Notes under the pieces: model-generated
Seen by the model: only the letters and a program-made list of their open reading frames with translations
The model's database searches: none
Told to the model about the DNA's origin: nothing
In this document: positions 1 through 64,000 of the stretch, piece after piece
Numbering within the stretch: the stretch's first letter is position 1
Layout of the letters: the number at the start of each line of letters is the position of its first letter
Made by a program: the position numbers and the translations under genes
Assembly (NCBI GenBank): GCA_964450915.1
Contig: CAYVFG010000002.1
Span: forward strand, 5,379 to 69,378
Length of the DNA stretch: 64,000 bases
Source of the DNA: an uncultured Candidatus Saccharibacteria bacterium
Lineage (GTDB): Bacteria; Patescibacteriota; Andersenbacteria; UBA10190
Reading direction: 5' to 3'

Positions 1-675
1 GCTTGCTCCTCCGAATTGCGGAATAATCCAGAGCATGATTGCATATGCTATTGCGCACGCAATTCCGATTGCCCCCCACCATGCAATTGGCTTCTTGAAT
101 GGAAGAAGTGCCGGCAAGCAGATCAATAATGCAAATAATGCTGTTGGCGCGACGTATTGCCAATCGTTTTGGCGGTTATGAGCAAGGGTGAGTATTGCTC
201 GCCATACAGGAACTCTCTCTACAAGCGCAAGCGACAAATCTTCTTTGCTTTCCCCAAATCTCACGCCTACGGGATTTTTGATTGTTGACTGCCGCGCAGA
301 ATATTCTATTTTAATCGGAGTATCTGCCGGAATCGGCGCATCCGGGAAGTTGATGTATGTAAATCGATCGTCATGAATATCTTGCGGGCGGATTGTCTGA
401 GAAATTAAGACAGTATTTGATAATGTGTTGTATATCGTTACGGTAACGGGTGCAAGCTCTTTTGCATGATAGAGATTTACTAGTATTGTCCCCAATCCGA
501 TGATATTAGATTGAGTGGTTAATTGCTGAGATGCGGTGTGCCCGGTAAATAGCGGTGCATGGGTTACGTATGAATCGATGCCGGATGATACAGCCCGATG
601 CTGAGTAACTGGGATAAAAAAAGATCCGAGTATCAGAATGAGCCCGCCTGCAACAAAGAGAACTTTTTTATTCAT
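1..675 (-). CDS. Partial CDS (3' end beyond window start). Membrane-anchored protein: N-terminal TM helix (MNKKVLFVAGGLILILGSFF), a periplasmic beta-rich domain of about 175 aa, then C-terminal TM helices. Not in the ORF track because no stop codon lies inside the window.
   Basis: I translated the minus strand by hand from the ATG at 675 and it reads through position 1 with no stop. The architecture matches the N-terminal module seen on 56552..57793 and 18347..20728. Confidence 0.5.
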   Translation of the reverse strand, partial: MNKKVLFVAGGLILILGSFFIPVTQHRAVSSGIDSYVTHAPLFTGHTASQQLTTQSNIIGLGTILVNLYHAKELAPVTVTIYNTLSNTVLISQTIRPQDIHDDRFTYINFPDAPIPADTPIKIEYSARQSTIKNPVGVRFGESKEDLSLALVERVPVWRAILTLAHNRQNDWQYVAPTALFALLICLPALLPFKKPIAWWGAIGIACAIAYAIMLWIIPQFGGAS

Positions 676-711
676 TTCTCGAGTATAGCAGTTTTTGGTA
701 CTGTTTGAAGT

Positions 712-2586
712 ATGTGTGGAATAGCTGGAATATGGAATACGAATGGTGCTCGCATTACGGAGGGGGCCGCGATTGGCATGCAGCAGTCGCTGATGCATCG
801 CGGACCGGACTCATCTGGCATCTATGAAGGGGAGGGTGTTGCGTTGGTGCATACTCGACTTTCCATTATTGACCTTACGGATAATGGTGCACAGCCGTTT
901 ATTTCGGAAGATTCCCGATACGTGCTTGTGTTCAACGGAGAAATTTATAACTATCAAGAATTACGTGAGCAATTTTTTCATGATCAGGTCTTTCGTTCAG
1001 AATCTGATACTGAGGTGCTGCTCTATATGCTGGTTCGGTTTGGAACATCTGCATTCCAGTATTTGCGAGGAATGTTTGCAGTTGCATTTTATGACACGCA
1101 GGAGAAAAAGATGATTGTAGCAAGAGACGCTTTTGGTAAAAAACCTCTGTATTACTATCAATCTGGGGATATTTTTGTATTTGCTTCAGAGTCAAAGGCG
1201 ATTCTCGCGTCTGCGTATGTGTCGGCGCAACTGGATACCAGTGTTGTTGCGCCCTATTTTTTACACGAGTACTGCCCATTTCCCAAGTCAGGATTTGAGG
1301 GCATAGTATCGGTAGGTGCGGGCCACTATATGGAAATTACGCAGGCAGGTACGCATAGCTCTGCCTGGTGGAAGCCAGAAATTCTCCCCAAGCATCATGT
1401 GTCGTTCAAAAAAGCATTATCCACTTTTGATGAATTGCTTGGGAATGCAGTGGCAAGAAGAATGGTAGCAGATGTTCCTGTGGGATTATTTTTGAGCGGG
1501 GGGCTCGATTCGAGTACGATCGCCTGGTATATGAGGCGGATAAAAACGAGTGGCGAAATCCACTCATGCTCCGTGGCCTTTGATGATGATACGTTTAATG
1601 AAGAGCACATCGCGTCTCAAGTTGCCCATAATTCTGATCTTACTCATCATCGCATCCTATTTACGAAAGATTCTTTTTTGCAGTCAGTCGATGAACTTAT
1701 CCCACTCCTCGACATCCCCTTCGCAGATTCTTCGCTATTGCCTACGTATGCAGTCAGCAAGCTAGCAAGGCAATACATGAAAGTTGTCCTTGATGGGGAC
1801 GGGAGCGATGAATTGCTTGGGGGCTACGGTACGTTTAATGCGCATGAAGTTGCACATAAGCTTTCTTGGATTCCAAGTGATGCGTGGGGCGCCATCGGGC
1901 AGGGGGTCGATACTGTATTTTCTGTATCGCACTCATATTTCTCCCTCGATTTCAAAATCAAATCATTTTTACGAGGCGTATCGTATCCTCCAATGCGAAA
2001 TCTTCAAGTATGGCTCGGGGCATTTACGGAACATGAGATATCAGAGCTTCTCATTAAGAAGGATGATGCTCGAAATGTGTTTGAGTTTGTAGATTCAATA
2101 CAGTATCCGGCCACGGCTGATAATTTTGAGAAAGCTTCGCTGTATCATATAGCAAGCTACCTTTCTGAAGACATTCTAGTGAAACTGGATAGGGCAACGA
2201 TGGCCGTGGGGCTAGAAGCAAGAACCCCGTTTTTGGACACCGATGTAGCAGAGTTTCTTCTTCGTCTTCCGTCCTCCTATAAGAAGAATAAGAGAATTCT
2301 TCGAGAACTCATGCGAGGCAGATTGCCAGACATTGTCGTCACGAGAAAGAAGCAGGGATTTGGCATTCCGATTTCCTCTTGGTTTGCACATGACTTACTT
2401 CCGTTTGTTGAACGAGTGTTATCGCCAGAGGCTGTCGCGGAAGTTGGATTATTTAACTATCAATATATTCGCATTATTATTGATGAGCATCGCAGTATGA
2501 AGCACGACCACAGGAAAAAAATATGGTCACTCATAGCATTTCAGCTGTGGTACGAATACTGGATATTGGAAAAAAAGAGAGCATGA
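712..2586 (+). CDS. asnB: Asparagine synthetase (glutamine-hydrolysing) family protein. In this context it is likely a sugar or uronate amidotransferase.
   Basis: MCGIAG N-terminus with Cys2 nucleophile (class II glutamine amidotransferase). SGGLDSS PP-loop ATP pyrophosphatase motif. 624 aa, typical AsnB length. Confidence 0.9.
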   Translation: MCGIAGIWNTNGARITEGAAIGMQQSLMHRGPDSSGIYEGEGVALVHTRLSIIDLTDNGAQPFISEDSRYVLVFNGEIYNYQELREQFFHDQVFRSESDTEVLLYMLVRFGTSAFQYLRGMFAVAFYDTQEKKMIVARDAFGKKPLYYYQSGDIFVFASESKAILASAYVSAQLDTSVVAPYFLHEYCPFPKSGFEGIVSVGAGHYMEITQAGTHSSAWWKPEILPKHHVSFKKALSTFDELLGNAVARRMVADVPVGLFLSGGLDSSTIAWYMRRIKTSGEIHSCSVAFDDDTFNEEHIASQVAHNSDLTHHRILFTKDSFLQSVDELIPLLDIPFADSSLLPTYAVSKLARQYMKVVLDGDGSDELLGGYGTFNAHEVAHKLSWIPSDAWGAIGQGVDTVFSVSHSYFSLDFKIKSFLRGVSYPPMRNLQVWLGAFTEHEISELLIKKDDARNVFEFVDSIQYPATADNFEKASLYHIASYLSEDILVKLDRATMAVGLEARTPFLDTDVAEFLLRLPSSYKKNKRILRELMRGRLPDIVVTRKKQGFGIPISSWFAHDLLPFVERVLSPEAVAEVGLFNYQYIRIIIDEHRSMKHDHRKKIWSLIAFQLWYEYWILEKKRA

Positions 2587-2590
2587 TAGA

Positions 2591-4012
2591 ATGCAGTATA
2601 TGAACCTAGCTCGCGGCATGATTATTGGATTAGCTGTGGTATTTATTGCTTTGCAGGCAGTGTGCCTCACTACAATTCCTGGATTAATGGGCGACGAGGC
2701 TCATGAGGGCGAGAATGTGTTCCATATGCTTGATCAGAAAAAGATGGAAGTGCGGGGGGAGCGGTCATACATTGGTGCGGGAATAGATTATGTTCGAATC
2801 CCGTTTGTTGGTGCGTTCGGATACACGCTGCTTGCATTGCGTAGCGTAACGTTTATTGCGTCGATCCTATTTTTTGTCATGAGCGCGTATTTGCTTGCTA
2901 AATATTTGGGCGCATATCAAAGCTTGATTCCTCTCATTTTTCTAACATTTTCTCCGATATATATTACTCAGCAGCGACTTTCTTGGGCGGTTACACTATT
3001 GCCATTATTCGCCGTTGCTACGATATGGCTTTTGCAGTCAACATGGAGACATAAGTTTTTATTAGCAGGATTTGTTGGCGGGCTCGGCCTCGCGAATCAC
3101 TTGTTGTTTTTGCCCACACTTGTTGCGATTATTATCTGCGCCATTATTTGTGCAATAAGAAAACCTCAAGCAATTCTGTCTGCATGGCCCTTCATCATCG
3201 GATTCATTGCAGGGTTTGCCATGCAATTTACTATTATTCAGCTGTATCCGGACGATCAGGGAAGCCAAAAGATGATTGCGGAAACTTTTTTTGATCGCAT
3301 CCATGCGCTGCCCACCTTATTTCCAGAGCTCGTCTCAGGATCGTCGTACATTGCCTCATATACCGGGCACGAATTAAATCCCATAGTCATGGCTGCTATT
3401 ACTTCTGCGCTTAGTATTCTTGCCATTTTTGCACTTACGATTTCGAAACACAAAAAAATTGCATGGATTATTGCGACTGCATTGATAATTCATACACTTG
3501 TTTTATTGCGGATCATAGACCGATTTAGTTTGCGATACATGACTGTGTTTACGTTTGGATTTTTAGTACTTTCCGGTATCGGTCTAGAGAGTATCGTTGC
3601 ATTTGCTCGCAAACGCAGGCCAATTATTGCTCCCATTATAACGTGGCTTGTATGCTCAGCTCTTGTGTTATGGGCCATATTCGGCATTGCGGTGCCATAT
3701 GCAAAGACAGGCGGGTCAACGAATGTATTCTCTCTTGGCAATAGAACGGATAGCGCCTCGGCATTAGTTGATACGCGTCAATTATTTGCATGTGTGAACA
3801 ATCTCGGGCCCGTAACATCGGAAAATGTTCATATCTATAACAGGCTGGAATTTTGGAGCAGGCAGTATCCTGGCGTGCAGTTTGTTGATGAGGATCATAA
3901 AAAGGAGGCGAGATATGCTGTCGACTATCGCATATCCGGGAATACGAAGGCAGGAATGCCAGGAACAATTTGTCCACAACTCACAAATTTTCGCATAACA
4001 GAGAGAAAATAA
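2591..4012 (+). CDS. Polytopic membrane glycosyltransferase, GT-C fold, PMT_2/ArnT-like.
   Basis: About 12 predicted TM helices. First loop carries GDEAHEGENVFHM, a DE motif of the ArnT/PMT family. Starts 5 nt after the asnB stop. Confidence 0.6.
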   Translation: MQYMNLARGMIIGLAVVFIALQAVCLTTIPGLMGDEAHEGENVFHMLDQKKMEVRGERSYIGAGIDYVRIPFVGAFGYTLLALRSVTFIASILFFVMSAYLLAKYLGAYQSLIPLIFLTFSPIYITQQRLSWAVTLLPLFAVATIWLLQSTWRHKFLLAGFVGGLGLANHLLFLPTLVAIIICAIICAIRKPQAILSAWPFIIGFIAGFAMQFTIIQLYPDDQGSQKMIAETFFDRIHALPTLFPELVSGSSYIASYTGHELNPIVMAAITSALSILAIFALTISKHKKIAWIIATALIIHTLVLLRIIDRFSLRYMTVFTFGFLVLSGIGLESIVAFARKRRPIIAPIITWLVCSALVLWAIFGIAVPYAKTGGSTNVFSLGNRTDSASALVDTRQLFACVNNLGPVTSENVHIYNRLEFWSRQYPGVQFVDEDHKKEARYAVDYRISGNTKAGMPGTICPQLTNFRITERK

Positions 4013-4028
4013 TACTTGTCAAAAACTA

Positions 4029-4058
4029 TTGACACTTTATATGTTGTGTCAGTATGCT
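4029..4058 (+). promoter_or_regulatory. Sigma70-like promoter: TTGACA, 18-nt spacer, TATGCT.
   Basis: Read directly: ttgaca at 4029-4034 and tatgct at 4053-4058. It sits upstream of the GC-rich 4116..4538 ORF. Confidence 0.35.
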
Positions 4059-4115
4059 AGCTATCACAGTTAGTTTGAGGGTGGTCCTTTTTAGTCAAAT
4101 TCAAGGAACGAAAAC

Positions 4116-4538
4116 GTGAAAACAATGGCTCGTTCGATTCAAGAATTGCCGCAGCGATTCGAAGCAAGGGCGCTATCCTCGTTGGGGCTGTACTCTGGTG
4201 CGTATCCCGGGTTACAGATCAAAGTGGATCCTGCTCTGCTGAACCTTCTGGAATGCACGCTTACGGATTCATCGATCTGCAAGCTCGGAGTCGCCGATCA
4301 CGACATCGTTCATGCGGACAGTCTGGGAGAGTTCGGTGATTGTGCTCTGGGAACGTGGGAGCATCTTTTTATTCATGGTCCGCTGCATCCTTCTCGCCAA
4401 GGATTCTTTGCTCCCGGATCTTCTGTTTTGGTTCCGAACGTCGGCCTGCATTTTCCAGCCATTCTCGGAAGAGAATTTCTGCTAATCAGGGAAGATGAAA
4501 TATTGCGCATGAAGGCAATCGTCGTTCTCGAAGCGTAG
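4116..4538 (+). CDS. Orphan hypothetical protein of 140 aa (GTG start, or ATG at 4125). Higher GC than its surroundings, and I do not recognise the family. A structured RNA is an alternative reading.
   Basis: Uninterrupted ORF bracketed by its own promoter-like element and a terminator hairpin. Composition is atypical for this locus. Confidence 0.35.
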   Translation: MKTMARSIQELPQRFEARALSSLGLYSGAYPGLQIKVDPALLNLLECTLTDSSICKLGVADHDIVHADSLGEFGDCALGTWEHLFIHGPLHPSRQGFFAPGSSVLVPNVGLHFPAILGREFLLIREDEILRMKAIVVLEA

Positions 4539-4562
4539 GCCCGCTGAAAATGGCGCGTGTTC

Positions 4563-4610
4563 GCCTCTGTAAGTATGGAAAGTTCCAGCTTGCAGAGGCT
4601 TCTTTTTTTT
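4563..4610 (+). terminator. Rho-independent terminator: stem gcctctg / cagaggc, a long loop, then a T-run (ttcttttttttat).
   Basis: Inverted repeat 4563-4569 / 4593-4599 followed by the T-tract 4600-4610. Confidence 0.45.
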
Positions 4611-4626
4611 ATGGTACACTTTTTGC

Positions 4627-6651
4627 ATGATTTTAGCGTTCTTAAAACGGCATAAAATAGACGCATATTTAGCAGTAGGACTGTTTCTTATTGCTTTTTT
4701 ACCAAGAGTATTGGGCTTGGGGGCGTTTTTGACTGCAGATGAAAAAAACTGGATCGGCAGATCGTATGAATTTGTGCGCGCATTTCATGATTTGCGATTT
4801 AATGACATGTTGCAGACGACTCACCCGGGAGTTACTACGCTATGGGTATCCGGTCTTGCGGTGATGGTTAAGTCGGCGATCTCACATGTCCAATTTGCGG
4901 ATACGAATTTGATTTATTTCGTGAAAATTACGCAATTTTCCATTGCGCTGGTAAACGCTCTCGCAATTCCTGCAATCTTCATTCTGCTATTGTTGGTACT
5001 AAGAAATCGTTTTCTTGCTGTTTTGGCAACGCTCTTTATTGCGCTCGACCCGTTCATTATAGGATATTCCAGAGTGGTTCATGTGGACGTGCTGATGGGG
5101 AGCTTTTTAACGCTTGCCGTACTAGCGAGCATGCTCTACGCCCGTCACCTTACTCGTCCATGGCTTGTTGCAAGCGCAGTGCTTTCCGTGCTGGCGATTC
5201 TCACAAAAATACCCGCTGTATTTATTTTGCCATTCATTATTGTTGCGCTGATTGCATATCATCCGGAAAAGATTATTTCGTGGCAATTTTTGCGTGATAG
5301 GGTTCGAGATGCTGTTACGTGGGTGCTCATGGGTGTTGTTATCACGCTTCTTATATGGCCCGCATTGCTGTGGGTGCCAAATCCTTCTGGAAACGTGCTG
5401 GAACTCAAGCGCGATATTTCTGATGCTGCCGTAACTCCTCATGACTCAAACGAGGATTATAACTTAGACGCAACGCACTATCCGTACGCATTACTCGATC
5501 GATCAAACCCAGTAACGCTCGTATTCGGAATAGTCGGACTCATGGGAGTAATTGTTCTTGTGGCAAAAAAGAAGGTTCCGCGAGAAATGCTGCTCATTGC
5601 AATATATTTGATCGGATTCGTTCTTATGATGACGCTTGGCGCGAAGAAAGGGGATAGATATATTATTGCCGCATTTTTTGCTCTCGACATATTGGCTGCG
5701 TATGGAGTTGTGTGGGTTGCATCGCTTGTGCCCACGCTCATAAAGCGCTTCAGGGGGAATGATAGAGTGTTTGCATTGCTTACAGTTGGGTATTTGTGCT
5801 TTATTGTACTGTCGTATCATCCATACGAAATTGCATATAGTAACCCGTTTTTTAAGGATAATTTGAGTCAGGAGTTAGGATGGGGCGAAGGGTTGGATCA
5901 GGTTGCTGCCTGGCTGAATACGAATCATCCTGACGCAGTTGTGGCTTCATGGTACCCGGAGGAGCTCGGAACGTTTACATCCGCTACGGTATTGCATATT
6001 AATGCGCACACGCAAAATCCGGTGAACTATATCGTCCTCTATCAGAATATGTTTGGCAGGTCCCCGGATTATTATTCAAATGATTTCATTGACGAATATT
6101 ACAAGAAGCAAATCCCTGTGTACGTTGCGAAAGTTGCGGGCAAAGAATATGCGTGGGTGTATGCAAAGCCAAGCTACACCAGCTCTGTTGGGGATTTGAA
6201 TGCGCAAACTGTTGCGATTCAGGAAATCGAAGTTACTCATAACGATATTGCTGGATTTCAGTTTTTGCCAGCGACGCATTTTGGAAAATCCGATACCGGG
6301 TCGTTTGCTATCAGTGTTTCTAAAACTTTAAACGGTCCTGTGCTATTTGCAACGAACATTTCAGTTACGGACGTAAAAGATACTCAATGGCAGCAGGTCT
6401 TGTTTCCTGATTCTCTCAAGATTGCAAAAGGCGATCATTTGTTTGTGAGCGTTCGAGGGGCTGGGACGACAGATCCGTATCCATCTGTGAGATATTCTCA
6501 AGCAGATATTCGAACTACGCCAATATATATCTCTCGAACTGGTAGTTCGCTTGAGGCGAAGCAAAAAACAGGAACAATGGCCATTCAATTGCTCTATCGC
6601 GATATTCAGGACAAGATTTCTACGGAACTAGAGGAAAAATTGCTGAAATAA
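4627..6651 (+). CDS. GT-C membrane glycosyltransferase, paralog family A. PMT_2/ArnT-like membrane domain plus a periplasmic C-terminal domain of about 280 aa.
   Basis: N-terminal PRVLGLGAFLTADEKNWIGRSYEF...HPGVTTLW. C-terminal GWGEGLDQVAAWLNTNHPDAVVASWY. Paralogous to 20725, 24710 and 36587. Confidence 0.65.
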   Translation: MILAFLKRHKIDAYLAVGLFLIAFLPRVLGLGAFLTADEKNWIGRSYEFVRAFHDLRFNDMLQTTHPGVTTLWVSGLAVMVKSAISHVQFADTNLIYFVKITQFSIALVNALAIPAIFILLLLVLRNRFLAVLATLFIALDPFIIGYSRVVHVDVLMGSFLTLAVLASMLYARHLTRPWLVASAVLSVLAILTKIPAVFILPFIIVALIAYHPEKIISWQFLRDRVRDAVTWVLMGVVITLLIWPALLWVPNPSGNVLELKRDISDAAVTPHDSNEDYNLDATHYPYALLDRSNPVTLVFGIVGLMGVIVLVAKKKVPREMLLIAIYLIGFVLMMTLGAKKGDRYIIAAFFALDILAAYGVVWVASLVPTLIKRFRGNDRVFALLTVGYLCFIVLSYHPYEIAYSNPFFKDNLSQELGWGEGLDQVAAWLNTNHPDAVVASWYPEELGTFTSATVLHINAHTQNPVNYIVLYQNMFGRSPDYYSNDFIDEYYKKQIPVYVAKVAGKEYAWVYAKPSYTSSVGDLNAQTVAIQEIEVTHNDIAGFQFLPATHFGKSDTGSFAISVSKTLNGPVLFATNISVTDVKDTQWQQVLFPDSLKIAKGDHLFVSVRGAGTTDPYPSVRYSQADIRTTPIYISRTGSSLEAKQKTGTMAIQLLYRDIQDKISTELEEKLLK

Positions 6652-6702
6652 AAAGAGCCATACAGGAATAAACGTTGTATGACTGATGTTGTGGGGCTGG
6701 GC

Positions 6703-7146
6703 TTATGTTGGGTCAACCCACTGAACTTCCAACTTCTTTGCGATCACCACGCAGAAGAGGCGGACTGTAATCAAGTCCCCGATGGTTGATATCTTAGGCT
6801 GCACGTAGTTCCAATTTGTAATAGTTGGGAACTTTTGTTGAGCCGCCTCCAGGATTTCGGGGGTTAATTCACCGGAAAGCTGCATGTCTTTGAAGCGACT
6901 GAGCGTGTGAGGATGGAAATCGGAGGAAGAGAGCTTGATGCTAAAGGTTCGTTCGAGACGGAATGCAATATCCAGGATATCGATGGATTCTCCACCGAGG
7001 TCATCCATAAACAACATATCCAAAGGCTTTTTTGTGGACTGGGCGAAGTCGTCATCGTCCAGGCCCAGGGCCTCCATGAGCACACCCTTTATAGCCAGAA
7101 AGATTGTTTCTGGCGTCCAAGTAGTCTGTTTTGATAGTGCCGGCAT
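6703..7146 (-). CDS. Carrier-protein-like protein (phosphopantetheine-attachment-type motif) with a C-terminal extension of about 75 aa.
   Basis: MDDLGGESIDILDIAFRLE resembles the ACP/PCP DLGxDSLD serine motif. Helix-1-like ETIFLAIKGVLMEALGLDDDDF. Stand-alone gene with its own promoter. Confidence 0.45.
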   Translation of the reverse strand: MPALSKQTTWTPETIFLAIKGVLMEALGLDDDDFAQSTKKPLDMLFMDDLGGESIDILDIAFRLERTFSIKLSSSDFHPHTLSRFKDMQLSGELTPEILEAAQQKFPTITNWNYVQPKISTIGDLITVRLFCVVIAKKLEVQWVDPT

Positions 7147-7199
7147 GACTATGACTCTCTTTCGTACCGTGGTGAAACGAACTGCGAAACCGTATACAT

Positions 7200-7229
7200 T
7201 TTTTACTACATAAATACTCTATTTGTCAA
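7200..7229 (-). promoter_or_regulatory. Sigma70-like promoter for the carrier-protein-like gene: TTGACA, 18-nt spacer, TAAAAA (read on the minus strand).
   Basis: Reverse complement of 7224-7229 is TTGACA and of 7200-7205 is TAAAAA. A GAAAGAGAG Shine-Dalgarno-like stretch lies about 10 nt before the ATG at 7146. Confidence 0.3.
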
Positions 7230-10021
7230 TATTTCTTTTTGTATGGGAATGGTATTGCGTATATGACCACGCATGCGATGATTCCTAGCACTGTGAGGAT
7301 TTCTGCAGTATGCACGGCGGGGGAGATGTATCTGAATGACACGATATGCGATCCTGCTGGTACTTGGGCTGCTTTAAACATGGTATCTGCTTTCATCTGA
7401 GGCGCTATCTTGCCGTCGATGTATGTTTGCCATTGGGGAAGCGTGCTATCCGTTACCACGAGGTATGCTGTTTTGTTTGTTGTTACTTGGACATCTACCC
7501 GTGTTTCTGTGTATGAGGTAATAGTTGCGGCAGCCTGCATTGTAATGTCCGGTTGATTATCGGTAAGATCGGGTGGTGTTGGAGCTGAAATATATACTAG
7601 TGACTTCGGATCAAAATCTTTGCTTCTCATTTGTGCTCGAATTTCATCATCCGCAGCAACGAGCGTTGCATGAGGCACCATAAATGCCTTTGGATATGCA
7701 TCTTTATTCTCGTATAATCGAACGTTACTGTCCCCAGTATCTGCAACATCAATAACTTTGTAGCCAGCATCAATCATAGGATCGTTTGTTTGTCCGTAAT
7801 CAAGTGATTGAGTGAAATGCGTAATACCAACGAGATTTACCAATGATCGATTCCGAGTGAGTGCGTGAACACCATCTCCATCGAACGCATCTGAATCATT
7901 TGCAAAGAATGAATCTACGAATTCTCGATAAGGGCGAATAGATAATGCCCCGATCCAGCGGGCGCTGGATGCACCTGCTACTGCTTGCATGTTGCGTACC
8001 AGCAAAGAGCTGTCTAAATCATGGGTAAGCGGATATTGCGCAGTATACTGAACGCTGAGAGGTTTTTTCGATACTGCTAGCTGTTTCGGAGTAGGGTTTT
8101 CAACTCTCATGAAGTAGGAGTCGGATTCATCGTTAATACTTGGGCTCATGAATAATTTCATGTTTGTATGTTCGGTGCTTGAAAATACAAGCATAAGATC
8201 TTTCTTGTTGCTTTCTGGTATTTGGGGGAAGCAGATTGTCTGATTTACTTTCTTAAATGCGTCTGCTGATGAAATGCTGGTGCGATACCATATCGTACCA
8301 GTTCGGCCGGATTGTACGGTAAGGTTTAGGTGAGAATTAGTATCGGAATCTGCCTGGATAGGTATAAGGAGACAGGATAAGTTTGACTGAAGAATGGTAA
8401 GTGGCTGATACACTGAAAATTTTGGAGATATATAATCAGAAAGCGTAATTTTTACATGAGGGTTGCCTGTGACGGGAAGATGTTCTGCTGCATACAGACG
8501 AGCAGGAAGTCCGGTATCGTGTTTGAATTCTTGGAGATCCTGAGCGAATGTAGATACTGCAAGCGCTTCGTGAGTTGCAACCCGAGGATTGTAATTCCAT
8601 CCGTATCCGATAAGGGTAATTGCTACTATCACTGGGATAGTCCAATAGAAAGTGCGGAATAATGAAACAATAACTGCAATAACCCCTACCGCTATCAGGA
8701 TAATAAAGCCGTGATTCCAGGAAAGACGTTCTGTCAGTATAGCCACAGCGTCTGTATTCTTCGTTGCGTATATCCAAAAGGGAAGAACGATAAGAAGAAA
8801 CGGCACCAGTATTGCGGAGAATGTTTTTGCTATTTTGGATGCTAGAGATGTTGATGCGTGTTCAATAATATCTTGCAACCCCGCAACAGCAAGTAACACC
8901 ATTCCAACGTCGAAAAAGAATACGAATCGTCCAACTACTCCTATGGTCTGAATGTAATGATTATTTACTAAAAATTGATACACAATCGAATATCGCCCAA
9001 GCATCAGGGTGATGCCAGTTACTACCAATATCAATCCAGATGTTCGTTCAATGCGCTTTGTGCGCCAATTGATTAGTGCAATACCTGCGAGCATGATCGG
9101 GATAATTCCGGTATATGCTGCTAATTCTTGAAATCCTTTCGGTCCGAAGTAATTATCGTGATCTCCAAATATGTAGGGGAAAATAAGAGTAATCGAGTCA
9201 TATGGGGGATAGCTGAATTCAAACAGCTCAGTGTAGGGCAAACCTGCTGCACGTTCTGTTTCCGGAACGAATTCTTGCAACGGCAGGATTGCTAAAGCGG
9301 AAAGGCAAACTCCCAAAATTCCCGCGAATATAGTGAGAGCGATTTTTTTACCAGCACCCTTTACGTTCTGTTTGATAGTTGGAATAAATGTGGTGAGCCC
9401 TAAAACCCCTGCTATGAAAAAGACGTACGCCACAACTTGCGGCTGCCCGCTCATTGCAATTGCTGCCGCGACGATTGCAAGAGTTGCTGAGTTTTTAACC
9501 GAGGGCTTTTTCAGTAACACATCTATTGTAATAAGCAACAATGGCAGAAGCATTGTGCTTGTATAGAAATTGACGTGATTCAAATGTCCGATAGAAAATC
9601 CGCAGTAGGCAAAGAGAACAGCACCTAGACTTGCAGCGGCGGGGTGGAATAGTCGCCTTCGCAAATAGGCGTACATGCACACACTGCCTATTAGGAAATA
9701 CAGAACAATAGACGCCTGAAGTAGGATGACAGGGGGTACATATAAAGCGCGCAAGATAAGGTGGATAGGGGTAAAGAAGCCCAGTTGACCCCATGCTAAC
9801 AGAGGCTGGCCGAATCCGAACTCGTTGCTCCACAGCGGCAGCTGCCAGTGATGTTGAAACTGCGCATAGACTGTTTCAATGGGGTAATAGATGATTTTAA
9901 GATCATCTAAAAAATACATTTGCTGGCCGGAAATAATTGGGCTGAAAAATACGAGCCAGCTTACAAGGACGAGTCCGATTCCAATAAATTGAGGCTTGAT
10001 ATTCATACGTTTATTTTTCAC
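7226..10021 (-). CDS. YfhO-family-like large membrane protein (931 aa) with a long periplasmic C-terminal domain.
   Basis: N-terminal region FFSPIISGQQMYFLDDLKIIYYPIETVY...LPLWSNEFGFGQPLLA resembles bacterial YfhO. Many TM helices. Overlaps the upstream gene by 11 nt. Confidence 0.6.
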   Translation of the reverse strand: MKNKRMNIKPQFIGIGLVLVSWLVFFSPIISGQQMYFLDDLKIIYYPIETVYAQFQHHWQLPLWSNEFGFGQPLLAWGQLGFFTPIHLILRALYVPPVILLQASIVLYFLIGSVCMYAYLRRRLFHPAAASLGAVLFAYCGFSIGHLNHVNFYTSTMLLPLLLITIDVLLKKPSVKNSATLAIVAAAIAMSGQPQVVAYVFFIAGVLGLTTFIPTIKQNVKGAGKKIALTIFAGILGVCLSALAILPLQEFVPETERAAGLPYTELFEFSYPPYDSITLIFPYIFGDHDNYFGPKGFQELAAYTGIIPIMLAGIALINWRTKRIERTSGLILVVTGITLMLGRYSIVYQFLVNNHYIQTIGVVGRFVFFFDVGMVLLAVAGLQDIIEHASTSLASKIAKTFSAILVPFLLIVLPFWIYATKNTDAVAILTERLSWNHGFIILIAVGVIAVIVSLFRTFYWTIPVIVAITLIGYGWNYNPRVATHEALAVSTFAQDLQEFKHDTGLPARLYAAEHLPVTGNPHVKITLSDYISPKFSVYQPLTILQSNLSCLLIPIQADSDTNSHLNLTVQSGRTGTIWYRTSISSADAFKKVNQTICFPQIPESNKKDLMLVFSSTEHTNMKLFMSPSINDESDSYFMRVENPTPKQLAVSKKPLSVQYTAQYPLTHDLDSSLLVRNMQAVAGASSARWIGALSIRPYREFVDSFFANDSDAFDGDGVHALTRNRSLVNLVGITHFTQSLDYGQTNDPMIDAGYKVIDVADTGDSNVRLYENKDAYPKAFMVPHATLVAADDEIRAQMRSKDFDPKSLVYISAPTPPDLTDNQPDITMQAAATITSYTETRVDVQVTTNKTAYLVVTDSTLPQWQTYIDGKIAPQMKADTMFKAAQVPAGSHIVSFRYISPAVHTAEILTVLGIIACVVIYAIPFPYKKKY

Positions 10022-12173
10022 TTTCTGGATAGTACGGAACGATACCCGTCATATTAATAATAATATCCCCCGCCTTCGCTGAAGCTTCGGCGGGCAAGCC
10101 TGCCAGAGAGTCTGCATATATAATATCTGCGTTCGGGTTTTTTGCATACAGTCTGAATAGATACGCATTTAAGCTTGTTTGTTGATCGGGGGTAATGCCT
10201 ATAATAATAATCCTTTTTTCTTGCGGCGTATTTGTTTCTTCATGAAGCAATTGCCGATATGCATATTGGGTATATGCGGATTGTTCGCGGGCAAAACGTG
10301 TAAGGTTCTGATCTCGGGCAACTACAAAGCCGTATATGCATACAAGTATAAATAGCGCATACCAAATACCATTCCATTTTTTAGGGATGATGCGTTGTGC
10401 TATTGCAACGATTGCGAGGCTGGTTCCGAAGATTGCAAGCGTTAACCATCGAGAGCGCCAATCACTAGTAAATAGAAGAAACGGCCCAACGAACAGTAAC
10501 CACCAAAGATAACTAAATACTAGAATATTCCTTGTGCGCGCATGCTTCCAAAAAGCTACAATACTCGCTATCGCTACTACTATAATAATTACTCCCGGGT
10601 AATATGGACCGGCAGTTTTAAGCCGCCATAGTTCCAAGGTATTTGATAGAAACGATTCTAAGCGATTTGTATATGCAGTTTGCGGCCATAACCGCTGTTC
10701 TGCGGTAAAGCTGGTATATATAACGACATTTCGAACAATATTGATCGGATTTGCCGAGAGTGCGTATGTTTTGTCCGTATGCTTATGCTCGGGGAGCGTT
10801 GGGTCGCCAAGCATCGCCGTATTAACGACGAGGAATGCGCCTGCCATGAGTATGTAGGGCAATATATTGCCAAGTATGTGCTTGAGATTACGTTTTGAAA
10901 TTCCAGAAACAAGTTCGATGCCTGCGAGCGCAATCGGGAGAACGATGACGTATTCTTTTGAGAATAACGCAATAACAAACGAAATGATGCTGGCGTAGAA
11001 TATTTTTTTATTTCCCGAATCCTTCCATTTGAAATATAAAACAGCTGACAGCATTGCAAATATCGAAGCGAGCAAATCTTGCACAGAACTCCACCAGTAT
11101 AAAAGGCCTATTTTGGAACTGTGCGACATCCACAGAGCAACAGCAAGCAAGCTTGCTGAGCGAGAAGCTGTGATGCGATGTGCTAGTACGAATAAGCAGC
11201 ATGCTGTTCCTGCGAACAGCAACATATTCAAGAAGTAATACAAACCCGCATCGGGCGGGAGGACTAGGTGGAGCAAGAGCGGGTAGAGCGAAAAGCTTAT
11301 CGGCCTGTAAAAATCGAAACCAAACTGAGATGCCGGATCTGCGTCTGTGTATCTATGCGGAGTAAGGAGTAGCAATGGATTGTGCTGCCACAGCTGTGCG
11401 ACCCGAACAAGAATGGGTACATCGTCGCTATAAAAAAATAAATGTGTTGCAGGCCAATATAGTACAAGCGATGTAATAATTATGATCGCAAAGTATGCAT
11501 GATTTTTTCCATGCAATTTCATGTTTCTGTCTTTGATAACGGGGAGTTGCTGAAAAGTTTTTTGTCGCATGAGAAAAATTGCAGCTACGCATATCATGAC
11601 TCCGAGCCATACTCCTCTTTGATGCGGCAGCGCAAGCCATCGGACTAGTTGCAGCGCAATCGTTGGTTTTTCATACTCGATAAGGCCTAGTGATCCTTGT
11701 TTTTGTATCCCTGCTTGCGTCACGACGCTCGTAGGGTCGAGTGTTGCATCCGATTGATACGCAATTTTTATTGCGTGTGCTTTAGGAAGCTGCTGTGCGC
11801 TGATAGTAATGCTGTACTGCTTACCTGAGCTCATCGCTTGGCGTGGTAGCGCAATACGGCCAAGATTTTTTACTGGAACGTTTTGTTCGGAAATGATGCG
11901 ATTTTCAGAAATATCTTTAATACCTATATGGGCCAGGTCGTCTGGGTATTGAGATTCTGCATATAGGCCGATTGCAGAAAGGCCTCGAGAAGCTGCCGTA
12001 AATTCTTCTGTGAGTGGATATGCCGCAAATACCTGGTGTTTATGTGTGCTGTCGGGTGTTCTGTGTACTGCAGTACGCTCACTTGCGCGGATTGATAAAA
12101 CGTAGCATAGCGTAATGCTTAGTACAGCGAAAAGCGCTATTTTTGCCTGTTTTTGCCACTTTTTCATGTTCAA
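10011..12173 (-). CDS. Large membrane protein (720 aa): signal anchor, an N-terminal periplasmic module of about 200 aa, then about 12 TM helices. Probably GT-C-like.
   Basis: The hydrophobic pattern supports this layout. The N-terminal module carries the recurrent LTEEFTAASRGLSAIGLYAES motif shared with other proteins in the locus. Confidence 0.5.
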   Translation of the reverse strand: MNMKKWQKQAKIALFAVLSITLCYVLSIRASERTAVHRTPDSTHKHQVFAAYPLTEEFTAASRGLSAIGLYAESQYPDDLAHIGIKDISENRIISEQNVPVKNLGRIALPRQAMSSGKQYSITISAQQLPKAHAIKIAYQSDATLDPTSVVTQAGIQKQGSLGLIEYEKPTIALQLVRWLALPHQRGVWLGVMICVAAIFLMRQKTFQQLPVIKDRNMKLHGKNHAYFAIIIITSLVLYWPATHLFFYSDDVPILVRVAQLWQHNPLLLLTPHRYTDADPASQFGFDFYRPISFSLYPLLLHLVLPPDAGLYYFLNMLLFAGTACCLFVLAHRITASRSASLLAVALWMSHSSKIGLLYWWSSVQDLLASIFAMLSAVLYFKWKDSGNKKIFYASIISFVIALFSKEYVIVLPIALAGIELVSGISKRNLKHILGNILPYILMAGAFLVVNTAMLGDPTLPEHKHTDKTYALSANPINIVRNVVIYTSFTAEQRLWPQTAYTNRLESFLSNTLELWRLKTAGPYYPGVIIIVVAIASIVAFWKHARTRNILVFSYLWWLLFVGPFLLFTSDWRSRWLTLAIFGTSLAIVAIAQRIIPKKWNGIWYALFILVCIYGFVVARDQNLTRFAREQSAYTQYAYRQLLHEETNTPQEKRIIIIGITPDQQTSLNAYLFRLYAKNPNADIIYADSLAGLPAEASAKAGDIIINMTGIVPYYPESEK

Positions 12174-12220
12174 ACAGTAGCATGTATGAAGGAAGTACGT
12201 TAAGAGGCATACTTATTACC

Positions 12221-12835
12221 ATGCGCATTGCATGGTATGTATGTTTCATCACTTTGATCGTATTCGTATTTTTATACGCGTGGTATTTGCCTGCAAACAA
12301 TGCGAAACAACTTATTCTCGATTTGCCCGCGAACGGAATCAGCAAGAGTATTGCAGTTACGAATGATACGAAGATAGTTCAGGAGATTAGGCTAGAGCAA
12401 TCCGCAAATAGCATAGAATTGCCATTATGCGTTGGGCAGCCTAGTGCACCTGGAATGATTCATCTTACTGTTCTCAAGGATAGCAAGGTTATTACGGGAC
12501 AGGATCAGTATATTGAACCAGATATTGTATTTGCGTTGCCTGGTGCGGGAATTTCTGGGGATGTTACGCTTGAATTTGTATTTTCCGGAATAGAAAAGAA
12601 TAGCGATATTGCCATTCCTACTGCATTCGGAAAATATGCGAATTTGTCAGGGACGGTTACGCAATATGTATTGCAAGGCAATCAGTGGAAATCAGTTGAT
12701 ACCAGAAACGGCAATATTGCATTGACGCTGTACCATATTCCGCCAAAAAATCATGTATTTGCGATGGTAGAGTCATTTATAGTACCAATGATCGGAATAA
12801 TCGTATTCATAATTCTATGCGCAAAGAATTTGTAA
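12221..12835 (+). CDS. Membrane-anchored protein: N-terminal TM, a beta-rich periplasmic module, and a C-terminal TM. The track ORF begins at 12143, but the likely start is Met27 at 12221.
   Basis: AAGAGG lies 13 nt upstream of the ATG at 12221. The module motif KIVQEIRLEQSANSIELPLCVGQ...GMIHLTVLKD is shared with 18347, 56552 and 10011. Confidence 0.5.
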   Translation: MRIAWYVCFITLIVFVFLYAWYLPANNAKQLILDLPANGISKSIAVTNDTKIVQEIRLEQSANSIELPLCVGQPSAPGMIHLTVLKDSKVITGQDQYIEPDIVFALPGAGISGDVTLEFVFSGIEKNSDIAIPTAFGKYANLSGTVTQYVLQGNQWKSVDTRNGNIALTLYHIPPKNHVFAMVESFIVPMIGIIVFIILCAKNL

Positions 12836-14550
12836 TTATTTCGCTTGTTGGATTGCTGCTTGCAGGTATTGCGACGGCGCCATTATATGTTCATCCCGAA
12901 TATATAAGCAATCATGGTGATATCAATCGAGGATTGATATATAACGCAATTGCGAAGCGAGATATACTGAGCGGCCATCTGCCTGCGTGGAATCAATACA
13001 TTTGCGGAGGCATGCCGCTTGTGGGCGATTTGGAATCGTGGTTTCTGCATCCGATATTTTTCCTGACCTTTCCGTTTCCCGAGGTATTGGCGATGAAGAT
13101 AGGGTATACGCTGGTACTTTTCAGCTCGTTTGTGGGCTTTTATGCATTGGCTCGAATTATTTTAAAATTCAAGATTACAGGTGCTGCGCTGTTTGCAATA
13201 ATTGTAGCGTTTGGCGGGTACATCTCAGCGCACTTAGCAGAAGGGTATTACGTATGGACAGCAAGCGCATACGTGCCATGGTTTTTGTTGTCCGCCATGT
13301 TGGCATTGAGAAATTTGAAATTCATCCCGTTTGCCGGATTGATGCTCGCATTCATGTTTGGAGCAGGAAGTATGCATCTAGCCGTATACAGCATGCTTTT
13401 TATAGGGATTATATATGCATTCCCTATGGCTGAAAGCAAATTTTTCCGACGCGTTACACTATGGCTGGCGATCGGCGCGTTTTTCGTAATCCTATCTGCC
13501 GCAAAGCTTCTCCCGGCGCTTTCCCTTCTTACGGCAACCAGTTCCAGAGAAGGATTTGCGCCCGCTATTACAATGCTTCCGGAAATACTATTTGGCAGAG
13601 GATTGCTTGGGCCGGTCATGCAGGCCGGGCAAATAATTCGATGGGGAGAATTCGACGAATATATCGGAATGCTTACGGGAACTGTGGCTGTTATCGGCGC
13701 CAGCATATTTCGAAAAAGGCTATGGCATGCATACAAAGCATTTTTGGTCGCGAGCATTATAATGGCAGTTATTGCATTTTTGCCGTTACCGATTACGCAT
13801 GGATTTATCAGTCATGTTTTTGATTTATTCCGCATGCCAAGCAGGGTGTTGCTGTTTGCGGTATTTGGGATCGCGCTTGTTGCAGGATACGCAGTTGACG
13901 CAATTGCTTTGCCTCGAGGTGTTTTTGCGATAAAAGCGTTGATACTGCTTGTTATTACGCTGGATCTTCTTTCGAACGACATAACGCTTTTTTCTCGAAC
14001 GTTTACGGTGCCTCTTCCGGAAAAGCATGCGGAGACAACGTTTCAGCGAGTCAGCCATGCGTACACTTCTGGGGATGAGGTGTATTATCGGGCAATATAT
14101 TTGGATTTTCTGGAAAATAGAGGGACGAAGGATGTGTGCAGGTTTTATCAAGCGGGGCCGTTTAGTAGATCAATTGACGAAACGGATCCGAGGTATATCT
14201 CTCAAGGAGAAATATATTTGGATGATGCAAAATCCGGAACCGTCTCATATACAATGAATACCAGGAGCGAATATAGTATTCACGCAAACATTCAGTCAGC
14301 AACGCGAATTATCATTAATCAAAATTATTATCCGGGCTGGGTGGCAAGTTCCGGGCAAAGAGTTGAAAATTATCATGGCGTTATCGCTATTTCTGTCGTG
14401 CCTGGAATATATGATATTACGCTGAGGTACAATCCGAATACGGTGTATTGGGGAATGGGAATATCTGCGCTTGGTTTTTTGATTGGCTTGCTGGTGATTA
14501 TGAGAAGATCTGGTCGTACCACTGGCGATACCAATCAACAAACCTCTTAG
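12817..14550 (+). CDS. YfhO-family-like membrane protein (577 aa).
   Basis: SGHLPAWNQYICGGMPLVGD near the N-terminus is a YfhO-like motif. About 14 TM helices. Overlaps the preceding gene by 19 nt in another frame. Confidence 0.6.
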   Translation: MRKEFVIISLVGLLLAGIATAPLYVHPEYISNHGDINRGLIYNAIAKRDILSGHLPAWNQYICGGMPLVGDLESWFLHPIFFLTFPFPEVLAMKIGYTLVLFSSFVGFYALARIILKFKITGAALFAIIVAFGGYISAHLAEGYYVWTASAYVPWFLLSAMLALRNLKFIPFAGLMLAFMFGAGSMHLAVYSMLFIGIIYAFPMAESKFFRRVTLWLAIGAFFVILSAAKLLPALSLLTATSSREGFAPAITMLPEILFGRGLLGPVMQAGQIIRWGEFDEYIGMLTGTVAVIGASIFRKRLWHAYKAFLVASIIMAVIAFLPLPITHGFISHVFDLFRMPSRVLLFAVFGIALVAGYAVDAIALPRGVFAIKALILLVITLDLLSNDITLFSRTFTVPLPEKHAETTFQRVSHAYTSGDEVYYRAIYLDFLENRGTKDVCRFYQAGPFSRSIDETDPRYISQGEIYLDDAKSGTVSYTMNTRSEYSIHANIQSATRIIINQNYYPGWVASSGQRVENYHGVIAISVVPGIYDITLRYNPNTVYWGMGISALGFLIGLLVIMRRSGRTTGDTNQQTS

Positions 14551-15460
14551 CCCCTTCTTCTATTGGAGTTGTCGGATTGTAATGTAGATCCTTTTTTGCA
14601 TTTGAAATATCAGCCAGGGTGCTTGAGATTTCTCCTGGCAATAAGTCTGCTATTTTTACAATTGCCTTTTTCCCGATCGCAGATTCGAACGCCGCAACCA
14701 TGCGAGGAAGCTTAACCCCGTCAGATTCGCCAAGATTATATACATGATAGCCATGTACGTTATCGAATGCAGATATGACGCCCTGAATAATATCGTCGAT
14801 GTAGGTAAAGTCTCTGCTTGTTCCTTCTCCTCGCAGTACAATTTCTTCTCCGTTCATAATTGCTTTCGTGAATGCAAATGGCGCCATTTCCGGCCTACCC
14901 CATGGGCCATATACGGTAAAGAATCTCAAGCAGGTTGTAGGTACGCCATATAAATGATGCCAGGTGTAGGCGAGTGCTTCTGTTGCTACTTTTGTTGCTG
15001 CGTACGGAGAAATCGGGTGCATAATATTCATATCCTCTCGAAATGGCAACTCCTTTTGGCCTCCGTATACGGAAGAGCTTGATGCGATCACTATCTTTTC
15101 TATCTTATTTTTTTGCGCAGCTTCTAGCACTGACGCAGTTCCCGTAACGTTTGAGTTTGTATATGTGAGAGGAGATTGGATGCTTCTTGGGATTGCTGCC
15201 CATGCACCCAAATGAATAATTGCAGTGATGCCATGTTCTTGGATAGTGCGCGTCACAAGCGCTTCGTCACAAAAATCTCCACGTACAAGAGTAACTGCTT
15301 CTTCCGGCTCAAACATATTCGCTACGCGCGCCTCTTTTAAGCGAGGATCGTATCGGTCGTTAAAATCATCAATAAGAACCACACTATCACCGCGATTAAG
15401 AAGTGCTCGCGCCGTATGCGATCCGATGAATCCCGCCCCACCAGTTATTAGAATATTCAT
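14498..15460 (-). CDS. NAD-dependent epimerase/dehydratase (extended SDR), UDP-glucuronate 4-epimerase-like.
   Basis: MNILITGGAGFIGSH Rossmann motif. DDFNDRYDPRLKEARV is typical of UDP-uronate 4-epimerases. YxxxK is present. Confidence 0.85.
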   Translation of the reverse strand: MNILITGGAGFIGSHTARALLNRGDSVVLIDDFNDRYDPRLKEARVANMFEPEEAVTLVRGDFCDEALVTRTIQEHGITAIIHLGAWAAIPRSIQSPLTYTNSNVTGTASVLEAAQKNKIEKIVIASSSSVYGGQKELPFREDMNIMHPISPYAATKVATEALAYTWHHLYGVPTTCLRFFTVYGPWGRPEMAPFAFTKAIMNGEEIVLRGEGTSRDFTYIDDIIQGVISAFDNVHGYHVYNLGESDGVKLPRMVAAFESAIGKKAIVKIADLLPGEISSTLADISNAKKDLHYNPTTPIEEGAKRFVDWYRQWYDQIFS

Positions 15461-15461
15461 A

Positions 15462-16496
15462 TTAAAATATATTTTTGATTACTCCTAAAATTCCTTGTTT
15501 CCACGGAACTCGATGAGATACGCCGCTTTTATTTTGAAAATCTTTCAAATGCGCAACGTACCAATCGTAATTTTTGACAAGCGCTTGCTTGTTGGAAAAC
15601 CTCGGGGCGTATCCTAATTGCTTCTCCGCTTTTTCTATAGATACAAAGGAATCTACTGACGCCGTTTCGTATACCCACTTATACAATGGGGAAATATGCA
15701 AGGCTTCCAAGATTCGCAGCGTCCAAATCATGGGAGCAGCCGGAAAGCCGATGATGCGCTTTCCGTGGCCGGCCTTATCGAGTACGGCTTGATAATCTTC
15801 CTTCATGGTCGTGTATTCTTTTGCTCCAATATTGTATGTATCGTTTGCAACGGATTCGTCGATTGTCATACACAAATAAATTGCGTCGCACAAATCGTCT
15901 ACGTCGAGAAGCTGATATTTGTTATTTCCCATGCCGATCATCGGGAAATTATGGCCTGTTAATGCCCAATCATAAAACAGTGCAAATACCCCCAGTCTCT
16001 CGGGGCCAACGAATGATTTTGGACGGATAACGGATACGCATTTACCTTGAGCGCGGAATTTTTCGCATTCTTGCTCCGCTAGGATTTTTGCTTCGCCGTA
16101 TGCGCCAACTCCTTGAAGCTTGTCTGTTTCATACAGCGGGTGATGATCCGGGATCCCGTACACTGCAGTAGAAGAAATATGCACAACTCGCTGTACGCCA
16201 TGCTCGAATGCCGAGGCAAGAACGTTTCTTGTTCCATCCACGTCGGTACTGTAAATATCCTCTTTCGAATAGAGCGGGAGCGCTGCGGCGCAATGCACTA
16301 CGATGTCTACGCCGGGCATTGCTGCATCAAGGTCGGATTTATCTCGAATATCTTTTTTAACAACGGTTATCTGGCCTCGTTCCGGATAATCGAAATCGGC
16401 AATATCGTATGAAATGACATTATGCCCTTTTGCAAGTAAGTATCTTGTTAGGTTGATGCCTAAAAACCCCGCTCCGCCTGTGATAAGAATTTTCAT
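15462..16496 (-). CDS. NAD-dependent epimerase/dehydratase (extended SDR). Start trimmed to MKILITGGAGF; the track ORF extends 58 codons further upstream.
   Basis: GGAGFLG Rossmann motif. ATG at 16496 confirmed on the minus strand. HISSTAVYG...YGEAK catalytic region. Confidence 0.85.
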   Translation of the reverse strand: MKILITGGAGFLGINLTRYLLAKGHNVISYDIADFDYPERGQITVVKKDIRDKSDLDAAMPGVDIVVHCAAALPLYSKEDIYSTDVDGTRNVLASAFEHGVQRVVHISSTAVYGIPDHHPLYETDKLQGVGAYGEAKILAEQECEKFRAQGKCVSVIRPKSFVGPERLGVFALFYDWALTGHNFPMIGMGNNKYQLLDVDDLCDAIYLCMTIDESVANDTYNIGAKEYTTMKEDYQAVLDKAGHGKRIIGFPAAPMIWTLRILEALHISPLYKWVYETASVDSFVSIEKAEKQLGYAPRFSNKQALVKNYDWYVAHLKDFQNKSGVSHRVPWKQGILGVIKNIF

Positions 16497-16573
16497 ATAT
16501 CTGCAGTATACACAAGATGTAGTATGATGAAAGCATGGGAATTTTATTGCTGTATGAGGGAATATTGGATTCC

Positions 16574-17806
16574 ATGCATAAAAGAATTTTTGGCGTAACG
16601 ATGGGTCCAAAGACAATTGAGTTCTTAAAGCAATTGCACTGGTCGATGATTGGGGGAGTTGTTGCAGCAATTATTTCATTTGCAGTTTCAGTTTGGGCCG
16701 GACGCGTTCTTGGAACAGATCAGTATGGGCAGTACAGCTTCGCAGTGGCGACTGCGCAACTTATTGCATTGTTTATTACATGGAGTTTTGAAATTGCGAT
16801 TGTGCGCGCGCTTGCTTTTACAAGGGAAGATGCATCCAGCCAGAACTACATTATCTCTTCTGCGATTTTATTTTTAATTGTCACGATCGTATTGGCTAAC
16901 CTTGTTTCCTACCTTCTGCCGTTTCCATTCTTGAAAGGTATTGTTATGGCGTTTGCAACGGTGCTTGCTATCAAGCAGCTATTCGACGGAATGATGCGCG
17001 GACTAGGATTGTTCGGCTACCAGGCTGTCGGAAAAGTTATTGAGGCATGTGCGGTGCTTAGCGTCTTTGCCTTTATGGCGTACGAAGGGCTGCACTCATA
17101 TACATATTACCTGCTTGCCTCGTTACTCGGAGGATTCTGCCTCATCTTGTGGTACTCGGTGCGGATTCGATTCGATGCATCTTTCAAGCAGATTTCTCAT
17201 TCTGCATTTCAGGTATTGTGGACATACGGATCGCGCGCAATCATTTGGCTCGTACTATCGACCGTGCTTGGGTTTGCCGCAAAGTTTATTATCAAATATG
17301 AGCTGGGGAATCAATTTCTCGGACAGTTTGCGGCATATAACATGGTATCGATTACGGTAATGACATTTTTGGGAGGATTAATTGCCAACGTATTTTTCCC
17401 TGTTGCAGTCCAAGAAGGGGACAGTGAAGAAATGTGGAAGCGAATGCGCAAGGGAACGCTTGTGGGAGCATTGCCGTTATTAATTGCTGGTATTTTTATC
17501 ACAAATACCGCCGTAGCCTTATATGGGGATGCGTATTACCTCTCGCTTTGGTTCGGCGCCGGTATGGCTGTTATCGCCGTTATTCAATTTTTTACGGGCA
17601 TGTACTGGTGGGCTATCGCAAGCGATGGCGTGATTGGCGTGCGGTATATGGCGTTTCATAGCGCAGTTGGCGGACTCATATTCGTAGCGGCTCTGGCTAC
17701 GCTTCTTCATATGTATATGCTGTGGGGAATTATCATGAGCTACGGCCTCTGGAGTTTGTATGCTTGCGCCGTTATTTATAGGTGGCGAGTTATATTAAAG
17801 CACTAA
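16574..17806 (+). CDS. Polysaccharide biosynthesis protein, oligosaccharide flippase (Wzx-like, MOP superfamily).
   Basis: About 12 to 14 TM helices and the N-terminal pattern typical of Polysacc_synt-family proteins. Start chosen at Met14, with GAGGG 13 nt upstream. Confidence 0.6.
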   Translation: MHKRIFGVTMGPKTIEFLKQLHWSMIGGVVAAIISFAVSVWAGRVLGTDQYGQYSFAVATAQLIALFITWSFEIAIVRALAFTREDASSQNYIISSAILFLIVTIVLANLVSYLLPFPFLKGIVMAFATVLAIKQLFDGMMRGLGLFGYQAVGKVIEACAVLSVFAFMAYEGLHSYTYYLLASLLGGFCLILWYSVRIRFDASFKQISHSAFQVLWTYGSRAIIWLVLSTVLGFAAKFIIKYELGNQFLGQFAAYNMVSITVMTFLGGLIANVFFPVAVQEGDSEEMWKRMRKGTLVGALPLLIAGIFITNTAVALYGDAYYLSLWFGAGMAVIAVIQFFTGMYWWAIASDGVIGVRYMAFHSAVGGLIFVAALATLLHMYMLWGIIMSYGLWSLYACAVIYRWRVILKH

Positions 17807-18318
17807 GCGCCGCATTGATGCTCTTGTCCTCCGCATACTCTGTATAACGTTTTTCCATTTTCGTGAAGAATTCTAAAATTGAATTTCCTGTGTTCGTCTT
17901 CGTCGAAAAATACACCATCCTTTGCTTGTGATTCCAATTGGGCTTGCAGATAAAAGGATGTAACAATATTTTTCTCGATGCCGGTAATGCAGTATGAATA
18001 CACGAATCCTTTGGACTCTCTTACGTCGTGTGGAATTGCATCAATGAATTGCTCGCGCAATAAAGGGGATGACTCCCCAAAAAACCAGCTATCCTTGCTA
18101 CTTTGCGTACAACCGATTGTGTGAATAGTTGCGGCAGGGTAGCTATTATGAGCATTAAAATATTGTTCAGCGCTTCGTTTTATGTTTGCAATATCTTGTT
18201 TGCGTAAATCATCTCGAACTACGGAACGGGCATAGAGAATGCTATGTGCGCCAAGTGCCGCAAGGACAACGGCTAAAGAAATGACGGAAATGAGCTCGTA
18301 CCGTATTTGTTTTGTCAT
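17803..18318 (-). CDS. Membrane-anchored protein with a type IV pilin / pseudopilin-like N-terminal domain. The prepilin cleavage motif is degenerate.
   Basis: TM helix, then ARSVVRDDLRKQDIANIKRSAEQYFNAHNSYP. This matches the pilin-like pattern (ARD..R.SD...I..AL..Y.....YP). Confidence 0.4.
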   Translation of the reverse strand: MTKQIRYELISVISLAVVLAALGAHSILYARSVVRDDLRKQDIANIKRSAEQYFNAHNSYPAATIHTIGCTQSSKDSWFFGESSPLLREQFIDAIPHDVRESKGFVYSYCITGIEKNIVTSFYLQAQLESQAKDGVFFDEDEHRKFNFRILHENGKTLYRVCGGQEHQCGA

Positions 18319-18346
18319 ATAGAGATATGTTACAAGATAAAGGAAT

Positions 18347-20728
18347 ATGCATACAGGGGCATTTTTAAAACTATTTACGTATGTTCGGTCATATCCCGTA
18401 GTAGTTTTATTCTGCCTGTTTCTTATTGTGATTGCATGCTACCTTGCCGCGCCTATTTCATACAGCCGCATAATCCCAGCTCCGCAAGGCGAAAATGATC
18501 GATTGTATTTTGGGGGCGCGAAAGTCGTGTCCCAAGAATTTATTCCGCACACCGGGTTGTCGGAAATTAACGTTCCGGTAGGAAGCGCCGATCATCCTAA
18601 GACTCCTCTTATATTGCATATTCGAAAATCAGCTGACAGTAGTGACATTGTGGCCATACCGCTCTTCTCGCTACAAAATGAAACTGCAAAGTTCAGATTC
18701 AATCCGATACTGCTGCCGCCTTCTCGTTTAGTGTGGATTATTGAGGCTCCGCACGCTGCAGGAAATTCGTTTTGGACATATCGCGAACAGGATGTCACGG
18801 CGTTTCCGGAAGGCCACACATATCAAAATAACAGATCCGTTAAAGGTAATATCGGATTTTCGGAGGTATGGACATATCCAAGATTCGCAGCAATTATTCA
18901 TACATTTAAAACATCGTCAGGGCATGGATTTGCTCCATTCGAATATGCCAGCGCGTACGCGGGGATTGCGGCACTTGCGGGTGCTATGCTGCTGAAGCGA
19001 CGAAACATAGCCGAAAAAACTATTGTGCTATGGTGCATTGCACTTGGAATAGCTCTGCATATATGGCTCGCCCTCACCACGCCCGTTATTATTGATGAAG
19101 GCGCTTATATTCAGGATATATTGCAGGCATCGCACCATCTGCTCCCGTTCCGAGATTTTCTTACAAAAGGCCCCGCATACCTATTTATATTGTGGTTGTG
19201 GAGTTTTATAGTGCCGCACACCGTTGTTGCATGGAGGCTCCTCTCGGCAATCTTATGGGCATTGGGGACGTGGTGGTTTTGGCAGCTTGCAATTGAATTT
19301 GATTTGCAGAAACGCTCTCGACTTCTCGCGACTGCGGCATTCGGCATTATGCCGGCATCAATAGCGCTGAGTACGCCTTTGTTGCTCGAAACCGCAAGTA
19401 TCCCAATTTCTCTGTTAGGGCTTTTATGCATCATCCGATCAGCAAAAAAATCTTCCTGGAAACTTGCAGCGCTTGCAGGGGCAGTGTTTGCAATGGCATT
19501 TTTCGTGCGTGTTACTGCTGCTATTCCCGCATGTATTGCATTGATCGCGCTTCTCGTGTTTGCTAAAAAACAATTCAAAATAAAGTTAGCAGGTGCGTAT
19601 ATTGCAACTGGGCTTTTATTATTCGGTCTGATGTTCTGCTCGAGTGTGGCAATTATGGGCATTCATAAAGCATCCGTCGTGGTAAATATGGAAGCTCTCC
19701 TTATTTCTCAGAATCGCCAGCAGAATGTTCAAGTTTCTGATGCGCCCAGCGACCCTGCGTTTAGAACTATTATTATTCAATCTCGATTGCTATGGAGAAC
19801 TGGTGTTTTGTTTGTTGCGTCGCTTTTCTTAATTCCTCTCCTGCTTATTGATCGTCGAAGAATTCTACTGTCGTTTTCCATTTTTACTGCCCTGTTCTTT
19901 GCATGCAGATACGTTGTTCTTACGTTGTACGATACCGGGTTTTTGTTGCCGAAACACTTCGCCACCTCAGTACCGTTTATATTGATTATGATTATTGGAG
20001 TCCCGCTCCTTACTGCGTTCGCGGCGTTTTTCTATAATCGAACCGAAAAGATGCGAGACCACTCAACACAAGCCCTTTTCGTCATACTATTCTTGGTATG
20101 GCTTGCGTTCTCGGGGTACGCGTATGCAAAATATGGAAGATTTCGTCAAAGTTACCTTACTGAATTCATCCCTCAGCTGGCACTCTTTTTCGGAGTCGGG
20201 TTTCATTTCCTATTTACTACTTGGAGTGCCATAAGGCCCGTATGGCTTTCTCGGCTACTCACTGGCGGGATGTTGTTTTTAATGGGCGCAGGCGTATATC
20301 AAGGGTATGCAATGGCTGAGATGTTCCCGCATACCGGTACGGTGGATCAGGGAAGTCTCGTTCGTATTGTGAGGCTTATTCAAGAAAATGTTCCAAAAGG
20401 GGATATGATCTTTACTGCCCAGCCGGTAGCAACTGCGTTTTCTGAGCGACAGATCATGTTCGGGTATTCTCATCCCGGGTGGTATCGGGAAGCTATGTTC
20501 GGTACCGTTTCTGTAGAATTACGGAATCTATTATTCAGGACTCCTGAGGCGATAACCGATTATTTAAAACATGAAGCTGAATTCGTGCTGACGGATAGCA
20601 GAACAAATGAAATCTATTTCGATGGATATCCGGAGCGTGCTGCTATCCTGAAACAGGATTTTGAAGAAATTTCCTCCACTATAAACGAAACTGCAGGAGA
20701 TACGTACACCCTTTACCGTCGGCGCTAA
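18347..20728 (+). CDS. GT-C membrane glycosyltransferase, paralog family B. It carries an extra N-terminal anchor plus beta-rich module of about 220 aa.
   Basis: IIDEGAYIQDILQASHHLLPFRDF is a PMT_2 DE motif. C-terminal FTAQPVATAFS...HPGWY is shared with 22977. Confidence 0.6.
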   Translation: MHTGAFLKLFTYVRSYPVVVLFCLFLIVIACYLAAPISYSRIIPAPQGENDRLYFGGAKVVSQEFIPHTGLSEINVPVGSADHPKTPLILHIRKSADSSDIVAIPLFSLQNETAKFRFNPILLPPSRLVWIIEAPHAAGNSFWTYREQDVTAFPEGHTYQNNRSVKGNIGFSEVWTYPRFAAIIHTFKTSSGHGFAPFEYASAYAGIAALAGAMLLKRRNIAEKTIVLWCIALGIALHIWLALTTPVIIDEGAYIQDILQASHHLLPFRDFLTKGPAYLFILWLWSFIVPHTVVAWRLLSAILWALGTWWFWQLAIEFDLQKRSRLLATAAFGIMPASIALSTPLLLETASIPISLLGLLCIIRSAKKSSWKLAALAGAVFAMAFFVRVTAAIPACIALIALLVFAKKQFKIKLAGAYIATGLLLFGLMFCSSVAIMGIHKASVVVNMEALLISQNRQQNVQVSDAPSDPAFRTIIIQSRLLWRTGVLFVASLFLIPLLLIDRRRILLSFSIFTALFFACRYVVLTLYDTGFLLPKHFATSVPFILIMIIGVPLLTAFAAFFYNRTEKMRDHSTQALFVILFLVWLAFSGYAYAKYGRFRQSYLTEFIPQLALFFGVGFHFLFTTWSAIRPVWLSRLLTGGMLFLMGAGVYQGYAMAEMFPHTGTVDQGSLVRIVRLIQENVPKGDMIFTAQPVATAFSERQIMFGYSHPGWYREAMFGTVSVELRNLLFRTPEAITDYLKHEAEFVLTDSRTNEIYFDGYPERAAILKQDFEEISSTINETAGDTYTLYRRR

Positions 20729-22167
20729 CGCTTGAATATCCACACGTACGGGAGGCCGTTGATAGTGACAATATGATCGGGTGTTTTGTTGCTCTGCAGA
20801 TAGTTATTTACAATATCTGTTTCAGGGGCGTCGGCACCTCGTTCAAACATGGACCGATATATTACTACATAGTCAGCGTTAGAGTCGTCGATGTGCGTTA
20901 TAGGGTCAACCTGGCCATTGTAAAAGTATTGGAACACGCTTCCGTAATATGACAGTACTTTAGCTCCTGGATGATTCGTTTGTATCCATGCAGCAGCTTG
21001 TTCCAACCCTTCCCCCCAGCCGAGCTTATGCTGTGCCTCAATCGGATATAGTCGGTTATACTGAGCCAAATAATAGGGATATAAGCGAATATCGTCGATT
21101 GCTAAATATGCAATTGGAATCGCAATTGCCAGTAGAGCCCATCGTTTTGCGTATCGAAGGCCAAGGGGCGCGGCGATTACTAATGTCAGCATTGAAAATA
21201 ATACATATCGATCGCTTTTATCTGATCCAGTATTCAAAACGAATGCAAATATCGCCCCTGCGAACAAGAAGAATGTTACGGTAGCAGCGTGTCGAGATTT
21301 TCTGATATTCTTTAGTTGCCATAATCCAAATGGCAGCAATAGTGCTACTGGTACGGACATGCGGAAGAATATTTCTCGCGCATAGTACCAGGAGGCAGAC
21401 GTCGTTTGCTGTTCTCGTGTTCCTTCGGTATGCAGAGTTGCTCGGGTGAACAGCAAGTTCCACACCTTATCGGCATGAAACCATAGCGCTGGCCAAGCAA
21501 TGAATACGGACAGTGCAAACACCCCTATCCATAAGCACGACAATCTAACAAGAGTTCTGAGTCTATGATTCTTCTTCCAATTTTTCCATACAATAATTGC
21601 CAATGCTGTTGGAATAAGGATGATGGCAAATATTTTTGTGAGCAGCGCGAATGCTCCAAAGATGGCGCTTGCAATAATATATCTTCGCTGAACACGGGGT
21701 GTTATAAATGCACATAACAGGCTGGCGATAGATGCAAGATAGAACAATGCGAGCAGTGCATCCGTGTGAGCTATTCTGCTATGTGCGATTAAAAACGGAT
21801 CGAGTGCAAGAAAGAATCCTGTAATGAGTCCCCAGCGCTTGCCGATGAGCAGTATAAGAAAATAGGTAATAATGACAATAAGGATGCTTGTTGCAAGCGC
21901 GATTGCTGTTTGGGCAGCTGCAAGGGATCGCCATGGGGTAGAAAATCCAATGAGCCAGGTTGTGGTAACGCCTGGCTGGCCTGCTATGAGCGTTCGTTCA
22001 AAATTCCCTACAGAAAGACCGTTTATAAATGTTGCTCCTCGAGACATCCAAAGAGGCTCATCTGTAGTAAGGATATGGCCTAATCCGACGAGGCGGGGAA
22101 TAAAGACTGTTGATAGGAATATGAGGCCCACTATATATTTCTTTGTGCGCTGATCCAGAAATTTCAT
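20725..22167 (-). CDS. GT-C membrane glycosyltransferase, paralog family A.
   Basis: PRLVGLGHILTTDEPLWMSRGATF...QPGVTTTW and LGWGEGLEQAAAWIQTNHPGAKVLSYY. Confidence 0.65.
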   Translation of the reverse strand: MKFLDQRTKKYIVGLIFLSTVFIPRLVGLGHILTTDEPLWMSRGATFINGLSVGNFERTLIAGQPGVTTTWLIGFSTPWRSLAAAQTAIALATSILIVIITYFLILLIGKRWGLITGFFLALDPFLIAHSRIAHTDALLALFYLASIASLLCAFITPRVQRRYIIASAIFGAFALLTKIFAIILIPTALAIIVWKNWKKNHRLRTLVRLSCLWIGVFALSVFIAWPALWFHADKVWNLLFTRATLHTEGTREQQTTSASWYYAREIFFRMSVPVALLLPFGLWQLKNIRKSRHAATVTFFLFAGAIFAFVLNTGSDKSDRYVLFSMLTLVIAAPLGLRYAKRWALLAIAIPIAYLAIDDIRLYPYYLAQYNRLYPIEAQHKLGWGEGLEQAAAWIQTNHPGAKVLSYYGSVFQYFYNGQVDPITHIDDSNADYVVIYRSMFERGADAPETDIVNNYLQSNKTPDHIVTINGLPYVWIFKR

Positions 22168-22184
22168 ATGATTGATGCTGGCGA

Positions 22185-22892
22185 CTATTTTCGCGCAACT
22201 GCAATAAAATGCAATGCGAATATTTTTTTCTTGTCGCTATGATTATCGAGCAAAATTGCCATTTCCCCAGTGATTTTGCTTATTTGAAATACGATTGGCC
22301 ATACAAGTGGAATGTGATATGTCATTCCGACTGCCGTTGTTGCAATAATTCCTTGCAAGAACGAAAACAAGCTGCCAGAGGGTTCAAGATGCTCAACGGT
22401 GAATCCTACGCGTTCGAGCAATGTTCGAAGTCCATACTTCGTGTATCGATAGAAATCATTTGGTTCGTTGTGCAGATACATAAGGTGGGGAATGGAGATC
22501 ACCAGCTTTCCTCCCGGTTTGAGTACTCGATAAATTTCTCGCAACGCTTTTTCTGGATCGGGAACATGCTCCAGCACCTCTGCAGAAAGGACGGTATCGA
22601 ATGATTCGTCTGCAATTGGCATGTCTTGAATATCGGATTGGTAATCTAGCTCTGGGTGAGTATTGAACACATCCATGCTTTTATATTCCTCGCAAAAAGG
22701 AAGCACCAAGTGGCGGTAAGAAAGTTTGCCAGCCCCTGCATCAAGTAATTTTCCGCGAATATTTTCTTTATTGAGAATCTTTTTAAAGTCTACTAAGAGG
22801 GAATATCCAAGAGCGCTTCGTTCCCAAAAGGCATCAGAGCCGGACAGATTGTCAGAAGATTTGCTCCAATTGCTTTTAATCTTGTCATACAT
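22185..22892 (-). CDS. Class I SAM-dependent methyltransferase.
   Basis: LDAGAGKLSY (motif I) and VLKPGGKLVIS (post II/III). Confidence 0.8.
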   Translation of the reverse strand: MYDKIKSNWSKSSDNLSGSDAFWERSALGYSLLVDFKKILNKENIRGKLLDAGAGKLSYRHLVLPFCEEYKSMDVFNTHPELDYQSDIQDMPIADESFDTVLSAEVLEHVPDPEKALREIYRVLKPGGKLVISIPHLMYLHNEPNDFYRYTKYGLRTLLERVGFTVEHLEPSGSLFSFLQGIIATTAVGMTYHIPLVWPIVFQISKITGEMAILLDNHSDKKKIFALHFIAVARK

Positions 22893-22976
22893 TGCTTGAG
22901 CATATCATGTGATTTTTTTAAAAAAAAGCCCAACGAGCTACTGTCTTTATCCCGGATGATTTGATATTATGTTTTT

Positions 22977-24494
22977 ATGAATTCAAGTACTGTTCGGTTT
23001 TTTAGCGTATTGGCTGTAGCGTCCTTCCTCCTCCATCTCTTTTTAATTCCCCAGCTCAATATCATCGAAGATGAGAGCGCATATATGCAAGACGCTGCTC
23101 AGATTACAGCCCACGTGCTCCCATTTCGAGATTTCGGCGGAACGAAGGGGCCGTTGTGGCTCGTCATCTTCCATGGATGGCAAAGCGCGTTCGGCCATTC
23201 CCTTCTTGCGACGAGACTCTTTTCTTCTCTCGCCCATATCGCGTCGATATTCTTACTATGGTATTTCATCAAAACATTTCGTGTTTCAGATAAAGTTGCA
23301 TACATTGCTACCGCATTGTGGGGGTTGTCTCCGGTTGTGGTGAGCTTAACTACCAATATTACGCATATTCCACTTGAGTTGGTATGCGTCTTTGCTGCGT
23401 TCCTGTGTCTTCGGCAGGCGCGATACCGATACTTCTTTTTGGCCGGCCTACTGCTATTTGCTGCGCTGCTCATGAGGGCTACTGCCATCGCCTTTATTCC
23501 TTCTGCGCTTATCCTCATTCTCATTCGTACCGACAGGTGGGCAGTATTGTGGCGCGTTGTTGTGGCCGGATTGATAGCTCTTCTTGCTACGCTTGCTGTC
23601 GTATATCCGCTCTACGGTTGGCCAAAAACGGCATTCTTCTTTAATGCGGATGCGACGCTGATTGCTAATAAACAACGAGCTGTATACGCAGTATCTCAAG
23701 GCTCCATGTTTGATATGATCTATCAGGCTATTCAACCGCTTAGGGATGATGGACTAAGCATTCTGCTACCGGCCCTTTTATTGCCGTTGGTGCTTATATG
23801 GAAAGCAATTCGAAAGACGCAATTTCCTGCAGGGCTTGTTATGTTAATTTTAGTTTGGATAGGAAGTTTTCTTGTGTTTTATAAAGGATGGGGAAGATCT
23901 CCTACGCCATTTTATCCGCTCGAGTCAATTGCCGCGTTATGCATTGCGGCTGCACTTTCCATAGAGCAAGTGCTTGCCTGGGGTGAGAGGTTCAAATATA
24001 AGCATCTGGTTTCCGATGCATTGCTGATATTATTTGCAGCAAATATATTACTTACGTTTCACACTATTCCCGATCATCAGTATCGCGGTACGGTTGAGGT
24101 TTCGGCTGCCGAAGATGTTGCAAAGTACCTGAAAGAAAATGTTCAGCCGGGAGAAAACGTATTTACTGCTCAGCCAGTGTTCGTATATTTTGCAAACCTG
24201 CCTCTATACGGAAGGTGGACGCATCCCGGATGGTATCTCTCTGAGCGCGCAGGATATTTGCCTACAGAAATCAGACGGGTATTTTTCCCCGATATGGATG
24301 TTCTTACGAAAAAAGTTGCCAAAGATGTGACATGGATCGTTCTGGATTGGCGTACGCAAGATGTGTACTTCAACGAAGGAAATCCGAAGACAGAAGGGTT
24401 GCGAACTCTTCTTGCAACGAAGTTTGAAGATCTCCAGCAAGTTTCGAATTCCGCCTCTCGCGATATTCACATCTATCATAGGATTAAAAAATAG
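22977..24494 (+). CDS. GT-C membrane glycosyltransferase, paralog family B.
   Basis: IIEDESAYMQDAAQITAHVLPFRDF and C-terminal FTAQPVFVYFANLPLYGRWTHPGWY. Confidence 0.6.
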   Translation: MNSSTVRFFSVLAVASFLLHLFLIPQLNIIEDESAYMQDAAQITAHVLPFRDFGGTKGPLWLVIFHGWQSAFGHSLLATRLFSSLAHIASIFLLWYFIKTFRVSDKVAYIATALWGLSPVVVSLTTNITHIPLELVCVFAAFLCLRQARYRYFFLAGLLLFAALLMRATAIAFIPSALILILIRTDRWAVLWRVVVAGLIALLATLAVVYPLYGWPKTAFFFNADATLIANKQRAVYAVSQGSMFDMIYQAIQPLRDDGLSILLPALLLPLVLIWKAIRKTQFPAGLVMLILVWIGSFLVFYKGWGRSPTPFYPLESIAALCIAAALSIEQVLAWGERFKYKHLVSDALLILFAANILLTFHTIPDHQYRGTVEVSAAEDVAKYLKENVQPGENVFTAQPVFVYFANLPLYGRWTHPGWYLSERAGYLPTEIRRVFFPDMDVLTKKVAKDVTWIVLDWRTQDVYFNEGNPKTEGLRTLLATKFEDLQQVSNSASRDIHIYHRIKK

Positions 24495-24500
24495 CACTAT

Positions 24501-24704
24501 ATGAAATACTTGATAGTAAAATATCTTTGCGTGAGCGTTATAGGTGCATCATTAAACTATTTCGGTGGGGTAGTGTTAAGTGACATTATGGGCATCAAAT
24601 ATTACATCGCAGGCGTCATTGTGCTTCCGGTATCGTTTTGTATCGGTTTTGTGCTGAATAAGTATTGGGTATTTAAAACTCCAGAAGTCGTAAACGATAA
24701 ATAA
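24501..24704 (+). CDS. Half-size GtrA-like small membrane protein (67 aa, 2 TM helices).
   Basis: N-terminal KYLCVSVIGASLNYFGG and C-terminal VSFCIGFVLNKYWVFK match the GtrA family terminal motifs. It starts 6 nt after the family-B GT-C stop. Confidence 0.45.
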   Translation: MKYLIVKYLCVSVIGASLNYFGGVVLSDIMGIKYYIAGVIVLPVSFCIGFVLNKYWVFKTPEVVNDK

Positions 24705-24709
24705 AATTA

Positions 24710-26188
24710 TTATTTCGTTTTATATATCCAAACGTACTGTTCTCCATTGAGAGTTATTATTTTCTCCGGCGTCTTTGAGGCATAGTCTTTCAATACTTTT
24801 GTTTCCCAACGTTCGGGAGCTCTGCCTTCCATTGTCCTGTACAGCACCACATAATCTGCGCCTATTTCTTCTGCAGATTCTTTTCCTAATCGTTCTGCCG
24901 AGGTAAATTGTCCTTTGAAATGATAGGCGAATGATCCTTCGTAGTAGGCGGCAACAAGGAGATGTTCTGCATTTGGTTTGGTATTTAAGTAGTACGCTGC
25001 AAGATCAAGCCCCTCGCCCCATCCCATCGTGCGCCCTTGTGCTACGGAGGAGAATAAGGGGTTTCTATATGCAAGAAGATAAGGGTGCAACCTGATTGCC
25101 TCATGTGCTTGAAAGCCTATTCCCGTAATGCACACTATGAGAATGATGTTTTTTAGATATTTTTGCTTTGCCATGGCGTACGCTGTGGCAATAGAAAGCG
25201 TTGTGAGAATATCGAAGCCCAGAAAGACGGGGAGCATGTATCGATCTCCTTTTTTGATGGAATACTGAATTTCAAGGAAGAACATAATGCAGTATGCGAT
25301 GCCCAGTATGAGAGGCAGGCGATATTTGCTCTGCTTCCATAATGCTACGGGAACAAGGATGATTCCGATGAGCTGCAGAGGAGTTGTCCATAGCAAGAAC
25401 GCTTGCGGATACCACCATGGCCCTAATGCGTGCACCTGCTGAGTGAAGTGTTCTGTGGTAAAAAATGTACGGCTGCCTTGCCATACGTATTGAATATTTG
25501 TAATGAGAGTAGGGAATATAAGAATTGCTGCGCCCAGCATGCAAGAAATGTATATTACTATACCTTTTTGTAAGTCTTTCCAAGAAATATTCTTTGATGC
25601 AAGCGCAATGATATTTGCTATCACAAAGTAGGGGAGAATCCCAAATGCGGAAAGTTTTGATAATAGGGCAAGGGCGGTAAATACTCCTGCCCACGCAATA
25701 TCACTTGATCGTTTTTCTTTTATCCACAGAAGATGTTGCAGAAATGCTGCGATCATAAATATGCTCAACAGCGCGTCCATCGCGAGCACGCGCGAGTGGG
25801 CAATGAGCATGGGGTTAAGCGCCAGTAAAAATCCGCCTAGCAGCGCTGGGGCATCTCCCCATAGTCTTCTGAGGAGATAGGATAAATACAGGATAAATAC
25901 TCCAACAAAGAGCGCCAGGGGCAATCTTTTTTCGCCCCAGGTTGGCGCATCTATGGTTGCTGCGGCAAGCCATTGGGTCGTAATCCCCGGATGGGGTTGT
26001 TGATATAAGCCTTTAAAATCACCTGTTTTGAGCGCTTCTTTAAACCCTATCGTATTCTTTTCCCACTGAGTTTCATCGGGGGATGTAAAGGCATCAAGCG
26101 TGGCAATTCGAGGCACGATTGCGGTTAAAATAAGGAGGAGATATAGGCTATAAAAAAGACGGTTATTCATGTGGACAGTATATACCAA
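24710..26188 (-). CDS. GT-C membrane glycosyltransferase, paralog family A.
   Basis: PRIATLDAFTSPDETQWEKNTIGF...HPGITTQW and MGWGEGLDLAAYYLNTKPNAEHLLVAAYY. Confidence 0.65.
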   Translation of the reverse strand: MVYTVHMNNRLFYSLYLLLILTAIVPRIATLDAFTSPDETQWEKNTIGFKEALKTGDFKGLYQQPHPGITTQWLAAATIDAPTWGEKRLPLALFVGVFILYLSYLLRRLWGDAPALLGGFLLALNPMLIAHSRVLAMDALLSIFMIAAFLQHLLWIKEKRSSDIAWAGVFTALALLSKLSAFGILPYFVIANIIALASKNISWKDLQKGIVIYISCMLGAAILIFPTLITNIQYVWQGSRTFFTTEHFTQQVHALGPWWYPQAFLLWTTPLQLIGIILVPVALWKQSKYRLPLILGIAYCIMFFLEIQYSIKKGDRYMLPVFLGFDILTTLSIATAYAMAKQKYLKNIILIVCITGIGFQAHEAIRLHPYLLAYRNPLFSSVAQGRTMGWGEGLDLAAYYLNTKPNAEHLLVAAYYEGSFAYHFKGQFTSAERLGKESAEEIGADYVVLYRTMEGRAPERWETKVLKDYASKTPEKIITLNGEQYVWIYKTK

Positions 26189-26208
26189 ATTAGTGCATAC
26201 TGTGATTT

Positions 26209-26934
26209 ATGGATGTACGAGAAGCATACGCACACTATCTATCAACCCACTTTGGACGATCGGGGCGTCAGGAGGACGAGAGTTTTTTATTTCAAGAACG
26301 GTACTTTAAGAAAAACTATTTGCCGTATCTTCCGAAAGATAAGAATGCCCGAATTATTGATTTGGGAACGGGATTAGGGCACGTGCTCTTTTTCCTCAAG
26401 CGTGCAGGATATAACAATATTTTAGGAGTTGACGTGGGCCACGAAGTGATTGAATTTTGCCACCAACATAAGTTCCCCGTAGTAGAAGAAGAAATTGTAA
26501 CGTGGCTCAAGCAGAATAAAGAATCTGCAGACGCATTGGTGCTTAATGACGTATTGGAACATCAGACGAAGCCTGAAATGTGGGCGATGCTTGAGGCGAT
26601 GCGTGCTGCGTTAAAGCCCGGAGGAGTTGTGCTAATCAAGGTTCCGAATATGGGAAACCCTCTATTGGGAAACGACAGCAGATATTTGGATATCACTCAT
26701 CAGAATGGATTTAACGAAAACAGCCTTCGCCAAGCGCTCTTCATGGCAAAGTATTCCAAAGTATTAGATGTGATTGGCCCGGATATTTATGTAACAACCG
26801 ACCCCATTGTTAATATTACTTGTCGCGCAATTGCGTTTGTATTAGATAAAATATTTTACGCAATTTTCAAGTTTTACGGACGTACGGATACGAAAATCTT
26901 CCGAAAAAACATTCTCGCTATCGCGCAGAAATAG
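26209..26934 (+). CDS. Class I SAM-dependent methyltransferase.
   Basis: IIDLGTGLGHV glycine-rich motif and LKPGGVVLIKVP. Confidence 0.75.
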   Translation: MDVREAYAHYLSTHFGRSGRQEDESFLFQERYFKKNYLPYLPKDKNARIIDLGTGLGHVLFFLKRAGYNNILGVDVGHEVIEFCHQHKFPVVEEEIVTWLKQNKESADALVLNDVLEHQTKPEMWAMLEAMRAALKPGGVVLIKVPNMGNPLLGNDSRYLDITHQNGFNENSLRQALFMAKYSKVLDVIGPDIYVTTDPIVNITCRAIAFVLDKIFYAIFKFYGRTDTKIFRKNILAIAQK

Positions 26935-28120
26935 CCTGCTTATAGGCTTTCGTAATCCGATCTGCTACAGAATCCCACGAGTAATCTTGGACTGCTTTTT
27001 CTCGAACGCTGGCAGCTAACGCTGTGCGCTTGTCGTCATTTTCCAGAAGCGTAATCATCGCGTTTGCAAGGCCGGAAGGATTTTCCAGGTTGTATACATA
27101 AATGCCAAGGTCTCCGAGTATTTCTCGATTGAGAACAGAGTCAAATGCGATCGTTGGAAGCCCCGCAGCCATGTAGTTATATATTTTCCCATTTGCTTCG
27201 GTTTGGGAGCGCTTGGGTGCAACTGCAATGTCCCCTAAGCGTAGATACTTTGGAGCATCTTCGTACACAACTCTTCCGGTTATCCTGACTACGTCACGTA
27301 GGCCCATTTCTTGCACTCGTTGTCGATAGTGTTCTTCGTTCGGGTATCCCATCAAAAGAAGGAATGCGTTGGGAACTTTTTTAAGCACTTCCGGAAATGC
27401 TTCCAGCAATATATCCACTCCTTTATGAGGAGATAATCCGCCCAAATAGACAATCACTTTTTTCCCTGAGGGAATTGCAAGATCGTGAACCAATTTCGGA
27501 TCGCGATCTCCCGGGGTGAATACTTCCGTGCTTACTCCGTCGTATGCAAGAAATATATTCTTCGGAGAAACGGCAAACTGACGTTCTAACTCATCTTGCA
27601 TTTCCGTTGATTGAACAAGCGCGGCGTCTGCTAAGTGGTCGATTGCTCGTTCAAGTCCGTACCACATGTTTTTCATCCAGGTTGTTTTGACCAAGGGGAA
27701 GTTATGGGCGATCAATTCCCCTGTAAGGCTTCCTTGCATGTCAAAGACCAAGGGAATACCGAGTATTTTTTTTAGCATCCAGCCTAGCACGGCGCCTTCA
27801 TGGAGGTGGGCATGGATCACGTCTGGTTTAAAGCTTCGTGCCGTTTTCCATGCGGTAAAGAATAAGAGTGGATCTACATAAAATTTGTGCCAAGATGGGC
27901 CCGGCCCAAGCTTTTTGTACCAGGGCACGGTAGTAGTTCGAACGATATCCAAGCCTTTTAAATCGCGGCCCAAATGATATGTTACTATTTTTACTTCATA
28001 CCCCTTTCTTTGTAGCGCATATGCCTGTTCCGCAATATGCATATGGCATCCCCGATCGGCGAAGAATGGGGTGGGGGCTACTACGAGAATGCGGCGAGGC
28101 TGATTACGAGACGGTTCCAT
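26918..28120 (-). CDS. GT4-family glycosyltransferase (GT-B, Glycos_transf_1).
   Basis: RILVVAPTPFFADRG N-terminal domain and a C-terminal EANGKIYNYMAAGLPTIA-type region. Confidence 0.85.
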   Translation of the reverse strand: MEPSRNQPRRILVVAPTPFFADRGCHMHIAEQAYALQRKGYEVKIVTYHLGRDLKGLDIVRTTTVPWYKKLGPGPSWHKFYVDPLLFFTAWKTARSFKPDVIHAHLHEGAVLGWMLKKILGIPLVFDMQGSLTGELIAHNFPLVKTTWMKNMWYGLERAIDHLADAALVQSTEMQDELERQFAVSPKNIFLAYDGVSTEVFTPGDRDPKLVHDLAIPSGKKVIVYLGGLSPHKGVDILLEAFPEVLKKVPNAFLLLMGYPNEEHYRQRVQEMGLRDVVRITGRVVYEDAPKYLRLGDIAVAPKRSQTEANGKIYNYMAAGLPTIAFDSVLNREILGDLGIYVYNLENPSGLANAMITLLENDDKRTALAASVREKAVQDYSWDSVADRITKAYKQAISAR

Positions 28121-28130
28121 ATGCTTCAGA

Positions 28131-29762
28131 TTAGCGGATATTTCGAATATCGTATATTTCTACCCGAGGCCCTGCGATATGCCAAAGCTGAGGAGAGATG
28201 CTGTATACTTTCTTTCCCTGGGTACGGATTTGATTGTAAAAAGCTTGGTAGGATGCAGTTGTTTCCGGAAATAGTTTTACTGACGTTGGGTCAAAATACC
28301 GATCAACGATCCTGCTATCCATTGCAATGTACTGCACTCCTTTTTCTTGAGTCCAATAAGAAAGAGGCTTTGCTCGATCATGGGATACCTCGGGGTCTTG
28401 GGCATTAAAATTCGCATACACTTCATCTATTCGAACTGTTTTGTAGTTCGGATCGCTCCAATCCAGAAGCCGAATGGGGGTGTGTTGGAGAATAATGCTT
28501 TCATGCGGAATATTCGCAAGAACCCACGCTACGGCTTTACTGTGTGTTGACCCCCCAGCATATGCAGCATCGAATCCTGCTGCAAAATATGCGGTATATA
28601 GAAGAAAGCTAATCGTGCCAATCCAAATAGCATACGTTGCTATTTTTATACGTGAGTATTTTTTCAAGAGTGCGTCGATTGCGTATGCAGCTAATAGCGT
28701 AAGTAGGGGAGTGAGTGGTAATAGGCGCTTTACTGCATAGAGCGGGAGACGGCCGATGATTGCGAGATACATGACGATTGAGGAGCCTCCAAGAATAACG
28801 AGAAGCGCCCAGTTGCGTGTTTTAATGAGGAGAAGGATGCCTACAAGCGCTAGAAGTATAATAACCGGAGTAGCCTCCCACCACAGCCCGGATACCGTAA
28901 ACGGCAAGCCCCAATCCGGAGACGATGTGGTAATCGGCCATATATAATCAGGGCGGGTATACCCTAAATCGCCTGCCGATCCTCGAAGTTGCAATTGATG
29001 ATAGATTGCGTAACTTTCTTTCCATTTTAAAAGCGTATACGGGGTTGCGCACGCAAAGCTGATCGGAATCAAGAGGATTGCGAGGATCAGCTTTTTAGAA
29101 ACAAGTGACGATATAGCAGAAGTTTTAGTTTCTACGCTCCGCATAATGTGCGCCAGGACGATGGCTATTCCTATGACAAACCCGGTATAATGAGTTGCTC
29201 CGCTTATACCGGTAAGAATTCCTGCGAGAACATACCATTTCATCGTTCCTAATTTCCATATTTGCAGTGCAGCAAAGAGTGCGCATGTGGCAACGAAGGT
29301 CAGCGGAATATCAACGTGCGCGTAGTGAGAATATTTCACGTGGAGAGGCAAAAATGCGATAAGGAGCGCAGCGATAAGACCAAGCCTCGGACTAGAAATT
29401 AATTTGCCTATTTTCCATACGACATATAACGTCGCTGTTCCGATAATTGCTGTCACAATGCGCGCGATGAGCGTATATATGTCTACGGACGTATCGGCGC
29501 TTGGGTACGGCATGTGCATCAAGGCAGGGGGAAGAAAGGCTACTCCGAGTATATAGTGATAGAAATGGGGATAGTATGATCCTTTTGGATACAACAACGG
29601 TACCTGTTTACCTTGAGCAAGCAGCACGGACGGAGTAATGACCTTATTTTCATCTGTATATATTTCATGGTTGATTCCCCACAGCCGTATAAAAAGCCCA
29701 ACTACCAGAATGCTAGCGAGAAGTATATTCATGAAATGGTATTTCTTTTGCGTATCTGCCAT
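28131..29762 (-). CDS. ArnT/PMT_2-like GT-C membrane glycosyltransferase. The start is either MADTQ at 29762 or MNILL at 29732.
   Basis: GINHEIYTDENKVITPS is a DE motif. About 12 TM helices. Tightly divergent from the Dpm1-like GT2 at 29779. Confidence 0.7.
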   Translation of the reverse strand: MADTQKKYHFMNILLASILVVGLFIRLWGINHEIYTDENKVITPSVLLAQGKQVPLLYPKGSYYPHFYHYILGVAFLPPALMHMPYPSADTSVDIYTLIARIVTAIIGTATLYVVWKIGKLISSPRLGLIAALLIAFLPLHVKYSHYAHVDIPLTFVATCALFAALQIWKLGTMKWYVLAGILTGISGATHYTGFVIGIAIVLAHIMRSVETKTSAISSLVSKKLILAILLIPISFACATPYTLLKWKESYAIYHQLQLRGSAGDLGYTRPDYIWPITTSSPDWGLPFTVSGLWWEATPVIILLALVGILLLIKTRNWALLVILGGSSIVMYLAIIGRLPLYAVKRLLPLTPLLTLLAAYAIDALLKKYSRIKIATYAIWIGTISFLLYTAYFAAGFDAAYAGGSTHSKAVAWVLANIPHESIILQHTPIRLLDWSDPNYKTVRIDEVYANFNAQDPEVSHDRAKPLSYWTQEKGVQYIAMDSRIVDRYFDPTSVKLFPETTASYQAFYNQIRTQGKKVYSISPQLWHIAGPRVEIYDIRNIR

Positions 29763-29778
29763 ACTGGCATCAGTATAT

Positions 29779-30495
29779 ATGATTACTTCACAGCGCACGA
29801 TTATTTTGATTCCGACCTATAACGAAGCCGAAAATATCGGTCTTATCCTTCGTCAAATTCAATCCGTGGATCCTGGCTTTAACGTATTGGTGTTAGATGA
29901 CAATTCTCCTGACGGGACAGCGCAGGTTGTGGAAGCATTTCATAAGGAGCATCCACCTGTTTCTGTATTAGTACGCACGAGCAATAGGGGGTTTGCTCAG
30001 TCATACCTCGATGGATTCAAGCGAGTATGTGCTGGAAGCGAATATGATGCCGTTATTACTATGGATGCTGATTTCTCGCATGAGCCAAAAGAATTACCGG
30101 AACTTCTTACGCTTTTAAATAACGGTGCAGATGTTGTGATCGGTTCTCGCTATGCAAAGCATCAGAAATTTCCGCATATTACATTGTGGCGCCGCATGAT
30201 GAGCCGATTTGCAAATGGGTATGTTCGCACGGTGCTTGGTATGCCAATCAGCGATTGCACTGCCGGGTTTATCGCGATGCGCACAGAGGCTCTTCGATCA
30301 TTGAATATGCAAGGCATACGGACAGAAGGATACGGATTTTTATTTCAGCTCAAGTACCGTGCCTATAAAAGCGGCCTTCGTTTAGCGGAACATCCGGTAG
30401 CATGGCCTGAGCGGCATCAAGGCAGCTCAAAAATGAATTTGAAACGGATATTCGAATCCTTCCTGTTGCCGTGGAAGATTAAATTCGGCTCTTAA
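29779..30495 (+). CDS. GT2 polyprenol-phosphate sugar synthase, Dpm1/GtrB-like. The track ORF starts at 29638; the likely start is MITSQ at 29779.
   Basis: IILIPTYNEAENIG and VLVLDDNSPDGT, ITMDADFSHEP DxD region, and GSRYAK. Confidence 0.8.
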   Translation: MITSQRTIILIPTYNEAENIGLILRQIQSVDPGFNVLVLDDNSPDGTAQVVEAFHKEHPPVSVLVRTSNRGFAQSYLDGFKRVCAGSEYDAVITMDADFSHEPKELPELLTLLNNGADVVIGSRYAKHQKFPHITLWRRMMSRFANGYVRTVLGMPISDCTAGFIAMRTEALRSLNMQGIRTEGYGFLFQLKYRAYKSGLRLAEHPVAWPERHQGSSKMNLKRIFESFLLPWKIKFGS

Positions 30496-31796
30496 GCAGC
30501 TTCAACTATTTCGAATTGAGGAAGTGGAACGATAAATTTTCCGCCTGCGTTGAGGTATTCCGCTTCTCGTGATTTGAATTCAGGTAAGAAATGCCACGGT
30601 AATATAAGGAAATAGTCTGGCTTTGCTGCTCGCGCTTCTTCTTCTGAGATGATAGGAATAAGCGTGCCTACCGTTTTCTTGCCCCATTTATCAGGATTTC
30701 TCTCGGCGGCAGCCGTAATGACGGTATGATCCAGTCCGAAGTATTGCAAAAGAGTGTTTCCTTTGGTGGATGCTCCATACACATATACCGTCTTTCCTTT
30801 TCCTGTTTCTTCCTTGATGAATGATGTGACCTTTTCTTTAATATCTTGCACTCCTTGCGCAAAGTCGTTATAGGGCGCTAATGTATCAAGCTGCATTGTT
30901 TTTTCTTGATTGCGAAGAGCGCCTACGCGATCTGCCGCTCCTTCAAATGGTACGATATTCGTATTTTCCTTGTGCGTAATATAGGTACGATAGCTACCAC
31001 CATTTACGTCGTTTAATTCTACGTCGATAACTTTCAGCTCGTGGCGCTCTAAAAGATTTTCGAGCGATAGCAGGGAGTAATATTCTAAATGTTCATGGCA
31101 GATGTTATCGAAAATGTTATCGAGAAGCATGCTTGGTAAATATGCCATTTGAATGATCCACAATCCGTCTTTATCAAGGCATGCAGCAGCATCTGAGGTG
31201 AATTTGTTTGGATCCTCCAGATCATAAAACATCGCAATACTGGTAATGACTTTTGCTTTTTTGTTATTTGATGCCTTTAAAAATGGTTCAGCAGAGAAAA
31301 AATCATTGATAACGGTAATATTCGGATCTTGCGCATAGGGCATGAGGTTCGTTGCAGGTTCAAATCCGATGCGCTTTAAATCTGGGGTTTCGTACGATTT
31401 TAATAACGTATTGTCGTTGCTGCCGGTGTCAATTACATAATCCCCAGTCTGGAGGTTGGCAAGCTGTGAAGCTTTTGTTGAAATATCCTTAAGGGCATCT
31501 TTCATGGTTTGATTAATTCCGGAGCGATACCAATAATTTCTGTACAGCGATCCTTGATCAGCAGTGTGTTTTAGTTGCAATAATCCGCATCCGCCTTCAG
31601 CAGCATTGCAAATAACAAGTTCCAATGGAGCACTCGCATTTTCTGTCATGGAGTCTACGAAATCTGAAATATATTGATTTCCTAACGAGAGCACGGGGGA
31701 TAGGGAATCGCTATTGCATACTCGGCAATTCATTACGACACGTACAGGAGCCTGCTCGGATGTTTGTACATTCGTTTTGTTCTTTTGAGTAGCCAT
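30492..31796 (-). CDS. Sugar C-methyltransferase-like protein, TcaB9/TylCIII-type: Zn-ribbon N-terminus plus SAM-MTase plus C-methyltransferase C-terminal domain.
   Basis: CRVCNSDSLSPVLSLGNQ (Cys-rich N-terminal zinc-binding motif), GFEPA, HEHLEYYS, and a VIDVELNDVNGGSYRTYI arrangement. These resemble NDP-hexose 3-C-methyltransferases. Confidence 0.7.
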   Translation of the reverse strand: MATQKNKTNVQTSEQAPVRVVMNCRVCNSDSLSPVLSLGNQYISDFVDSMTENASAPLELVICNAAEGGCGLLQLKHTADQGSLYRNYWYRSGINQTMKDALKDISTKASQLANLQTGDYVIDTGSNDNTLLKSYETPDLKRIGFEPATNLMPYAQDPNITVINDFFSAEPFLKASNNKKAKVITSIAMFYDLEDPNKFTSDAAACLDKDGLWIIQMAYLPSMLLDNIFDNICHEHLEYYSLLSLENLLERHELKVIDVELNDVNGGSYRTYITHKENTNIVPFEGAADRVGALRNQEKTMQLDTLAPYNDFAQGVQDIKEKVTSFIKEETGKGKTVYVYGASTKGNTLLQYFGLDHTVITAAAERNPDKWGKKTVGTLIPIISEEEARAAKPDYFLILPWHFLPEFKSREAEYLNAGGKFIVPLPQFEIVEAA

Positions 31797-31819
31797 TGTA
31801 ATATTGCTTTTAGTATTCC

Positions 31820-32488
31820 ATGAATAATAAAACTGAGCAAATTTGGGACGATGTGTGGCAGACTGGCGCTTCTGGCAATTTTATAACGACCATGCGCAAG
31901 ATATATAACACCATGCTTGGGAAGCTGGTATTGCCTCATGTATCCAGCGAAGGAAGAACGCTAGAGCTCGGATCCGGAACGGCCCAGCTTACACTTATGA
32001 TTGCTCCGCATATCAAAGAAGCGGTAGGGCTTGATATTTCATCAGAAGGGCTTGCCATTGCGTCCCGAGAACGCGATCGGCTCGGCATTAAAAACGCTAC
32101 GTTTGTAAAAGGGGATGTTCAAGACGTTCCGTTCAACCAAGAGTTTGATGTTGTGTGGAGCGCGGGATTAATTGAGCACTTTTTCGATCATGACATCGAT
32201 ATCGTTAGGCAACATATTAAGGCGGTAAAGCCGGGAGGAGTTGTGGTGATGAGCGTTCCGTACGCATATTCGCTCCATAGCCTGCATTATGCTCTCACTC
32301 GCCCAGCGCTTACTCGTCGTTTCTGGCCCTGGTCGCAGGAGCTGCATTTTCAAAAGTTTTATTCCAAACAAGATTTAATACATCTAGCAAAGCGGCTTGG
32401 ATTGCCTTATAAAGTATATTTCTTGCGCCCCTGGATGCTAGGATTGCCATTGGGGATTATTGTGCTAGAGATTCGGAATACGAAATAA
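31820..32488 (+). CDS. Class I SAM-dependent methyltransferase.
   Basis: LELGSGTAQLT motif I and VKPGGVVVMSVP. Confidence 0.8.
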   Translation: MNNKTEQIWDDVWQTGASGNFITTMRKIYNTMLGKLVLPHVSSEGRTLELGSGTAQLTLMIAPHIKEAVGLDISSEGLAIASRERDRLGIKNATFVKGDVQDVPFNQEFDVVWSAGLIEHFFDHDIDIVRQHIKAVKPGGVVVMSVPYAYSLHSLHYALTRPALTRRFWPWSQELHFQKFYSKQDLIHLAKRLGLPYKVYFLRPWMLGLPLGIIVLEIRNTK

Positions 32489-32534
32489 GGGGTTTTATTG
32501 CTGTTTCTCAGAAAGCTCAGTACAATCGCAGAAT

Positions 32535-33260
32535 ATGGATCAGTCTTCACGAAAGCCGAAAGTCATTGTTCTAGTGCCTTCGTATCGAGCCGGGAAGCAT
32601 GTGGTGGAAACGTATAACAGAATACCGAAAGAGGCTGTAGATGACATTATTATCGTAGATGATGCATCTCCCGATGATACGTTCGAATATGCAAAAACGT
32701 TGCCTGCAAAGGTATTTCGAAATGAAACAAACAAAGGATACGGAGGAAATATGAAAGTGTGCCTGCAGAAAGGGCTTGATGCAGGAGGAGATATTTTTAT
32801 TGAATTGCATGGAGACGGACAGTACGATGCAATGGATATTCCTCGAGCCGTTGCAGCTCTTCGTCCGACTGATGGCATGCTAATAGGAACTCGGGTAATT
32901 GCTTCGAATAAAGCGCTCCATAATGGGATGCCGCTCATCAAGTACGCGATGAATAAAATATTAACGTTTATTGCAAACGTTTTATTGGGCAGTAATTTAA
33001 CAGAGTTTCACTCCGGATTTCGCGTATATACTCGGAAGTTCTTAGAGACAGTCGATTTCGTCCATGATTCCGATGATCACTTGTTTAGCTTTGAAACAAT
33101 CGTCCAGGCATTGAAAGCCGGCTTTACAGTGGCAGAAATTCCTGTTGTTTGCACGTACTATGACGGGGTAACCCAGATGGGTCTCCGCAAGGGGGTAAAA
33201 TATACGCTCGAAATGCTCGGTACGGTACTTCTTTTTTCGATTGGAGTCCGCAAGAATTGA
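32535..33260 (+). CDS. GT2-family glycosyltransferase (Dpm1-like fold).
   Basis: VIVLVPSYRAGKHV and IIIVDDASPDDT; HGDGQYD as DxD-like. Confidence 0.8.
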   Translation: MDQSSRKPKVIVLVPSYRAGKHVVETYNRIPKEAVDDIIIVDDASPDDTFEYAKTLPAKVFRNETNKGYGGNMKVCLQKGLDAGGDIFIELHGDGQYDAMDIPRAVAALRPTDGMLIGTRVIASNKALHNGMPLIKYAMNKILTFIANVLLGSNLTEFHSGFRVYTRKFLETVDFVHDSDDHLFSFETIVQALKAGFTVAEIPVVCTYYDGVTQMGLRKGVKYTLEMLGTVLLFSIGVRKN

Positions 33261-33294
33261 ATTACAATCCGCCCTTATATATAATTGTTCGCAT

Positions 33295-34224
33295 ATGCCA
33301 AGAAAGCTTCCCTATGCGAAAGCCGTCATTACTGGAAGCACCGGTTTCGTCGGAGAGCGTTTAATGCTCGAATTGGCCTCCCGCGGAATTGAAGTCCACG
33401 GGCTTGCACTGGGAAAAAATAAAAATCTTGCTAAGGTGCGGGGCATTCATATGCACATAGGAGATATTACGGATAAAAAATCGATGCAACGCTTTATGAG
33501 AAAAGTCCGTCCGGAAGCTGTGTTTCATCTTGCTGCATACGGCACGTTTGTGAACGAGCAAGATGTTCAAAGAATGATTGATGTAAACATTAAAGGTGCT
33601 TCCATTCTTCTGGAAACCAGCAGGGAAGTTGGCTGCAAGGCATTTATTAGCACAAGTTCCGCGAAAGTGTATGCTACAGGACGCACTCCTATAAAAGAAC
33701 ATCAAGAAATGTTCCCGTGGGACAATTACGCTGTTACAAAGACTGGCGCGGAACTCTTCTGTAAGCTCTATTCCGAAAAACATTCCTTTCCCGTAACAAC
33801 ATTCCGACTATGTCCAGTGTACGGGCCTGGGGACGATCTATCACGATTTATTCCTACTGCAATCGGGGCTGTGATCAATAGCACTCCGTTTACCTGTTCG
33901 GTTGGTAGTCTCGTGCGCAATTTTACATATATTGATGACGCTATCGAAGCATTTATTCAAGCATCAAGAAGAATGAAGGGCACATATGAAGTATTTAATA
34001 TTGGGTATAAAAAGGCCCATTCGTTTAATGAAATTTTAAGTGCTATCCAAAAGGTTACAGGAAAAAAAATGGATATTATTGTTCCCCCGTCGAAGCAATT
34101 TGTTGATCATTCGTGGGTGCTCGATATGCAAAAAGCAGAAAAGGTATTGAAATGGAGGGGAAAAGTGTCGCTCATGGAAGGGATAGCTCGGACAGTTGGG
34201 TGGTATACTACGAAGGAACTATGA
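33295..34224 (+). CDS. NAD-dependent epimerase/dehydratase (extended SDR). The track ORF starts at TTG 33241; the likely ATG is 33295.
   Basis: VITGSTGFVGERL Rossmann motif and YAVTK catalytic pair. Confidence 0.8.
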   Translation: MPRKLPYAKAVITGSTGFVGERLMLELASRGIEVHGLALGKNKNLAKVRGIHMHIGDITDKKSMQRFMRKVRPEAVFHLAAYGTFVNEQDVQRMIDVNIKGASILLETSREVGCKAFISTSSAKVYATGRTPIKEHQEMFPWDNYAVTKTGAELFCKLYSEKHSFPVTTFRLCPVYGPGDDLSRFIPTAIGAVINSTPFTCSVGSLVRNFTYIDDAIEAFIQASRRMKGTYEVFNIGYKKAHSFNEILSAIQKVTGKKMDIIVPPSKQFVDHSWVLDMQKAEKVLKWRGKVSLMEGIARTVGWYTTKEL

Positions 34225-35795
34225 AATTATCTTCTTTCTTCGCGATGCTTACGCGGCCGCGGGTTATGTATATTCTTTTAGAAGCGTGCATCATCCTTTC
34301 GCTCGTTGGCGCCGTTGCAGGAGAAAGAACCATTATCGCCTCCCAGCGAAGAATTATGCCGGCAGGGGATGTATTTAATTTTCAAAGCATCGCACGAAAT
34401 ATCCGCTATTTTGATTATCCTATCCACGAGAAACGACTTCCGGGATATCCTCTAACCCTCTTGATTGGTACAGAACTTGGCTTTGACCCAACGCTTACTG
34501 GAATTGCTGTAAGTATTATGGCTTCTGCAGGAACAACTGTAGTGCTGTACTTGCTTGGCAGATATTTTAAATGGCCTCGATTACCGCTGGCTGCCGTTCT
34601 TCTGCTCACAAGCGTAGCCCCGCAGCTAACTATTAACGGCGTGCGCCCGCTTGCGGACAGTTATTTTCTATTCTTGATTGTTCTATCGGTATATATGGTC
34701 ACTGCTGCACGAGCAACAAAGGCGTGGGCTATTTGGACAGGACTTATCATCGCGCTGATGGTGTTTACACGATACGAAGGAGGCCCTACTGCAATACTGC
34801 TGCTATTGCTGCTCAGATTTAAGATGCCATGGCGCTTGGTTGGAATCGCTTCATTGCCGCTTCTGATTGCCGGGGTAGTATGGCTGCCGGTCTGGAGACA
34901 CGTGAACGGTTCGTTGAGTGAGTTCGGGTACGCAAAAGATGCGAAGCAAAATGCAAGCATCGAAACCCTCCCGGCTGATTACATGAAGATCGTTGACAGC
35001 TCTGGATTTGGGAAAGCTTGGACAATAGCTGACTTGTGGTCAAATGATAAACAAGTGCGTACGGAGGCAGGCCTGTTGTTTTCAGCTCCAGAATGGTGGC
35101 TAAGCGTGCTTGCAAGCTTCGGATTTATTTGGATTATTATTTCTCTGCGGAAAAAAGCTGCCCCGCTTCTTGTTGCGTTCATTTTGTATCCTGTACTTCC
35201 AGCGTGGTGGTTTACCTATAGTAGGTACGTTGCCCCGATGACCGCCTTTTATTATTTTTGCATGGCTGCAGGAGTGGTTGGGGTATGGCAAATTGTGCTG
35301 TGGATATTAAAGCGGGCGGGTAATCCTATAAAAGTTGCAACTGCTGTCTTGTTAGGATTTCTACTTATTCGTGCAGTGTTTGATGTTTCCCCCATTTTAT
35401 ACAAAGAGGCTGTTGCAAAGGGGCTCGAGAATAATGGAGTAGGATATTCTCTGTATACTGCGCTGCAATCTCTTCGCCATACTCCTGATCGAGTTGCTGT
35501 ATCTTTCGATTATCTCATGGCCTCTATGATGTTCGGCAGCGTGGACAGCCCCAAAGGCGGACTCAACGAAGGACGAGGAGTGTATCTTTCCAACAAACCG
35601 GATGCCACTCCTGCCCAGTTAGCACAATATTTACATGATAAGAAGATAAACATCCTGGTTGATAACGGAGAAAAAGAAGTAGCCCCCGTTGCTGAATATT
35701 TGAAAACTCACAACGAGATTGATCATACGCAAACGTTTACCTGGCCGAGACAAGATAAAAAAATCGACACAACATATCTTTATTACCTTAAATAA
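34221..35795 (+). CDS. Polytopic membrane protein, putative GT-C-like. Start at MKLSS with an ATGA overlap onto the upstream stop.
   Basis: About 12 TM helices and a periplasmic C-terminal region. Translationally coupled to the epimerase. Confidence 0.5.
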   Translation: MKLSSFFAMLTRPRVMYILLEACIILSLVGAVAGERTIIASQRRIMPAGDVFNFQSIARNIRYFDYPIHEKRLPGYPLTLLIGTELGFDPTLTGIAVSIMASAGTTVVLYLLGRYFKWPRLPLAAVLLLTSVAPQLTINGVRPLADSYFLFLIVLSVYMVTAARATKAWAIWTGLIIALMVFTRYEGGPTAILLLLLLRFKMPWRLVGIASLPLLIAGVVWLPVWRHVNGSLSEFGYAKDAKQNASIETLPADYMKIVDSSGFGKAWTIADLWSNDKQVRTEAGLLFSAPEWWLSVLASFGFIWIIISLRKKAAPLLVAFILYPVLPAWWFTYSRYVAPMTAFYYFCMAAGVVGVWQIVLWILKRAGNPIKVATAVLLGFLLIRAVFDVSPILYKEAVAKGLENNGVGYSLYTALQSLRHTPDRVAVSFDYLMASMMFGSVDSPKGGLNEGRGVYLSNKPDATPAQLAQYLHDKKINILVDNGEKEVAPVAEYLKTHNEIDHTQTFTWPRQDKKIDTTYLYYLK

Positions 35796-35804
35796 TCACA
35801 TTCT

Positions 35805-36590
35805 ATGTACAGTGGGGAGCGCATATTGCCGGAAAAAGTATTTAACGTTACATATCAACAGAGTCTTGTAGCATATGAATTTGCAGCAAAGTATTGTGAA
35901 GGCAAGACAGTGTTAGATGTTGCATCTGGGGAAGGATACGGAACATCGGTACTCGGAAAGAGCGCTTCTCGCGCAGTGGGGCTTGATTATAACAAGGCAG
36001 CTATCGATGAGGCTCGAAAAAACTATGCTACTGACACCGTTTCATTCGTTCAAGGCGACCTTCTCAATGCGCCAAGCGTGCTGAACGGGGAATTGTTCGA
36101 CGTAGTGTGCTGTTTCCAGACAATTGAGCATGTGTATAATCACGATGATTTTCTCAAATCGCTGATGGCTGTAACAAAACCGGGAGGATTAATCCTGGTA
36201 AGCACGCCTAATACAAATATGTTTCATAGCTTCAACCCCTATCACGTTCATGAAGTGGATGATGCGGAGATGAGAGATTTATTTGCTCGACATTTCAAAG
36301 AATCTACATTATATGGAGTGTTTGGAGATGAAAGTATTCTGCGGTACAGAACGGGGAAGCAAAAAATTTCCGATCTTATTCTTAGAATTGATTTCTTGAA
36401 AGCGCGCGATTGGATGCCAAAACCGCTGCTTAGGGCAGTGTATGCATTCGTATCACTTTTCTTGATTAAAAAAATAAGTTTCTGGAAGCACTCGAAAGAA
36501 GTGATGCGAGTAACTACGAAAAACTTTCGCGTAAGCGAAGAGGATATTGAACATAGTCTTGATTTTATTGCCGTTGCAAAGAATATATGA
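35805..36590 (+). CDS. Class I SAM-dependent methyltransferase.
   Basis: VLDVASGEGYGT motif I and TKPGGLILVSTP. Confidence 0.75.
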   Translation: MYSGERILPEKVFNVTYQQSLVAYEFAAKYCEGKTVLDVASGEGYGTSVLGKSASRAVGLDYNKAAIDEARKNYATDTVSFVQGDLLNAPSVLNGELFDVVCCFQTIEHVYNHDDFLKSLMAVTKPGGLILVSTPNTNMFHSFNPYHVHEVDDAEMRDLFARHFKESTLYGVFGDESILRYRTGKQKISDLILRIDFLKARDWMPKPLLRAVYAFVSLFLIKKISFWKHSKEVMRVTTKNFRVSEEDIEHSLDFIAVAKNI

Positions 36591-38155
36591 GTGAAAAGCG
36601 TGTCGTATGGATGCTGCTGATAGCCGCTATTTTTTTGCCAAGACTAATCGGTGCTGACTATTTTTTTATTCAAGACGAACAGCCATGGATTGACCGCTCT
36701 CAGACGTACTGGAATGCGTTGTCCTCGGGAGATTTTGTAGGGGCTGTTCAATACCCGCTATCAAATCATCCCGCAATTTCTCTCATGACCGTAGTGGGGC
36801 CGGTAATGAATCTGTACGGCACGTACCATGGCCTTCAGGGAACGTATGCCGATTGGCCCGTTGATGATAAGCGGGAAGCTGCAGTATGGGCGCGATACGC
36901 ATGGGGTATTGCATGCAGTATTGCGCTGCTTGCTCTCGTAAGAGTCGTAGCCAGTATGCAATTATTTAAAAACTCGAGATGGGCAGCAGGGCTCGTTGTT
37001 GTGCTATTCGGGTTGGAGCCGTGGATATTAGGAATTTCTCGCACGGTAAGTGTTGACGTTTTAATGAGTATAGGGGTGGTTGGCATGCTCGTATCTGCCG
37101 TTGTTGCTTTCGAGCGCAAAAATAGATTATGGGTTTGCATATCCGGCGCTTGGTTTGCATTAGCTTTTATTTCAAAATCGCCCGCGTTAATTACTGCGCC
37201 CATTGCGTTATTGCTCGCCAGCTTTGTTCCAGGTTTTTCAATGCGCGAAATGGGAAAACGCTCAATAGCATGGATAGGAAGTGCGTATTTTTCAATGATT
37301 ATTTTATGGCCCCCTTTTCTCTTTCATCCAATACAGCGGCTTATTGACGTGCTTGCGCGCGCAGAACTTCATTCTACGGTTCAGGAAGTTTATTACTGGC
37401 CAGGGGTTCATCCTCCGTTATTTATTTTCACCCTATCTGCATTCGCAACGATTGGATGTTTGCTATATATCTGGAATCGTCTGGCGGAAGTAAAGCAAAC
37501 AGGTTGGAATTTTTTTGCATTAGACATCGTATTATTGGCAGGTGTGTGGCATGGCCTCGTACTGCTGTACTTGCATGGCGATCAGGCTCGAAAAAATTTA
37601 CCAGTACTAGCATTGCTTGCGTTTATTGGAGCAATAGGCTGGGTATGGGTATTGCAACGGCGCAGAGTTGCAAAACCATTCATAGTAATAGGGCTCATCA
37701 TCTTGCAAGGCATATTTATGTGGCCATATTTTCCGCATGTCATAAGTTCATATAACATTCTTTTCCCCTCAGTGGGCGGGAAGAGACTATTAGTTGACGT
37801 AGGTAATAGCTCCCGCCTTATTGCTGATTATATTAATAGCAGCAATCCTAAAGAAGTATTTGCGATACCGATGGATAGCTTAGTTGTTCCTTATTTGGAT
37901 AGCAACAAGAGGGATGCAATACGCGGGTTTCCCTCAGAGGGCTACCTGAAAAATCTTGATCCTGCGGTAACAAAGATTATTATACCGATGAGTTTTCCTG
38001 CTCGAGTCAATTTTGATCCTACTACCAAGAATATTTTAAAAGATTTGGCTTCGTATAAGCCTGAAAAGACACTCTTTATTCGAGATATACCGATGTTTTA
38101 TGTATACACGCTTCATCCAATAGAATATACTTTACAGCATGAAACAGGCATATAG
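36587..38155 (+). CDS. GT-C membrane glycosyltransferase, paralog family A.
   Basis: PRLIGADYFFIQDEQPWIDRSQTYW...NHPAISLM. Overlaps the upstream stop by 4 nt. Confidence 0.65.
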   Translation: MSEKRVVWMLLIAAIFLPRLIGADYFFIQDEQPWIDRSQTYWNALSSGDFVGAVQYPLSNHPAISLMTVVGPVMNLYGTYHGLQGTYADWPVDDKREAAVWARYAWGIACSIALLALVRVVASMQLFKNSRWAAGLVVVLFGLEPWILGISRTVSVDVLMSIGVVGMLVSAVVAFERKNRLWVCISGAWFALAFISKSPALITAPIALLLASFVPGFSMREMGKRSIAWIGSAYFSMIILWPPFLFHPIQRLIDVLARAELHSTVQEVYYWPGVHPPLFIFTLSAFATIGCLLYIWNRLAEVKQTGWNFFALDIVLLAGVWHGLVLLYLHGDQARKNLPVLALLAFIGAIGWVWVLQRRRVAKPFIVIGLIILQGIFMWPYFPHVISSYNILFPSVGGKRLLVDVGNSSRLIADYINSSNPKEVFAIPMDSLVVPYLDSNKRDAIRGFPSEGYLKNLDPAVTKIIIPMSFPARVNFDPTTKNILKDLASYKPEKTLFIRDIPMFYVYTLHPIEYTLQHETGI

Positions 38156-40172
38156 AGACCATGTTTTTGCAATCCTATTATTTGGATTGCTTATTGTATG
38201 TATGACAATGCCGGTCGTACTTCATATGACCACCGCTGTGGCGGGAATTGGCGGAGATCCATGGCAGACCATGTGGCGTTTTACGGAAAAGGGGCAACAG
38301 GGGTTTGGTGGTTTTATGGGCGACGTATTAGGCAAGGGTGATCCGCAATTAGTTAATCTTTCCGTATGGCCGTGGATGCCAATTCATGCAGTGCTCGGAG
38401 AACCTACTGGATACAATACGATATTTCTTCTAAATTTCTTGCTTTCTGGATATGCAATGGCTTTGCTCGTTAGCATGCTTGTAAAAAAGCCTATTTTTTC
38501 TCCCGCACCCATTATGGCGGGGATTGCATACATGTTTGCGCCATATCATATTGCCCACAGTCTGGGGCATTTCGGGGCTATGCAATTGCAATGGGTTCCA
38601 TTTATTCTTGCCGCAACGCTTTCTTACATGAGAAATAAGAACATATGGAAAGTTGTATTAGTAAGTATGTTAGTAGTCCTTCAGGCGTGGGAAGAACACC
38701 ATTACGCCCTTTGGCTTGCGGTATTTGCGCTGATTGCGGCAGTGGTATATTGGCCAGCGCTCCGGGAAGCCTTCTCCGGCCAAGCACGGACGAAATCGCT
38801 AGTCAGCAGTATTGTTTTTATGGCGATCATACTCCTGGGAGTTGTTATTCCGAATATTCCCACGGTAAAGCTTGCAGACTCGGATTCTTCCGCGCTAGCA
38901 CTTGGCATCGATCAAACGACAAGATTTTCCGCAGACGTATTCGCCTTTATTACTCCGGCGCCGTTTCAGCCAATTTGGGGAGGCGTGTTTAATAATTTGT
39001 TTGGCCAATACTTTACAGGGAACACGGCAGAGTCCGTACAATATATTGGTATCGGCATATTAATTGCCGTTCTCTTTTTCAGGAAACATATTCCGCTATT
39101 GCAAAAACGGCTATGGTTTTGGACGCTTATTATGTTTGGAATCATTTCACTGGGGCCGGTACTTCACGTATTCGGACATGTAACTGCTATTTTGTTGCCA
39201 TATGCGCTCTTGGCAAAATTGCCCGTATTTTCTGCAATCCGAACAATTTCTCGTGCCGGGGCCTTCGTTACTATCGCCAGCTGCGTATTGTTCGGATGGG
39301 TAGTTGCCACGAACTACCATAGGCTGCGAACGTCATATATTATCAGCGGATTTTTGTTATTAGACTTTTTATTCATTCCGTTTCCGATGCAATCCGCTGT
39401 GTTGTCTCCGGCATATAGCATGCTTGCATCTGTTCCGGGCAGCAACATCGTTGAAATACCCGCGGCGACCAACTATGTAGCGGCATCGCGATCGCTGTAT
39501 GGCGAGACAATCGATCATAAGCAGGCAATCGGAAATATTGCCCTTGAACGCGGACAAAGTCAGGATGCATTTAATCTTGCAAAATCAGTGCCTGCTATTC
39601 GTCAACTACTATACCTGCGAACAACGGAGCTAGAACAAGACAGGCCCGAGTTCTTTACGCAAGACTTAAGAGAAACACTCCCGGATGCCATGACATGGCT
39701 TGATGCCTCTGCGATTTTGCTGCATACGGATTCCATTTCTCCCTCACAAAAAAATGCTGTGGAAAGATTTCTCGATGATCAAAATATATTTTCCAAAACA
39801 TCATTCGGAGATGCTGACGTATATATCCGCAATACACATACAAGCAGAAATACAGACGGCGTATTCTTGGTTCGCGGCGATGGGTTTGAAAATGTCGGCT
39901 ATGATCCTAAGCGCCTTGCTACATTTGCGGAAGTGCCTCGTGAGGCAACGGTTACTCTGGTGAACATAACAAACAAGCCCGTGCGAGTCGAGTTGTCATA
40001 CAGCACGCCGAGCGAATCGCAAGATTCTCTCATCCTTCGAGATAATCACGGGGACATTCTTGATAAAGCCAATATTACCGTTCAGCCCGGGCAAATGAAT
40101 GTAATATTTAAAAATACCGGGAACGCAAAGGCTATTATAGCGAACCCAGTGATGATCGTTACGGCTTTATGA
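38139..40172 (+). CDS. Large polytopic membrane protein (677 aa) with a C-terminal soluble domain of about 250 aa. Family unknown.
   Basis: About 13 TM helices and a GGDPWQTMWRF N-terminal loop. I cannot place the family. Confidence 0.45.
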   Translation: MKQAYRDHVFAILLFGLLIVCMTMPVVLHMTTAVAGIGGDPWQTMWRFTEKGQQGFGGFMGDVLGKGDPQLVNLSVWPWMPIHAVLGEPTGYNTIFLLNFLLSGYAMALLVSMLVKKPIFSPAPIMAGIAYMFAPYHIAHSLGHFGAMQLQWVPFILAATLSYMRNKNIWKVVLVSMLVVLQAWEEHHYALWLAVFALIAAVVYWPALREAFSGQARTKSLVSSIVFMAIILLGVVIPNIPTVKLADSDSSALALGIDQTTRFSADVFAFITPAPFQPIWGGVFNNLFGQYFTGNTAESVQYIGIGILIAVLFFRKHIPLLQKRLWFWTLIMFGIISLGPVLHVFGHVTAILLPYALLAKLPVFSAIRTISRAGAFVTIASCVLFGWVVATNYHRLRTSYIISGFLLLDFLFIPFPMQSAVLSPAYSMLASVPGSNIVEIPAATNYVAASRSLYGETIDHKQAIGNIALERGQSQDAFNLAKSVPAIRQLLYLRTTELEQDRPEFFTQDLRETLPDAMTWLDASAILLHTDSISPSQKNAVERFLDDQNIFSKTSFGDADVYIRNTHTSRNTDGVFLVRGDGFENVGYDPKRLATFAEVPREATVTLVNITNKPVRVELSYSTPSESQDSLILRDNHGDILDKANITVQPGQMNVIFKNTGNAKAIIANPVMIVTAL

Positions 40173-41326
40173 ATATTCTCTTTATAAATTTTGAGTATCC
40201 GCCCTTGGGCGGCGGAGGCGGAGTAATGACTGCGCAAATTGCTGAAGAACTTGCAAAGCACAATACAGTGCATGTCATTACGACAGCGTTTCGAGATACG
40301 AAAAAATATGAATTTGCAGATGGGGTGCACATACATCGCGTTGCCGTTATCGGCAGAACTGCAATGCCGACTGCTACGCTTATCTCCCTCCTTACTTTTG
40401 CACCATCCGCATTTTTCCGAGGACTGCAGCTTACAAAAAAGCATGCATTCGATGTTATAAATGCCCATTTTGTTATTCCTTCCGGTCTGCCTGCATTGTT
40501 GCTAGCAGGAATCCGCCATATTCCCCTTGTCGTAACTCTTGTCGGAGGAGATATCTACGATCCGTCGAAAGGAATTTCCCCGCATAAGCACGCTTTATTG
40601 CGGGCTGCAATCAGGTATATCGTCAGCCGAGCAGATGCGGTGACTGCAATTTCTCAGGATACGAAGCAGAGAGCGATCGAACTTCATGGAGTGAAAAAGC
40701 ATATCGATGTCATTCCGATCGGATTAGTACTTAATAAAACACCCGCCCTTCCTCGAGAATCTTTAGGATTTACTACGCAAGACTTTGTATGCGTTTCTAT
40801 AGGTCGGCTGGTACCAAGAAAGGGATACGAGACGCTTCTTGCTGCCTGGAAAGATATCAAAAATGCAAAATTGATTATTATCGGAGATGGGCCAATGAGG
40901 CGCGATTTGGAAGAACTTATCCGTCGGTACGAATTATCTGAACGGGTGCGGCTTGTCGGCTCTGTTTCAGAACAAGAAAAATACGGCATATTACGAGCAT
41001 CTGATTTGTATGTATCGACTGCCCAGCATGAAGGATTTGGCATTGTTTTTCTTGAAGCAATGTCTGCCGGGCTTCCTATTATTGCCGCAAACGATGGCGG
41101 CCAGAAAGATTTTCTCGAACATGGCAAACATGCCCTCTTGATTCCGCCCCATGATTCGCAGGCAGTAGTTCGCGCAATCGATGAATTGCATAAAGACGAG
41201 ACATTGCGAAACGAAATGTCTCGCCGAAATCTTGAAGATGTGCAGCATTACACCATTCACACGACCGCAGGAGCATTAGAAAAAAAATTACTTGAAACGA
41301 TTACCGCCTATGAACATCGCAATTGA
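40169..41326 (+). CDS. GT4-family glycosyltransferase.
   Basis: MNILFINFEYPPLGGGGGV N-terminus and EGFGIVFLEAMSAGLPIIA. Confidence 0.85.
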   Translation: MNILFINFEYPPLGGGGGVMTAQIAEELAKHNTVHVITTAFRDTKKYEFADGVHIHRVAVIGRTAMPTATLISLLTFAPSAFFRGLQLTKKHAFDVINAHFVIPSGLPALLLAGIRHIPLVVTLVGGDIYDPSKGISPHKHALLRAAIRYIVSRADAVTAISQDTKQRAIELHGVKKHIDVIPIGLVLNKTPALPRESLGFTTQDFVCVSIGRLVPRKGYETLLAAWKDIKNAKLIIIGDGPMRRDLEELIRRYELSERVRLVGSVSEQEKYGILRASDLYVSTAQHEGFGIVFLEAMSAGLPIIAANDGGQKDFLEHGKHALLIPPHDSQAVVRAIDELHKDETLRNEMSRRNLEDVQHYTIHTTAGALEKKLLETITAYEHRN

Positions 41327-42389
41327 AGCCCGAGCCATACATGCTGCCAGCGGCGGGATAAAATCATACGCTCAAAATATTATTGCCGAGCTGCAAAAAA
41401 ATCAGGAACTTACTTTAGATATTATAACCGGAGCAAAAGATTCTGCGACACCACTACGTTCGGAACTGCTTGTTCCATATTGGCTCAGCGGGCCAGTGGC
41501 AAAGCATGTTCGCGCAACAAATCCAGATATTGCGCACTTTACTAAAGCTGCAATTCCTCATAAAAAATATGTTCCTACGGTAGTCACTATATACGACGTT
41601 ATTCCTCTTCTCTTGCCTGAAACCCAGTCATTTTTGCGAAAAAAATATTGGCCAAAAACATTGCAATATGCTGCAACACATGCAGATAGCATTATTACAA
41701 TTTCCGATCAAAGCAAGCAGGATATCAGCAGGTTATTGCATGTTTCGGAATCTAAAATAACTGTTACGACATTGGCAGTTGATGCGACGCACTTTAAACC
41801 CTCCCCAATGACTGGCACTGATCCTTATATTCTATTCGTCGGGACGTGGGATGAGCGAAAGAATATAACAACACTCATACGGGCGTTTGAATTAATTGCG
41901 GACAAAATTCCGCACATGCTTATAATTGCGGGAAAGCCAGCGCATAAACAAGATGCATCTCAAGCATATGCACAGGCATCTGTATATGCAGATAGAATCA
42001 AGTTCCGTGAGAATGTTCCGTATGACGAATTGCCCACCTTATATAGCAATGCTGATATTTTCGTATGGCCTTCCATATACGAAGGATGGGGATTTCCTCC
42101 TCAGGAAGCGATGGCGTGCGGGACGCCGGTTATAGTGAGCAATGGGGGATCATTGCCGGAAGTAGTTGGCGATGCAGGGATGATCGTGCCATTTTCTACT
42201 GATACATTGCATGACAGGTTGCATGATCAGGATTTTACGAACAATCTTGCAAAACATATGGCTGAATTAATCGGCGATGAAGGTAAGAAAACAATGCTTG
42301 CCCAAAAAGGCCTCGCTCAAGCTATGAGGACAACATGGAAAGATGTTGCGGAAAAAACTACTGCACTATATACATCCCTTATAATATGA
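41310..42389 (+). CDS. GT4-family glycosyltransferase. Start at MNIAIEA.
   Basis: EGWGFPPQEAMACGTPVIVSN is a GT4 EX7E-type region. Overlaps the upstream gene by 17 nt. Confidence 0.85.
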   Translation: MNIAIEARAIHAASGGIKSYAQNIIAELQKNQELTLDIITGAKDSATPLRSELLVPYWLSGPVAKHVRATNPDIAHFTKAAIPHKKYVPTVVTIYDVIPLLLPETQSFLRKKYWPKTLQYAATHADSIITISDQSKQDISRLLHVSESKITVTTLAVDATHFKPSPMTGTDPYILFVGTWDERKNITTLIRAFELIADKIPHMLIIAGKPAHKQDASQAYAQASVYADRIKFRENVPYDELPTLYSNADIFVWPSIYEGWGFPPQEAMACGTPVIVSNGGSLPEVVGDAGMIVPFSTDTLHDRLHDQDFTNNLAKHMAELIGDEGKKTMLAQKGLAQAMRTTWKDVAEKTTALYTSLII

Positions 42390-43507
42390 AAAAAAACATT
42401 GCCATTATTACCAATGCAAAAGAAGATTCCGGGGTTGGCTCGCGCGCGCATCAGATTGCAGTACATATGCCCAAAAATGATGATTTCATATTTCATATGG
42501 TCATATTAGACGGCGGACGAAATGCGATATCCGTGGACGGGTCAATTACCGGTTCGATAGTAAAATGGCCGAGCATTCTTGGGACAAAAAGCATTTCCTG
42601 GATCCGTCTTGCAAAGAATATTCCTGCATTTGACGGATACGATTTATCCAATCAGACGCTCTCTTTTATAGCAAAAACGAAAACACCGTCCATCGTTACG
42701 GTTCATGACATTATAGAACTCACAAATCCACAGCATCCGCTTGCAAGACTTATAAACAAGCGCTTGCTTGATGGAGTCACGAAGGCAAGTCACATTATCG
42801 CTGTCTCTGAATACGTAAAAAGGGAAATAGTTCGCTATTTTGGAATTTCCGAGCAACAAATATCCGTTATATATAACGGGGTAAGTGAAGATTTTAAACC
42901 TATACAAGATTTCAAGAAGACAGTCGGATACCAAGAGGTTGCAAAAAAACTGCGATTGCCGATGGATAGCCCGATAATTCTTTCGGTAGGATCCGACCAT
43001 CCTCGAAAAAACCTTGCAGCAACTCTGCATGTTGTTGCAAAGCTTAAGGAACAATATCCGAACGTATTGCTTTTAAAAATTGGGGAACCAGGATTGCTCG
43101 ATGGGAGAAAAGAGTTTCTGCATATGGTTGATGAGTTGGAATTAAAAGACAATATTCGCATACTTGGAAAGGTTTCTCAGGAAATGCTACTAGACGCATA
43201 CCGCGTTGCCGATGCCTTACTCATGCCGTCGCATCAGGAAGGTTTTGGAATGCCTATACTCGAAGCAATGGCCTCTGGATGCCCTGTAGTATGCTCAAAC
43301 TCAAGCTCGTTGCCGGAAGTAGTCGGCAATGCAGGTATTATGCACGATCCAGACGATATTGAAGGGTATGCAAAAAGCATTTCGGAATTATTCGAAAGCG
43401 GGGGAATCAAAGAATCGTTTATAGCAAAAGGACTGCAGCGAAGCAAGCTGTTTTCCTGGAGTACTTCTGCGGAACAGACATTGGAGCTATATAAAAAATA
43501 TTTATGA
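42386..43507 (+). CDS. GT4-family glycosyltransferase. Start at MKKNIAII with an ATGA overlap.
   Basis: EGFGMPILEAMASGCPVVCSN. Confidence 0.8.
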   Translation: MKKNIAIITNAKEDSGVGSRAHQIAVHMPKNDDFIFHMVILDGGRNAISVDGSITGSIVKWPSILGTKSISWIRLAKNIPAFDGYDLSNQTLSFIAKTKTPSIVTVHDIIELTNPQHPLARLINKRLLDGVTKASHIIAVSEYVKREIVRYFGISEQQISVIYNGVSEDFKPIQDFKKTVGYQEVAKKLRLPMDSPIILSVGSDHPRKNLAATLHVVAKLKEQYPNVLLLKIGEPGLLDGRKEFLHMVDELELKDNIRILGKVSQEMLLDAYRVADALLMPSHQEGFGMPILEAMASGCPVVCSNSSSLPEVVGNAGIMHDPDDIEGYAKSISELFESGGIKESFIAKGLQRSKLFSWSTSAEQTLELYKKYL

Positions 43508-44733
43508 AAATTCTTTTTGTTTCAGCTCAATATCCTCCCGAATCAAAGGGTGGTGGAGAAATTTCAACACATATCATTGCACAAGGGTTAATTTCACTTG
43601 GGCATGAAGTACTTGTGGTTACAGACGGAGATCAAAAGGAGCGCAAAGTAGTCGACTCGGTTCCGGTGCAGATGATTCCTTTATTCTTGAGACAGAAACC
43701 CCTATTTGAACGCGCACAAAGCACAGCCTCGTACAGAATGTTTAAGCGGGCAATTAAAGACTGGCGCACATACGATATTATTCACGCGCACGACTTCAGA
43801 AGCGCACTGATGATATCACATTTAGAATCGCCAAAAGCAGTGGTTACGGCTCGCGACTATGCGCAAATATCCGGCTGCACGAATAATATTCAGTACAACG
43901 GAAATATCGAGCAAGGATGCCAAGGATTGCACGAGCTATGGCAATGCCATCGAGTGCATGAAGCATCGCTTGCCCGCAAACCTTTCAGAATTTGGCAATA
44001 TATGTATAATCGCGGATATCGAAAAAAAGCATTCGCCAGCTTTAGGCATCAGATTTTTATTTCGCACGCAGAAAAAAACGTTATTGCTCAGCATCAAGAT
44101 GTTGCAAAGCAGCATACGGGCGTTATCTACAACCCGATTGGAAAAGAATATCTTTCGAATCCTCTCGAGCAGGGCGTTTCCGGAAACATATTATATATGG
44201 GCCGAGTAGAGATGTATAAAGGCGTTCGATTGCTTTTGGAAGCGTGGAAGCGTGTTGCAAAAGAGTATCCGAAGGCTCACCTGACTATTGCAGGGAATGG
44301 AGCGCAACAAAAAGAATATGAACACCTGGCATCGCTATGGGGAATTGGATACAGGACGACATTCCTGCCGCATGTTCCGTATCATCGACTTCGATCGCTT
44401 ATAGATAAAGCGAGCATATTGATTGCCCCTCATTTGTGGGTGGAGCCTTTTGGCAGAACAATGCTAGAAGGTATGGCGCGTGGAAAAGTTGTTATAGCAA
44501 GCAATGTCGGAGGAGCAGTAGAGCTGATCGACAATCAAAAAACGGGAATATTATTTGAACGAGGCAACGTACCCGAACTAGAAGATGCGATTATTCAAGC
44601 ACTTACCATGGGCAAACTTGCGGTAACTCAAATGGGAAAAGATGCACGAAATGCCGCCGTAGAAAACTTTACACAAGAAAAAATTGCAAAGCAGCACGAG
44701 GAATTTTATAAAGAAATGTCTAGAAATAAATAA
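43504..44733 (+). CDS. GT4-family glycosyltransferase.
   Basis: MKILFVSAQYPPESKGGGE and EPFGRTMLEGMARGKVVIASN; ATGA overlap with the upstream stop. Confidence 0.85.
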   Translation: MKILFVSAQYPPESKGGGEISTHIIAQGLISLGHEVLVVTDGDQKERKVVDSVPVQMIPLFLRQKPLFERAQSTASYRMFKRAIKDWRTYDIIHAHDFRSALMISHLESPKAVVTARDYAQISGCTNNIQYNGNIEQGCQGLHELWQCHRVHEASLARKPFRIWQYMYNRGYRKKAFASFRHQIFISHAEKNVIAQHQDVAKQHTGVIYNPIGKEYLSNPLEQGVSGNILYMGRVEMYKGVRLLLEAWKRVAKEYPKAHLTIAGNGAQQKEYEHLASLWGIGYRTTFLPHVPYHRLRSLIDKASILIAPHLWVEPFGRTMLEGMARGKVVIASNVGGAVELIDNQKTGILFERGNVPELEDAIIQALTMGKLAVTQMGKDARNAAVENFTQEKIAKQHEEFYKEMSRNK

Positions 44734-44755
44734 CTGCGCCCCCGGAGGAACGCAG
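44721..44755 (-). terminator. Rho-independent terminator for the minus-strand operon: hairpin ctgcg...cgcag, then TTATTTATTTCT on the minus strand.
   Basis: Inverted repeat 44734-44738 / 44751-44755 with a GC-rich loop. The T-tract appears on the minus strand at 44721-44733, overlapping the stop of the plus-strand GT4. Confidence 0.4.
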
Positions 44756-44775
44756 AAGTTCAAAGCCCAATGCCA

Positions 44776-44895
44776 CTACTTGCCAGCCTGTTTTCTTTGC
44801 TTCATGCAAATAATGCACAGGCACACGAGAATCACGATCAGCGCCAACCAGTAACGTAGACTTGCAGTGCGGAAAGCATCGATCACGGTTTCCAT
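44776..44895 (-). CDS. Unannotated small single-TM protein of 39 aa (METVIDAFRTASLRYWLALIVILVCLCIICMKQRKQAGK).
   Basis: Translated by hand. AAAGGGG Shine-Dalgarno about 7 nt upstream of the ATG at 44895. It lies 39 nt downstream of the GT9 gene and is followed by the terminator above. Confidence 0.3.
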   Translation of the reverse strand: METVIDAFRTASLRYWLALIVILVCLCIICMKQRKQAGK

Positions 44896-44934
44896 GGCAG
44901 CCCCTTTGAGAAAAGACCAGAACACCCGGAACTA

Positions 44935-46005
44935 TTATAGGACGTATTGCGATGATTTGTCAAGCACTTGCTTTACTGAAATAGCTAGCATCGATGGGTG
45001 GGGAGTATTGCCAAAACTGGGCGCTGATTCAGTATTATATACTGGCACTGTTTCCGGAGCTCGCAGAACAACACTATGATGGCTTCTCGGGCCTGTCTGC
45101 CGTTCGTCTGTGGGGCCGAAGAGGCTAATTGTTGGGATATCCAGAGCTGACGCTATATGCATAAGTCCAGAGTCGTTTGAAATAAATAGTTTGCAATGCT
45201 TCATAATTCCAGCAGTTGTAAGGAGGGGGGCCGTGATATGAAATGCGATTGCCGGCGCCTGTTGGTTTATCATATCTGCAAGTTCTCTTTTTTGCTGCTC
45301 TTCATCGCTCCCTCCAAAAATGAGAAATACGCTATTTGGATTCCGTTCATATAAGGCACGCGCAACTTCTGCAAAGCGATCGATTGGCCAGCGTTTCCAG
45401 GCAAAACCTTGCGCCGATCCCGGATGAAACCCGATAAAAATAGGAGAGGGGCTGATATTGTAACCGAGTGACTTTAAAGCATGCTGCGCTTCTTGCATGT
45501 TGTTTTCTGGAATTTCAAAATCATACGTTTCAAACGTTATAGGTTGATGCAATATAGATCCTGCCAATTCGAGGTTTTGTTCAATATCATGCACGAGAGG
45601 TTTTTCAGTAATCGCTTGCGTAAGAAAATTTTTAGCATGCTGCCTGCCTCGAAGCGGGTATGCGTGGCCAATGCGAACTGGAATTCCTGATAAAAATAAG
45701 TACAACGCGCTTTTTAGCAATTGGCCTGGAGACAAAACAATGCCCATATCAAAATGATGCGCACGAAGCGTAAGGATATTCTTTATATGCTGCACAACAG
45801 TAGTCTTAATGGGCAATTCAATAACACAGTCAATATACGACTGCGCTTCCGCAATGCTCTTTGTACCTCGAGGAGCAACCCATACGGTAATATGCCAGGC
45901 AGGATGCGCATCTTTGACAGCTTTTATCGCGGGCAATTGCATGATCAAATTGCCGATTCCCGAAAGAGAAAGGTAGAGAACCGCTTTATGTTCTGAATTC
46001 TTCAT
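44935..46005 (-). CDS. GT9-family glycosyltransferase (ADP-heptose:LPS heptosyltransferase-like).
   Basis: LSGIGNLIM N-terminal motif and GSDEEQ...NDSGLMHIA C-terminal region, both typical of GT9. Confidence 0.8.
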   Translation of the reverse strand: MKNSEHKAVLYLSLSGIGNLIMQLPAIKAVKDAHPAWHITVWVAPRGTKSIAEAQSYIDCVIELPIKTTVVQHIKNILTLRAHHFDMGIVLSPGQLLKSALYLFLSGIPVRIGHAYPLRGRQHAKNFLTQAITEKPLVHDIEQNLELAGSILHQPITFETYDFEIPENNMQEAQHALKSLGYNISPSPIFIGFHPGSAQGFAWKRWPIDRFAEVARALYERNPNSVFLIFGGSDEEQQKRELADMINQQAPAIAFHITAPLLTTAGIMKHCKLFISNDSGLMHIASALDIPTISLFGPTDERQTGPRSHHSVVLRAPETVPVYNTESAPSFGNTPHPSMLAISVKQVLDKSSQYVL

Positions 46006-47131
46006 ACAGTGATTGCAGGGTTGCGATGGAATGATCCCATGAGTATGTAGTACGTACCAATTCCGCAGAAAAATCAGTAAGGTGCAAAGCTAGCTGCGGA
46101 ATTTTAATAATAGAAACAACGTTTTGCACAAGCTCTTTTTTATTGGAAAATAATAGCCCTGCCTTATTCTTAGGAACAACATACGGAATAGCCGTAGATT
46201 CTCGGGCTACAATCGGAAGGCCTGCAGCCATAGCTTCTGCGAGCACAATCCCGAATGCTTCGTAGTTTGATGCATGAATAAATACGTCCGCATGCTGAAG
46301 AGCTGCTATAACATCCTCGTCGGTGGCTTTTCCGAAATAGTGAACTGCGTCCGCTATCCCTAGCTTTTCAGCAATTATTTCCAATTCTTTTTTATACCCG
46401 AAATCTTCACCGATGATAACCAGGCAGGCGTTGGGAATTTGCTTTCGAATTTCGGGCAACGCCCTGACAGTATCTTGCAAGCCCTTAGATTTTGCTATGC
46501 GAGAAATTGAAAGAAGAATTGTTCCCGAGATATTTCGAGATAAAAACGGATTTTCTCGTTTTTCGGAAAATAATTTCATATCGACACCCGGCGGAATATG
46601 AACAAATCGTTTTACATTGTATCCGGCGCTTATAATCAGCTGTTTTTCATATTCAGATATAACAGCAACGGCATCTGCCTGTTCGAATGTTTTTCGACCG
46701 ATTAATGCATCATAAACTTTCCAGGCAGGTTTACGCCGAATGCTATTGGTGTAGTAAATGGGATGAAATATAAACGGTATTTTATGCTTATGCGCGTATC
46801 GAGCAGTTGCATCCGCTGGCTGATACCAGTATCCGTACGAATGCAAAATATCTGGCTTATGATGACCAATATAGTAATTCAAAGCTTGCAAACGAGGGTA
46901 TGAAACAAACGGGGTCTTAGAAACAAATAATCGCTGCACATACGCAGGGTCATCGAGCAATGCGTCGGGATTAAGATATGAAATAGGCCCATGTGTGCGC
47001 ATTGCGCTTGTAAGCACGCGAACATCCATATCCTTTTCAACATCCCGCGTTTTTTGCACGATGCTTTGAATATATTTTTCAGCGCCTCCCGATGCAGGGG
47101 GATACCGAAGTGCCGTGTGAAGAATTCTCAT
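45986..47131 (-). CDS. GT4-family glycosyltransferase.
   Basis: MRILHTALRYPPASGGAEK and EAFGIVLAEAMAAGLPIVA. Confidence 0.85.
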   Translation of the reverse strand: MRILHTALRYPPASGGAEKYIQSIVQKTRDVEKDMDVRVLTSAMRTHGPISYLNPDALLDDPAYVQRLFVSKTPFVSYPRLQALNYYIGHHKPDILHSYGYWYQPADATARYAHKHKIPFIFHPIYYTNSIRRKPAWKVYDALIGRKTFEQADAVAVISEYEKQLIISAGYNVKRFVHIPPGVDMKLFSEKRENPFLSRNISGTILLSISRIAKSKGLQDTVRALPEIRKQIPNACLVIIGEDFGYKKELEIIAEKLGIADAVHYFGKATDEDVIAALQHADVFIHASNYEAFGIVLAEAMAAGLPIVARESTAIPYVVPKNKAGLLFSNKKELVQNVVSIIKIPQLALHLTDFSAELVRTTYSWDHSIATLQSLYEEFRT

Positions 47132-47910
47132 AATGCGTTATATTTTTGCCCCATTTCAAACTCATAATATGCCGATAGAGCGCACCATACAATGCCTTGC
47201 CAGCCATCCAAGATACCCTTTCTATACAGAGACAATTTCATAAACTGCTTTAATGCGAGATAATAGGGGAGGATAAAACTTTTCGAGACAGCTTTACCAG
47301 AACGGTGAGTATTTGTTTTTTGCATTTCTTGCGCATCGAGCGTCGTATAGCGATGCATCTTATGTAAATATGCCCCTATGCTTGTATACGATTGGTGAAT
47401 AATAGGCGCTGATATTTCTCCAGATATTCCATCTTTATATTTCGCCTGAGAATTCGAACCGGAATACATCATCTTTTCATGAACATGAGCATCGTTCCAG
47501 TGCGCCAGTGTTTTCTGAATCAAGCGCGGATTATGCCCCACGAGATGCGTCATGCGTTTCCCGAGAAAAATATCTTGTATAGTGATCCAATATACGCTGC
47601 ATGTAGTCTCTAGAATATCGCCTAATACTTTTTGGAGTTCCGGCGACACCCGTTCGTCCGCATCAAGAAAGAGCACCCAGTTGCACGTAGTTTGCGCAGC
47701 CCCGAAGTTTTTCTGCGATCCGTATCCGTCCCAGTGCCGAGTGATTACATTTGCACCAAGCTTTTTTGCTATGCTTGTCGTTTCATCAGTACTATGCGCA
47801 TCAATAACGATAACTTCTTGTGCAAATTCCACAGACGCAATGCAGTCAGCAATGTTCTCTTGCTCATTTTTTGTAATAATCACAACGGAAATAGGAAGTT
47901 TATTTTGCAT
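47128..47910 (-). CDS. GT2-family glycosyltransferase (WaaE/KdtX-like core-type).
   Basis: ISVVIITKNEQENI, VIDAHSTDET and LFLDADE as DxD. Confidence 0.8.
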   Translation of the reverse strand: MQNKLPISVVIITKNEQENIADCIASVEFAQEVIVIDAHSTDETTSIAKKLGANVITRHWDGYGSQKNFGAAQTTCNWVLFLDADERVSPELQKVLGDILETTCSVYWITIQDIFLGKRMTHLVGHNPRLIQKTLAHWNDAHVHEKMMYSGSNSQAKYKDGISGEISAPIIHQSYTSIGAYLHKMHRYTTLDAQEMQKTNTHRSGKAVSKSFILPYYLALKQFMKLSLYRKGILDGWQGIVWCALSAYYEFEMGQKYNAL

Positions 47911-48562
47911 ATCGTTTCATAATATTTCTTATCGTATCAATTTCGATCGGAAGCGAAGTAATAAAATCCAAATGCGCTTCAAGATCGTCCAGGTATACGA
48001 AATGTTTCATATCGCTATGAGAGTTTCTAACCATATGGAATGTTTCTATGATCCATTTTCCGCGCAGATAGGCAAGAAGGGAGTATGCATTTGCCCGAGC
48101 AACGCTGAAATTGTTCTTTGTATAGTTTATCGTTTTTAATTCAAATGGTTTTTTAGGGGGGAGTGTTTCGAGTCCGAATTTTACTGTTCTGCCTGCAGTA
48201 AAATATGTTTGAGCCGCAGAAATTACGTCGTCGTTATATGCTCCGCCAGGATACACGATGCTGTTTGCACTAAGCGCTTCATGTGACATTTGCAATTCTT
48301 GCTGCATATCTTGAATAGGCATGGCTGCAAGATTGTTATGCGTAACGCCGTGTCCTGCAAGCTCGTGGCCGTATGCCTCTGCGCTTTTTTTCCAATCGGC
48401 AATGCTGGCTACCGGCTCATTGGCAATCGTTTTATGTTCCGGAGAGGTTGGCACGGCAAAGACTGCACGTACATTATATTGTTGCAACAATGGCAGCACT
48501 TGCTGGCGCACATCTTCGTACCCGTCATCAAAGACAAGCGTAATTGCTCCTCGATTCTTCAT
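47900..48562 (-). CDS. Polysaccharide deacetylase (CE4, NodB homology domain).
   Basis: ITLVFDDGY (TFDDG motif) and ELAGHGVTH. Confidence 0.8.
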   Translation of the reverse strand: MKNRGAITLVFDDGYEDVRQQVLPLLQQYNVRAVFAVPTSPEHKTIANEPVASIADWKKSAEAYGHELAGHGVTHNNLAAMPIQDMQQELQMSHEALSANSIVYPGGAYNDDVISAAQTYFTAGRTVKFGLETLPPKKPFELKTINYTKNNFSVARANAYSLLAYLRGKWIIETFHMVRNSHSDMKHFVYLDDLEAHLDFITSLPIEIDTIRNIMKRYAK

Positions 48563-49734
48563 ATTGCCATGATATATGCTAATACTTTTTCACTAGCCGT
48601 GCCGTCTGTTGTTGTAATCATTTTCTTGACTGTAATAGCGCGGTTAGACTGTTTCTCAGTTGGGTTTGTAAGCGACATTGCGATATCTTCTACTAGTTGC
48701 TTTGACGATGTTGCTATATGCGTTGCTCCGTCAGAAACTAGGTCGGCATAATGCTGTTGAAAATCTCGATAGACCATGCTTCTGTACCAGTTCCACCAGT
48801 CAAACTTTATTCCATATTTAGCGTTCACAATCGGAATGTCTGCAATCATAGATTCTAATGCAACAGTCGAAGAATGATTCACAAGCACGCCCGCGTGCAT
48901 GAACACGCCAATCAAAAAATAAATATCTTGTTCCGTAGGGGAGTATCGAAACGATTGCAGAGAAATACCTTCTTTTCTGCCCGGAGAAAATCTCACCGTA
49001 ACGCCATATTGATTGAAATTTTCATATTTTTCCAATACTCCTCCCGGATGCACCGATGCATACAAGTAGGGATTGTTCGGGATTTTTTTCTCATCGATGC
49101 CGTTTTTAATTTCTTTCACAATGTATTCCATCGGATATAGCTCCGTAGTTGCAATATGGATAAATGGTCTGAGTAAATCCGTAAAACCAAAAGCGCCGTA
49201 TACTGTTTCTTTGTTCGCAATCTTATCTGTATGTGCAAAGTAATCCATGCGCGGAGCGCCGATGATTGCAATGCGATCTTCCAAGACTTCTGGAAATACT
49301 CGCATTAAGTGTTCTTTCATCATGCTATTCCAGACAACGAATCGATCTGCGATCGCAACAGGGATATTATTTTTCAATAGTCGTTCTATCTTCCATACGT
49401 TGTCCCAACTTGCGATAAACGTTACTGTTGCAATATTCATTTTCTTTGCAATACGAAGAATGGGTTCGTCGAGAGCATCATGACCAACCGTATTAGTAAT
49501 CACCCGATCTGGCTGAATTGCGGAAAATAATTCTGTATGCTCAGCATCGTTTTTTGGATTTTCGTGAAAGATAAACTTCTGCCCAAATTCCGGAAATACT
49601 TGGTCAGATATGCTTGCAGCAGGGGTTATAATATGCACTTCTGCAATATCGTTTTGTGCCTCTAGGTGCCGTCGCAATGGTAATACAAGCTCTCGTATAT
49701 GATATCCGCTCGGTACGGAAAATAGCAGTTTCAT
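48559..49734 (-). CDS. Uncharacterised GT-B-fold-like enzyme. A TagF-like glycerophosphotransferase or capsule-type transferase is possible.
   Basis: Two-lobed alpha/beta pattern of about 390 aa with conserved His/Asp positions. No confident family assignment from sequence alone. Confidence 0.35.
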   Translation of the reverse strand: MKLLFSVPSGYHIRELVLPLRRHLEAQNDIAEVHIITPAASISDQVFPEFGQKFIFHENPKNDAEHTELFSAIQPDRVITNTVGHDALDEPILRIAKKMNIATVTFIASWDNVWKIERLLKNNIPVAIADRFVVWNSMMKEHLMRVFPEVLEDRIAIIGAPRMDYFAHTDKIANKETVYGAFGFTDLLRPFIHIATTELYPMEYIVKEIKNGIDEKKIPNNPYLYASVHPGGVLEKYENFNQYGVTVRFSPGRKEGISLQSFRYSPTEQDIYFLIGVFMHAGVLVNHSSTVALESMIADIPIVNAKYGIKFDWWNWYRSMVYRDFQQHYADLVSDGATHIATSSKQLVEDIAMSLTNPTEKQSNRAITVKKMITTTDGTASEKVLAYIMAI

Positions 49735-51878
49735 GGCTTTATAGTGGCACGTTTTGCCCTTTTTCGCAATAACGCAATTACGAGCGCGCCACAGGTGGCA
49801 AGCGATACAAATGCGCCAATTCTAATGGTTGTTTGCCTGTATTTCATCACAATGTCGTGACGACCTGCTGGCACTTGAATACTTCTAAAAAAGAGCGGCG
49901 ATTTTTGAATTAGCACTTCTTTACCATCAACATACGCGTGCCAATTTGGATAGTAGGCATCACGAACTATGAGCGTAGTATCCGAGATTGAATTTGTTTG
50001 TAATGCTAACTGCGATGGCCCTTCGGAAATAAGCTGCACCGCCCCAGAGGATAGTTCAAATCTCGGTTTTGGATGCAATGCTTGGATAGACACTTGGGTA
50101 CTAGGTTCTTGCGCAAGCACAGCGCCAATATTTAATTCGCGTGCCAATTCCATATTTTCTATTTCATTGGGATTATTCGGATGCAATTGCGACGTTGCAT
50201 TGGTTACCTCTTGCATATCAAGCGATGCCGGCCATTCGACGCCGTATATCCCAAACTGCGCGGACATCATGGGTAATAGCAAGTTTTTCTGTTGCTCGCG
50301 AATTGCAGTATTTGCACGAGACGATGGGTCTGTAAAATATGCTCCCGTATCCCCGCCATCCCGCAGAGCATACACGCGGGCTTGGTGCGCTATAACATTT
50401 TGAGGTAATTGCTGTATAGTTGCGGGTGACTGCAAAATAGATTGCCAGGGAAGAGTCGGGGTCGTCGTATATGCAATAATTACGAGATCTAGGGCAGATA
50501 GAATAAGAATGATTTTTCTGCCGCGCTTATGGCCGATGGCAAACGGCAATGCAATAAGGGAAATAATTGCAATTGACGTGTACGGCGAGGCGAGAGAAAC
50601 ACTCGAAACTTTTGCGCTTGCAAACATCGATTGCAATTTAGTCAAAGATGGCATTGGTGCGAAAAATAAAGCAATATTTGCAATGAATATTGCAGCAAGA
50701 ATAATTCCAGATGCGGCTGCAAAAAGCTTCTGCGCAGATTTACCATTTTTCCATACCGCATCAAATCCGAGTCCTGCGAATATGCTCAGCGAAAATGTTG
50801 TAAATAATAGCCAACGAGCAGGGGCGGAGAAAATCCACAACGACGGCTCTATCTGAAGCAGTCGAAACGGGGATAGTGAACCGAGAGCTAGGAGAAAAGA
50901 TATGCTACCAAGCCATGTGAAAAATGTATTTGTTGGACGCTTTATCGCTACATACCAAGTTGCCAACATTAACGGAATCACCCCGATATAAAATCCATAT
51001 TCGATTTCTAGTCGCTTTCCCCAATACGTATTATCGTTGCCATAAAATCGTGGAAATAAAAGGGTTGGTAGGTTATAGATTGGGTAGCTGAATTGATTCG
51101 CCGTTGTAACATTAAATGCGCCACCAGTACCCCTACTGGATAGTTTTGATAATTCATACGTTGGAAATAATTGGATAGCAGAAAACAAAAAAACGCCGAG
51201 GGCAATAATTATTATGGGCACTGCGGTGCGCAATAGAGCCCCTCCTCTTCCTTTTACTTGCAAATACGCCCCGTACGCCAATCCAACTGCCATCATGAGA
51301 AATGGAATTTGAATTTGGCCGATCAAGAATGGAATGGCGAATAAAAGAACTAGCACGGCAATATTTTTTGGAGATATTTTTTGCTTAGAGAATATAATAT
51401 GCACTGCAAGCATCTGCCACGGGAACCACGCAACTGCCAAGAAAATATTCAGGTGTGTTTCGTGCTGCCATACGAATTGCGATAACGAAAAAGAAAGCGC
51501 CGTCAGCGCGCTTGCTTCTTTGGACATGCCGAGTTTGCGCGCAAATAGAAACGTTCCGATTGCAAGCATCGCCACATGCAATACAAGCGCAAGCGGAAGC
51601 TCGAGCGACACAGGAAATAAGCGAAGCAAGAATAAAACAGGATAAAAAAATCCGATTTGGGCGGCTGCGATAACCGGGAATCCAAACGATACCGCAGGAT
51701 CCCAGGCAGGAATATGACCCTTGAGTTCTTCTGTATGGAAAAAAGATTCTAACGGGATAAACACGTCTCTCATATCGCCGATTGCAGGATACTGGTTAAA
51801 TAAAAACGGCAAAAAGGGGAGAAGTGCTACCAGAGGAACAACAATCAGCCATGTATTCGCTTTCATATACATGACCAT
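49731..51878 (-). CDS. YfhO-family-like large membrane protein (715 aa).
   Basis: LPFLPFLFNQYPAIGDMRDVFIPLESFFH...HIPAWDPAVSFGFPV is YfhO-like, with a long C-terminal periplasmic domain. Confidence 0.6.
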   Translation of the reverse strand: MVMYMKANTWLIVVPLVALLPFLPFLFNQYPAIGDMRDVFIPLESFFHTEELKGHIPAWDPAVSFGFPVIAAAQIGFFYPVLFLLRLFPVSLELPLALVLHVAMLAIGTFLFARKLGMSKEASALTALSFSLSQFVWQHETHLNIFLAVAWFPWQMLAVHIIFSKQKISPKNIAVLVLLFAIPFLIGQIQIPFLMMAVGLAYGAYLQVKGRGGALLRTAVPIIIIALGVFLFSAIQLFPTYELSKLSSRGTGGAFNVTTANQFSYPIYNLPTLLFPRFYGNDNTYWGKRLEIEYGFYIGVIPLMLATWYVAIKRPTNTFFTWLGSISFLLALGSLSPFRLLQIEPSLWIFSAPARWLLFTTFSLSIFAGLGFDAVWKNGKSAQKLFAAASGIILAAIFIANIALFFAPMPSLTKLQSMFASAKVSSVSLASPYTSIAIISLIALPFAIGHKRGRKIILILSALDLVIIAYTTTPTLPWQSILQSPATIQQLPQNVIAHQARVYALRDGGDTGAYFTDPSSRANTAIREQQKNLLLPMMSAQFGIYGVEWPASLDMQEVTNATSQLHPNNPNEIENMELARELNIGAVLAQEPSTQVSIQALHPKPRFELSSGAVQLISEGPSQLALQTNSISDTTLIVRDAYYPNWHAYVDGKEVLIQKSPLFFRSIQVPAGRHDIVMKYRQTTIRIGAFVSLATCGALVIALLRKRAKRATIKP

Positions 51879-51896
51879 AGTATCTCATTGGCGTGT

Positions 51897-51932
51897 AAAT
51901 AATAAAAGCGCAGATGCGTTAGTTCTGCGCTT
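51897..51932 (-). terminator. Perfect Rho-independent terminator on the minus strand: stem AAGCGCAGA / TCTGCGCTT, a 9-nt loop, then TTATTATTT.
   Basis: Inverted repeat 51906-51914 / 51924-51932. The A-run 51897-51905 on the plus strand is the T-tract on the minus strand. Confidence 0.5.
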
Positions 51933-51943
51933 GTGGTTATCGT

Positions 51944-52096
51944 TTACTCCTTGTGATTAAGCGGCCTCCTTGCTTCGTTCGTGTGGCTACACTGCACGCC
52001 ACTCGGGTCTCGCACGGTTTCGGTGCACTGGACTCGAATAAGCGTTAAGCCAATCTGCTCTTTTGCCTCCCAACGATCTCTTTGCTGCCTGCTCAT
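51944..52096 (-). other. GC-rich element containing a 50-codon ORF (MSRQQRDRWEAKEQIGLTLIRVQCTETVRDPSGVQCSHTNEARRPLNHKE) with an AAAGGG Shine-Dalgarno. It could instead be a structured sRNA.
   Basis: Translated by hand. It lies between the GT2 stop (52171) and the terminator, and its composition differs from the flanking genes. Confidence 0.2.
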
Positions 52097-52170
52097 ATCG
52101 GCCCTTTAAAGTACAAAAAACTCAAACTCCACCAGAGCAATATGATAAGCTAGAACTATCTAATTGTCAA

Positions 52171-52875
52171 TTACCCAAATAGCCGTAACTTCCAAACCAA
52201 CAAGAATGCTTCACGGATAATGGCCTTGCTCATCTTAGATTGGCCTTCTCTGCGTTCCGTAAAAATAATGGGCACTTCTTTTATTTTTTTCTTCATCTTC
52301 CATGTTCGATGATTCATTTCTACTTGAAAACCATATCCATCAGCGCGCACGGTTGAGAGGTTAAGTGCTCTGAGTGTTTCTGCGCGCCATGACTTGAATC
52401 CTCCCGTTACATCCTTATAGGGCATACCTGTAATAGCGCTTGCATATACATTGCCGAAGACGCTAATAAGCAATCTGGGTAATGGCCAGTTAATAACACT
52501 GATACCGTGCGAGTATCGGGAGCCGATTACTAAATCCGCCTCTTGTAATCCGTGCAATAAACGAGAAACGTCTTTCGGGTCATGGGAAAAATCAGCATCC
52601 ATTTGAACGATAGCGTCAGCCCCGTGTTCTAAGGCATACGTAAACGCATGCACATATGCTGCGCCTAGCCCTTGTTTTTTCTCTCGGACAATAAGATGCA
52701 ATAAGGGATATGTTTCTTGCAATGCTCGAACAATATTCTGTGTACCATCCGGAGAATTATCATCCACAATCAGCACGCTCAAATTTGGAATATTCTGAGC
52801 GAACAGATCATGAATCATCTGATCAATATTTCCTTTTTCGTTATATGTTGGAATGACGACCCACGGTGATTTCAT
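52171..52875 (-). CDS. GT2 polyprenol-phosphate sugar synthase, Dpm1/GtrB-like.
   Basis: VVIPTYNEKGNI, LIVDDNSPDGT, QMDADFSHDP and GSRYSHG. Paralog of 29779..30495. Confidence 0.85.
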   Translation of the reverse strand: MKSPWVVIPTYNEKGNIDQMIHDLFAQNIPNLSVLIVDDNSPDGTQNIVRALQETYPLLHLIVREKKQGLGAAYVHAFTYALEHGADAIVQMDADFSHDPKDVSRLLHGLQEADLVIGSRYSHGISVINWPLPRLLISVFGNVYASAITGMPYKDVTGGFKSWRAETLRALNLSTVRADGYGFQVEMNHRTWKMKKKIKEVPIIFTERREGQSKMSKAIIREAFLLVWKLRLFG

Positions 52876-53927
52876 ATAGCTGGATTATGCACCATATCGG
52901 TCAACACTGCCATAATTTCATCTACCGTAATGACGGATAGACAGCTTTTTGTAGCTTGCTTGCCTGGCATATTCCAGTCAATATAGCCCTGATTTTTCCA
53001 TTCTTGGGACGTGAGATTAATCTGCGTAGACCCTTCTTTTAAAAAGCCCATTTTATAACCCGTAGGCCCAAGCAATGTGCGATGTTTTTTTGCATCATCG
53101 GCAATATATTCATTCAAGAAATATGCCGGATCCGCTCGATGCAAAGGCTGGTCGCAAATAAGGGTAATCACTGGCAAACCCACTGCTGCCGCAAAGTGCA
53201 ACGGACCAGAAAGCACGCCGATAGCGGCATCGCAATAGGTAAGTGTTGCAATATTTTCACGCAACGTAAGCGGGCGGCCCTGATACTCATGGACATATTT
53301 GCCGCCAAACCAAATCGGTGGAGCGCCGTATGTTGAGGTAATTCGTTGCTCTAATGCAGAAATCCTGTCAGCATTCCAACCTCGAGTCGTTCTCCCTTCA
53401 AGTCCCTCAAGCAGCACTATTCTTGGGTGCGGATATTTACTCATTACTTCTCGAGCAACTGCGCGATCATCCTCAGATAGGTATAGCTTATAATTCGTAT
53501 TAGATTCTTCCGGCAATTCCACCACGTCATACATTTTTTTCATCGGATTTTCATCTTGCTCAATGCCTAAATCTAATTCATATACGCCGTCGTACTTATT
53601 CGACGACTTTTCTTGCTCATAATACTTCTTGCTCCACGTAGGAATACGGCGCCCCTCTTCTATGCATATCGACCCGGAAAGCGACATATGCTTTTCATCA
53701 AAATGCACCAGTGTATCGATATGGGGATTTTCCAGCATGAGAGCGATGCAAAAACCGCTTTGATTCCTCTTCCCATAGAGATTCTTCTTATTTTTAAATC
53801 CCCAAGCAGTAACAAATGTAATGTGGCAATCCGGATATTTCTTTTTTAACGTTTCAAGTATCGGGGGGACGAAGAAGACCATATCGCCCATGTTTCCTAC
53901 ATGTTTAATAAGAAATTTTTTACTCAT
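52872..53927 (-). CDS. GT9-family glycosyltransferase (heptosyltransferase-like).
   Basis: HVGNMGDMVFFVPP N-terminal motif and VLSGPLHFAAAVGLPVITL C-terminal region. Confidence 0.7.
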   Translation of the reverse strand: MSKKFLIKHVGNMGDMVFFVPPILETLKKKYPDCHITFVTAWGFKNKKNLYGKRNQSGFCIALMLENPHIDTLVHFDEKHMSLSGSICIEEGRRIPTWSKKYYEQEKSSNKYDGVYELDLGIEQDENPMKKMYDVVELPEESNTNYKLYLSEDDRAVAREVMSKYPHPRIVLLEGLEGRTTRGWNADRISALEQRITSTYGAPPIWFGGKYVHEYQGRPLTLRENIATLTYCDAAIGVLSGPLHFAAAVGLPVITLICDQPLHRADPAYFLNEYIADDAKKHRTLLGPTGYKMGFLKEGSTQINLTSQEWKNQGYIDWNMPGKQATKSCLSVITVDEIMAVLTDMVHNPAI

Positions 53928-55008
53928 GATGAATCGTTGAAGCTAATTCTTCTAACCGTTTTTTCGACTCCGCATAATTATACTTTTTCAGTCGCTCCTG
54001 AGCCGTCCGCACAACTTCGCTGTAATATGAATCATCTTGCAGCAACTGCGTGCCTTGCAATACAAGCTGTTCCAAAGCGGTTGTATCTGTTGCGGTTAAT
54101 TTAGGGAATAAATCGTCCTGTCCGTCGGAATTTGCTCCGATACTCGGGGTGCCTACTGCGGCGCAGTCAACTTGGACACGGCCGCGAGTGAACGTATAAT
54201 CCGTATTAATTACGAGCATCGCTTTCGAAAGCATTTCTAAATGTTCTTGCCAGGGGGTAAACGGAATGATGTCGTATTGCGCACCTTTGAGCTCAGATAC
54301 ATCAAGTTCCATATCTTCGACAGCAGACATTTGGATTCGGTATTGTGGGAATTTTCCTTGTAACTTTTTTGCCACGACCTCTCCTAGTATGATATTTTTC
54401 CTATCTGTTACGCCTGCAACATAAATAACATTTCTCTTGTTATTTCTGGTTTTAAACTTTTGTGATGCAAATTCAACAGGATATGGTTGAGGCAAATATT
54501 CAACACGCACAGCGCCCGCAACTTCCTGCCAGGCATCCTTCGTACTCTCAACAATAGTTAAAAATATATCGCACTGCTGTATAAAGTGTATTATTTCTTG
54601 CTTCTTTTCCGGCGCGCTCTCCCATACATCTTTGAGAATCCCATACGGCTGAGTCGGCACGCCTAAAATCGTAATATCTGGATACGTTACACGAAGTTTT
54701 TTTAGAAAATTCACCATCTCATGCCCATCGCTTAGCTGATAAACAACCAGCAGAGTATCGAATTTTTCAAAATAGCTCATATCATAAGACGAAGGCCATG
54801 AACCGGTGAGGCGTTTCATAATTTTCCTGTATATACCCGGCATGAAATAGGTGAGGGGGATATGCTCTCCTTTCAGAGCTGACACGTAGCATCCAAAACT
54901 CGTCGGATCGATTTCTTTTATCGGATCGCATACGTAGTTTGGGCGAGCATCGCTATGGCGCCATATCTGCTTTGTTTTGCTTGAATATTCTACGACAGCG
55001 AAGTTCAT
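53920..55008 (-). CDS. GT-B-like glycosyltransferase. It is divergent and the family is uncertain.
   Basis: C-terminal VQVDCAAVGTPSIGANSDGQDDLFP resembles a nucleotide-sugar-binding region of GT-B enzymes. Confidence 0.4.
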   Translation of the reverse strand: MNFAVVEYSSKTKQIWRHSDARPNYVCDPIKEIDPTSFGCYVSALKGEHIPLTYFMPGIYRKIMKRLTGSWPSSYDMSYFEKFDTLLVVYQLSDGHEMVNFLKKLRVTYPDITILGVPTQPYGILKDVWESAPEKKQEIIHFIQQCDIFLTIVESTKDAWQEVAGAVRVEYLPQPYPVEFASQKFKTRNNKRNVIYVAGVTDRKNIILGEVVAKKLQGKFPQYRIQMSAVEDMELDVSELKGAQYDIIPFTPWQEHLEMLSKAMLVINTDYTFTRGRVQVDCAAVGTPSIGANSDGQDDLFPKLTATDTTALEQLVLQGTQLLQDDSYYSEVVRTAQERLKKYNYAESKKRLEELASTIHHE

Positions 55009-56555
55009 ACTGTTTTTTTCTTATATATTTTTGCCGTAATAATATCAATAACCTCATGCATCTCTTCCAATTTCCATGCATACGCACAAACACTGTATAT
55101 AACGATTCCTACGACAAGCGGAATGGCTATTTCGACAGCGCTATTAAATGCAACGAATGGTCGAATTGCCCAAACGGCTGCACATGCAACTGCCGTAATG
55201 ATAATTATTTTCACGTATGCGATGTGCTTAAAAATATAATGCAGTCCAGAAATAGACTTCGTAAGATACAGGTAGTAGAGAAAAGCTGACGATAGGGGAA
55301 CAAGAGATGACGCAAGCGCTAATCCTGCAACGCCCATATGGGGCACAAGCAACGCAAACAATGCCATTGCTACAACTTGCGATGCAATAGTAACAGCAAC
55401 GGCGGTGCGGGTTTGCTTAAGCGCTAAAATTGCGTGTCCGAGTACGGAGCTAATTCCTGTTGTAGTAAGACCGAGAACGAGATAGAGCAGTGCAAGGCTG
55501 GTAAGGTTCGCATCGGTATCGGTGAAAGATCCGTGATGATAAATAACGTCGACGATAGGGTGACGCAATAATGCTACCGTAATAATGAGCGGGAGCGTCG
55601 TAAATACTATCAACCTCATTGACCTGCCGATCGTTGTTCGCATGCCGGCAGTATCCAACGTGCTGGCCTTTTCGGAAAGCAGGGGATAAATAACGAGCGT
55701 TACCGAGTTGATAAATATAATAGTTATTAATTGAGTGATTTTTTCTGCAAACTTAAGCGCAGACAAACTTCCTTCTTCCAAACCAGAAACCAATACTCTG
55801 TATACAAGCCCTGCGCCCTGCGTCGCAATAACGGAGAATATAAACGGATACACAAGATGAAACAGCGAACGCAGCGCCGGATCTTTAAGCCGTACAAAAA
55901 ATCGATACCGCATGCCTTCTTTGAGCAATCCCCACACAAGAAGGCCGAGCTGGACGATTGAACCTACAACAACGCCTACGGCGAGAGCGTAGATGCCGAT
56001 ACTGTGAACAAATAGCATAATACATAGAATGGATATGCTTGGAGCAACGATTCGGAGCAATGCCGGCAATCCAAAATGTTTCAGCGATTGCAGCATCGAT
56101 GTGGCAAATTCGACCATGAATAAAAAGAAAAAAGACGGCAATAAAACTTGCAGTAGGTGAGACGTAAGCTGAGTAGTTGCAGAATCAAACCCAGGCGCTA
56201 TAAGACGCACAAATTGCGTGCTGAAGAAAAATACAATTGAAATTAAAATAATATATATAAGCCCTATCGTATTCGTAATATTGAGCGCTAAATCCCACGC
56301 GCCTTGTTTATTGTTCTTGGTTAATCGATCGATGAATAGCGGAATGAAAATTGCAGTGACGGATCCGCCCATGAGCATCTTTGAGAGCAAATCGGATGTT
56401 GATTGCGCCATAAAGAATGCATCCGTTTGATGACCTGCACCGTAGTAATACGCGACTATGAGCTGCAGTACGAATCCGAACAGCGCACCAAGAGATGCCG
56501 TTATTCCGATAATGCCTGCATTTTTTGCAGTGTGCTGGAATTCGCTTTTGCTCAT
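55005..56555 (-). CDS. murJ: MurJ/MviN-family flippase (MOP superfamily).
   Basis: N-terminal GAGHQTDAFFMAQSTSDLLSKML matches the MurJ G..TDAFF signature. About 14 TM helices across 516 aa. Confidence 0.65.
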   Translation of the reverse strand: MSKSEFQHTAKNAGIIGITASLGALFGFVLQLIVAYYYGAGHQTDAFFMAQSTSDLLSKMLMGGSVTAIFIPLFIDRLTKNNKQGAWDLALNITNTIGLIYIILISIVFFFSTQFVRLIAPGFDSATTQLTSHLLQVLLPSFFFLFMVEFATSMLQSLKHFGLPALLRIVAPSISILCIMLFVHSIGIYALAVGVVVGSIVQLGLLVWGLLKEGMRYRFFVRLKDPALRSLFHLVYPFIFSVIATQGAGLVYRVLVSGLEEGSLSALKFAEKITQLITIIFINSVTLVIYPLLSEKASTLDTAGMRTTIGRSMRLIVFTTLPLIITVALLRHPIVDVIYHHGSFTDTDANLTSLALLYLVLGLTTTGISSVLGHAILALKQTRTAVAVTIASQVVAMALFALLVPHMGVAGLALASSLVPLSSAFLYYLYLTKSISGLHYIFKHIAYVKIIIITAVACAAVWAIRPFVAFNSAVEIAIPLVVGIVIYSVCAYAWKLEEMHEVIDIITAKIYKKKTV

Positions 56556-57793
56556 AGCGGAGCTCCGTATGCAAGCGTTACAGAAGCTACATGCATAAAA
56601 TCAAGCAACGCAATAATTACCAGCAACGCAAGAAAAACTTGTACAAAACGATCGTTTTTACCAATAAATTGCTGCATCTTATGCAATCCAAGCGACGCAA
56701 ACCATGCAATGCACCATGCTACAGGAATCCATGCACCCAAAGATAACGTTATAAGCAATGCAACGCCCACGAACAGATCAATGACCACTCTATTGCGAGT
56801 AGTTCTAGTAAGGCAATAGAGCAATACGGCAATCCCAATACAAGCAAAAAATATGGCAAAGAATCCGACGTATGCGCCAGCGGCATGAGAAACCTTGATT
56901 TGATTCGGATCAATGAGAGCGTCCTTGAAAGATAACTTCGTAATTGCGGTATGTGTTGCAACCAGGGCTAACGGTAGCCACGTCGAACACGCGACAATGC
57001 ATGCTCCAAAGAGTGCGGACAAGCGCGATCTGCCAACAATGCGAAACACCCACCATGCTATCAGCAATACCCCGAATACGAGTAGGCCATATAGGGCCAT
57101 GCTTGTCGTACTCCCAATAGCAGACAGTCCCTGCAATCCGGCAATGGCAATAAGAAGAAGGTGATCGCGCAAGAGTGGGCGCCTTTGCAGGAATGGAAAT
57201 GCAATGAGGGCAAGCCCTGCTAGCACAACGATTCCGCCAACTTGCTTAATGAGCGCTGGATGCAATACTTCATCTGCCGTATATGCAAAGGGATACTGTT
57301 GCGGCGCCCCATCAATGAAAAAGTGAACCTCTTCTCCGGAAAAATCGTTATCGAATGTCCTATTTCTAAGCGCAATGTCCGTTGAAATAGAATCTGAAAC
57401 CGTTACATGAATGCGAAGAGTTTCATCCTGAGCGCTTGCAACAGGATGATCAAATATAAACTGGGTGGGAACAGTTTGATCGATATATAGCGAATTAACA
57501 GTTGCAGTCTCCAGCACAGTGTCGCCGCGCATCAGCTGAAGAGTAATAATTCCTGTGTGATGCAATAACGGATGCAGAGGCAGGAAATATATTCCTACTC
57601 GGGAAATAATTTTATTATGAATAACAGCATCTTGGTCATACGAAACACCTGCTTGCATCGGTACGAGATACTTCGACTCTTCAGTAGGAGTTAATTTTAT
57701 AAATTGCTCATCTGTTTTTATCGTGAAAAAAGAAGCCCCAAGCGCTATAAGAGCGATTCCGATTGCTAGCTTGATTATTCCCATCTTATTCAT
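56552..57793 (-). CDS. Membrane protein: signal anchor, a periplasmic beta-rich module of about 180 aa, then about 7 TM helices. The start is MNKMGIIKL at 57793; the track ORF starts at 57832.
   Basis: An ATGA overlap with the upstream small ORF supports the 57793 start. Module motif DEQFIKLTPTEESKYLVPMQAG...GIITLQLMRGD. Confidence 0.5.
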   Translation of the reverse strand: MNKMGIIKLAIGIALIALGASFFTIKTDEQFIKLTPTEESKYLVPMQAGVSYDQDAVIHNKIISRVGIYFLPLHPLLHHTGIITLQLMRGDTVLETATVNSLYIDQTVPTQFIFDHPVASAQDETLRIHVTVSDSISTDIALRNRTFDNDFSGEEVHFFIDGAPQQYPFAYTADEVLHPALIKQVGGIVVLAGLALIAFPFLQRRPLLRDHLLLIAIAGLQGLSAIGSTTSMALYGLLVFGVLLIAWWVFRIVGRSRLSALFGACIVACSTWLPLALVATHTAITKLSFKDALIDPNQIKVSHAAGAYVGFFAIFFACIGIAVLLYCLTRTTRNRVVIDLFVGVALLITLSLGAWIPVAWCIAWFASLGLHKMQQFIGKNDRFVQVFLALLVIIALLDFMHVASVTLAYGAPL

Positions 57794-57969
57794 ATGCGCG
57801 TTCTTATATAATACATCGTCACAAACATACAAGCAGCGGCTGCTAACGCAGGAAATACGAGCACTGAGAACGTAGCAGGGTGCAGGTAGCGGGCATACGC
57901 CACAATGCTGGCAGAAATGATGAATGCGATACCTAGCAGCAAATCTATATTTCTCTTTCGCGATTCCAT
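57790..57969 (-). CDS. Unannotated small 2-TM membrane protein of 59 aa (MESRKRNIDLLLGIAFIISASIVAYARYLHPATFSVLVFPALAAAACMFVTMYYIRTRI).
   Basis: Translated by hand. Its stop TGA overlaps the ATG of the downstream gene (ATGA). It is just below the track's 60-aa cut-off. Confidence 0.3.
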   Translation of the reverse strand: MESRKRNIDLLLGIAFIISASIVAYARYLHPATFSVLVFPALAAAACMFVTMYYIRTRI

Positions 57970-58505
57970 AGGCTTTTTATATAATCCTTTGTCTGAGACA
58001 TAGTAGGCATCACTGGATATACCCTAGCATGAATGTCGCTTACGCTCCATTGAACAGGTTCCCCGTCCGTAAACAGCATCATATCGATAGACTGGTTTGT
58101 ATCCTGAAACGATGCAGTAACTGGGAATAGCAATGTTTTCGTTTGCAATCCTGCCTTGTCTACATCTTTATTGTAGAGCTGTTCCTTATCATACCCAAGC
58201 CAAAATACGCCATTTCGGACGCCTAAGTCTATCGTATTTGCATGCTCGGGATTAAACGTGATAGTTATGGCAATCTCTTTTCCAAATACAGGAGAATTTA
58301 TAAATACATCTGCATGCGCTAAGGATTCTAAAATATGCGTAGTATTATCTTGAATAGGGTAGGGGATAGCATGTATGGTTTCCAATGGAGCAATGTTTAC
58401 CGGCCCCGAATACAAAATAGGGCGAATATATATAGCGCCCGTAATGATAAGCGCCAACAATATGCAGATGCTGCTATTTGCGAATAATCGATTTTGCATA
58501 CGCAA
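57945..58505 (-). CDS. Membrane-anchored hypothetical protein (186 aa) with an N-terminal TM helix and a beta-rich domain.
   Basis: N-terminal hydrophobic helix SSICILLALIITGAIYI. No recognised catalytic motif. Confidence 0.45.
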   Translation of the reverse strand: MRMQNRLFANSSICILLALIITGAIYIRPILYSGPVNIAPLETIHAIPYPIQDNTTHILESLAHADVFINSPVFGKEIAITITFNPEHANTIDLGVRNGVFWLGYDKEQLYNKDVDKAGLQTKTLLFPVTASFQDTNQSIDMMLFTDGEPVQWSVSDIHARVYPVMPTMSQTKDYIKSLWNREREI

Positions 58506-59904
58506 TATCTTTCTCAGTAATTTCTTGTATAAGCCAAAGAACTATAACGAAGAGTAATCCTAGGAGCACATATTGCCCGAGAAGCGCAATGCCTGACACT
58601 TTCCAAAAATATGTCGGCAATACAGCACATACGGTTGCGACGCAGACATTCACAGTGCTGCGCACAGGAAATGAGATCTTGAATACTTGAAAGGTATACA
58701 CTCCCAATGCAATAAGCCCAAGAGCCCCAGCAATGGTTGTTTGCCATGCCGCACCAATAAGGCCGTACATGGGAATCAGGAACATGCCCAACACGGCGCT
58801 TGTAACTATCATCGCACCTGTTATATACAATCCAACCTTTGCCTTGCCGGCACCGGCGACTATGTTCGCTAGGAGCAAATAGAACGACAAGCAGCCGAGC
58901 CCGAGCATTAATATCGTTAAAATAGGCGCTGCTTGGATATACTTGGTTGAGAAAAATAGTATCACAAGCCCCTTGCTTGTTGCGGACGCAAGAACGATGC
59001 TCGGAACGATGAGAATGATCAGGTATCTCAATGCATCTTTGATAAATTGGATAGCTTTATCGTGGTCTGCCCCGGGGCGAGTGAGCGCCGCCACACTCGG
59101 AAGCAACACGAACGATAATCCTTGTAGCAGCATGTATGAAATCCTTGAAAGCGTTACGGCAGCATTGTAGTATCCGGCAAGGACGTCATTTTTGAGCATC
59201 GCTTTCACCATGAATAAGTCTTGGCTCATCAAAATTTGCAAGCCAACCAAGATAATCGCATACGTGCCGGCAAACGAAAGAAACGATCGCACATGAATGG
59301 CATGCCCCTCGCTTTTTGGAATATTCCGTGTCCAATACCATCCAAGAATTGCAGCAATGATTCCGCCAATTGCGAATCCTGCCAGCGCGCCGTAGAGAGA
59401 AAAGAAATAGAGCAACGCCAGCGCGCCGCACAATTTTGCAATTGCATATATAGAGGTTAAAAATGCCTGCGCATTAAAACGATGCATGCCGCTCAAAAAT
59501 TGAACATAAATTGGATAGAACGCCTGGAAAAAGATAATGACCGAAACAAACAGGACATATAAACTCAAATGAGGATCGTGCAAGGCAAACGCAATAAGAG
59601 GTGAGGCAAGAGCTAGCAGCAACGACAGCCCGATACTGATTAAGAGCTGGAGCCGAAGCGCGTGCGACAGTATCGACTTCGCATGCTGCGGATCCTGGGC
59701 AACGAATTTTGAAACGGCGCTTGGCACTCCAAGAGTCAAAATCATTCCAAAAATTGTTTGAATAGAGAGCACCACACCGTATATTCCATACTCCGCCGGT
59801 CCGAGTAATCGCCCAATTAATACATGCGTTGCATAACCAAACAGCAGCACGATTGCCTGAGCTACCATTAACGCAATTGCTCCTGTTAATTTTGTCTGTT
59901 TCAT
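58474..59904 (-). CDS. Polysaccharide biosynthesis protein / Wzx-like flippase (MOP superfamily).
   Basis: About 14 TM helices with the Polysacc_synt-like layout. GAIALMVAQAIVLLFGYATHVLIGRLLGPAEYGIYG N-terminus. Confidence 0.7.
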   Translation of the reverse strand: MKQTKLTGAIALMVAQAIVLLFGYATHVLIGRLLGPAEYGIYGVVLSIQTIFGMILTLGVPSAVSKFVAQDPQHAKSILSHALRLQLLISIGLSLLLALASPLIAFALHDPHLSLYVLFVSVIIFFQAFYPIYVQFLSGMHRFNAQAFLTSIYAIAKLCGALALLYFFSLYGALAGFAIGGIIAAILGWYWTRNIPKSEGHAIHVRSFLSFAGTYAIILVGLQILMSQDLFMVKAMLKNDVLAGYYNAAVTLSRISYMLLQGLSFVLLPSVAALTRPGADHDKAIQFIKDALRYLIILIVPSIVLASATSKGLVILFFSTKYIQAAPILTILMLGLGCLSFYLLLANIVAGAGKAKVGLYITGAMIVTSAVLGMFLIPMYGLIGAAWQTTIAGALGLIALGVYTFQVFKISFPVRSTVNVCVATVCAVLPTYFWKVSGIALLGQYVLLGLLFVIVLWLIQEITEKDIAYAKSIIRK

Positions 59905-62180
59905 AGGCCGAGCGCTATTAGATCGATGCCAATTGTTTTATGCATCGGATTATCTATAGTAAGCGTGATAAATCCTCTGTCGTCAATATGGGCTTGTTCC
60001 GGCGAGAGGGTGATAGCTTGCTGCACTTCATTACTCAGGCTTATTTTCTCACCGGATGTCGCAATAACAGAAAGGCCTGAAACGGGTGCCGTAAGGCGAA
60101 TGACGAACTGCAATTCCGAATCATTCGGCCATATTTTTTGCACATAATCTGCAACGTTAAATTCAAGCGGGATATACGGGGACGATGTCTGCCTGTAGGT
60201 TATATGTTTTATTGCTTTTGGGTCAGAAAGTTCCGGAGTGCGAATACTTGCTTCCAAATGTTCGAACGCATCTTCATCATCGCCGATATCGTTTGCAAGG
60301 GTTGTAGGTTTTAGCAAAAAATCACAAAGCGAATCTGCGCTGCATGACGAATCCGTATTTTTTATTTTATATATGCCAGCATTGTCAGCAATGTTTACTT
60401 CTTGCAACAGAGGGTTATGGGCAAATGCGAATTCGGACGATCCGGCAATACCGGTGACATAGCCTACAGAATGCTTCGCAAGTAGATTTGCTATTTCCGG
60501 GAGAGAGCCCAATGCAAATATTTTTTCATAATCCAATTGATTGATATACAGGTTATTTCGAATAGCAGATTGGCCGGCTTCGTTCATCTGCGTTTGCAAA
60601 TCTGAAGATATTCTCGTAAACATCGGGTGACCCGATAGCACGAACCAGGAAGCGGATCGCTTATTATAATCGTCAATTAAAATTCCCATACCCGATTTAT
60701 CCTGAGCGAGACGAGAAATTACATATTGCTGATCGCTCGTGAGCGTTGAATTTGTTCGAACGCTATGGCTTATGGATCCGAACGCCTTCTGAGTAGAAGA
60801 GATGGTTGCAGCAAGAACAATAACTATCGTAATGGCGAATAGAGATTTTTTTCTTCCGGCAATGCTCCAAAAGAAGTACGCCCCCAGAATAGAGAACGGA
60901 ACTGCGATGTAAAACAATGCCCTGATCGGCGGAATATCTATGCCGAGATTCGGCCCTTGTGATAGCGCAAACATAGCAAGCGCCATGATGCAAAATATAA
61001 TGTGCAAAGGATTCGTGCGGCGCTTGCGTGTGGCTTGGATAAGAAGCAGCACCAGTCCGAATAAACCCGCAAAAAACCACACAGTCCCCATAGTGCTTGG
61101 ATAGTCTGTAATATTGGGCAGCAAATTTGCCAAATGTGGGTGAAGGGTGAAAATTGACGGAATTTTCTTAATCAGCCCAAAAGCAATTGCAAAGAATATT
61201 GCCGCAGCAATACCGATAATCGCCCCAGCTGAAACGTGCCAGTGACTGCGTATTCCATTTTTAATATCCTTGCTGTGAATAATGGCCAATGTAATTCCGC
61301 CAAATAGAAACGCAAACGCTCCGATAAATGCTGAGAATTGATGGGTGAAAAATAGAGCAATTGCGCAGGTAAAGAACAATACGATGTCCGTCCACTTACG
61401 CCTTGCCACAAACGAAAGCGCCAGCAATATCATTCCAAACAAGAAAAACTCTCCGAATGAGTTTTGAAAGTGATACCCGGGTTCTCGCAAGTATCGCAAA
61501 AATCGAAACTGCGTAAGCAGGAGGATGATGCTAAGTAACGGCAACAACATATATTTCTTTTTTGGAAAAAGCTCTTGCGTAAGCGCCCCGGCAATCCACG
61601 CAACAGCAATCGCCGAGACAATAGAAAAAATACTAATCGTAAGAAGGGGAAGTGCCGATACTCGCATTACGAACGCAGACACGCCGTGCAAGCCGGGAGT
61701 ATAGAAATCAACCGGATCGCGATTTAATAGGGCAAAAGATTTGCTGTAATCGGGGAGATGGTTGGTTGCAATAGAATCCTGCGCCCAAATAATAGTTTTT
61801 TGAACGTCGCCAGTTGGCAAACCGTCTTGAATAAATAAAAATGGAACAATAAAGAAAGAGGAAAGCAATACCACACCCAGCACCACGGCGAGTACGCGCG
61901 CCATATTCATATAGGAATATATTTCTTTTTTGAAAACGAGCGAAGCAAACAATCCGACAATAGCTATTCCTGCAAAACTATACGCGACAGGAATACCCAC
62001 CAATAATCCGAGCATCAGAGCAATAATGTTTATCCCTAAGCTCCACAAGAGAATCCGCGCACCTTTGGAAAATACTTCGGTGCTATTTCGAATTTTTATA
62101 AAAAATATTCCGGGTATAAAAAACGGCAAAAATGCTGCAACAACAGCCCAAATAGCTTGTACTATACTCATACCAAACAA
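59901..62180 (-). CDS. Large polytopic membrane protein (759 aa, about 15 TM helices) with a soluble C-terminal domain of about 280 aa. Candidate GT-C or polymerase-like protein.
   Basis: Long multi-TM N-terminal region. I recognise no family motif. It sits in the operon between a GT4 and a flippase. Confidence 0.45.
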   Translation of the reverse strand: MFGMSIVQAIWAVVAAFLPFFIPGIFFIKIRNSTEVFSKGARILLWSLGINIIALMLGLLVGIPVAYSFAGIAIVGLFASLVFKKEIYSYMNMARVLAVVLGVVLLSSFFIVPFLFIQDGLPTGDVQKTIIWAQDSIATNHLPDYSKSFALLNRDPVDFYTPGLHGVSAFVMRVSALPLLTISIFSIVSAIAVAWIAGALTQELFPKKKYMLLPLLSIILLLTQFRFLRYLREPGYHFQNSFGEFFLFGMILLALSFVARRKWTDIVLFFTCAIALFFTHQFSAFIGAFAFLFGGITLAIIHSKDIKNGIRSHWHVSAGAIIGIAAAIFFAIAFGLIKKIPSIFTLHPHLANLLPNITDYPSTMGTVWFFAGLFGLVLLLIQATRKRRTNPLHIIFCIMALAMFALSQGPNLGIDIPPIRALFYIAVPFSILGAYFFWSIAGRKKSLFAITIVIVLAATISSTQKAFGSISHSVRTNSTLTSDQQYVISRLAQDKSGMGILIDDYNKRSASWFVLSGHPMFTRISSDLQTQMNEAGQSAIRNNLYINQLDYEKIFALGSLPEIANLLAKHSVGYVTGIAGSSEFAFAHNPLLQEVNIADNAGIYKIKNTDSSCSADSLCDFLLKPTTLANDIGDDEDAFEHLEASIRTPELSDPKAIKHITYRQTSSPYIPLEFNVADYVQKIWPNDSELQFVIRLTAPVSGLSVIATSGEKISLSNEVQQAITLSPEQAHIDDRGFITLTIDNPMHKTIGIDLIALGL

Positions 62181-63319
62181 TTATAATATACCTTTGCAGT
62201 TTCTTGATACGAATACTCTTCACCTTTTTCATACAGCGCCCTTTTATCTTCTTCCGAAATAGGATGCTGCAACAGATCTATAATATGATGCGCATATTCT
62301 CGAGCATCTCCCGCAGAAGCGAAAAACTTGCTATGCAAACTTTCGGGAAGAATAATGGGGCGAATCCCTATATTGCTTGTAACAATAGGTATGCCAGAGA
62401 CGCATGCAAGCATTGCGCGATAGCTGCTTTTTGCACGATTTACGATACTGTCATCTATCGGATCAACGATAATAGTTGTTTTTGCAGTAATTTCTGAAAT
62501 ATCTGCATCAGAAAATCGACCAAACCATTCAACGTAGCGTTCTACATTCTTTTCAGAAAATATTTTTCGCAATTCCTGCTCATCGTCCCCGGATCCCGCA
62601 ATAAGCATTGTTGCATCGGGAATTTCTTTTCGTACTTGCTGCAATATTTCTGGCAACATAAAAACCAAGTGCCCAGATGATGCCGAAATGCTGCCGATAT
62701 AGGTGATGACGTTATTCGAGCGATCAAGACCAGCCTCCGCCTGCTGGGCTTCGGCGGTTAAACCGGTAGGGATTAATGTTATTGGCACATCTTTTTGCGC
62801 AATTGCACGCATATGGTCTACGAGAAACGGTGTTGCGGCAATAATGTTCTGCGCCATTACACTTGCTCTTCGTTCTGCCCAATGCAGTACCGCGCGCTCG
62901 GACAAGCTCGATACAACATTTGCAAATAATTCAAAATCATCTACATCTAAAACAACTTTAGTTTTGATAAATATTCGAGCAAGAGATACGGCAAATACAT
63001 TCTCCGGAAGCGGCTTTACGATTACTATAACGTCCGGACGAATACTCAGTAACGATTGCAAAGCACGAATGGCATTGCCAAGCATTAAGAATAACAATGC
63101 GGCTCCGCGTTTTCGCTTTTTTCCTTCAGCTGTTCGTGCAAACGGATTCTTGCCAACACTCACAACGCTCAACCCGTCGATTTGCGGCGTTTCGCCCTCA
63201 TCATGCACCAGCAGCGTCACATCGTTGCCCATTCGGGCAATTTCTTTTGCAACAGGGATAATTCGCCCGATAAGCGTGGACTGAACGATCGATTGCGTTG
63301 TAACAAAAGCGATCTTCAT
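62168..63319 (-). CDS. GT4-family glycosyltransferase.
   Basis: MKIAFVTTQS N-terminal domain and VSGIPIVTSNIG C-terminal region. Confidence 0.8.
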   Translation of the reverse strand: MKIAFVTTQSIVQSTLIGRIIPVAKEIARMGNDVTLLVHDEGETPQIDGLSVVSVGKNPFARTAEGKKRKRGAALLFLMLGNAIRALQSLLSIRPDVIVIVKPLPENVFAVSLARIFIKTKVVLDVDDFELFANVVSSLSERAVLHWAERRASVMAQNIIAATPFLVDHMRAIAQKDVPITLIPTGLTAEAQQAEAGLDRSNNVITYIGSISASSGHLVFMLPEILQQVRKEIPDATMLIAGSGDDEQELRKIFSEKNVERYVEWFGRFSDADISEITAKTTIIVDPIDDSIVNRAKSSYRAMLACVSGIPIVTSNIGIRPIILPESLHSKFFASAGDAREYAHHIIDLLQHPISEEDKRALYEKGEEYSYQETAKVYYNCLV

Positions 63320-64000
63320 GCGACTGCTGCAACACGATTCTTTTCCTGCTTGCTAATTCTCGTTATAAGGGGAAGTATTGCTAGCGCAGATTTTATTAGA
63401 GTTACGGTATCAAGCTTGCTCCCGTCTTTTGATTCCCATGCGATAGGGAAGTTGTGAGTGGTGTATCCTCTGCGGATAGATCGATATGCGATCTCCGTAT
63501 CGAATAGCCATCTGTTTTCTTCCAAATCTTTATACAAATCTTGCGCTACTTCTTTTTTATATCCCTTAAAACCGCACATCGTGTCAATATCTCCGAAGCC
63601 GAACAGCCTCATGTACGCGCGATTTAAATATCCGGAAAGAGATCGCAATGCGGAATGCCGCTCCATCACAGAGCCTGGGAGCCACCTGCTTCCGATAGCG
63701 ATATCGTATCCCTCCAATGCCGCTATCATTTTTGGCAATTCAGAAATATCAGTAGCACCGTCTGCGTCCATGAATACTATATGATCGCCAGTTGCAGCCA
63801 GTACGCCTGCTTTTACTGCGGCGCCTTTTCCCATATTCTGCGGTTGAGAAATGACGAAAAATCCGGGAATACCAGAACCTGCTTGCCGTGCTGTTTCTTG
63901 CGTGTTATCCGTACTCCCATCATCAACAATTAATACTTCAGAAATTTGCGTCGGGTGCGCAGAGCAGTAAGAAGCAATTGATACTAGAAACGGCTGGAGC
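63316..64000 (-). CDS. GT2 polyprenol-phosphate sugar synthase-like (GtrB/Dpm1-like), partial. The N-terminus lies beyond the window end; the track shows only the internal Met at 63834.
   Basis: I extended the reading frame upstream by hand. It reads ...VLIVDDGSTDNTQETARQAGSGIPGFFVISQPQNMGKGAAVKAG...FMDADGATD with no stop up to position 64000. Confidence 0.8.
   Translation of the reverse strand, partial: LQPFLVSIASYCSAHPTQISEVLIVDDGSTDNTQETARQAGSGIPGFFVISQPQNMGKGAAVKAGVLAATGDHIVFMDADGATDISELPKMIAALEGYDIAIGSRWLPGSVMERHSALRSLSGYLNRAYMRLFGFGDIDTMCGFKGYKKEVAQDLYKDLEENRWLFDTEIAYRSIRRGYTTHNFPIAWESKDGSKLDTVTLIKSALAILPLITRISKQEKNRVAAVA

Follow-up and report, generated by a model that had tools for sequence, protein, structure and literature searches.

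Diverged copies of one beta-sandwich domain form a portable, predicted outward-facing cassette on GT-C-type and other membrane proteins in a sugar-assembly gene cluster of Andersenbacteria

GT-C enzymes build many cell-surface glycans, and their choice of acceptor is understood for very few of them. [quoted passage not shown] The cassette described herein shares with these domains a beta-sandwich that lies on the outer side of the membrane (a predicted location in the case of the cassette) and is joined covalently to a GT-C enzyme using a lipid-linked sugar. However, they display no sequence relationship (no PDB sequence match), and the organisms and pathways are unrelated. Moreover, the EmbC and AftD domains are C-terminal or embedded within a large soluble region, whereas the cassette is an N-terminal bracket of two helices, and acceptor binding, demonstrated for EmbC, is suggested for the cassette by analogy. 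The CBM6, CBM35, CBM36 and CBM61 families likewise belong to the jelly-roll fold class and are of similar size (120-150 residues), but they are soluble appendages of secreted enzymes rather than membrane-bracketed domains, and they match the cassette only weakly (TM 0.35-0.49, E 1e-2 to 1e-3, identity <18%).

The window analysed here, the whole stretch of 64,000 nucleotides to which all coordinates refer, derives from a Patescibacteria-group bacterium (Andersenbacteria), and the modules lie within a sugar-assembly gene cluster. Inspection of the translations located five modules, designated A to E, where the preliminary description had placed them, and a hydropathy scan together with reading of the sequences revealed in all five proteins a hydrophobic helix, about 150 beta-rich residues, a second hydrophobic helix and then basic residues. 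Cassette A (18347..19021, plus strand; TM1 at aa 19-37, core at aa 38-190 = nt 18458-18916, a linker helix, and TM2 at about aa 200-217) forms the N-terminus of a 793-aa PMT_2-type GT-C gene (18347-20728, plus strand), and 26 of 26 full-length homologues keep the module. Cassette B (11529..12167, minus strand; TM1, core at nt 11619-12083, an amphipathic helix, TM2) opens a 718-aa polytopic protein (10011-12167, minus strand) whose start codon was set from P0032, and cassette D (57158..57793, minus strand; TM1, core at nt 57218-57718, TM2) opens a 413-aa protein (56552-57793, minus strand) whose start codon was set from P0034 and P0039. Cassette C (12221..12835, plus strand; TM1, core at nt 12293-12760, TM2) is a separate gene of 204 aa, the family of which comprises five proteins, with an Andersenbacteria protein among them. 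Cassette E (61..675, minus strand; TM1, core at nt 160-609, TM2) opens a gene that the edge of the window truncates; its relatives are 730-800 aa long (734 aa for the L008 orthologue), and its family has 22 representatives. Within the span covered earlier, the protein of 186 aa encoded at 57945-58505 was unrelated to the module family.

Comparison of module against module by BLASTP in a 51-protein database gave no cross-match better than E 0.8, and an HMM built from 26 A-family modules matched none of the other modules within the window. A profile of the five modules was then searched against 1.84 billion representative proteins, and the 56 proteins obtained were grouped into families via single-sequence phmmer, each family being realigned separately with the TM helices trimmed. 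In hhalign comparisons, these trimmed family profiles linked A with B (99% probability, E 1e-17), B with E (98%, E 1e-13), D with E (88-94%, E 1.4e-7), B with D (72-92%, E 6.9e-7) and B with C (56-77%, E 2e-5), the B (10011) family being the hub that joins the other modules. Direct comparison of A-C, A-D, A-E, C-D and C-E, half of the family pairs, gave no significant match. Reversed-template controls reached a maximum score of 21 and were never better than P 0.009. In addition, the B-family HMM matched the A protein of the window at aa 56-173 with E 1.7e-10, and a single A module matched the B-family protein P0047 with 34 bits in phmmer. Positions conserved across the families were, in B-core numbering, F19/G20, Q26, L35, F79, A96-P97, R108, D112, G130, G/A133-F/Y134 and E138, and the previously quoted core motif, approximately (Q/E)E(F/I)xxxxxxLSxIxxPxG, was found in all five proteins in the same columns of the profile alignments.

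The members of families B, D and E were gathered by means of a chimeric profile of all five modules, which could mildly enrich for mutually similar members; such recruitment is incapable of explaining E-values of 1e-13 to 1e-17, yet could flatter links of 1e-5. Module C is the weakest member, being joined to the others only via B and the pooled profile; the superfamily profile matched the C family with 80-82% probability and E 1e-5 over 125 collinear columns. Judging from the sequence comparisons, A, B, D and E almost certainly share common ancestry, and C can be placed in the same homologous family with good confidence. The separable module proposed in the preliminary description was thus upheld, at the profile level only (hhalign E 1e-17 to 2e-5), by the profile-profile comparison that it had called for, and with clean reversed controls.

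Each copy is predicted to form a TM/beta-sandwich/TM cassette, and its outward orientation is probable: in a simple hydropathy scan, basic residues preceded TM1 and followed TM2, a positive-inside pattern. The location given earlier as periplasmic should be termed extracytoplasmic, the host being a Patescibacteria-group bacterium, and bacteria of this group are not known to possess an outer membrane. In the A protein, TM2 leads through the short loop KRRNIAEK to the first core helix and then to a DEG motif, which aligns with that of a paralogue devoid of the module (22977-24494); the placement of this DEG loop likewise favours an outward-facing sandwich. Because both of its ends are predicted to lie on the cytoplasmic side, the cassette could precede any N-in polytopic protein without changing the topology of its partner, and could also exist as a small gene of its own.

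The AlphaFold (AF2) model of B was an 11-strand beta-sandwich with pLDDT 96.3 and pTM 0.88, and that of C, built by AF2 from C-family sequences alone, was also a beta-sandwich (pLDDT 76.6, pTM 0.76). Both models have 11 strands in identical order and overlapping Foldseek neighbours, in agreement with the common beta-sandwich fold anticipated earlier. The domain is thus modelled as an 11-strand jelly-roll beta-sandwich of about 150 residues followed by a short amphipathic helix, and the beta-sandwich assignment itself is very likely correct on the basis of these models. Foldseek searches with both models returned CBM6/35/36/61, the CBMs of carbohydrate esterases and BcsB together with proteins of viral capsids, baseplates and tails, the last of these predicted to comprise some receptor-binding proteins; the CBM entries were 1gmm, 1uxx, 1o8s, 1ux7, 2w3j and 2xom, and the neighbours named for both models were 9eui_Q, CBM6 (1uxx, 1o8s), 7tok_B, 6lnw_C and BcsB. 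Overall, the matches spanned TM 0.35-0.66 with identity <18%. The best matches of the B model were viral jelly rolls (E 1e-6 to 5e-4, TMq 0.6-0.66), namely the PBCV-1 capsid protein 8h2i_bG (E 5.6e-6) / DUF5901 protein Q98583, the phage phi812 baseplate protein 9eui_Q (E 1.9e-4) and actinophage minor tail proteins, the capsid and baseplate matches having TMq 0.63-0.66. Their likeness is at the fold level only, with 9-16% identity and no sequence match, and they reside on surface-exposed soluble virion proteins, a context wholly unlike that of the cassette. The viral-protein matches included minor tail proteins, 'Carbohydrate-binding, CenC-like', pectate-lyase and dockerin proteins. Many such viral surface proteins may recognise cell-surface glycans.

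Both PMT_2 and YfhO are GT-C families, and subclass A of the GT-C enzymes takes in the PMT and ArnT types. The core of A matched Pfam PMT_2 at aa 274-426 (29.3 bits versus a cut-off of 26.1) and the module-less paralogue 22977-24494 with an hhalign E of 5e-44. It had no sequence match among solved GT-C structures, and the label 'family-B GT-C' previously attached to 18347 was not confirmed. For B, the family member P0065 scored against PMT_2 at E 1.4e-5 and 25.8 bits, just below the curated 26.1-bit cut-off, and the core resembled 4627-6651 with 65% probability in hhalign; 10011-12167 is a probable distant PMT_2-like GT-C. The E-type core weakly resembled the A core (59-74% probability by hhalign) and is probably also a PMT_2-type GT-C; for both B and E, placement in the GT-C class rests on weak profile links of 41-74% probability. 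The D core, with 6-7 TM helices, gave neither a Pfam nor an hhalign match and is not recognisable as a glycosyltransferase.

Cassette C, described earlier as standing alone, required correction, since its gene overlaps by 19 nt the YfhO-like polytopic gene 12817..14550 (plus strand; hhalign to the YfhO protein 49731-51878, 94% probability). An identical overlap is kept in L008 and L009, and in the 783-aa protein P0033 the C module (63% identity, aa 1-194) is fused to the homologue of 12817..14550 (69% identity, aa 220-770). From its gene arrangement, C appears to be a split or translationally coupled partner of the YfhO-like gene, and the correspondence between the split pair 12221 + 12817 and the fused P0033 predicts a specific physical partnership. 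Stand-alone relatives do exist, the P0076 family matching the superfamily with 97.7% probability and E 1.7e-12.

Two further, non-N-terminal copies are probable from profile matches. One, comprising the first two thirds of the domain, lies within the predicted extracytoplasmic part of the YfhO-type protein 7226-10021 (Pfam YfhO, E 8e-19) at aa 536-624 (8162..8416, minus strand), where the superfamily HMM gave E 6.4e-8 in the window proteome and hhalign gave 60-77% probability with P 2e-5 to 9e-5; the same region of the L008 orthologue matched with E 1.3e-6. The other forms the C-terminus of the PMT_2-like protein 4627-6651 at aa 527-658 (6205..6600, plus strand; superfamily HMM E 1.3e-4, E-family HMM E 2.6e-4), and a profile of its three-sequence family matched the superfamily with 73% probability and E 3e-5 over 125 columns, and the E family with 78% and E 1.7e-5. 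Genetic or covalent attachment to a GT-C-type core was thus seen for A, 7226-10021 and C. The earlier claim that the module sits on different membrane-protein cores was therefore sustained, these being PMT_2-like, YfhO-like and, in D, one 7-TM core; where assignable, the partners are, judged by their profiles, GT-C-type enzymes.

The domain family is rare (56 representatives among 1.84 billion proteins) and narrowly distributed, with all but one of the organism-named members from Andersenbacteria or Patescibacteria. Scanning 50 members with a limit as loose as E 5 brought up no recurrent Pfam family and no CBM or Wzz match, and neither NCBIfam nor a PDB sequence search gave a match covering the domain.

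Taken together, diverged copies of one unnamed domain are joined to several enzymes using lipid-linked sugars within one glycan-assembly island, the cassette being combined with PMT_2-type GT-C cores in A and probably also in B and E, with a YfhO-like core in C and with the 7-TM core of D. From its connectivity, the sandwich would sit on the outer side of the membrane, beside the helix and the outer loop that come first in the GT-C core, the site of transfer. There it may bind or position a glycan or glycoconjugate acceptor, acting as an accessory module of the carbohydrate-binding type in the manner of EmbC and AftD. Binding of an acceptor or glycan, argued by analogy, is a tentative proposal that we rate a little short of even. 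For the explanation as a whole, a portable outward sandwich cassette on GT-C enzymes that serves acceptor binding, we lean modestly in favour. The acceptor-recognition or carbohydrate-binding role suggested earlier accordingly stood in part, the jelly-roll fold class and the GT-C partners speaking for it, whereas the CBM matches are weak and viral structural proteins match best, which leaves a protein-contact role equally conceivable.

Such a contact role would make the sandwich a protein-protein docking domain through which the pathway enzymes assemble, either among themselves or onto one shared surface protein (an S-layer, pilus or secretion component), resulting in an extracytoplasmic glycosylation complex instead of sugar binding. 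Consistent with it, the closest structural neighbours are contact-making capsid and baseplate proteins, the GOLD and furin P-domains also found among the B-model Foldseek matches are protein-interaction folds, the domain recurs on 5-7 proteins of one gene island, and the split form, encoded beside its partner, needs a non-covalent association if both cooperate as the P0033 fusion suggests. Nevertheless, the high divergence of the copies, which leaves no pairwise BLAST signal, is unexpected for a shared conserved partner or mutual docking, and many matches of both models are true carbohydrate-binding modules; we consider docking unlikely. Still less probable is a reading in which the cassette serves as a built-in lid or regulatory part of the enzyme, shaping the donor or catalytic pocket or gating access of the lipid-linked sugar instead of recognising the acceptor. 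The A-family sandwich is indeed as conserved as the catalytic membrane core (mean pairwise identity 46% versus 43%, with 30% for the flanking helices), contains invariant charged and aromatic residues (D100, W130, E133, W143, E147 and N168), and is tied by a very short loop to the core helix preceding the DEG motif. However, the core is shared by the close paralogue 22977-24494, which lacks the cassette, and the cassette also occurs free-standing, C-terminally or internally; this favours an accessory addition over a part that catalysis could not do without.

Wzz-type polysaccharide co-polymerases, which regulate chain length, share with the cassette the TM/outer domain/TM layout and an occurrence in glycan-assembly loci, where Wzz-like proteins also work beside flippases and polymerases. 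Polysacc_synt-type flippase genes are present in the homologous region of L008, and 16535-17806, 55005-56555 and 58474-59904 look like flippases on reading of their sequences, the D gene overlapping the downstream 55005-56555 by 4 nt. A function of this kind is nonetheless very improbable, since the outer domain is an all-beta sandwich of about 150 residues in place of the long, much larger helical domain of the co-polymerases, Pfam gave no Wzz match, and most copies are fused to glycosyltransferase-type cores. Finally, there might be no common module, the likeness being what a signal-anchor helix would show whenever a beta-rich outer segment comes after it, as the empty pairwise BLAST, the failure of the A-family HMM alone to find another copy and the non-significant half of the direct family pairs would allow. 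This reading is scarcely credible: helix-free profiles gave links as strong as E 1e-17, the reversed controls reaching P 0.009 or worse, and the 34-bit single-sequence bridge, full-length collinear alignments, shared conserved columns and shared predicted fold all oppose it. For A, B, D and E, it was refuted.

Returning to the proposed acceptor-binding cassette, a more speculative and rather doubtful extension is that it constitutes a lineage-specific portable 'address tag', each rapidly diverging sandwich being specific to its own stage in the growth of one surface glycan or glycoprotein. If so, tags attached to generic GT-C enzymes or supplied as separate subunits would impose an order on a multi-enzyme extracytoplasmic assembly line within a minimal-genome organism, and would represent a previously undescribed modular specificity system for membrane glycosyltransferases. 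The unannotated family itself amounts to a mobile, topology-preserving cassette that is found on membrane enzyme cores of three or more kinds and also exists as a separate subunit, by which domain databases gain a definable new family. Very little is known of the surface chemistry of the Candidate Phyla Radiation bacteria, and for work on glycan binding in them the domain offers a soluble target that is small, at about 150 residues, and modelled with confidence.

The N-terminal regions of five proteins encoded in the window were compared, namely those of the products of 18347-20728 (+) and 10011-12167 (-) (A and B), the product of the separate gene 12221-12835 (+) (C), the N-terminus of the 56552-57793 (-) product (D), and that of 61-675 (-), a gene cut by the window edge (E). 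All five were shown to begin with a hydrophobic helix (TM1), followed by about 150 beta-rich residues and then by a second hydrophobic helix (TM2), and the recurrence of a membrane-anchored, beta-rich module on several membrane proteins, as proposed in the preliminary description, was thereby seen in every case. Because basic residues flank the helices, before the first and after the second, the middle part of this cassette was predicted to lie outside the cell. The label "periplasmic" was unsupported as written, as was the assignment of the 18347 protein to family-B GT-C; its core matched PMT_2 (29.3 bits versus the Pfam cut-off of 26.1). In protein A, TM2 is followed by a short loop, KRRNIAEK, the first core helix and a DEG motif, and this layout aligned with that of its close, module-less paralogue 22977-24494 (hhalign of the two cores, E 5e-44 over 485 columns). 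Given this correspondence, the TM/domain/TM cassette is predicted to keep the topology of its partner unchanged.

In BLASTP among the five modules, no cross-match had an E-value below 0.8. The HMM built from 26 A-family modules did not recover the other modules from the window proteome, and an early hhalign comparison of A with C based on shallow alignments was unconvincing (P 0.02). The five window cassettes were also aligned together (A3), and an exhaustive HMMER search of 1.84 billion representative proteins with the A3 profile yielded 56 matches at E 0.001 or better, nearly all at the extreme N-terminus. Sorting by single-sequence phmmer assigned 7 of them to the A type, 17 to B, 4 to C, 4 to D, and 22 to E; the other two were P0076, representing a separate stand-alone type, and the repetitive 1236-aa protein P0074, which had no phmmer match to any of the five modules and was treated as spurious. 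The single A module by itself matched two B-type proteins in phmmer, P0047 with 34 bits and P0048 with 32.

When each family was realigned separately and trimmed to the inter-helix region, hhalign connected A with B (99% probability, E 1e-17), B with E (98%, E 1e-13), D with E (88-94%, E 1e-7), B with D (72-92%, E 7e-7), and B with C (56-77%, E 2e-5), where the gathering of families B, D, and E with the chimeric five-module profile may flatter the weakest links but cannot create strong ones. The remaining pairs (A-C, A-D, A-E, C-D, and C-E) were individually insignificant. All family alignments were collinear throughout, and the real links scored 32-108 versus a best score of 21 (best P 0.009) in reversed-template controls. 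Furthermore, the B-family HMM retrieved protein A (E 1.7e-10) and protein E (E 1.4e-3) from the window, and a pooled 50-sequence alignment of the B, A, E, and D cores (A4) matched the C family in hhalign at 80-82% probability (E 1e-5, 125 columns). The proposed homology was thus borne out by family-profile comparison (E 1e-17 to 2e-5), though not by direct pairwise BLASTP. The view that there is no common module and that the resemblance is due to chance can hardly be maintained, and for A, B, D, and E it is ruled out; positions common across the families (B-core numbering) included an aromatic residue at 79, A-P at 96-97, R108, D112, G130, and G/A-F/Y at 133-134, among others.

The B core modelled by AlphaFold2 with A4 (pLDDT 96.3, pTM 0.88) comprised eleven strands and a C-terminal helix running into the second membrane helix. 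The C core, modelled from seven C-family sequences alone and hence independently of the other families (pLDDT 76.6, pTM 0.76), displayed the same strand succession. As the agreement in secondary-structure state between the two models (62%, versus 44-61% at shifted registers) is not discriminating for all-beta proteins, only the strand order was relied on. Foldseek searches against the PDB placed both models in the jelly-roll class, in good agreement with the common beta-sandwich fold anticipated earlier. The B model matched two viral proteins best, a capsid protein of PBCV-1 (E 5.6e-6, TMq 0.63) and a baseplate protein of phage phi812 (E 1.9e-4, TMq 0.65); lower in its ranking were CBM6, CBM36, esterase CBMs, the furin P domain, GOLD domains, and BcsB. 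The phi812 protein recurred among the matches of the C model, together with CBM6, RetS, CBM35/36/61, and BcsB. Predicted viral structures, including a chlorovirus DUF5901 protein, actinophage minor tail proteins, and CenC-like and pectate-lyase proteins, agreed with these matches. At the level of predicted models, the best structural neighbours of the cassette domain are viral surface proteins. No Pfam or NCBIfam family covered the module in scans of the window proteins, of ten relatives, or of the 50 aligned cores, and neither the module profile nor the full-length A profile matched any PDB sequence; as judged from sequence, the domain belongs to no defined CBM family.

An HMM built from the five window modules revealed no additional copies in the window; the 50-sequence profile was needed to bring them out. 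The HMM of the superfamily, i.e., the pooled cassette families, detected a probable non-N-terminal copy in the YfhO protein 7226-10021 (aa 538-624, E 6.4e-8), whose orthologue at the related locus L008 scored E 1.3e-6, and another in 4627-6651 (aa 528-601, E 1.3e-4); in the same scan C scored E 0.0096, and noise started at E 0.5. The family profile of 4627-6651 matched the superfamily at 73% probability (E 3e-5), and P0076 with three further proteins, a relative family that is truly free-standing, did so at 97.7% (E 1.7e-12). P0087, from an NCBI MAG named "Actinobacteria bacterium", is a free-standing cassette relative of the P0076 family and the only named member outside the Patescibacteria group; the MAG may have been misbinned or mislabelled, or the domain may genuinely be present in another lineage. 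A widespread "GQxF...GDLxF" domain that lies terminally in many bacterial GT39 and YfhO proteins may be related to the cassette; when P0076, the C-terminus of 4627, and the 7226 segment were used as queries in a word-index search, just six close relatives were returned. The 57945-58505 (-) product was rejected as a cassette member (P 0.08 or worse versus the cassette family). This protein of 186 aa, encoded within the span given in the preliminary description, has a single membrane helix at its N-terminus and an outer part rich in beta structure. It had no Pfam or NCBIfam match, its gene overlaps 58474-59904 by 32 nt, and it may represent another kind of small accessory protein on the outer face.

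A scan of about 185,000 species genomes with the full-length A alignment located A-type genes in only 7, all of them candidate-phyla MAGs (3 Andersenbacteria/Anderseniibacteriota and 4 labelled uncultured Candidatus Saccharibacteria). The A and B cassette genes lie 6 kb apart in the window; in each of two other Andersenbacteria genomes (L006 1136-6295 and L007 1233-6376), a B-type gene is the immediate, divergently transcribed neighbour of an A-type gene.

The cores joined to the cassettes were diverse. Besides the PMT_2 core of A, the B core showed weak PMT_2-type links, the B-type homologue P0065 falling just under the 26.1-bit cut-off (25.8 bits, E 1.4e-5) and the B core itself matching 4627-6651 at 65% probability, and E-type cores bore a weak likeness to the A core (59-74%, hhalign). 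The D core, with 6-7 helices, had no detectable family; a "DPNQI..SHAAGAY" loop is conserved in its relatives P0034, P0058, and P0081. The D gene overlaps the downstream 55005-56555 (-), whose product looks MurJ-like by eye, by 4 nt. C, described earlier as stand-alone, is indeed a separate gene; however, it overlaps 12817-14550 by 19 nt, an overlap kept in a related genome (L008 and L009), and the partner is YfhO-like (94% probability versus 49731-51878, hhalign). In P0033 (ENA contig, 783 aa), the C cassette and a YfhO-like partner are fused in one reading frame, whereas at L008 10001-12306 (GCA_021414205.1) the two genes are separate with a 19-nt overlap, as in window 12221-14550; the split and fused forms constitute a Rosetta-stone pair.

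The 64-kb window is almost wholly a glycan-assembly island. It encodes seven PMT_2-like proteins, five above the curated Pfam cut-off (genes starting at 18347, 20725, 22977, 24710, and 28131) and two just below (4627 and 36587), together with YfhO-type proteins at 7226 and 49731 (Pfam matches) and 12817 (added by profile), and four large polytopic proteins of no family at 2591, 34113, 38139, and 59901. About 15 GT-C-type membrane protein genes per 64 kb (2591-62180) is an extraordinary density for a small-genome CPR bacterium. Interspersed genes resembled, in translations read by eye, soluble glycosyltransferases, sugar epimerases, methyltransferases, and three flippases; the Pfam marks Epimerase and Polysacc_synt on L008 orthologues supported the epimerases and one flippase. 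The divergent neighbour of gene A, 17803-18318 (-), encodes a protein of 171 aa whose N-terminus bears a hydrophobic helix; it is pilin-like by eye, matched no Pfam family with an E-value of 0.01 or lower, and could be a candidate glycosylation target. Within about 44000-52000, the predominant gene orientation changes from + to - near 44.8 kb, and cumulative GC skew is maximal at about 48-52 kb. The nearest named relatives were from Candidatus Andersenbacteria, such as P0002 (81% identity to the 12221 product) and P0041, and the host lineage was placed within the Patescibacteria/Parcubacteria group.

These analyses showed the cassette to be a conserved, separable, predicted outward-facing beta-sandwich attached to lipid-linked-sugar transferases. 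In the A family, mean identity was 46% for the beta core, 43% for the enzyme core, and 30% for the flanking helices; at the sequence level, purifying constraint on the sandwich was shown to equal that on the enzyme core. The domain would be anchored near the membrane at both of its ends, directly before the first core helix, and should therefore sit beside the first outer loop, at which GT-C enzymes in general are described to bind donor and acceptor (PMC11127046). By analogy with the C-terminal CBM of EmbC (PMC3044687) and the three CBMs of AftD (bioRxiv 10.1101/2019.12.22.885152), the sandwich would most likely bind or position a glycan or glycoprotein acceptor. A sandwich so placed might instead serve for protein docking, to which we give a minor chance, or as an intramolecular lid, which appears somewhat less probable still; a Wzz-like role of the cassette is disfavoured by the all-beta fold and seems very improbable.

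No relevant description of an N-terminal sandwich in CPR GT-C enzymes was found in the literature. Functionally, an accessory beta-sandwich on a GT-C enzyme is an already known idea; what is new is the family of the domain, with an N-terminal two-helix cassette architecture that occurs in split and fused forms and is spread over several core types in one CPR-bacterium island.

What the first reader, a model, noticed from the sequence alone, without database searches (positions are those of the whole stretch)
2591..64000. Very dense cluster of GT-C glycosyltransferases with polyprenol-phosphate-sugar synthases
The window holds at least 8 PMT_2/ArnT-type GT-C proteins with a DE loop motif and 3 YfhO-like proteins. 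It also holds 3 other large polytopic proteins, 4 Dpm1/GtrB-like GT2 synthases and a GtrA-like protein. Established knowledge: the Gtr (GtrA/B/C), Dpm1 plus PMT, and ArnC plus ArnT systems all pair a GT2 polyprenol-P-sugar synthase with a GT-C periplasmic transferase. I do not know of a described system with this many parallel branches in one locus. It may glycosylate many periplasmic or surface targets, for example S-layer or pilin glycosylation or a wall glycopolymer.
Basis: partly seen in the sequence, partly recalled or inferred. Interest (0 to 1): 0.8.

Follow-up and report, generated by a model that had tools for sequence, protein, structure and literature searches.

The report
Sixteen membrane glycosyltransferases in one locus
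A tiny-genome, uncultured CPR bacterium devotes this whole 64-kb stretch to building surface sugars, including 15 complete and one cut-off gene for membrane glycosyltransferases that work outside the cell membrane. These enzyme types are known, but this density is unusual, and it points to an elaborate, still unknown cell-surface glycan.

Summary
The window carries 15 complete GT-C glycosyltransferase genes plus a 16th cut by the left edge, about 28 kb or 44% of the sequence.
- Ten are PMT_2-like: seven by Pfam and three by profile comparison. Eight of these have an invariant DE after the first membrane helix.
- Four are YfhO-like.
- One is DUF6541-type. Its AlphaFold model is closest to STT3, AglB, PglB and DPY19.

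Four soluble GT2 enzymes are Dol-P-Man-synthase-like. No GtrA-like gene exists. The rest of the window encodes two Wzx flippases, MurJ, about ten cytoplasmic glycosyltransferases, sugar epimerases, one C-methyltransferase and five other methyltransferases, and a TagF-like enzyme.

The host is a CPR bacterium; relatives are labelled Andersenbacteria or Saccharibacteria. The locus is syntenic in relatives and spans at least 76 kb in one of them.

With four donor synthases for 16 transferases, it is not a set of parallel Gtr modules. It looks more like the mycobacterial scheme, in which a few polyprenyl-phosphate sugars feed many extracytoplasmic transferases, here coupled to Wzx-dependent assembly. 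The acceptor (wall polymer or protein) is unknown.

I rate it a new variant of a known kind, interest 0.6.

The parts
1..675 (-). 5' part of a 16th GT-C gene, cut by the window edge. It encodes an N-terminal helix, an ecto-domain of about 150 aa and the first membrane helices.
   Evidence: The open frame runs off the left end. Its orthologue L082:19053-21299 (phmmer E 3.5e-107) is an 11-TM protein with the GGDP...KRLPGYPLLL motif. hhalign gives 90.6% to the 34113 family.
712..2586 (+). AsnB-type glutamine amidotransferase
   Evidence: Pfam Asn_synthase E 3e-89, plus GATase_6/7.
2591..4012 (+). Probable PMT_2-like GT-C, 473 aa, about 10 TM, GDEA after TM1. This is the weakest assignment.
   Evidence: PMT_2 E 0.013. 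hhalign 88% to the 34113/PMT_2-like family. The motif is conserved in the L082 orthologue.
4627..6651 (+). PMT_2 GT-C, paralogue group A, ADEK motif
   Evidence: PMT_2 21.3 bits. phmmer E 1e-51 to 20725 and 24710.
6703..7146 (-). Carrier-protein-like ORF (PP-binding)
   Evidence: Pfam PP-binding 28.9 bits.
7226..10021 (-). YfhO-family GT-C, 931 aa, LDDL motif, large C-terminal ecto-domain
   Evidence: Pfam YfhO 68 bits.
10011..12173 (-). Divergent PMT_2-like GT-C with an N-terminal ecto-domain, SDDV motif (D250 and D251 invariant)
   Evidence: hhalign 92% to PMT_2 group A and 96.4% to the 34113 family. 6 of 26 family members hit PMT_2. Only 26 homologues were found.
12143..12835 (+). Bitopic protein with a beta-rich ecto-domain, function unknown
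   Evidence: No Pfam hit. Sequence read.
12817..14550 (+). YfhO-like GT-C, 577 aa
   Evidence: phmmer E 6e-16 to 49731. No direct Pfam hit.
14498..16670 (-). Two NAD-dependent sugar epimerase/dehydratases (14498-15460 and 15462-16670)
   Evidence: Pfam Epimerase E 7.5e-57 and 8.7e-41.
16535..17806 (+). Wzx-type flippase
   Evidence: Pfam Polysacc_synt 56.7 bits.
18347..20728 (+). PMT_2 GT-C, group B, with an N-terminal ecto-domain, IDEG motif
   Evidence: PMT_2 29.3 bits.
20725..22167 (-). PMT_2 GT-C, group A, TDEP motif
   Evidence: PMT_2 33 bits and PMT 28.7 bits.
22185..22892 (-). SAM methyltransferase
   Evidence: Methyltransf_11 E 1e-18.
22977..24494 (+). PMT_2 GT-C, group B, EDES motif
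   Evidence: PMT_2 34.3 bits.
24710..26188 (-). PMT_2 GT-C, group A, PDET motif
   Evidence: PMT_2 39.1 bits.
26209..26934 (+). SAM methyltransferase
   Evidence: Methyltransf_23 E 2e-16.
26918..28120 (-). GT4 cytoplasmic glycosyltransferase
   Evidence: Glyco_trans_1_4 and Glycos_transf_1.
28131..29798 (-). PMT_2 GT-C, singleton group, TDEN motif
   Evidence: PMT_2 44.6 bits.
29638..30495 (+). Dpm1/AglJ/ArnC-like GT2 (polyprenyl-phosphate sugar synthase type), divergent from 28131
   Evidence: Glycos_transf_2 99.5 bits. Best NCBIfam matches are AglJ, ArnC and Dol-P-hexose transferase.
30492..31796 (-). NDP-hexose C-methyltransferase
   Evidence: Methyltransf_14 E 2e-47, plus Methyltransf_13.
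31820..32488 (+). SAM methyltransferase, first gene of the + strand operon
32535..33260 (+). Dpm1/PpgS-like GT2
   Evidence: Best NCBIfam matches are PpgS, AglJ and Dol-P-hexose transferase. Best PDB hit is Dol-P-Man synthase 5MLZ, E 3.7e-11.
33241..34224 (+). Sugar epimerase/dehydratase
   Evidence: Epimerase E 4e-44.
34221..35795 (+). Divergent PMT_2-like GT-C, AGDV motif. The ORF opens at 34113; the likely start is 34221.
   Evidence: hhalign 98.6% (E 8e-16, 450 columns) to PMT_2 group A. 27 of 69 family members hit PMT_2. G49 and D50 are nearly invariant.
35805..36590 (+). SAM methyltransferase
36587..38155 (+). PMT_2 GT-C, group A, QDEQ motif
   Evidence: PMT_2 25.8 bits. phmmer E 3e-16 to 20725.
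38139..40172 (+). YfhO-like GT-C with a C-terminal CBM-like domain, GGDPWQ motif (G38, G39 and D40 invariant)
40169..44733 (+). Four consecutive GT4 glycosyltransferases
44935..46005 (-). GT9 glycosyltransferase
   Evidence: Glyco_transf_9 E 2e-37.
45986..47131 (-). GT4 glycosyltransferase
47128..47910 (-). Generic GT2
47900..48562 (-). Polysaccharide deacetylase
   Evidence: Polysacc_deac_1 E 2e-17.
48559..49734 (-). TagF-like CDP-glycerol glycerophosphotransferase domain protein
   Evidence: Glyphos_transf 33.6 bits.
49731..51878 (-). YfhO-family GT-C, IGDM motif
   Evidence: YfhO 49.5 bits. phmmer E 3e-33 to 7226.
52171..52875 (-). Dpm1-like GT2, 292 bp upstream of YfhO 49731
   Evidence: Best PDB hit is Dol-P-Man synthase 5MLZ, E 5e-27 over the whole catalytic domain, followed by ArnC. 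NCBIfam best match AglJ.
52872..55008 (-). Two probable GT-B proteins: 52872-53927 (weak GT9) and 53920-55008 (weak GT1-like)
55005..56555 (-). MurJ-family flippase
   Evidence: MurJ E 1e-65.
56552..57832 (-). Unclassified polytopic protein: N-terminal helix, ecto-domain, then about 6 TM. The likely start is M17.
   Evidence: No family hit. Orthologue in L081.
57945..58505 (-). Bitopic ecto-domain protein, function unknown
58474..59904 (-). Wzx-type flippase
   Evidence: Polysacc_synt 88 bits.
59901..62180 (-). DUF6541-type GT-C, 14 TM plus a CBM-like C-terminal domain. P122, G124 and D125 are invariant.
62168..63319 (-). GT4 glycosyltransferase
63316..64000 (-). Dpm1-like GT2. The reading frame continues to the window edge.
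   Evidence: NCBIfam Dol-P-hexose transferase and AglJ. The upstream frame is open to position 63999. The complete 259-aa orthologue is in L081.

Best explanation
The window is most of one very large cell-envelope glycan assembly locus of a CPR/Patescibacteria bacterium. The locus is at least 64 kb here and at least 76 kb in a relative.

Proposed mechanism:
1. Sugar tailoring. Cytoplasmic enzymes tailor nucleotide sugars: four epimerase/dehydratases, a C-methyltransferase, five SAM methyltransferases, an AsnB-type amidotransferase and a deacetylase.
2. Lipid-linked glycans. Cytoplasmic GT4, GT2 and GT9 enzymes build lipid-linked oligosaccharides. A TagF-like enzyme may add a glycerol-phosphate polymer.
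3. Flipping. Two Wzx flippases, and perhaps the MurJ-type flippase, move these across the membrane.
4. Lipid-linked monosaccharide donors. Four soluble Dol-P-Man-synthase-like GT2 enzymes load single sugars onto polyprenyl phosphate.
5. Transfer outside the membrane. Fifteen to sixteen GT-C enzymes then use these few lipid-linked donors to extend, branch or decorate the glycan. Each has its own acceptor or linkage specificity, and many carry their own CBM-like or beta-rich ecto-domain. The GT-C set comprises PMT_2-like, YfhO-like and one DUF6541 (STT3-like) enzyme.

The logic is that of mycobacterial arabinogalactan and lipoarabinomannan assembly: few donors, many GT-C enzymes. It is not that of one-synthase-one-transferase Gtr modules.

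What is shown: family and fold assignments, conserved catalytic-loop acidic residues, paralogue structure, synteny and gene order.
What is inferred: donor identity, extracytoplasmic catalysis, sequential action and the acceptor.
For: - GT-C identity: Pfam PMT_2 and YfhO hits; profile links for 10011, 34113, 38139 and 2591.
- Catalytic loop: the acidic residue after the first core helix is invariant or nearly so in most families and conserved in the YfhO group. The N-terminal tails before that helix are Lys/Arg-rich, and the short loops preceding it in 18347, 10011 and 59901 are basic. This places the motif outside the membrane.
- Donor synthases: the four GT2 enzymes match Dol-P-Man synthase, AglJ, PpgS and ArnC best.
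- Ratio: four synthases to 16 GT-C genes, and no GtrA.
- Conventional pathway in the same operons: GT4, GT9, GT2, Wzx, MurJ and TagF-like genes.
- Paralogues are old and each is retained. They share 21-30% identity with each other, and each has its own orthologue at 48-65% in other MAGs.
- Synteny in L001-L005, L081 and L082.
- The mycobacterial paradigm, in which nucleotide-sugar GT-A/B enzymes are followed by polyprenyl-phosphate-sugar GT-C enzymes for elongation and branching, is described in PMC2157549.
- YfhO plus a CsbB-type GT2 glycosylates teichoic acids outside the cell: PMC5836110.
Against: - No initiating phosphoglycosyltransferase, LCP-type ligase, Wzy or Wzz is recognisable in the window, so the pathway is incomplete as seen.
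- The flippase for the polyprenyl-phosphate sugars is unidentified.
- No acceptor can be named.
- PMT_2 relatives, and the STT3/DPY19-like fold of 59901, are equally compatible with protein acceptors.
- Only two of the 16 GT-C proteins were modelled.
- The assignment of 2591 is weak.
- Topology was inferred from local charge bias only. A whole-protein positive-inside count with crude helix prediction was uninformative.
Confidence: 0.62

Rival explanations
1. The locus is mainly a protein glycosylation system. The PMT_2-like enzymes O-glycosylate Ser/Thr-rich regions of many surface proteins (pilins, adhesins, S-layer), as PMT and bacterial Pmt do. 59901 acts as an oligosaccharyltransferase-like enzyme that moves the Wzx-flipped oligosaccharide en bloc onto proteins.
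For: - The DE motif in the first loop is the PMT-type signature (own knowledge), and it is invariant here.
- 59901 is structurally closest to STT3, AglB, PglB and DPY19, all of which modify proteins.
- 59901 sits between GT4/GT2 genes and a Wzx gene.
- There are weak NCBIfam matches to PgfS, PgfM1 and PgfM2 of the S. mutans protein-glycosylation pathway.
- GtrB plus GT-C and Pgf systems glycosylate streptococcal membrane proteins (PMC11092751).
- A 1228-aa surface-type protein flanks the locus in a relative.
- Pilin glycosylation is suspected but untested in Saccharibacteria (PMC11623550).
Against: - Sixteen protein glycosyltransferases would be unprecedented.
- Many of them carry CBM-like carbohydrate-binding domains, which suggests glycan acceptors.
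- The TagF-like, GT9 and deacetylase genes point to a polymer.
- 59901 has no WWDYG motif, only D-D-Y at 503-505.
Confidence: 0.22
2. One reading: many parallel, independent Gtr-like three-component modules (synthase, flippase, GT-C), each adding one decoration to a different target.
For: Three GT2/GT-C adjacencies exist: 29638 beside 28131, 32535 two genes from 34113, and 52171 beside 49731.
Against: - There are only four synthases for 16 GT-C genes.
- There is no GtrA or GtcA.
- The synthases have no membrane helices, unlike GtrB.
- No phage or serotype-conversion context is present.
- Most GT-C genes have no synthase next to them.
Confidence: 0.1
3. The accumulation is largely non-functional: decaying or redundant paralogues from local duplication, with no coherent pathway.
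For: Gene content varies between relatives. L082 has extra 10011-like, PMT_2 group A and YfhO copies.
Against: - All ORFs are intact.
- Catalytic residues are invariant.
- Each paralogue has its own conserved orthologue across MAGs at 48-87% identity.
- Paralogues are only 21-30% identical, so the duplications are old and have been retained in a reduced genome.
Confidence: 0.04

Closest known systems
Mycobacterial and corynebacterial arabinogalactan, lipomannan and lipoarabinomannan assembly (EmbA/B/C, AftA-D, MptA-C, PimE with decaprenyl-P-arabinose and polyprenyl-P-mannose; PpgS with Rv3779)
   Same: - A few polyprenyl-phosphate sugar donors feed a large set of GT-C enzymes.
- These enzymes elongate and branch a glycan outside the membrane, after cytoplasmic GT-A/B steps (PMC2157549).
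- GT-C numbers are comparable.
- Soluble PpgS-like GT2 enzymes are present.
- AftD, AftA and AftB are among the structural neighbours.
   Different: - There is no sequence-level relationship to the Emb, Aft or Mpt families. The enzymes here are PMT_2-like, YfhO-like and DUF6541-type.
- The genes are concentrated in one locus rather than scattered.
- The host is a CPR bacterium with a genome of about 1 Mb.
- Products are unknown.
CsbB/GtcA/YfhO and GtlA/GtlB three-component glycosylation of teichoic acids in Firmicutes; GtrA/GtrB/GtrC of Shigella phages
   Same: - A GT2 synthase is paired with a GT-C (YfhO-type) transferase acting outside the membrane (PMC5836110).
- Here GT2 52171, YfhO 49731 and TagF-like 48559 are adjacent.
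   Different: - There is no GtrA/GtcA flippase.
- The synthases lack membrane anchors.
- There is a four-fold excess of GT-C enzymes over synthases.
Pgf pathway of Streptococcus mutans (PgfS, PgfM1, PgfE, PgfM2) and GtrB with PgtC2 protein O-glycosylation
   Same: The gene order GT2, epimerase, GT-C ... GT-C at 32535-40172 resembles pgfS-pgfM1-pgfE-pgfM2. There are weak NCBIfam matches to PgfS, PgfM1 and PgfM2.
   Different: Scores are far below the equivalog cut-offs (28 bits against 1500). There are many more transferases, and the acceptor is unknown.
Oligosaccharyltransferases STT3/AglB/PglB and C-mannosyltransferase DPY19 (for 59901 only)
   Different: - There is no sequence similarity.
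- There is no WWDYG motif.
- The catalytic-type loop follows the fourth helix, not the first.
- The family is annotated only as DUF6541.

Membership tests
GT-C glycosyltransferase superfamily (fold level) | Polytopic membrane core of about 8-14 helices, with a long first extracytoplasmic loop | tested here: met
   All 15 complete proteins have 8-14 hydropathy-predicted helices. A loop of 45-75 aa follows the first core helix.
GT-C glycosyltransferase superfamily (fold level) | Conserved acidic residue(s) in the first extracytoplasmic loop | tested here: met
   - DE is invariant in the three Pfam-detected PMT_2 groups (A, B and 28131).
- DD is invariant in the 10011 family (D250, D251).
- GD is invariant or nearly so in the 38139, 34113 and 59901 families; the YfhO group aligns DD, GD or AD there.

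GT-C glycosyltransferase superfamily (fold level) | The acidic loop faces the outside of the membrane | tested here: inconclusive
   Local charge bias (basic N-terminal tails, basic short loops before the core helix) places the loop outside. A global positive-inside count with crude helix calls was uninformative. No dedicated topology predictor was available.
GT-C glycosyltransferase superfamily (fold level) | Three-dimensional GT-C fold | tested here: met
GT-C glycosyltransferase superfamily (fold level) | Uses a polyprenyl-phosphate-linked sugar donor | not testable with these tools
   This needs a biochemical assay.
Pfam PMT_2 (PF13231; GT39/GT83-related) | Score at or above the gathering threshold of 26.1 bits | tested here: met
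   - Met by 18347, 20725, 22977, 24710 and 28131.
- Below threshold: 36587 (25.8), 4627 (21.3), 2591 (16.2).
- No direct hit for 34113 and 10011, which join only by profile comparison.
Pfam YfhO (PF09586) | Score at or above the gathering threshold of 28.5 bits | tested here: met
   7226 scores 68 bits and 49731 scores 49.5 bits. 12817 and 38139 have no direct hit. They join by phmmer E 6e-16 and hhalign 98.7%.
Gtr / CsbB-GtcA-YfhO three-component glycosylation system | GtrA/GtcA-family small four-helix flippase | tested here: not met
   There is no Pfam GtrA hit on any ORF tested. No ORF of 70-220 aa has three or more hydrophobic helices. Such a gene could lie elsewhere in the genome.
Gtr / CsbB-GtcA-YfhO three-component glycosylation system | GtrB/CsbB-type GT2 with C-terminal membrane helices, paired one-to-one with a GT-C | tested here: not met
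   The GT2 catalytic domains are Dpm1-like. However, 32535 and 52171 have no predicted helices, and the only one in 29638 lies in the N-terminal extension of the ORF call. The ratio is 4 synthases to 16 GT-C genes.
Dol-P-Man synthase / polyprenyl-phosphate glycosyl synthase type GT2 | Closest characterised relatives are polyprenyl-phosphate sugar synthases, across the whole catalytic domain | tested here: met
   - 52171 against 5MLZ: E 5e-27, residues 6-230.
- 32535 against 5MLZ: E 3.7e-11.
- The best NCBIfam matches of all four are among AglJ, PpgS, Dol-P-hexose transferase and ArnC.
- All scores are far below the equivalog cut-offs.

Oligosaccharyltransferase (STT3/AglB/PglB), considered for 59901 | WWDYG motif at the start of the C-terminal ecto-domain | tested here: not met
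   No WWDYG is present. The family has an invariant D503 within I-D-D-Y-N about 35 residues after the last helix. Whether this is equivalent is untested.
Oligosaccharyltransferase (STT3/AglB/PglB), considered for 59901 | Closest structural neighbours are oligosaccharyltransferases | tested here: met
- Foldseek: DPY19 and STT3 at E 5e-7 to 1e-5, PglB at 8e-5, against ArnT at 8e-3.
- The margin is modest.

The most novel reading that the evidence does not exclude
CPR bacteria of this lineage build a complex wall heteropolysaccharide or lipoglycan outside the membrane, by a mycobacterium-like relay of 16 or more GT-C enzymes.

These enzymes include families with no characterised member:
- the lineage-restricted 10011 family;
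- the 34113 family;
- the 38139 family, which is YfhO-like;
- a DUF6541 enzyme (59901) that works as a new, WWDYG-less oligosaccharyltransferase-like en bloc transferase for the Wzx-flipped glycan.

The product would be a major determinant of the unknown CPR envelope and of attachment to host cells.
Probability: 0.25. Interest if true: 0.8.

Novelty: new variant of a known kind. Interest (0 to 1): 0.6.

Why it matters
The structure and biogenesis of the CPR/Patescibacteria cell envelope are described in the literature as unclear or unexplored (PMC5220378; PMC11623550). These organisms have genomes of about 1 Mb or less; the longest contigs carrying relatives of this locus are 0.47-0.85 Mb.

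Spending 64-76 kb on one glycan locus is therefore a very large investment. Its number of GT-C enzymes rivals the whole genome of Mycobacterium tuberculosis (that count is from my own knowledge). The investment implies a surface glycan central to their biology, possibly to episymbiotic attachment, phage defence or envelope integrity.

The locus also gives concrete, conserved candidate genes. These include several uncharacterised GT-C families and an STT3-like DUF6541 protein, all suitable for heterologous expression, structure determination and enzymology.

Tried and rejected
- Exact-sequence look-ups of window proteins and of the 100%-identical P0001 found no contig. The source record could therefore not be read. 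Its closest relatives were used instead.
- Both metagenome scans, for 56552 and for 2591, returned nothing.
- Profile searches of the PDB by sequence gave no significant hit for the 38139, 59901 and PMT_2 group A families. Fold comparison was needed instead.
- hhalign of 59901 against the other families was weak, at most 37%. Its GT-C assignment rests on the structural model and on DUF6541 hits of relatives.
- A global positive-inside count from crude hydropathy helices did not settle topology.
- The afdb50 fold library was unavailable.
- No tRNA or Rfam family lies in the window. GC content is flat at 42-46%, and no integrase or phage gene is present. I therefore rejected a mobile-island or prophage (Gtr-like serotype-conversion) origin.
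- I rejected the transporter interpretation of the polytopic proteins. Only 16535, 58474 and 55005 are flippases.
- Literature searches for GT-C in Patescibacteria, and for DUF6541, DUF6311 or DUF6044, found nothing.
- 56552 could not be assigned as Wzy, as a ligase or as GT-C.

Full report
**What is in the window**

The 64-kb window is almost fully coding, with about 49 genes and a flat GC content of 42-46%. It has no tRNA and no Rfam RNA. Pfam and NCBIfam scans of every ORF of 150 aa or more show that nearly every recognisable gene serves glycan biosynthesis.

Genes that are not GT-C:
- An AsnB-type amidotransferase (712-2586).
- Four NAD-dependent sugar epimerase/dehydratases (14498, 15462, 33241, and the one beside it in the list).
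- An NDP-hexose C-methyltransferase (30492).
- Five SAM methyltransferases (22185, 26209, 31820, 35805, and one more).
- Seven GT4 (26918, 40169, 41292, 42335, 43504, 45986, 62168).
- One clear and one weak GT9 (44935, 52872).
- A weak GT-B (53920) and a generic GT2 (47128).
- A polysaccharide deacetylase (47900).
- A TagF-like glycerophosphotransferase (48559).
- Two Wzx-type flippases (16535, 58474) and a MurJ-type flippase (55005).
- A small carrier-protein-like ORF (6703-7146).

**Checking the observation: PMT_2-type proteins**

- Seven proteins hit Pfam PMT_2 at E<1e-3: 4627, 18347, 20725, 22977, 24710, 28131 and 36587. Five of them reach the gathering threshold.
- An eighth, 2591, hits only at E 0.013. 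It aligns to a PMT_2-like family profile at 88% hhalign probability.
- All eight have Asp-Glu a few residues after the first core membrane helix.
- That DE is invariant in every orthologue and paralogue I could align.

**Checking the observation: YfhO-type proteins**

- 7226 and 49731 hit Pfam YfhO.
- 12817 is their paralogue (phmmer E 6e-16).

**Checking the observation: donor synthases**

- Four GT2 proteins are 29638, 32535, 52171 and 63316. The frame of 63316 runs to the window edge.
- Their best matches are polyprenyl-phosphate sugar synthases: AglJ, PpgS, haloarchaeal Dol-P-hexose transferase and ArnC.
- The best solved-structure relative of 52171 and 32535 is Pyrococcus Dol-P-Man synthase 5MLZ, at E 5e-27 and 3.7e-11.

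**Checking the observation: GtrA**

The one item I could not confirm is the GtrA-like protein. There is no Pfam hit. No ORF of 70-220 aa in the window has three or more hydrophobic helices.

**The 'other' polytopic proteins are also GT-C**

- 38139:
  - Its family (alignment A1) matches the YfhO group at 98.7% hhalign probability over 384 columns.
  - Its AlphaFold model has pLDDT 91.6.
  - It also has a CBM35/CBM6-like C-terminal domain.
- 34113:
  - It has only 83 representatives at E<=1e-3 among 1.84 billion proteins.
  - 27 of 69 of these hit PMT_2 and 12 hit PMT.
  - The family aligns to PMT_2 group A over its full length (98.6%, E 8e-16).
- 10011:
  - Only 26 homologues were found.
  - It aligns to PMT_2 group A at 92% and to the 34113 family at 96.4%.
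  - 6 of 26 members hit PMT_2.
- 59901:
  - Relatives carry DUF6541.
  - Its model has pLDDT 92.7.
  - Foldseek ranks DPY19, STT3 and PglB ahead of ArnT.
- Left edge of the window:
  - The frame open on the minus strand at 1-675 is the start of another such gene.
  - Its orthologue in a relative is an 11-helix protein carrying the 34113-family motif.
- 56552 (about 7 helices) remains unclassified.

The tally is 15 complete GT-C genes plus one truncated by the window. Together they encode about 9,400 codons, or 44% of the window.

**Catalytic loop and topology**

- In most families the most conserved position is the acidic residue after the first core helix. It is D38/E39 in group A, G-G-D40 in 38139, G49-D50 in 34113, D250-D251 in 10011 and P122-G124-D125 in 59901.
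- The tails before that helix are Lys/Arg-rich.
- In proteins with extra N-terminal parts (18347, 10011, 59901), a short basic loop precedes the helix.
- By the positive-inside rule this puts the motif outside the membrane, as in solved GT-C enzymes.
- This is an inference. A global charge count using crude helix calls was uninformative, and no topology predictor was available.

**Organism and conservation**

- The closest loci for the central C-methyltransferase are uncultured 'Candidatus Saccharibacteria' MAGs at 79-82% identity.
- The closest protein homologues are named 'Candidatus Andersenbacteria bacterium' by NCBI. 100%-identical copies of 38139 and 59901 sit on one NCBI contig of 78,276 bp.
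- The host is therefore a CPR/Patescibacteria bacterium.
- The region 20.7-44 kb is syntenic in L001-L005.
- A 541-kb contig of a relative carries the same locus between at least positions 27.9 and 104.5 kb. It has extra 10011-like, PMT_2 group A and YfhO paralogues. Beyond the window's right end it has more GT2 and GT4 genes, a 595-aa unknown membrane protein and a 1228-aa Peptidase_S74-domain protein.
- Paralogues within the window are only 21-30% identical, while each has its own orthologue at 48-87%. The duplications are therefore old and every copy is maintained.
- Among 82 fetched loci from many phyla that share the C-methyltransferase, only this lineage has four or more GT-C genes nearby, one Paceibacterota locus has three, and no other locus has more than one.

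**Mechanism**

The arrangement gives two long operons and a mosaic left half.
- The operon at 31.8-44.7 kb on the + strand reads methyltransferase, Dpm1-like GT2, epimerase, GT-C, methyltransferase, GT-C, GT-C, then four GT4.
- The operon at 44.9-64 kb on the - strand reads, in transcription order: Dpm1-like GT2, GT4, DUF6541 GT-C, Wzx, two unknown membrane proteins, MurJ, two GT-B, Dpm1-like GT2, YfhO, TagF-like, deacetylase, GT2, GT4, GT9.
- In the left half, single GT-C genes alternate in orientation.

Four donor synthases serve 16 GT-C enzymes, most GT-C genes have no synthase beside them, and GtrA is absent. The locus is therefore not a stack of independent Gtr modules.

The best-supported reading has four parts:
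- Cytoplasmic GT-A/B enzymes and Wzx flippases deliver lipid-linked glycans.
- A few polyprenyl-phosphate monosaccharides are made by the Dpm1-like enzymes.
- Many GT-C enzymes, often carrying their own carbohydrate-binding-type ecto-domains, then extend, branch or decorate the product outside the membrane.
- The product may be highly methylated.

This is the logic of mycobacterial lipomannan, lipoarabinomannan and arabinogalactan synthesis (PMC2157549). At the scale of one pair (52171/49731 next to a TagF-like gene) it is the logic of CsbB/YfhO teichoic-acid glycosylation (PMC5836110).

**What remains open**

- The acceptor is unknown. The PMT-type DE motif, the STT3/DPY19-like fold of 59901 and weak similarity to the streptococcal Pgf proteins (PMC11092751) keep protein glycosylation alive as a rival or as a parallel function.
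- No priming phosphoglycosyltransferase, LCP ligase or recognisable Wzy is in the window.
- The flippase for the monosaccharide donors is unidentified.

**Novelty**

- All enzyme classes here are known kinds.
- What is new is their concentration and diversity in one conserved locus of an ultra-small genome.
- Also new is the presence of several GT-C families without any characterised member: 10011, 34113, the 38139-type and DUF6541.
- I found no paper in the held library describing GT-C expansions in Patescibacteria or these DUFs.
- Reviews and genome papers state that the CPR envelope and its glycosylation are unresolved.
- I therefore rate it a new variant of a known kind, with moderate to high interest.

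Noticed in passing
window 1-675 (-): A gene cut by the left window edge. It is the orthologue of a 734/748-aa, 11-helix protein in L082 that carries the 34113-family GGDP...KRLPGYPLLL motif. It is likely a 16th GT-C, and the finding's coordinates did not include it.
   Followed up: yes
window 18347-18950, 11500-12140 (10011 N-terminus), 57300-57780 (56552 N-terminus), 12143-12835, 57945-58505, 150-640: A recurring architecture: one N-terminal helix followed by a beta-rich ecto-domain of about 150 aa. It appears fused to three GT-C or polytopic proteins and to the left partial gene, and as two stand-alone bitopic proteins. Homology between these domains was not tested. They may be acceptor-binding modules.
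   Followed up: no
window 6703-7146 (-) and 712-2586 (+): A carrier-protein-like ORF (PP-binding, 28.9 bits) lies between a PMT_2 gene and a YfhO gene, close to an AsnB-type amidotransferase. This hints at an acyl or aminoacyl modification of the glycan.
   Followed up: partly
window 59901-62180 (-): The DUF6541-type protein has an invariant D503 in an I-D-D-Y-N stretch about 35 residues after its last membrane helix. This is roughly where oligosaccharyltransferases carry WWDYG. Whether the two are equivalent is untested.
   Followed up: partly
window 17803-18318 (-): A 171-aa protein with a single N-terminal hydrophobic helix (MTKQIRYELISVISLAVV...) that looks vaguely pilin-like. It has no Pfam hit, and its role in the locus is unknown.
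   Followed up: no
window 56552-57832 (-): A polytopic protein between MurJ and Wzx with no family match and no metagenome relatives found. Only one orthologue was seen (L081, 83% identity). By position it could be a polymerase or ligase, but this is unsupported.
   Followed up: partly
L081 1-3661 and 6285-8072: In the 541-kb relative contig the locus continues past the window's right end. It includes a 595-aa, 12-helix protein with no Pfam hit, and it ends next to a 1228-aa Peptidase_S74-domain protein that may be a surface fibre.
   Followed up: no
window 34113-34224 and 29638-29798: The longest-ORF starts of 34113 and 29638 overlap neighbouring genes by more than 100 nt. Orthologue lengths suggest later true starts, about 34221 for 34113. 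The apparent N-terminal helix of GT2 29638 is probably not translated.
   Followed up: partly

Follow-up and report, generated by a model that had tools for sequence, protein, structure and literature searches.

Four genes in a cell-envelope glycan island of about 64 kb from Candidatus Andersenbacteria (Patescibacteria/CPR) are probably anciently diverged paralogs of one GT-C subfamily that moves a lipid-linked sugar to an extracytoplasmic acceptor. The window analysed is the whole 64,000-nucleotide stretch, and all four open reading frames named in a preliminary description of it are present. Paralog 1 (4627..6651, + strand, 674 aa) comprises a GT-C core, a GWGEGL loop, an alpha/beta domain and a C-terminal beta-sandwich; paralog 2 (20725..22167, - strand, 480 aa) is a minimal GT-C protein with an alpha/beta C-terminal domain; paralog 3 (24710..26188, - strand) has 492 aa as listed; and the fourth, a divergent sister (36587..38155, + strand, 522 aa), has the same scaffold with DVGNSS replacing GWGEGL. 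The listed start of paralog 3 is a TTG at 26188. An ATG at 26170 gives 486 aa and is probably the true start, being a better match to the orthologs (481-485 aa). The genes had been described as four GWGEGL members; by sequence the family is 3+1, that is, three GWGEGL members and one divergent sister. The earlier observation is thus partly confirmed, and its interpretation is partly to largely supported.

All-against-all BLASTP aligned paralogs 1-3 over their full length at 28-30% identity: paralog 1 matched paralogs 2 and 3 at 28% (E 2e-54 and 2e-52), and paralog 2 matched paralog 3 at 30% (E 3e-47). The fourth open reading frame aligned with these three at 22-26% identity (E 1e-17 to 3e-11), and a profile of its 31 orthologs aligned end-to-end with the family profile in hhalign (probability 100%, E 1.1e-61). 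When the four proteins were aligned, the shared motifs proved positionally conserved and occupied the same columns. The family profile, which contains the four open reading frames themselves, scored them at 323-688 bits, against no more than 31 bits for the other GT-C open reading frames of the window. Chance compositional matching between unrelated hydrophobic membrane proteins, for which nothing speaks beyond the general low complexity of TM segments, is a vanishingly improbable source of the motifs: the full-length alignments (E 1e-47 to 1e-54), the in-register motifs and the hhalign result show that the sharing is not chance, and the separation by profile score and the retention of GWGEG across phyla argue likewise. 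The four genes are therefore paralogs of one scaffold, as had been proposed.

Six-frame translation yields just three exact GWGEGL sites, each within the reading frame of one of paralogs 1-3: at 5878..5895 (+), 21004..21021 (-; residues 383-388 of paralog 2) and 25007..25024 (-). It is absent from 36587..38155, where the homologous position, assigned by hhalign column correspondence, reads DVGNSS (37796..37813, +); the C-terminal motif ascribed to all four copies hence holds for three. In an alignment of 100 family members, ranging from Patescibacteria to Chloroflexota, the GWGEG loop is kept in 99; G385 is invariant, G383, E386 and G387 are each present in 99 sequences, L388 in 95 and W384 in 91. 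The conserved loop, HPY..A.YN....GWGEGL, sits after the last TM helix and is followed by the small alpha/beta domain. The N-terminal motif is common to the four copies in a relaxed form, not as originally written: PR(V/L/I) followed by DE..W is found in all, and the HPGVTT of paralog 1 becomes QPGVTT in paralog 2, HPGITT in paralog 3 and HPAISL in the divergent copy. The full regular expressions fit literally in one or two copies at most, with LNT(N/K)(H/P) matching paralogs 1 and 3 and YY matching paralogs 2 and 3.

All four copies belong to the PMT_2/ArnT clan of GT-C enzymes and have the GT-C_A fold, as Pfam and model-based fold matches both indicate. Paralog 2 exceeded the Pfam cut-offs for PMT_2 (33.0 bits) and PMT (28.7 bits), and paralog 3 scored 39.1 bits for PMT_2. 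In two of the four copies the PMT_2 score fell just under the gathering threshold; that of paralog 1 was 21.3 bits, under the cut-off, which its orthologs P0097 and P0100 pass. None of the four matched a curated equivalog model of NCBIfam. With the AF2 model of paralog 2 (pLDDT 96.1, pTM 0.95), every Foldseek match in the PDB at E <= 0.1 was a GT-C protein (STT3, AglB, ALG12/ALG9, ArnT, Pmt4, AftD, Emb). The model has 11 TM helices in an N-in/C-out arrangement, K and R are enriched in the inside loops of the predicted topology, and the first outer loop carries the invariant DE, a loop that is external in all GT-C enzymes. From these features the C-terminal domain is predicted to be on the outer side of the membrane, as previously suggested, although for a Patescibacteria (CPR) host the term 'extracytoplasmic' is preferable to 'periplasmic'. 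In the AF2 model the part following the GWGEG loop is a small alpha/beta domain. We rejected its identification as a MIR domain, because MIR in PMT enzymes interrupts a loop and folds as an all-beta trefoil.

The best Foldseek E-values were those of the oligosaccharyltransferases STT3 (2e-7) and AglB, not ArnT, and oligosaccharyltransferases use lipid-pyrophosphate donors. The copies might then transfer an oligosaccharide en bloc from polyprenyl-pyrophosphate, in the manner of an oligosaccharyltransferase or ligase, with GWGEG in the role of the WWDYG of STT3, AglB and PglB. WWDYG lies where the external domain begins, shortly past the final TM helix, a position comparable to that of GWGEG, and the Wzx-like and MurJ flippases together with the many cytoplasmic GT4 enzymes could build a lipid-PP-oligosaccharide. 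We nonetheless consider this highly unlikely. The TM-scores of the oligosaccharyltransferases (0.43-0.52) are no better than those of ArnT (5f15, 0.58) or Pmt4 (0.55), no PDB oligosaccharyltransferase was matched in sequence even at E <= 10, no STT3 match was found in Pfam, and the Rosetta-stone fusion partner described below is a GT2 of the polyprenyl-monophosphate-sugar synthase type.

The DE motif (EL1) was located by alignment in paralog 1 (4738..4743, +) and paralog 2 (D36-E37; 22057..22062, -), by sequence check in paralog 3 (26072..26077, -) and by clade alignment in the divergent copy (D30-E31; 36674..36679, +). Alignment also placed KSDRY in EL5 of paralog 2, just before TM10 (21205..21219, -); its equivalents are KGDRY in paralogs 1 (5647..5661, +) and 3 (25238..25252, -) and DQARK in the divergent paralog (37580..37594, +). 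Across the 100 sequences D36, E37, W40 and R320 are invariant, and R131, D136 and K178 are each present in 99. When the family profile was compared with PDB sequences, ArnT (5ezm) was the sole significant match (E 2.2e-4). D136, K178 and Y321 align with its chain positions 161, 206 and 348, which correspond to D158, K203 and Y345 assuming an inferred 3-residue construct offset in 5ezm. The roles of these ArnT residues have been described, Y345 being close to the lipid phosphate (PMC7801869). The best explanation, and a likely one, is an active site on the outer face that comprises the EL1 Asp-Glu pair, D136/K178 and R320/Y321 before TM10, in which R320 would be the phosphate-contacting arginine of GT-C enzymes.

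An alternative that we regard as unlikely is that the enzymes are PMT-type protein O-glycosyltransferases, which would pass the sugar of a polyprenyl-phosphate-sugar to Ser/Thr residues of proteins that are secreted or displayed at the surface, for example S-layer proteins or pilins. Paralog 2 matches PF02366 (PMT) over threshold, Pmt4 is among the fold matches, several homologs bear the source names GT39 or Dol-P-Man protein mannosyltransferase, and Pmt1/Pmt2 have the DE motif as well (PMC7801869). However, Pfam detected no MIR domain, EL4 has only about 47 residues, the one significant PDB sequence match is not a PMT, the CBM-like domain of one paralog suggests a glycan ligand, and the island, with its many GT4, GT9 and TagF-like enzymes, is polysaccharide- or teichoic-acid-like.

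About 15 independent orthologs of paralog 2 are fused to an N-terminal GT2 (699-729 aa), and in L001 and L005 no break interrupts the GT2::GT-C reading frame. The closest similarities of the fused GT2 are to Pyrococcus DPMS (5mlz, 9e-17), ArnC, GtrB, AglJ and PpgS. Fusion to a GT2 of the DPM1/ArnC/GtrB type points to polyprenyl-phosphate-monosaccharides as the probable donors. An ortholog of the fused GT2 was not found in the window, the best matches being 24-30% identical, and four GT2s of that type occur unfused in the window. Candidate donor synthases among these are 29638..30495 (+; Pfam GT2), whose best NCBIfam similarities (AglJ, ArnC and Dol-P hexose transferase) are all under the curated cut-offs, 32535..33260 (+; PpgS, AglJ and Dol-P hexose transferase) and 52171..52875 (-; also from NCBIfam similarities).

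In the clade of the divergent paralog the replacement motif is itself conserved as DVGN(G/S)S, with D404 and G406 invariant and N407, G408 and S409 in at least 90% of the 31 orthologs. The DE motif, R131, D136, K178 and R320 are likewise invariant, and E386, Y321, H134 and other family-conserved residues are missing. The clade-specific switches concentrate in EL5 (KxDRY to DHARK) and the GWGEG loop (to DVGNGS); the three GWGEGL copies have the same site. Such concerted substitution suggests that both segments belong to a single substrate-binding site, retuned in the fourth copy, and it is this co-substitution that would place the GWGEG loop near the active site. We give very little credence to the possibility that at least one copy, most of all the one with DVGNSS, has no catalytic role and acts as an accessory or scaffold subunit or as an Agl23-like flippase-associated protein. 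The lost residues might be read this way, as might a weak resemblance to TIGR03663, the NCBIfam model of the Agl23 family (E 8e-10 to 1e-3), but the TIGR03663 scores are 18-38 bits against a cut-off of 126, the retained residues are invariant, and conservation of the new motif argues for a selected function.

Paralog 1 carries a further addition. Its modelled C-terminal part (aa 500-674; 6124..6648, +) is all-beta (AF2 pLDDT 91.8), and the extension past about residue 515 is a beta-sandwich. Foldseek returned weak matches to CBMs (7tok_B, CBM61, CBM35, CBM6), the Cwp84 lectin-like domain and a phage baseplate protein, with TM-scores of 0.3-0.56 and only one at E <= 1e-3; paralog 1 orthologs match DUF6212 weakly. 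The extension may thus be CBM- or lectin-like.

Each paralog has its own orthologs in other Andersenbacteria, mostly at 47-86% identity. Those of paralog 1 share 43-86%, those of paralog 3 share 47-65% in L004, L005, L007, L013 and L040, and the paralog trio recurs in L004 and L005. With a separate set of orthologs for every copy, sequence comparison shows the duplications to be ancient and the trio to be maintained in different species; on these grounds we rejected a local expansion within this genome. Substrate or acceptor diversification of one scaffold is favoured by the separate ortholog groups, the CBM-like addition and the rewritten motif and EL5.

The island also encodes epimerases, methyltransferases, GT4, GT9, a TagF-like enzyme, a deacetylase, a Wzx-like flippase and MurJ. 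The host is an ultra-small bacterium. A SAM-dependent methyltransferase (22185..22892, -; Pfam Methyltransf_11 and related) lies upstream of paralog 2 across a 17-bp gap and is 82% identical to the methyltransferase that precedes the fused ortholog of L001; another (26209..26934, +; Pfam) adjoins paralog 3 divergently. The stop codon of a membrane-anchored SAM methyltransferase (35805..36590, +; Pfam) shares bases with the start codon of the divergent paralog (ATGA), and in the ortholog P0147 a methyltransferase of this type is fused to the GT-C protein (66% identity, E 7e-126). Methyltransferase adjacency is seen again in related loci. The Wzx-like polysaccharide flippase (16535..17806, +; Pfam Polysacc_synt, E 3.4e-15) is a candidate lipid-linked-sugar translocator; no GtrA-type small flippase was found.

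Together, the four copies represent an uncharacterised subfamily with a distinctive and conserved signature, new within a well-known enzyme class and not a new kind of system. Their homology and phyletic pattern, fold and topology, the conservation of the motifs and the gene fusions are direct results of the analysis. A DPM1/ArnC/GtrB-type GT2 would load a monosaccharide onto polyprenyl phosphate at the cytoplasmic face, the sugar may be modified by epimerases and methyltransferases encoded nearby, and the lipid-linked product would be flipped across the membrane. We infer the donor type, the direction of transfer, the acceptor and the part played by the GWGEG loop: each GT-C paralog, with a donor and acceptor specificity of its own, would add the sugar to an acceptor that grows outside the cytoplasm and is most likely a glycopolymer associated with the cell wall.

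The preliminary description had proposed four paralogous GT-C enzymes, each carrying a GWGEGL motif towards the C-terminus. Four homologous open reading frames do exist, namely paralog 1 (4627..6651, forward strand, 674 aa), paralog 2 (20725..22167, reverse strand, 480 aa), paralog 3 (24710..26188, reverse strand, 492 aa) and paralog 4 (36587..38155, forward strand, 522 aa). However, a six-frame motif scan of the 64-kb window located exact GWGEGL only three times, once each in paralogs 1 (5878..5895, forward), 2 (21004..21021, reverse) and 3 (25007..25024, reverse). The motif is absent from paralog 4, which possesses DVGNSS (37796..37813) at this position. Thus, the observation was partly confirmed, describing a 3+1 family. 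The shared N-terminal signature likewise held in a relaxed form: PR(V/L/I) followed by DE..W is common to all four copies, but the second element varies (HPGVTT in paralog 1, QPGVTT in paralog 2, HPGITT in paralog 3 and HPAISL in paralog 4). The listed start of paralog 3 appears too long, with the ATG at 26170 being the probable start.

Homology between the copies is firm. Paralogs 1 to 3 are mutually 28 to 30% identical across their full lengths (E = 2e-54, 3e-47 and 2e-52), while paralog 4 aligns to the other three with 22 to 26% identity (E = 1e-17 to 3e-11). MAFFT alignment of all four sequences puts the motifs in identical columns and leaves 31 positions invariant, including P26, R27, D38, E39, W42, S148, R149, D154, K194, R344, P399, Y400 and N406. 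Furthermore, a profile of 31 paralog 4 orthologs aligned end-to-end with a 100-sequence family profile (hhalign probability 100%, E = 1.1e-61), and the clade-conserved (L)VDVGNGS of paralog 4 relatives fell exactly on (L)GWGEGL. The full-length alignments, shared columns and profile match together rule out chance resemblance of the motifs. When applied to other GT-C proteins of the window (28131..29798, 22977..24494 and 2591..4012), the family profile scored 15 to 31 bits, covering the transmembrane (TM) core alone.

All four copies match Pfam PMT_2 (PF13231, gathering threshold 26.1 bits) and/or PMT (PF02366, 22.7 bits), two reaching the gathering score and two lying just under it. PMT_2 was passed by paralogs 2 (33.0 bits) and 3 (39.1 bits), with paralogs 1 (21.3 bits) and 4 (25.8 bits) just below; two orthologs of paralog 1 exceeded the threshold (P0097, 51.1 bits; P0100, 32.2 bits), and most paralog 4 orthologs carry a precomputed PF13231 match. 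PMT scored 28.7 bits for paralog 2, above its threshold, and 16.9 bits for paralog 1, below it; the Pfam scan returned no PMT match for paralogs 3 and 4. No curated NCBIfam model was matched by the four copies. Membership of the Agl23 family (TIGR03663) was rejected, paralog 4 giving no match and the other copies scoring 25.4, 18.1 and 38.3 bits against a curated cut-off of 126.25 bits.

An AlphaFold2 model of paralog 2, generated from the 100-sequence alignment, had a mean pLDDT of 96.1 and a pTM of 0.95. Foldseek comparison of this model with the PDB returned exclusively GT-C glycosyltransferases at E <= 0.1, including STT3 (2e-7), AglB, ALG12/ALG9, ArnT (best TM-score, 0.58) and Pmt4 (0.55), together with DPY19, AftD, AftA, EmbA/B/C and PimE. 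At E <= 1e-3, all 23 of 23 matches were GT-C enzymes, with TM-scores of 0.43 to 0.58 for the full-length ones. The model comprises approximately 11 hydrophobic helices, with lysine and arginine concentrated in short loops for which a cytoplasmic position is predicted; by this distribution the N-terminus is inside and the C-terminal domain lies outside. In GT-C enzymes the first long loop, bearing an acidic motif, is extracytoplasmic, which agrees with the inferred topology. The acidic motif expected of the GT-C_A class was present in the first external loop (EL1), as D36-E37 (paralog 2 numbering here and below) in 100 of 100 family sequences and in all four copies. The Pfam matches, the model and the Foldseek results therefore bear out the GT-C assignment, and the modeled topology agrees with the external C-terminal domain of the preliminary description.

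The last TM helix (residues 344 to 362) is followed by a conserved extended segment, (H/Y)PY..A.YN.L.P....KLGWGEGLE, behind which the model places a small alpha/beta domain (residues 388 to 480) comprising helices 388-398, 409-415, 423-428 and 448-456 and five short strands. The preliminary description had proposed comparing this region with the PMT MIR domain, a trefoil built of beta-strands only and located within a loop. The region is not such a domain: it is alpha/beta and follows the last TM helix, the four copies have no MIR match in Pfam, and external loop 4 (EL4) spans only about 47 residues and is helical in the model. Paralog 1 possesses a further extension of about 160 residues; modeled separately, residues 500 to 674 formed a beta-sandwich (pLDDT 91.8). 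Its PDB matches were weak (one at E <= 1e-3; TM-scores of 0.3 to 0.56) and included carbohydrate-binding modules (CBMs; the FjoAcXE CBM, CBM61, CBM35, CBM6, CBM27 and CBM36), the lectin-like domain of Cwp84 and a phage baseplate protein, and paralog 1 orthologs show a weak match to DUF6212 over the same region. The beta-sandwich is tentatively read as a probable glycan-binding module.

A clear signature of the family is DE ... SRxxHxD ... LTK ... KxDRY ... HPY..YN..GWGEGL. D36, E37, W40, P65, P226, R320 and P364 are present in every sequence of the 100-sequence family alignment, R131, D136 and K178 in 99 each, N371 in 97 and Y321 in 96; the motif loop itself is occupied by G383 (99), W384 (91), G385 (100), E386 (99), G387 (99) and L388 (95). 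A profile of the four paralogs alone found nothing meaningful in a sequence search of the PDB. The 100-sequence profile identified one solved structure, ArnT of Cupriavidus metallidurans (5ezm, E = 2.2e-4), in an alignment that set D136, K178 and Y321 on chain positions 161, 206 and 348. Allowing for a three-residue construct offset, we infer that these positions are ArnT D158, K203 and Y345. In ArnT, D55/E56 correspond to the PMT catalytic motif D77/E78 and Y345 is close to the lipid phosphate, while in several GT-C structures the phosphate of the carrier is contacted by a conserved arginine that lies immediately ahead of TM10 (PMC7801869). R320, at the opening of the helix formed by residues 319 to 339, would fit the role of this phosphate-contacting arginine.

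We compared 99 GWGEGL-type with 31 DVGNGS-type sequences. The catalytic core (PR, DE..W..R, P65, P124, R131, D136, K178, WP, R320, P364, N371, G385, G387 and R443) is the same in both clades. Clade-fixed differences cluster in external loop 5 (EL5; K317D, D319A and Y321K) and in the motif loop (G383D, E386N and L388S), with others at Y262H, Y365H, Y437P, D123E and F125W; H134 is lost from the paralog 4 clade, where it is mostly serine (77%). The concerted, charge-changing nature of the switches in EL5 and the motif loop suggests that the two form a single site adjoining the lipid-phosphate-binding Arg/Tyr, and that paralog 4 may have a different donor or acceptor.

Evidence on the nature of the donor came from gene fusions. 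Approximately 15 independent orthologs of paralog 2 are single polypeptides of 699 to 729 aa with an N-terminal GT2 domain (P0004-P0011, P0015, P0018-P0020, P0029 and P0043; 9926..12151 of homologous locus L001 and 9332..11455 of L005), and the reading frames are uninterrupted in L001 and L005. Given the N-in topology, this GT2 domain lies in the cytoplasm. Its closest matches are enzymes acting on polyprenyl phosphates, to which they add a sugar: the dolichol-phosphate mannose synthase of Pyrococcus (5mlz; 9e-17, spanning the entire catalytic domain), ArnC and GtrB (sll0501); among NCBIfam models it matched AglJ, Dol-P hexose transferase and PpgS, all under their equivalog cut-offs. In the manner of a Rosetta-stone link, the fusion, together with the ArnT-like residues, argues for a polyprenyl-monophosphate-monosaccharide as the donor used by the GT-C family.

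The window also encodes four stand-alone GT2s of the polyprenyl-phosphate-sugar synthase type, again matching below equivalog cut-offs (29638..30495, 32535..33260, 52171..52875 and one running from 63316 past the right window end). For the last of these, the 172-aa reading frame at 63316..63834 might be taken as a truncated enzyme; this was rejected, as the frame is open to the window edge (63316..64000, reverse strand) over at least 228 codons. No ortholog of the fused GT2 was found in the window, its best GT2s being 24 to 30% identical, and no GT2 remnant lies beside paralog 2, where the intergenic gap is 17 bp. Here the gene order is methyltransferase, GT-C, as against methyltransferase, epimerase, GT2::GT-C in L001, both the GT2 and the epimerase being absent from this position in the window.

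Of the characterized systems, ArnT (GT83; 5ezm/5f15) offers a close parallel: the GT-C_A fold with the best TM-score, the DE motif of EL1, D136/K178 on the D158-K203 pair and Y321 on Y345, a soluble C-terminal domain on the outer face, and a partner GT2, ArnC, that is a polyprenyl-P-sugar synthase and among the best matches of the fused GT2. ArnT has 13 TM helices, however, against approximately 11 in our model, and no NCBIfam match to the curated ArnT model was obtained at E <= 0.01. The sequence similarity is marginal and confined to TM2-TM10, leaving the GWGEG loop and HPY..YN segment unaligned, and for a Patescibacterium lipid A seems an improbable acceptor. The PMTs (GT39; yeast Pmt1/2/4 and actinobacterial Pmt) share the GT-C_A fold, the loop 1 DE motif, Pfam PMT/PMT_2 matches (above threshold for only some of the copies) and a polyprenyl- or dolichyl-phosphate-monosaccharide donor, but the family lacks the MIR beta-trefoil of the PMT TM7-TM8 loop and has the C-terminal alpha/beta domain instead.

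The oligosaccharyltransferases STT3, AglB and PglB (GT66) gave the best Foldseek E-values. These enzymes carry WWDYG shortly after the last TM helix, and GWGEG is similarly a Trp-acidic-Gly motif soon after that helix. The likeness does not extend to sequence, with no STT3 match in Pfam, no oligosaccharyltransferase sequence match in the PDB at E <= 10 and no WWDYG, and the fusion partner of the family indicates monophosphate-monosaccharide donors. The family would appear to act like an ArnT/PMT-type GT-C while standing outside the curated ArnT, PMT (no MIR), oligosaccharyltransferase (no WWDYG) and Agl23 families.

A related logic is known from three-component systems, in which a cytoplasmic GT2 makes a C55-P-sugar, a flippase translocates it and an outer GT-C decorates a cell-wall polymer (PMC7389260, PMC10821137). 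Such systems include GtrA/GtrB/GtrC, CsbB/GtcA/YfhO (teichoic acids) and those making lactococcal cell-wall polysaccharide side chains. The window would follow the same logic, with YfhO-family proteins and four stand-alone GT2s of this kind, and in the fusions a GT2 of the DPM1/GtrB/ArnC type is joined to the GT-C itself. The family differs in that its GT-C belongs to the PMT_2 clan, unlike GtrC or YfhO, in that GT2 and GT-C form one polypeptide in many orthologs, and in having several paralogs per locus. No GtrA-like small flippase was found among the scanned window ORFs of at least 150 aa. The mycobacterial PpgS/Rv3779 and Emb/Aft/PimE and the haloarchaeal AglD/AglS enzymes are alike in combining multiple GT-Cs with polyprenyl-P-sugars for the external extension of envelope glycans; the window GT2s have PpgS and AglJ among their best NCBIfam matches, and the fold matches include AftD and Emb. 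Yet the family has no sequence-level membership in these groups, and whereas the C-terminal domains of Emb and AftD are large and rich in CBMs, the family has an alpha/beta domain of about 100 aa with or without one beta-sandwich.

Class I SAM methyltransferases adjoin three of the four paralogs (22185..22892, 26209..26934 and 35805..36590). The one upstream of paralog 2 is 82% identical to that upstream of the fused L001 ortholog, and the membrane-anchored one at 35805..36590 overlaps the start of paralog 4 (ATGA). This last type is fused to the GT-C in a single ortholog, P0147 (799 aa; 66% identity, E = 7e-126), which is possibly an assembly or gene-calling artefact. Among the fetched loci, 14 of 117 family members adjoin a methyltransferase, all but one being similar to paralog 2 or 3. 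From this adjacency and fusion, the sugars transferred by the family may be methylated.

The rest of the window encodes envelope-glycan machinery: three NAD-dependent epimerases/dehydratases, one C-methyltransferase, at least six GT4s, two GT9s, a TagF-like glycerophosphotransferase, a polysaccharide deacetylase, YfhO-family proteins (7226..10021 and 49731..51878 by Pfam, with 12817..14550 related to both), three further PMT_2-like GT-Cs and two flippases (Wzx-like, 16535..17806; MurJ, 55005..56555). Apart from the four paralogs, around a dozen proteins, the YfhO-family and PMT_2-like ones among them, have 9 to 15 TM helices (2591..4012, 7226..10021, 10011..12173, 12817..14550, 18347..20728, 22977..24494, 28131..29798, 34113..35795, 38139..40172, 49731..51878, 56552..57832 and 59901..62180), and most are GT-C-like in layout, with TM1, a long loop and a helix bundle. 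Three of them matched PMT_2 and two YfhO, 2591..4012 was weakly matched by the family profile, and the remainder had no Pfam or NCBIfam match. This density of putative extracytoplasmic glycosyltransferases is extraordinary for a CPR genome.

Several other genes of the island merit mention. At 47900..49734 (reverse strand), 44935..46005 and 52872..53927 (reverse strand) fall the TagF-like CDP-glycerol glycerophosphotransferase, the polysaccharide deacetylase and the two GT9 (heptosyltransferase-family) proteins; their presence hints that the polymer is teichoic-acid-like or contains phosphate in some other form. An ORF of 147 aa (6703..7146, reverse strand) that follows directly downstream of paralog 1 includes the stretch DDLGGESIDILD, similar to the region where acyl or D-alanyl carrier proteins attach phosphopantetheine. 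At 712..2586 the window encodes an asparagine-synthase-like amidotransferase. The epimerase at 15462..16670 (reverse strand) has about 58 residues preceding its Pfam match and overlaps the flippase at 16535..17806, so its start looks too long. A protein acceptor, as in the PMTs, is possible for the family enzymes, but the genomic context gives no sign of one. On the most economical reading, several enzymes would together assemble or decorate a cell-wall glycopolymer, in part outside the cytoplasm, by analogy with the three-component systems of Gram-positive bacteria and the mycobacterial GT-C sets.

The names given to homologs are Candidatus Andersenbacteria, Parcubacteria or Patescibacteria; for more distant ones (27 to 30% identity) they are Anaerolineae, Chloroflexota or Chloroflexaceae. 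In a survey that took one genome from each GTDB species, relatives were encoded at 549 loci. These belong to Patescibacteria (Andersenbacteria and others, among them a Woesebacteria genome), to Chloroflexota (Anaerolineae, Chloroflexia and Caldilineae), to a small number of Actinomycetota MAGs and to a single archaeon, of the Hydrothermarchaeales. The archaeon (locus L021) and two of the Actinomycetota MAGs (L037 and L055) carry GWGEGL members at 30 to 34% identity, which could reflect horizontal transfer or binning contamination. Many MAGs titled 'uncultured Candidatus Saccharibacteria' (L004, L006-L008 and other TPA_asm entries) encode orthologs at 53 to 65% identity to these Andersenbacteria-type proteins, in the same gene arrangement; the title may be a generic or mistaken taxonomic label.

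Every window paralog has a set of orthologs of its own, which match it with far higher scores than they do the other paralogs. The best ortholog of paralog 1 (4627..6651) is 86% identical and comes from a Lac Pavin Andersenbacteria MAG (L027), which together with the homolog names points to Andersenbacteria as the source of the window; those of paralogs 2 (20725..22167), 3 (24710..26188) and 4 (36587..38155) reach at most 63, 65 and 67%, respectively. A trio of matching sizes recurs in L004 (485, 489 and 673 aa) and L005 (481, 707 and 671 aa), many paralog 4-clade proteins lie on contigs equal in size to those bearing paralog 2-clade proteins, and Chloroflexota homologs are about equally distant from every copy. 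The copy-specific orthologs, recurrent trio and equidistant Chloroflexota indicate that the duplications are older than the diversification of Andersenbacteria. The usual arrangement, in Chloroflexota as well, is of two to four copies within 10 kb. The proposal that one scaffold had diversified was thus largely right, each copy having its own orthologs and paralog 4 an altered motif.

In source databases homologs already carry names such as 'glycosyltransferase family 39 protein' and 'phospholipid carrier-dependent glycosyltransferase', and the general class is therefore recognised. We found no mention of GWGEG in the searchable glycosyltransferase literature, and no paper joining GT-C enzymes and Patescibacteria in the literature searched. 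The family is an uncharacterised new GT-C subfamily with a clear signature; its class, ArnT/PMT-like, is known and its pathway of a familiar type. A bolder combination appears doubtful as a whole. In it, the GWGEG-loop proteins common to Patescibacteria and Chloroflexota would constitute a distinct family of CAZy rank; the invariant HPY..YN..GWGEG loop and the KxDRY loop would form a new element for donor or acceptor recognition, by analogy a positional counterpart of WWDYG; and three to four paralogs with about ten GT-C-like enzymes would build a complex, partly methylated envelope glycan wholly outside the membrane, in a mycobacteria-like external assembly within the CPR.

The genomes of CPR/Patescibacteria are very small, and a dependence on host cells is assumed for these bacteria. 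Despite this genome size, the 64-kb stretch consists almost wholly of envelope-glycan genes, with four family members and about ten GT-C-like proteins. The setting of the family in a CPR bacterium is genomically unusual, and the fusions provide useful functional links. The GWGEGL and DVGNGS clades offer a natural experiment on the retuning of substrate specificity in GT-C enzymes, and the signature, the confident model and the fusion links to a polyprenyl-P-sugar synthase and a methyltransferase provide targets for studying the surface composition of uncultivated bacteria. If the bolder combination were true, external glycan assembly would be a large investment, hitherto overlooked, on the part of ultra-small episymbiotic bacteria, and possibly provide the surface by which they attach to hosts.
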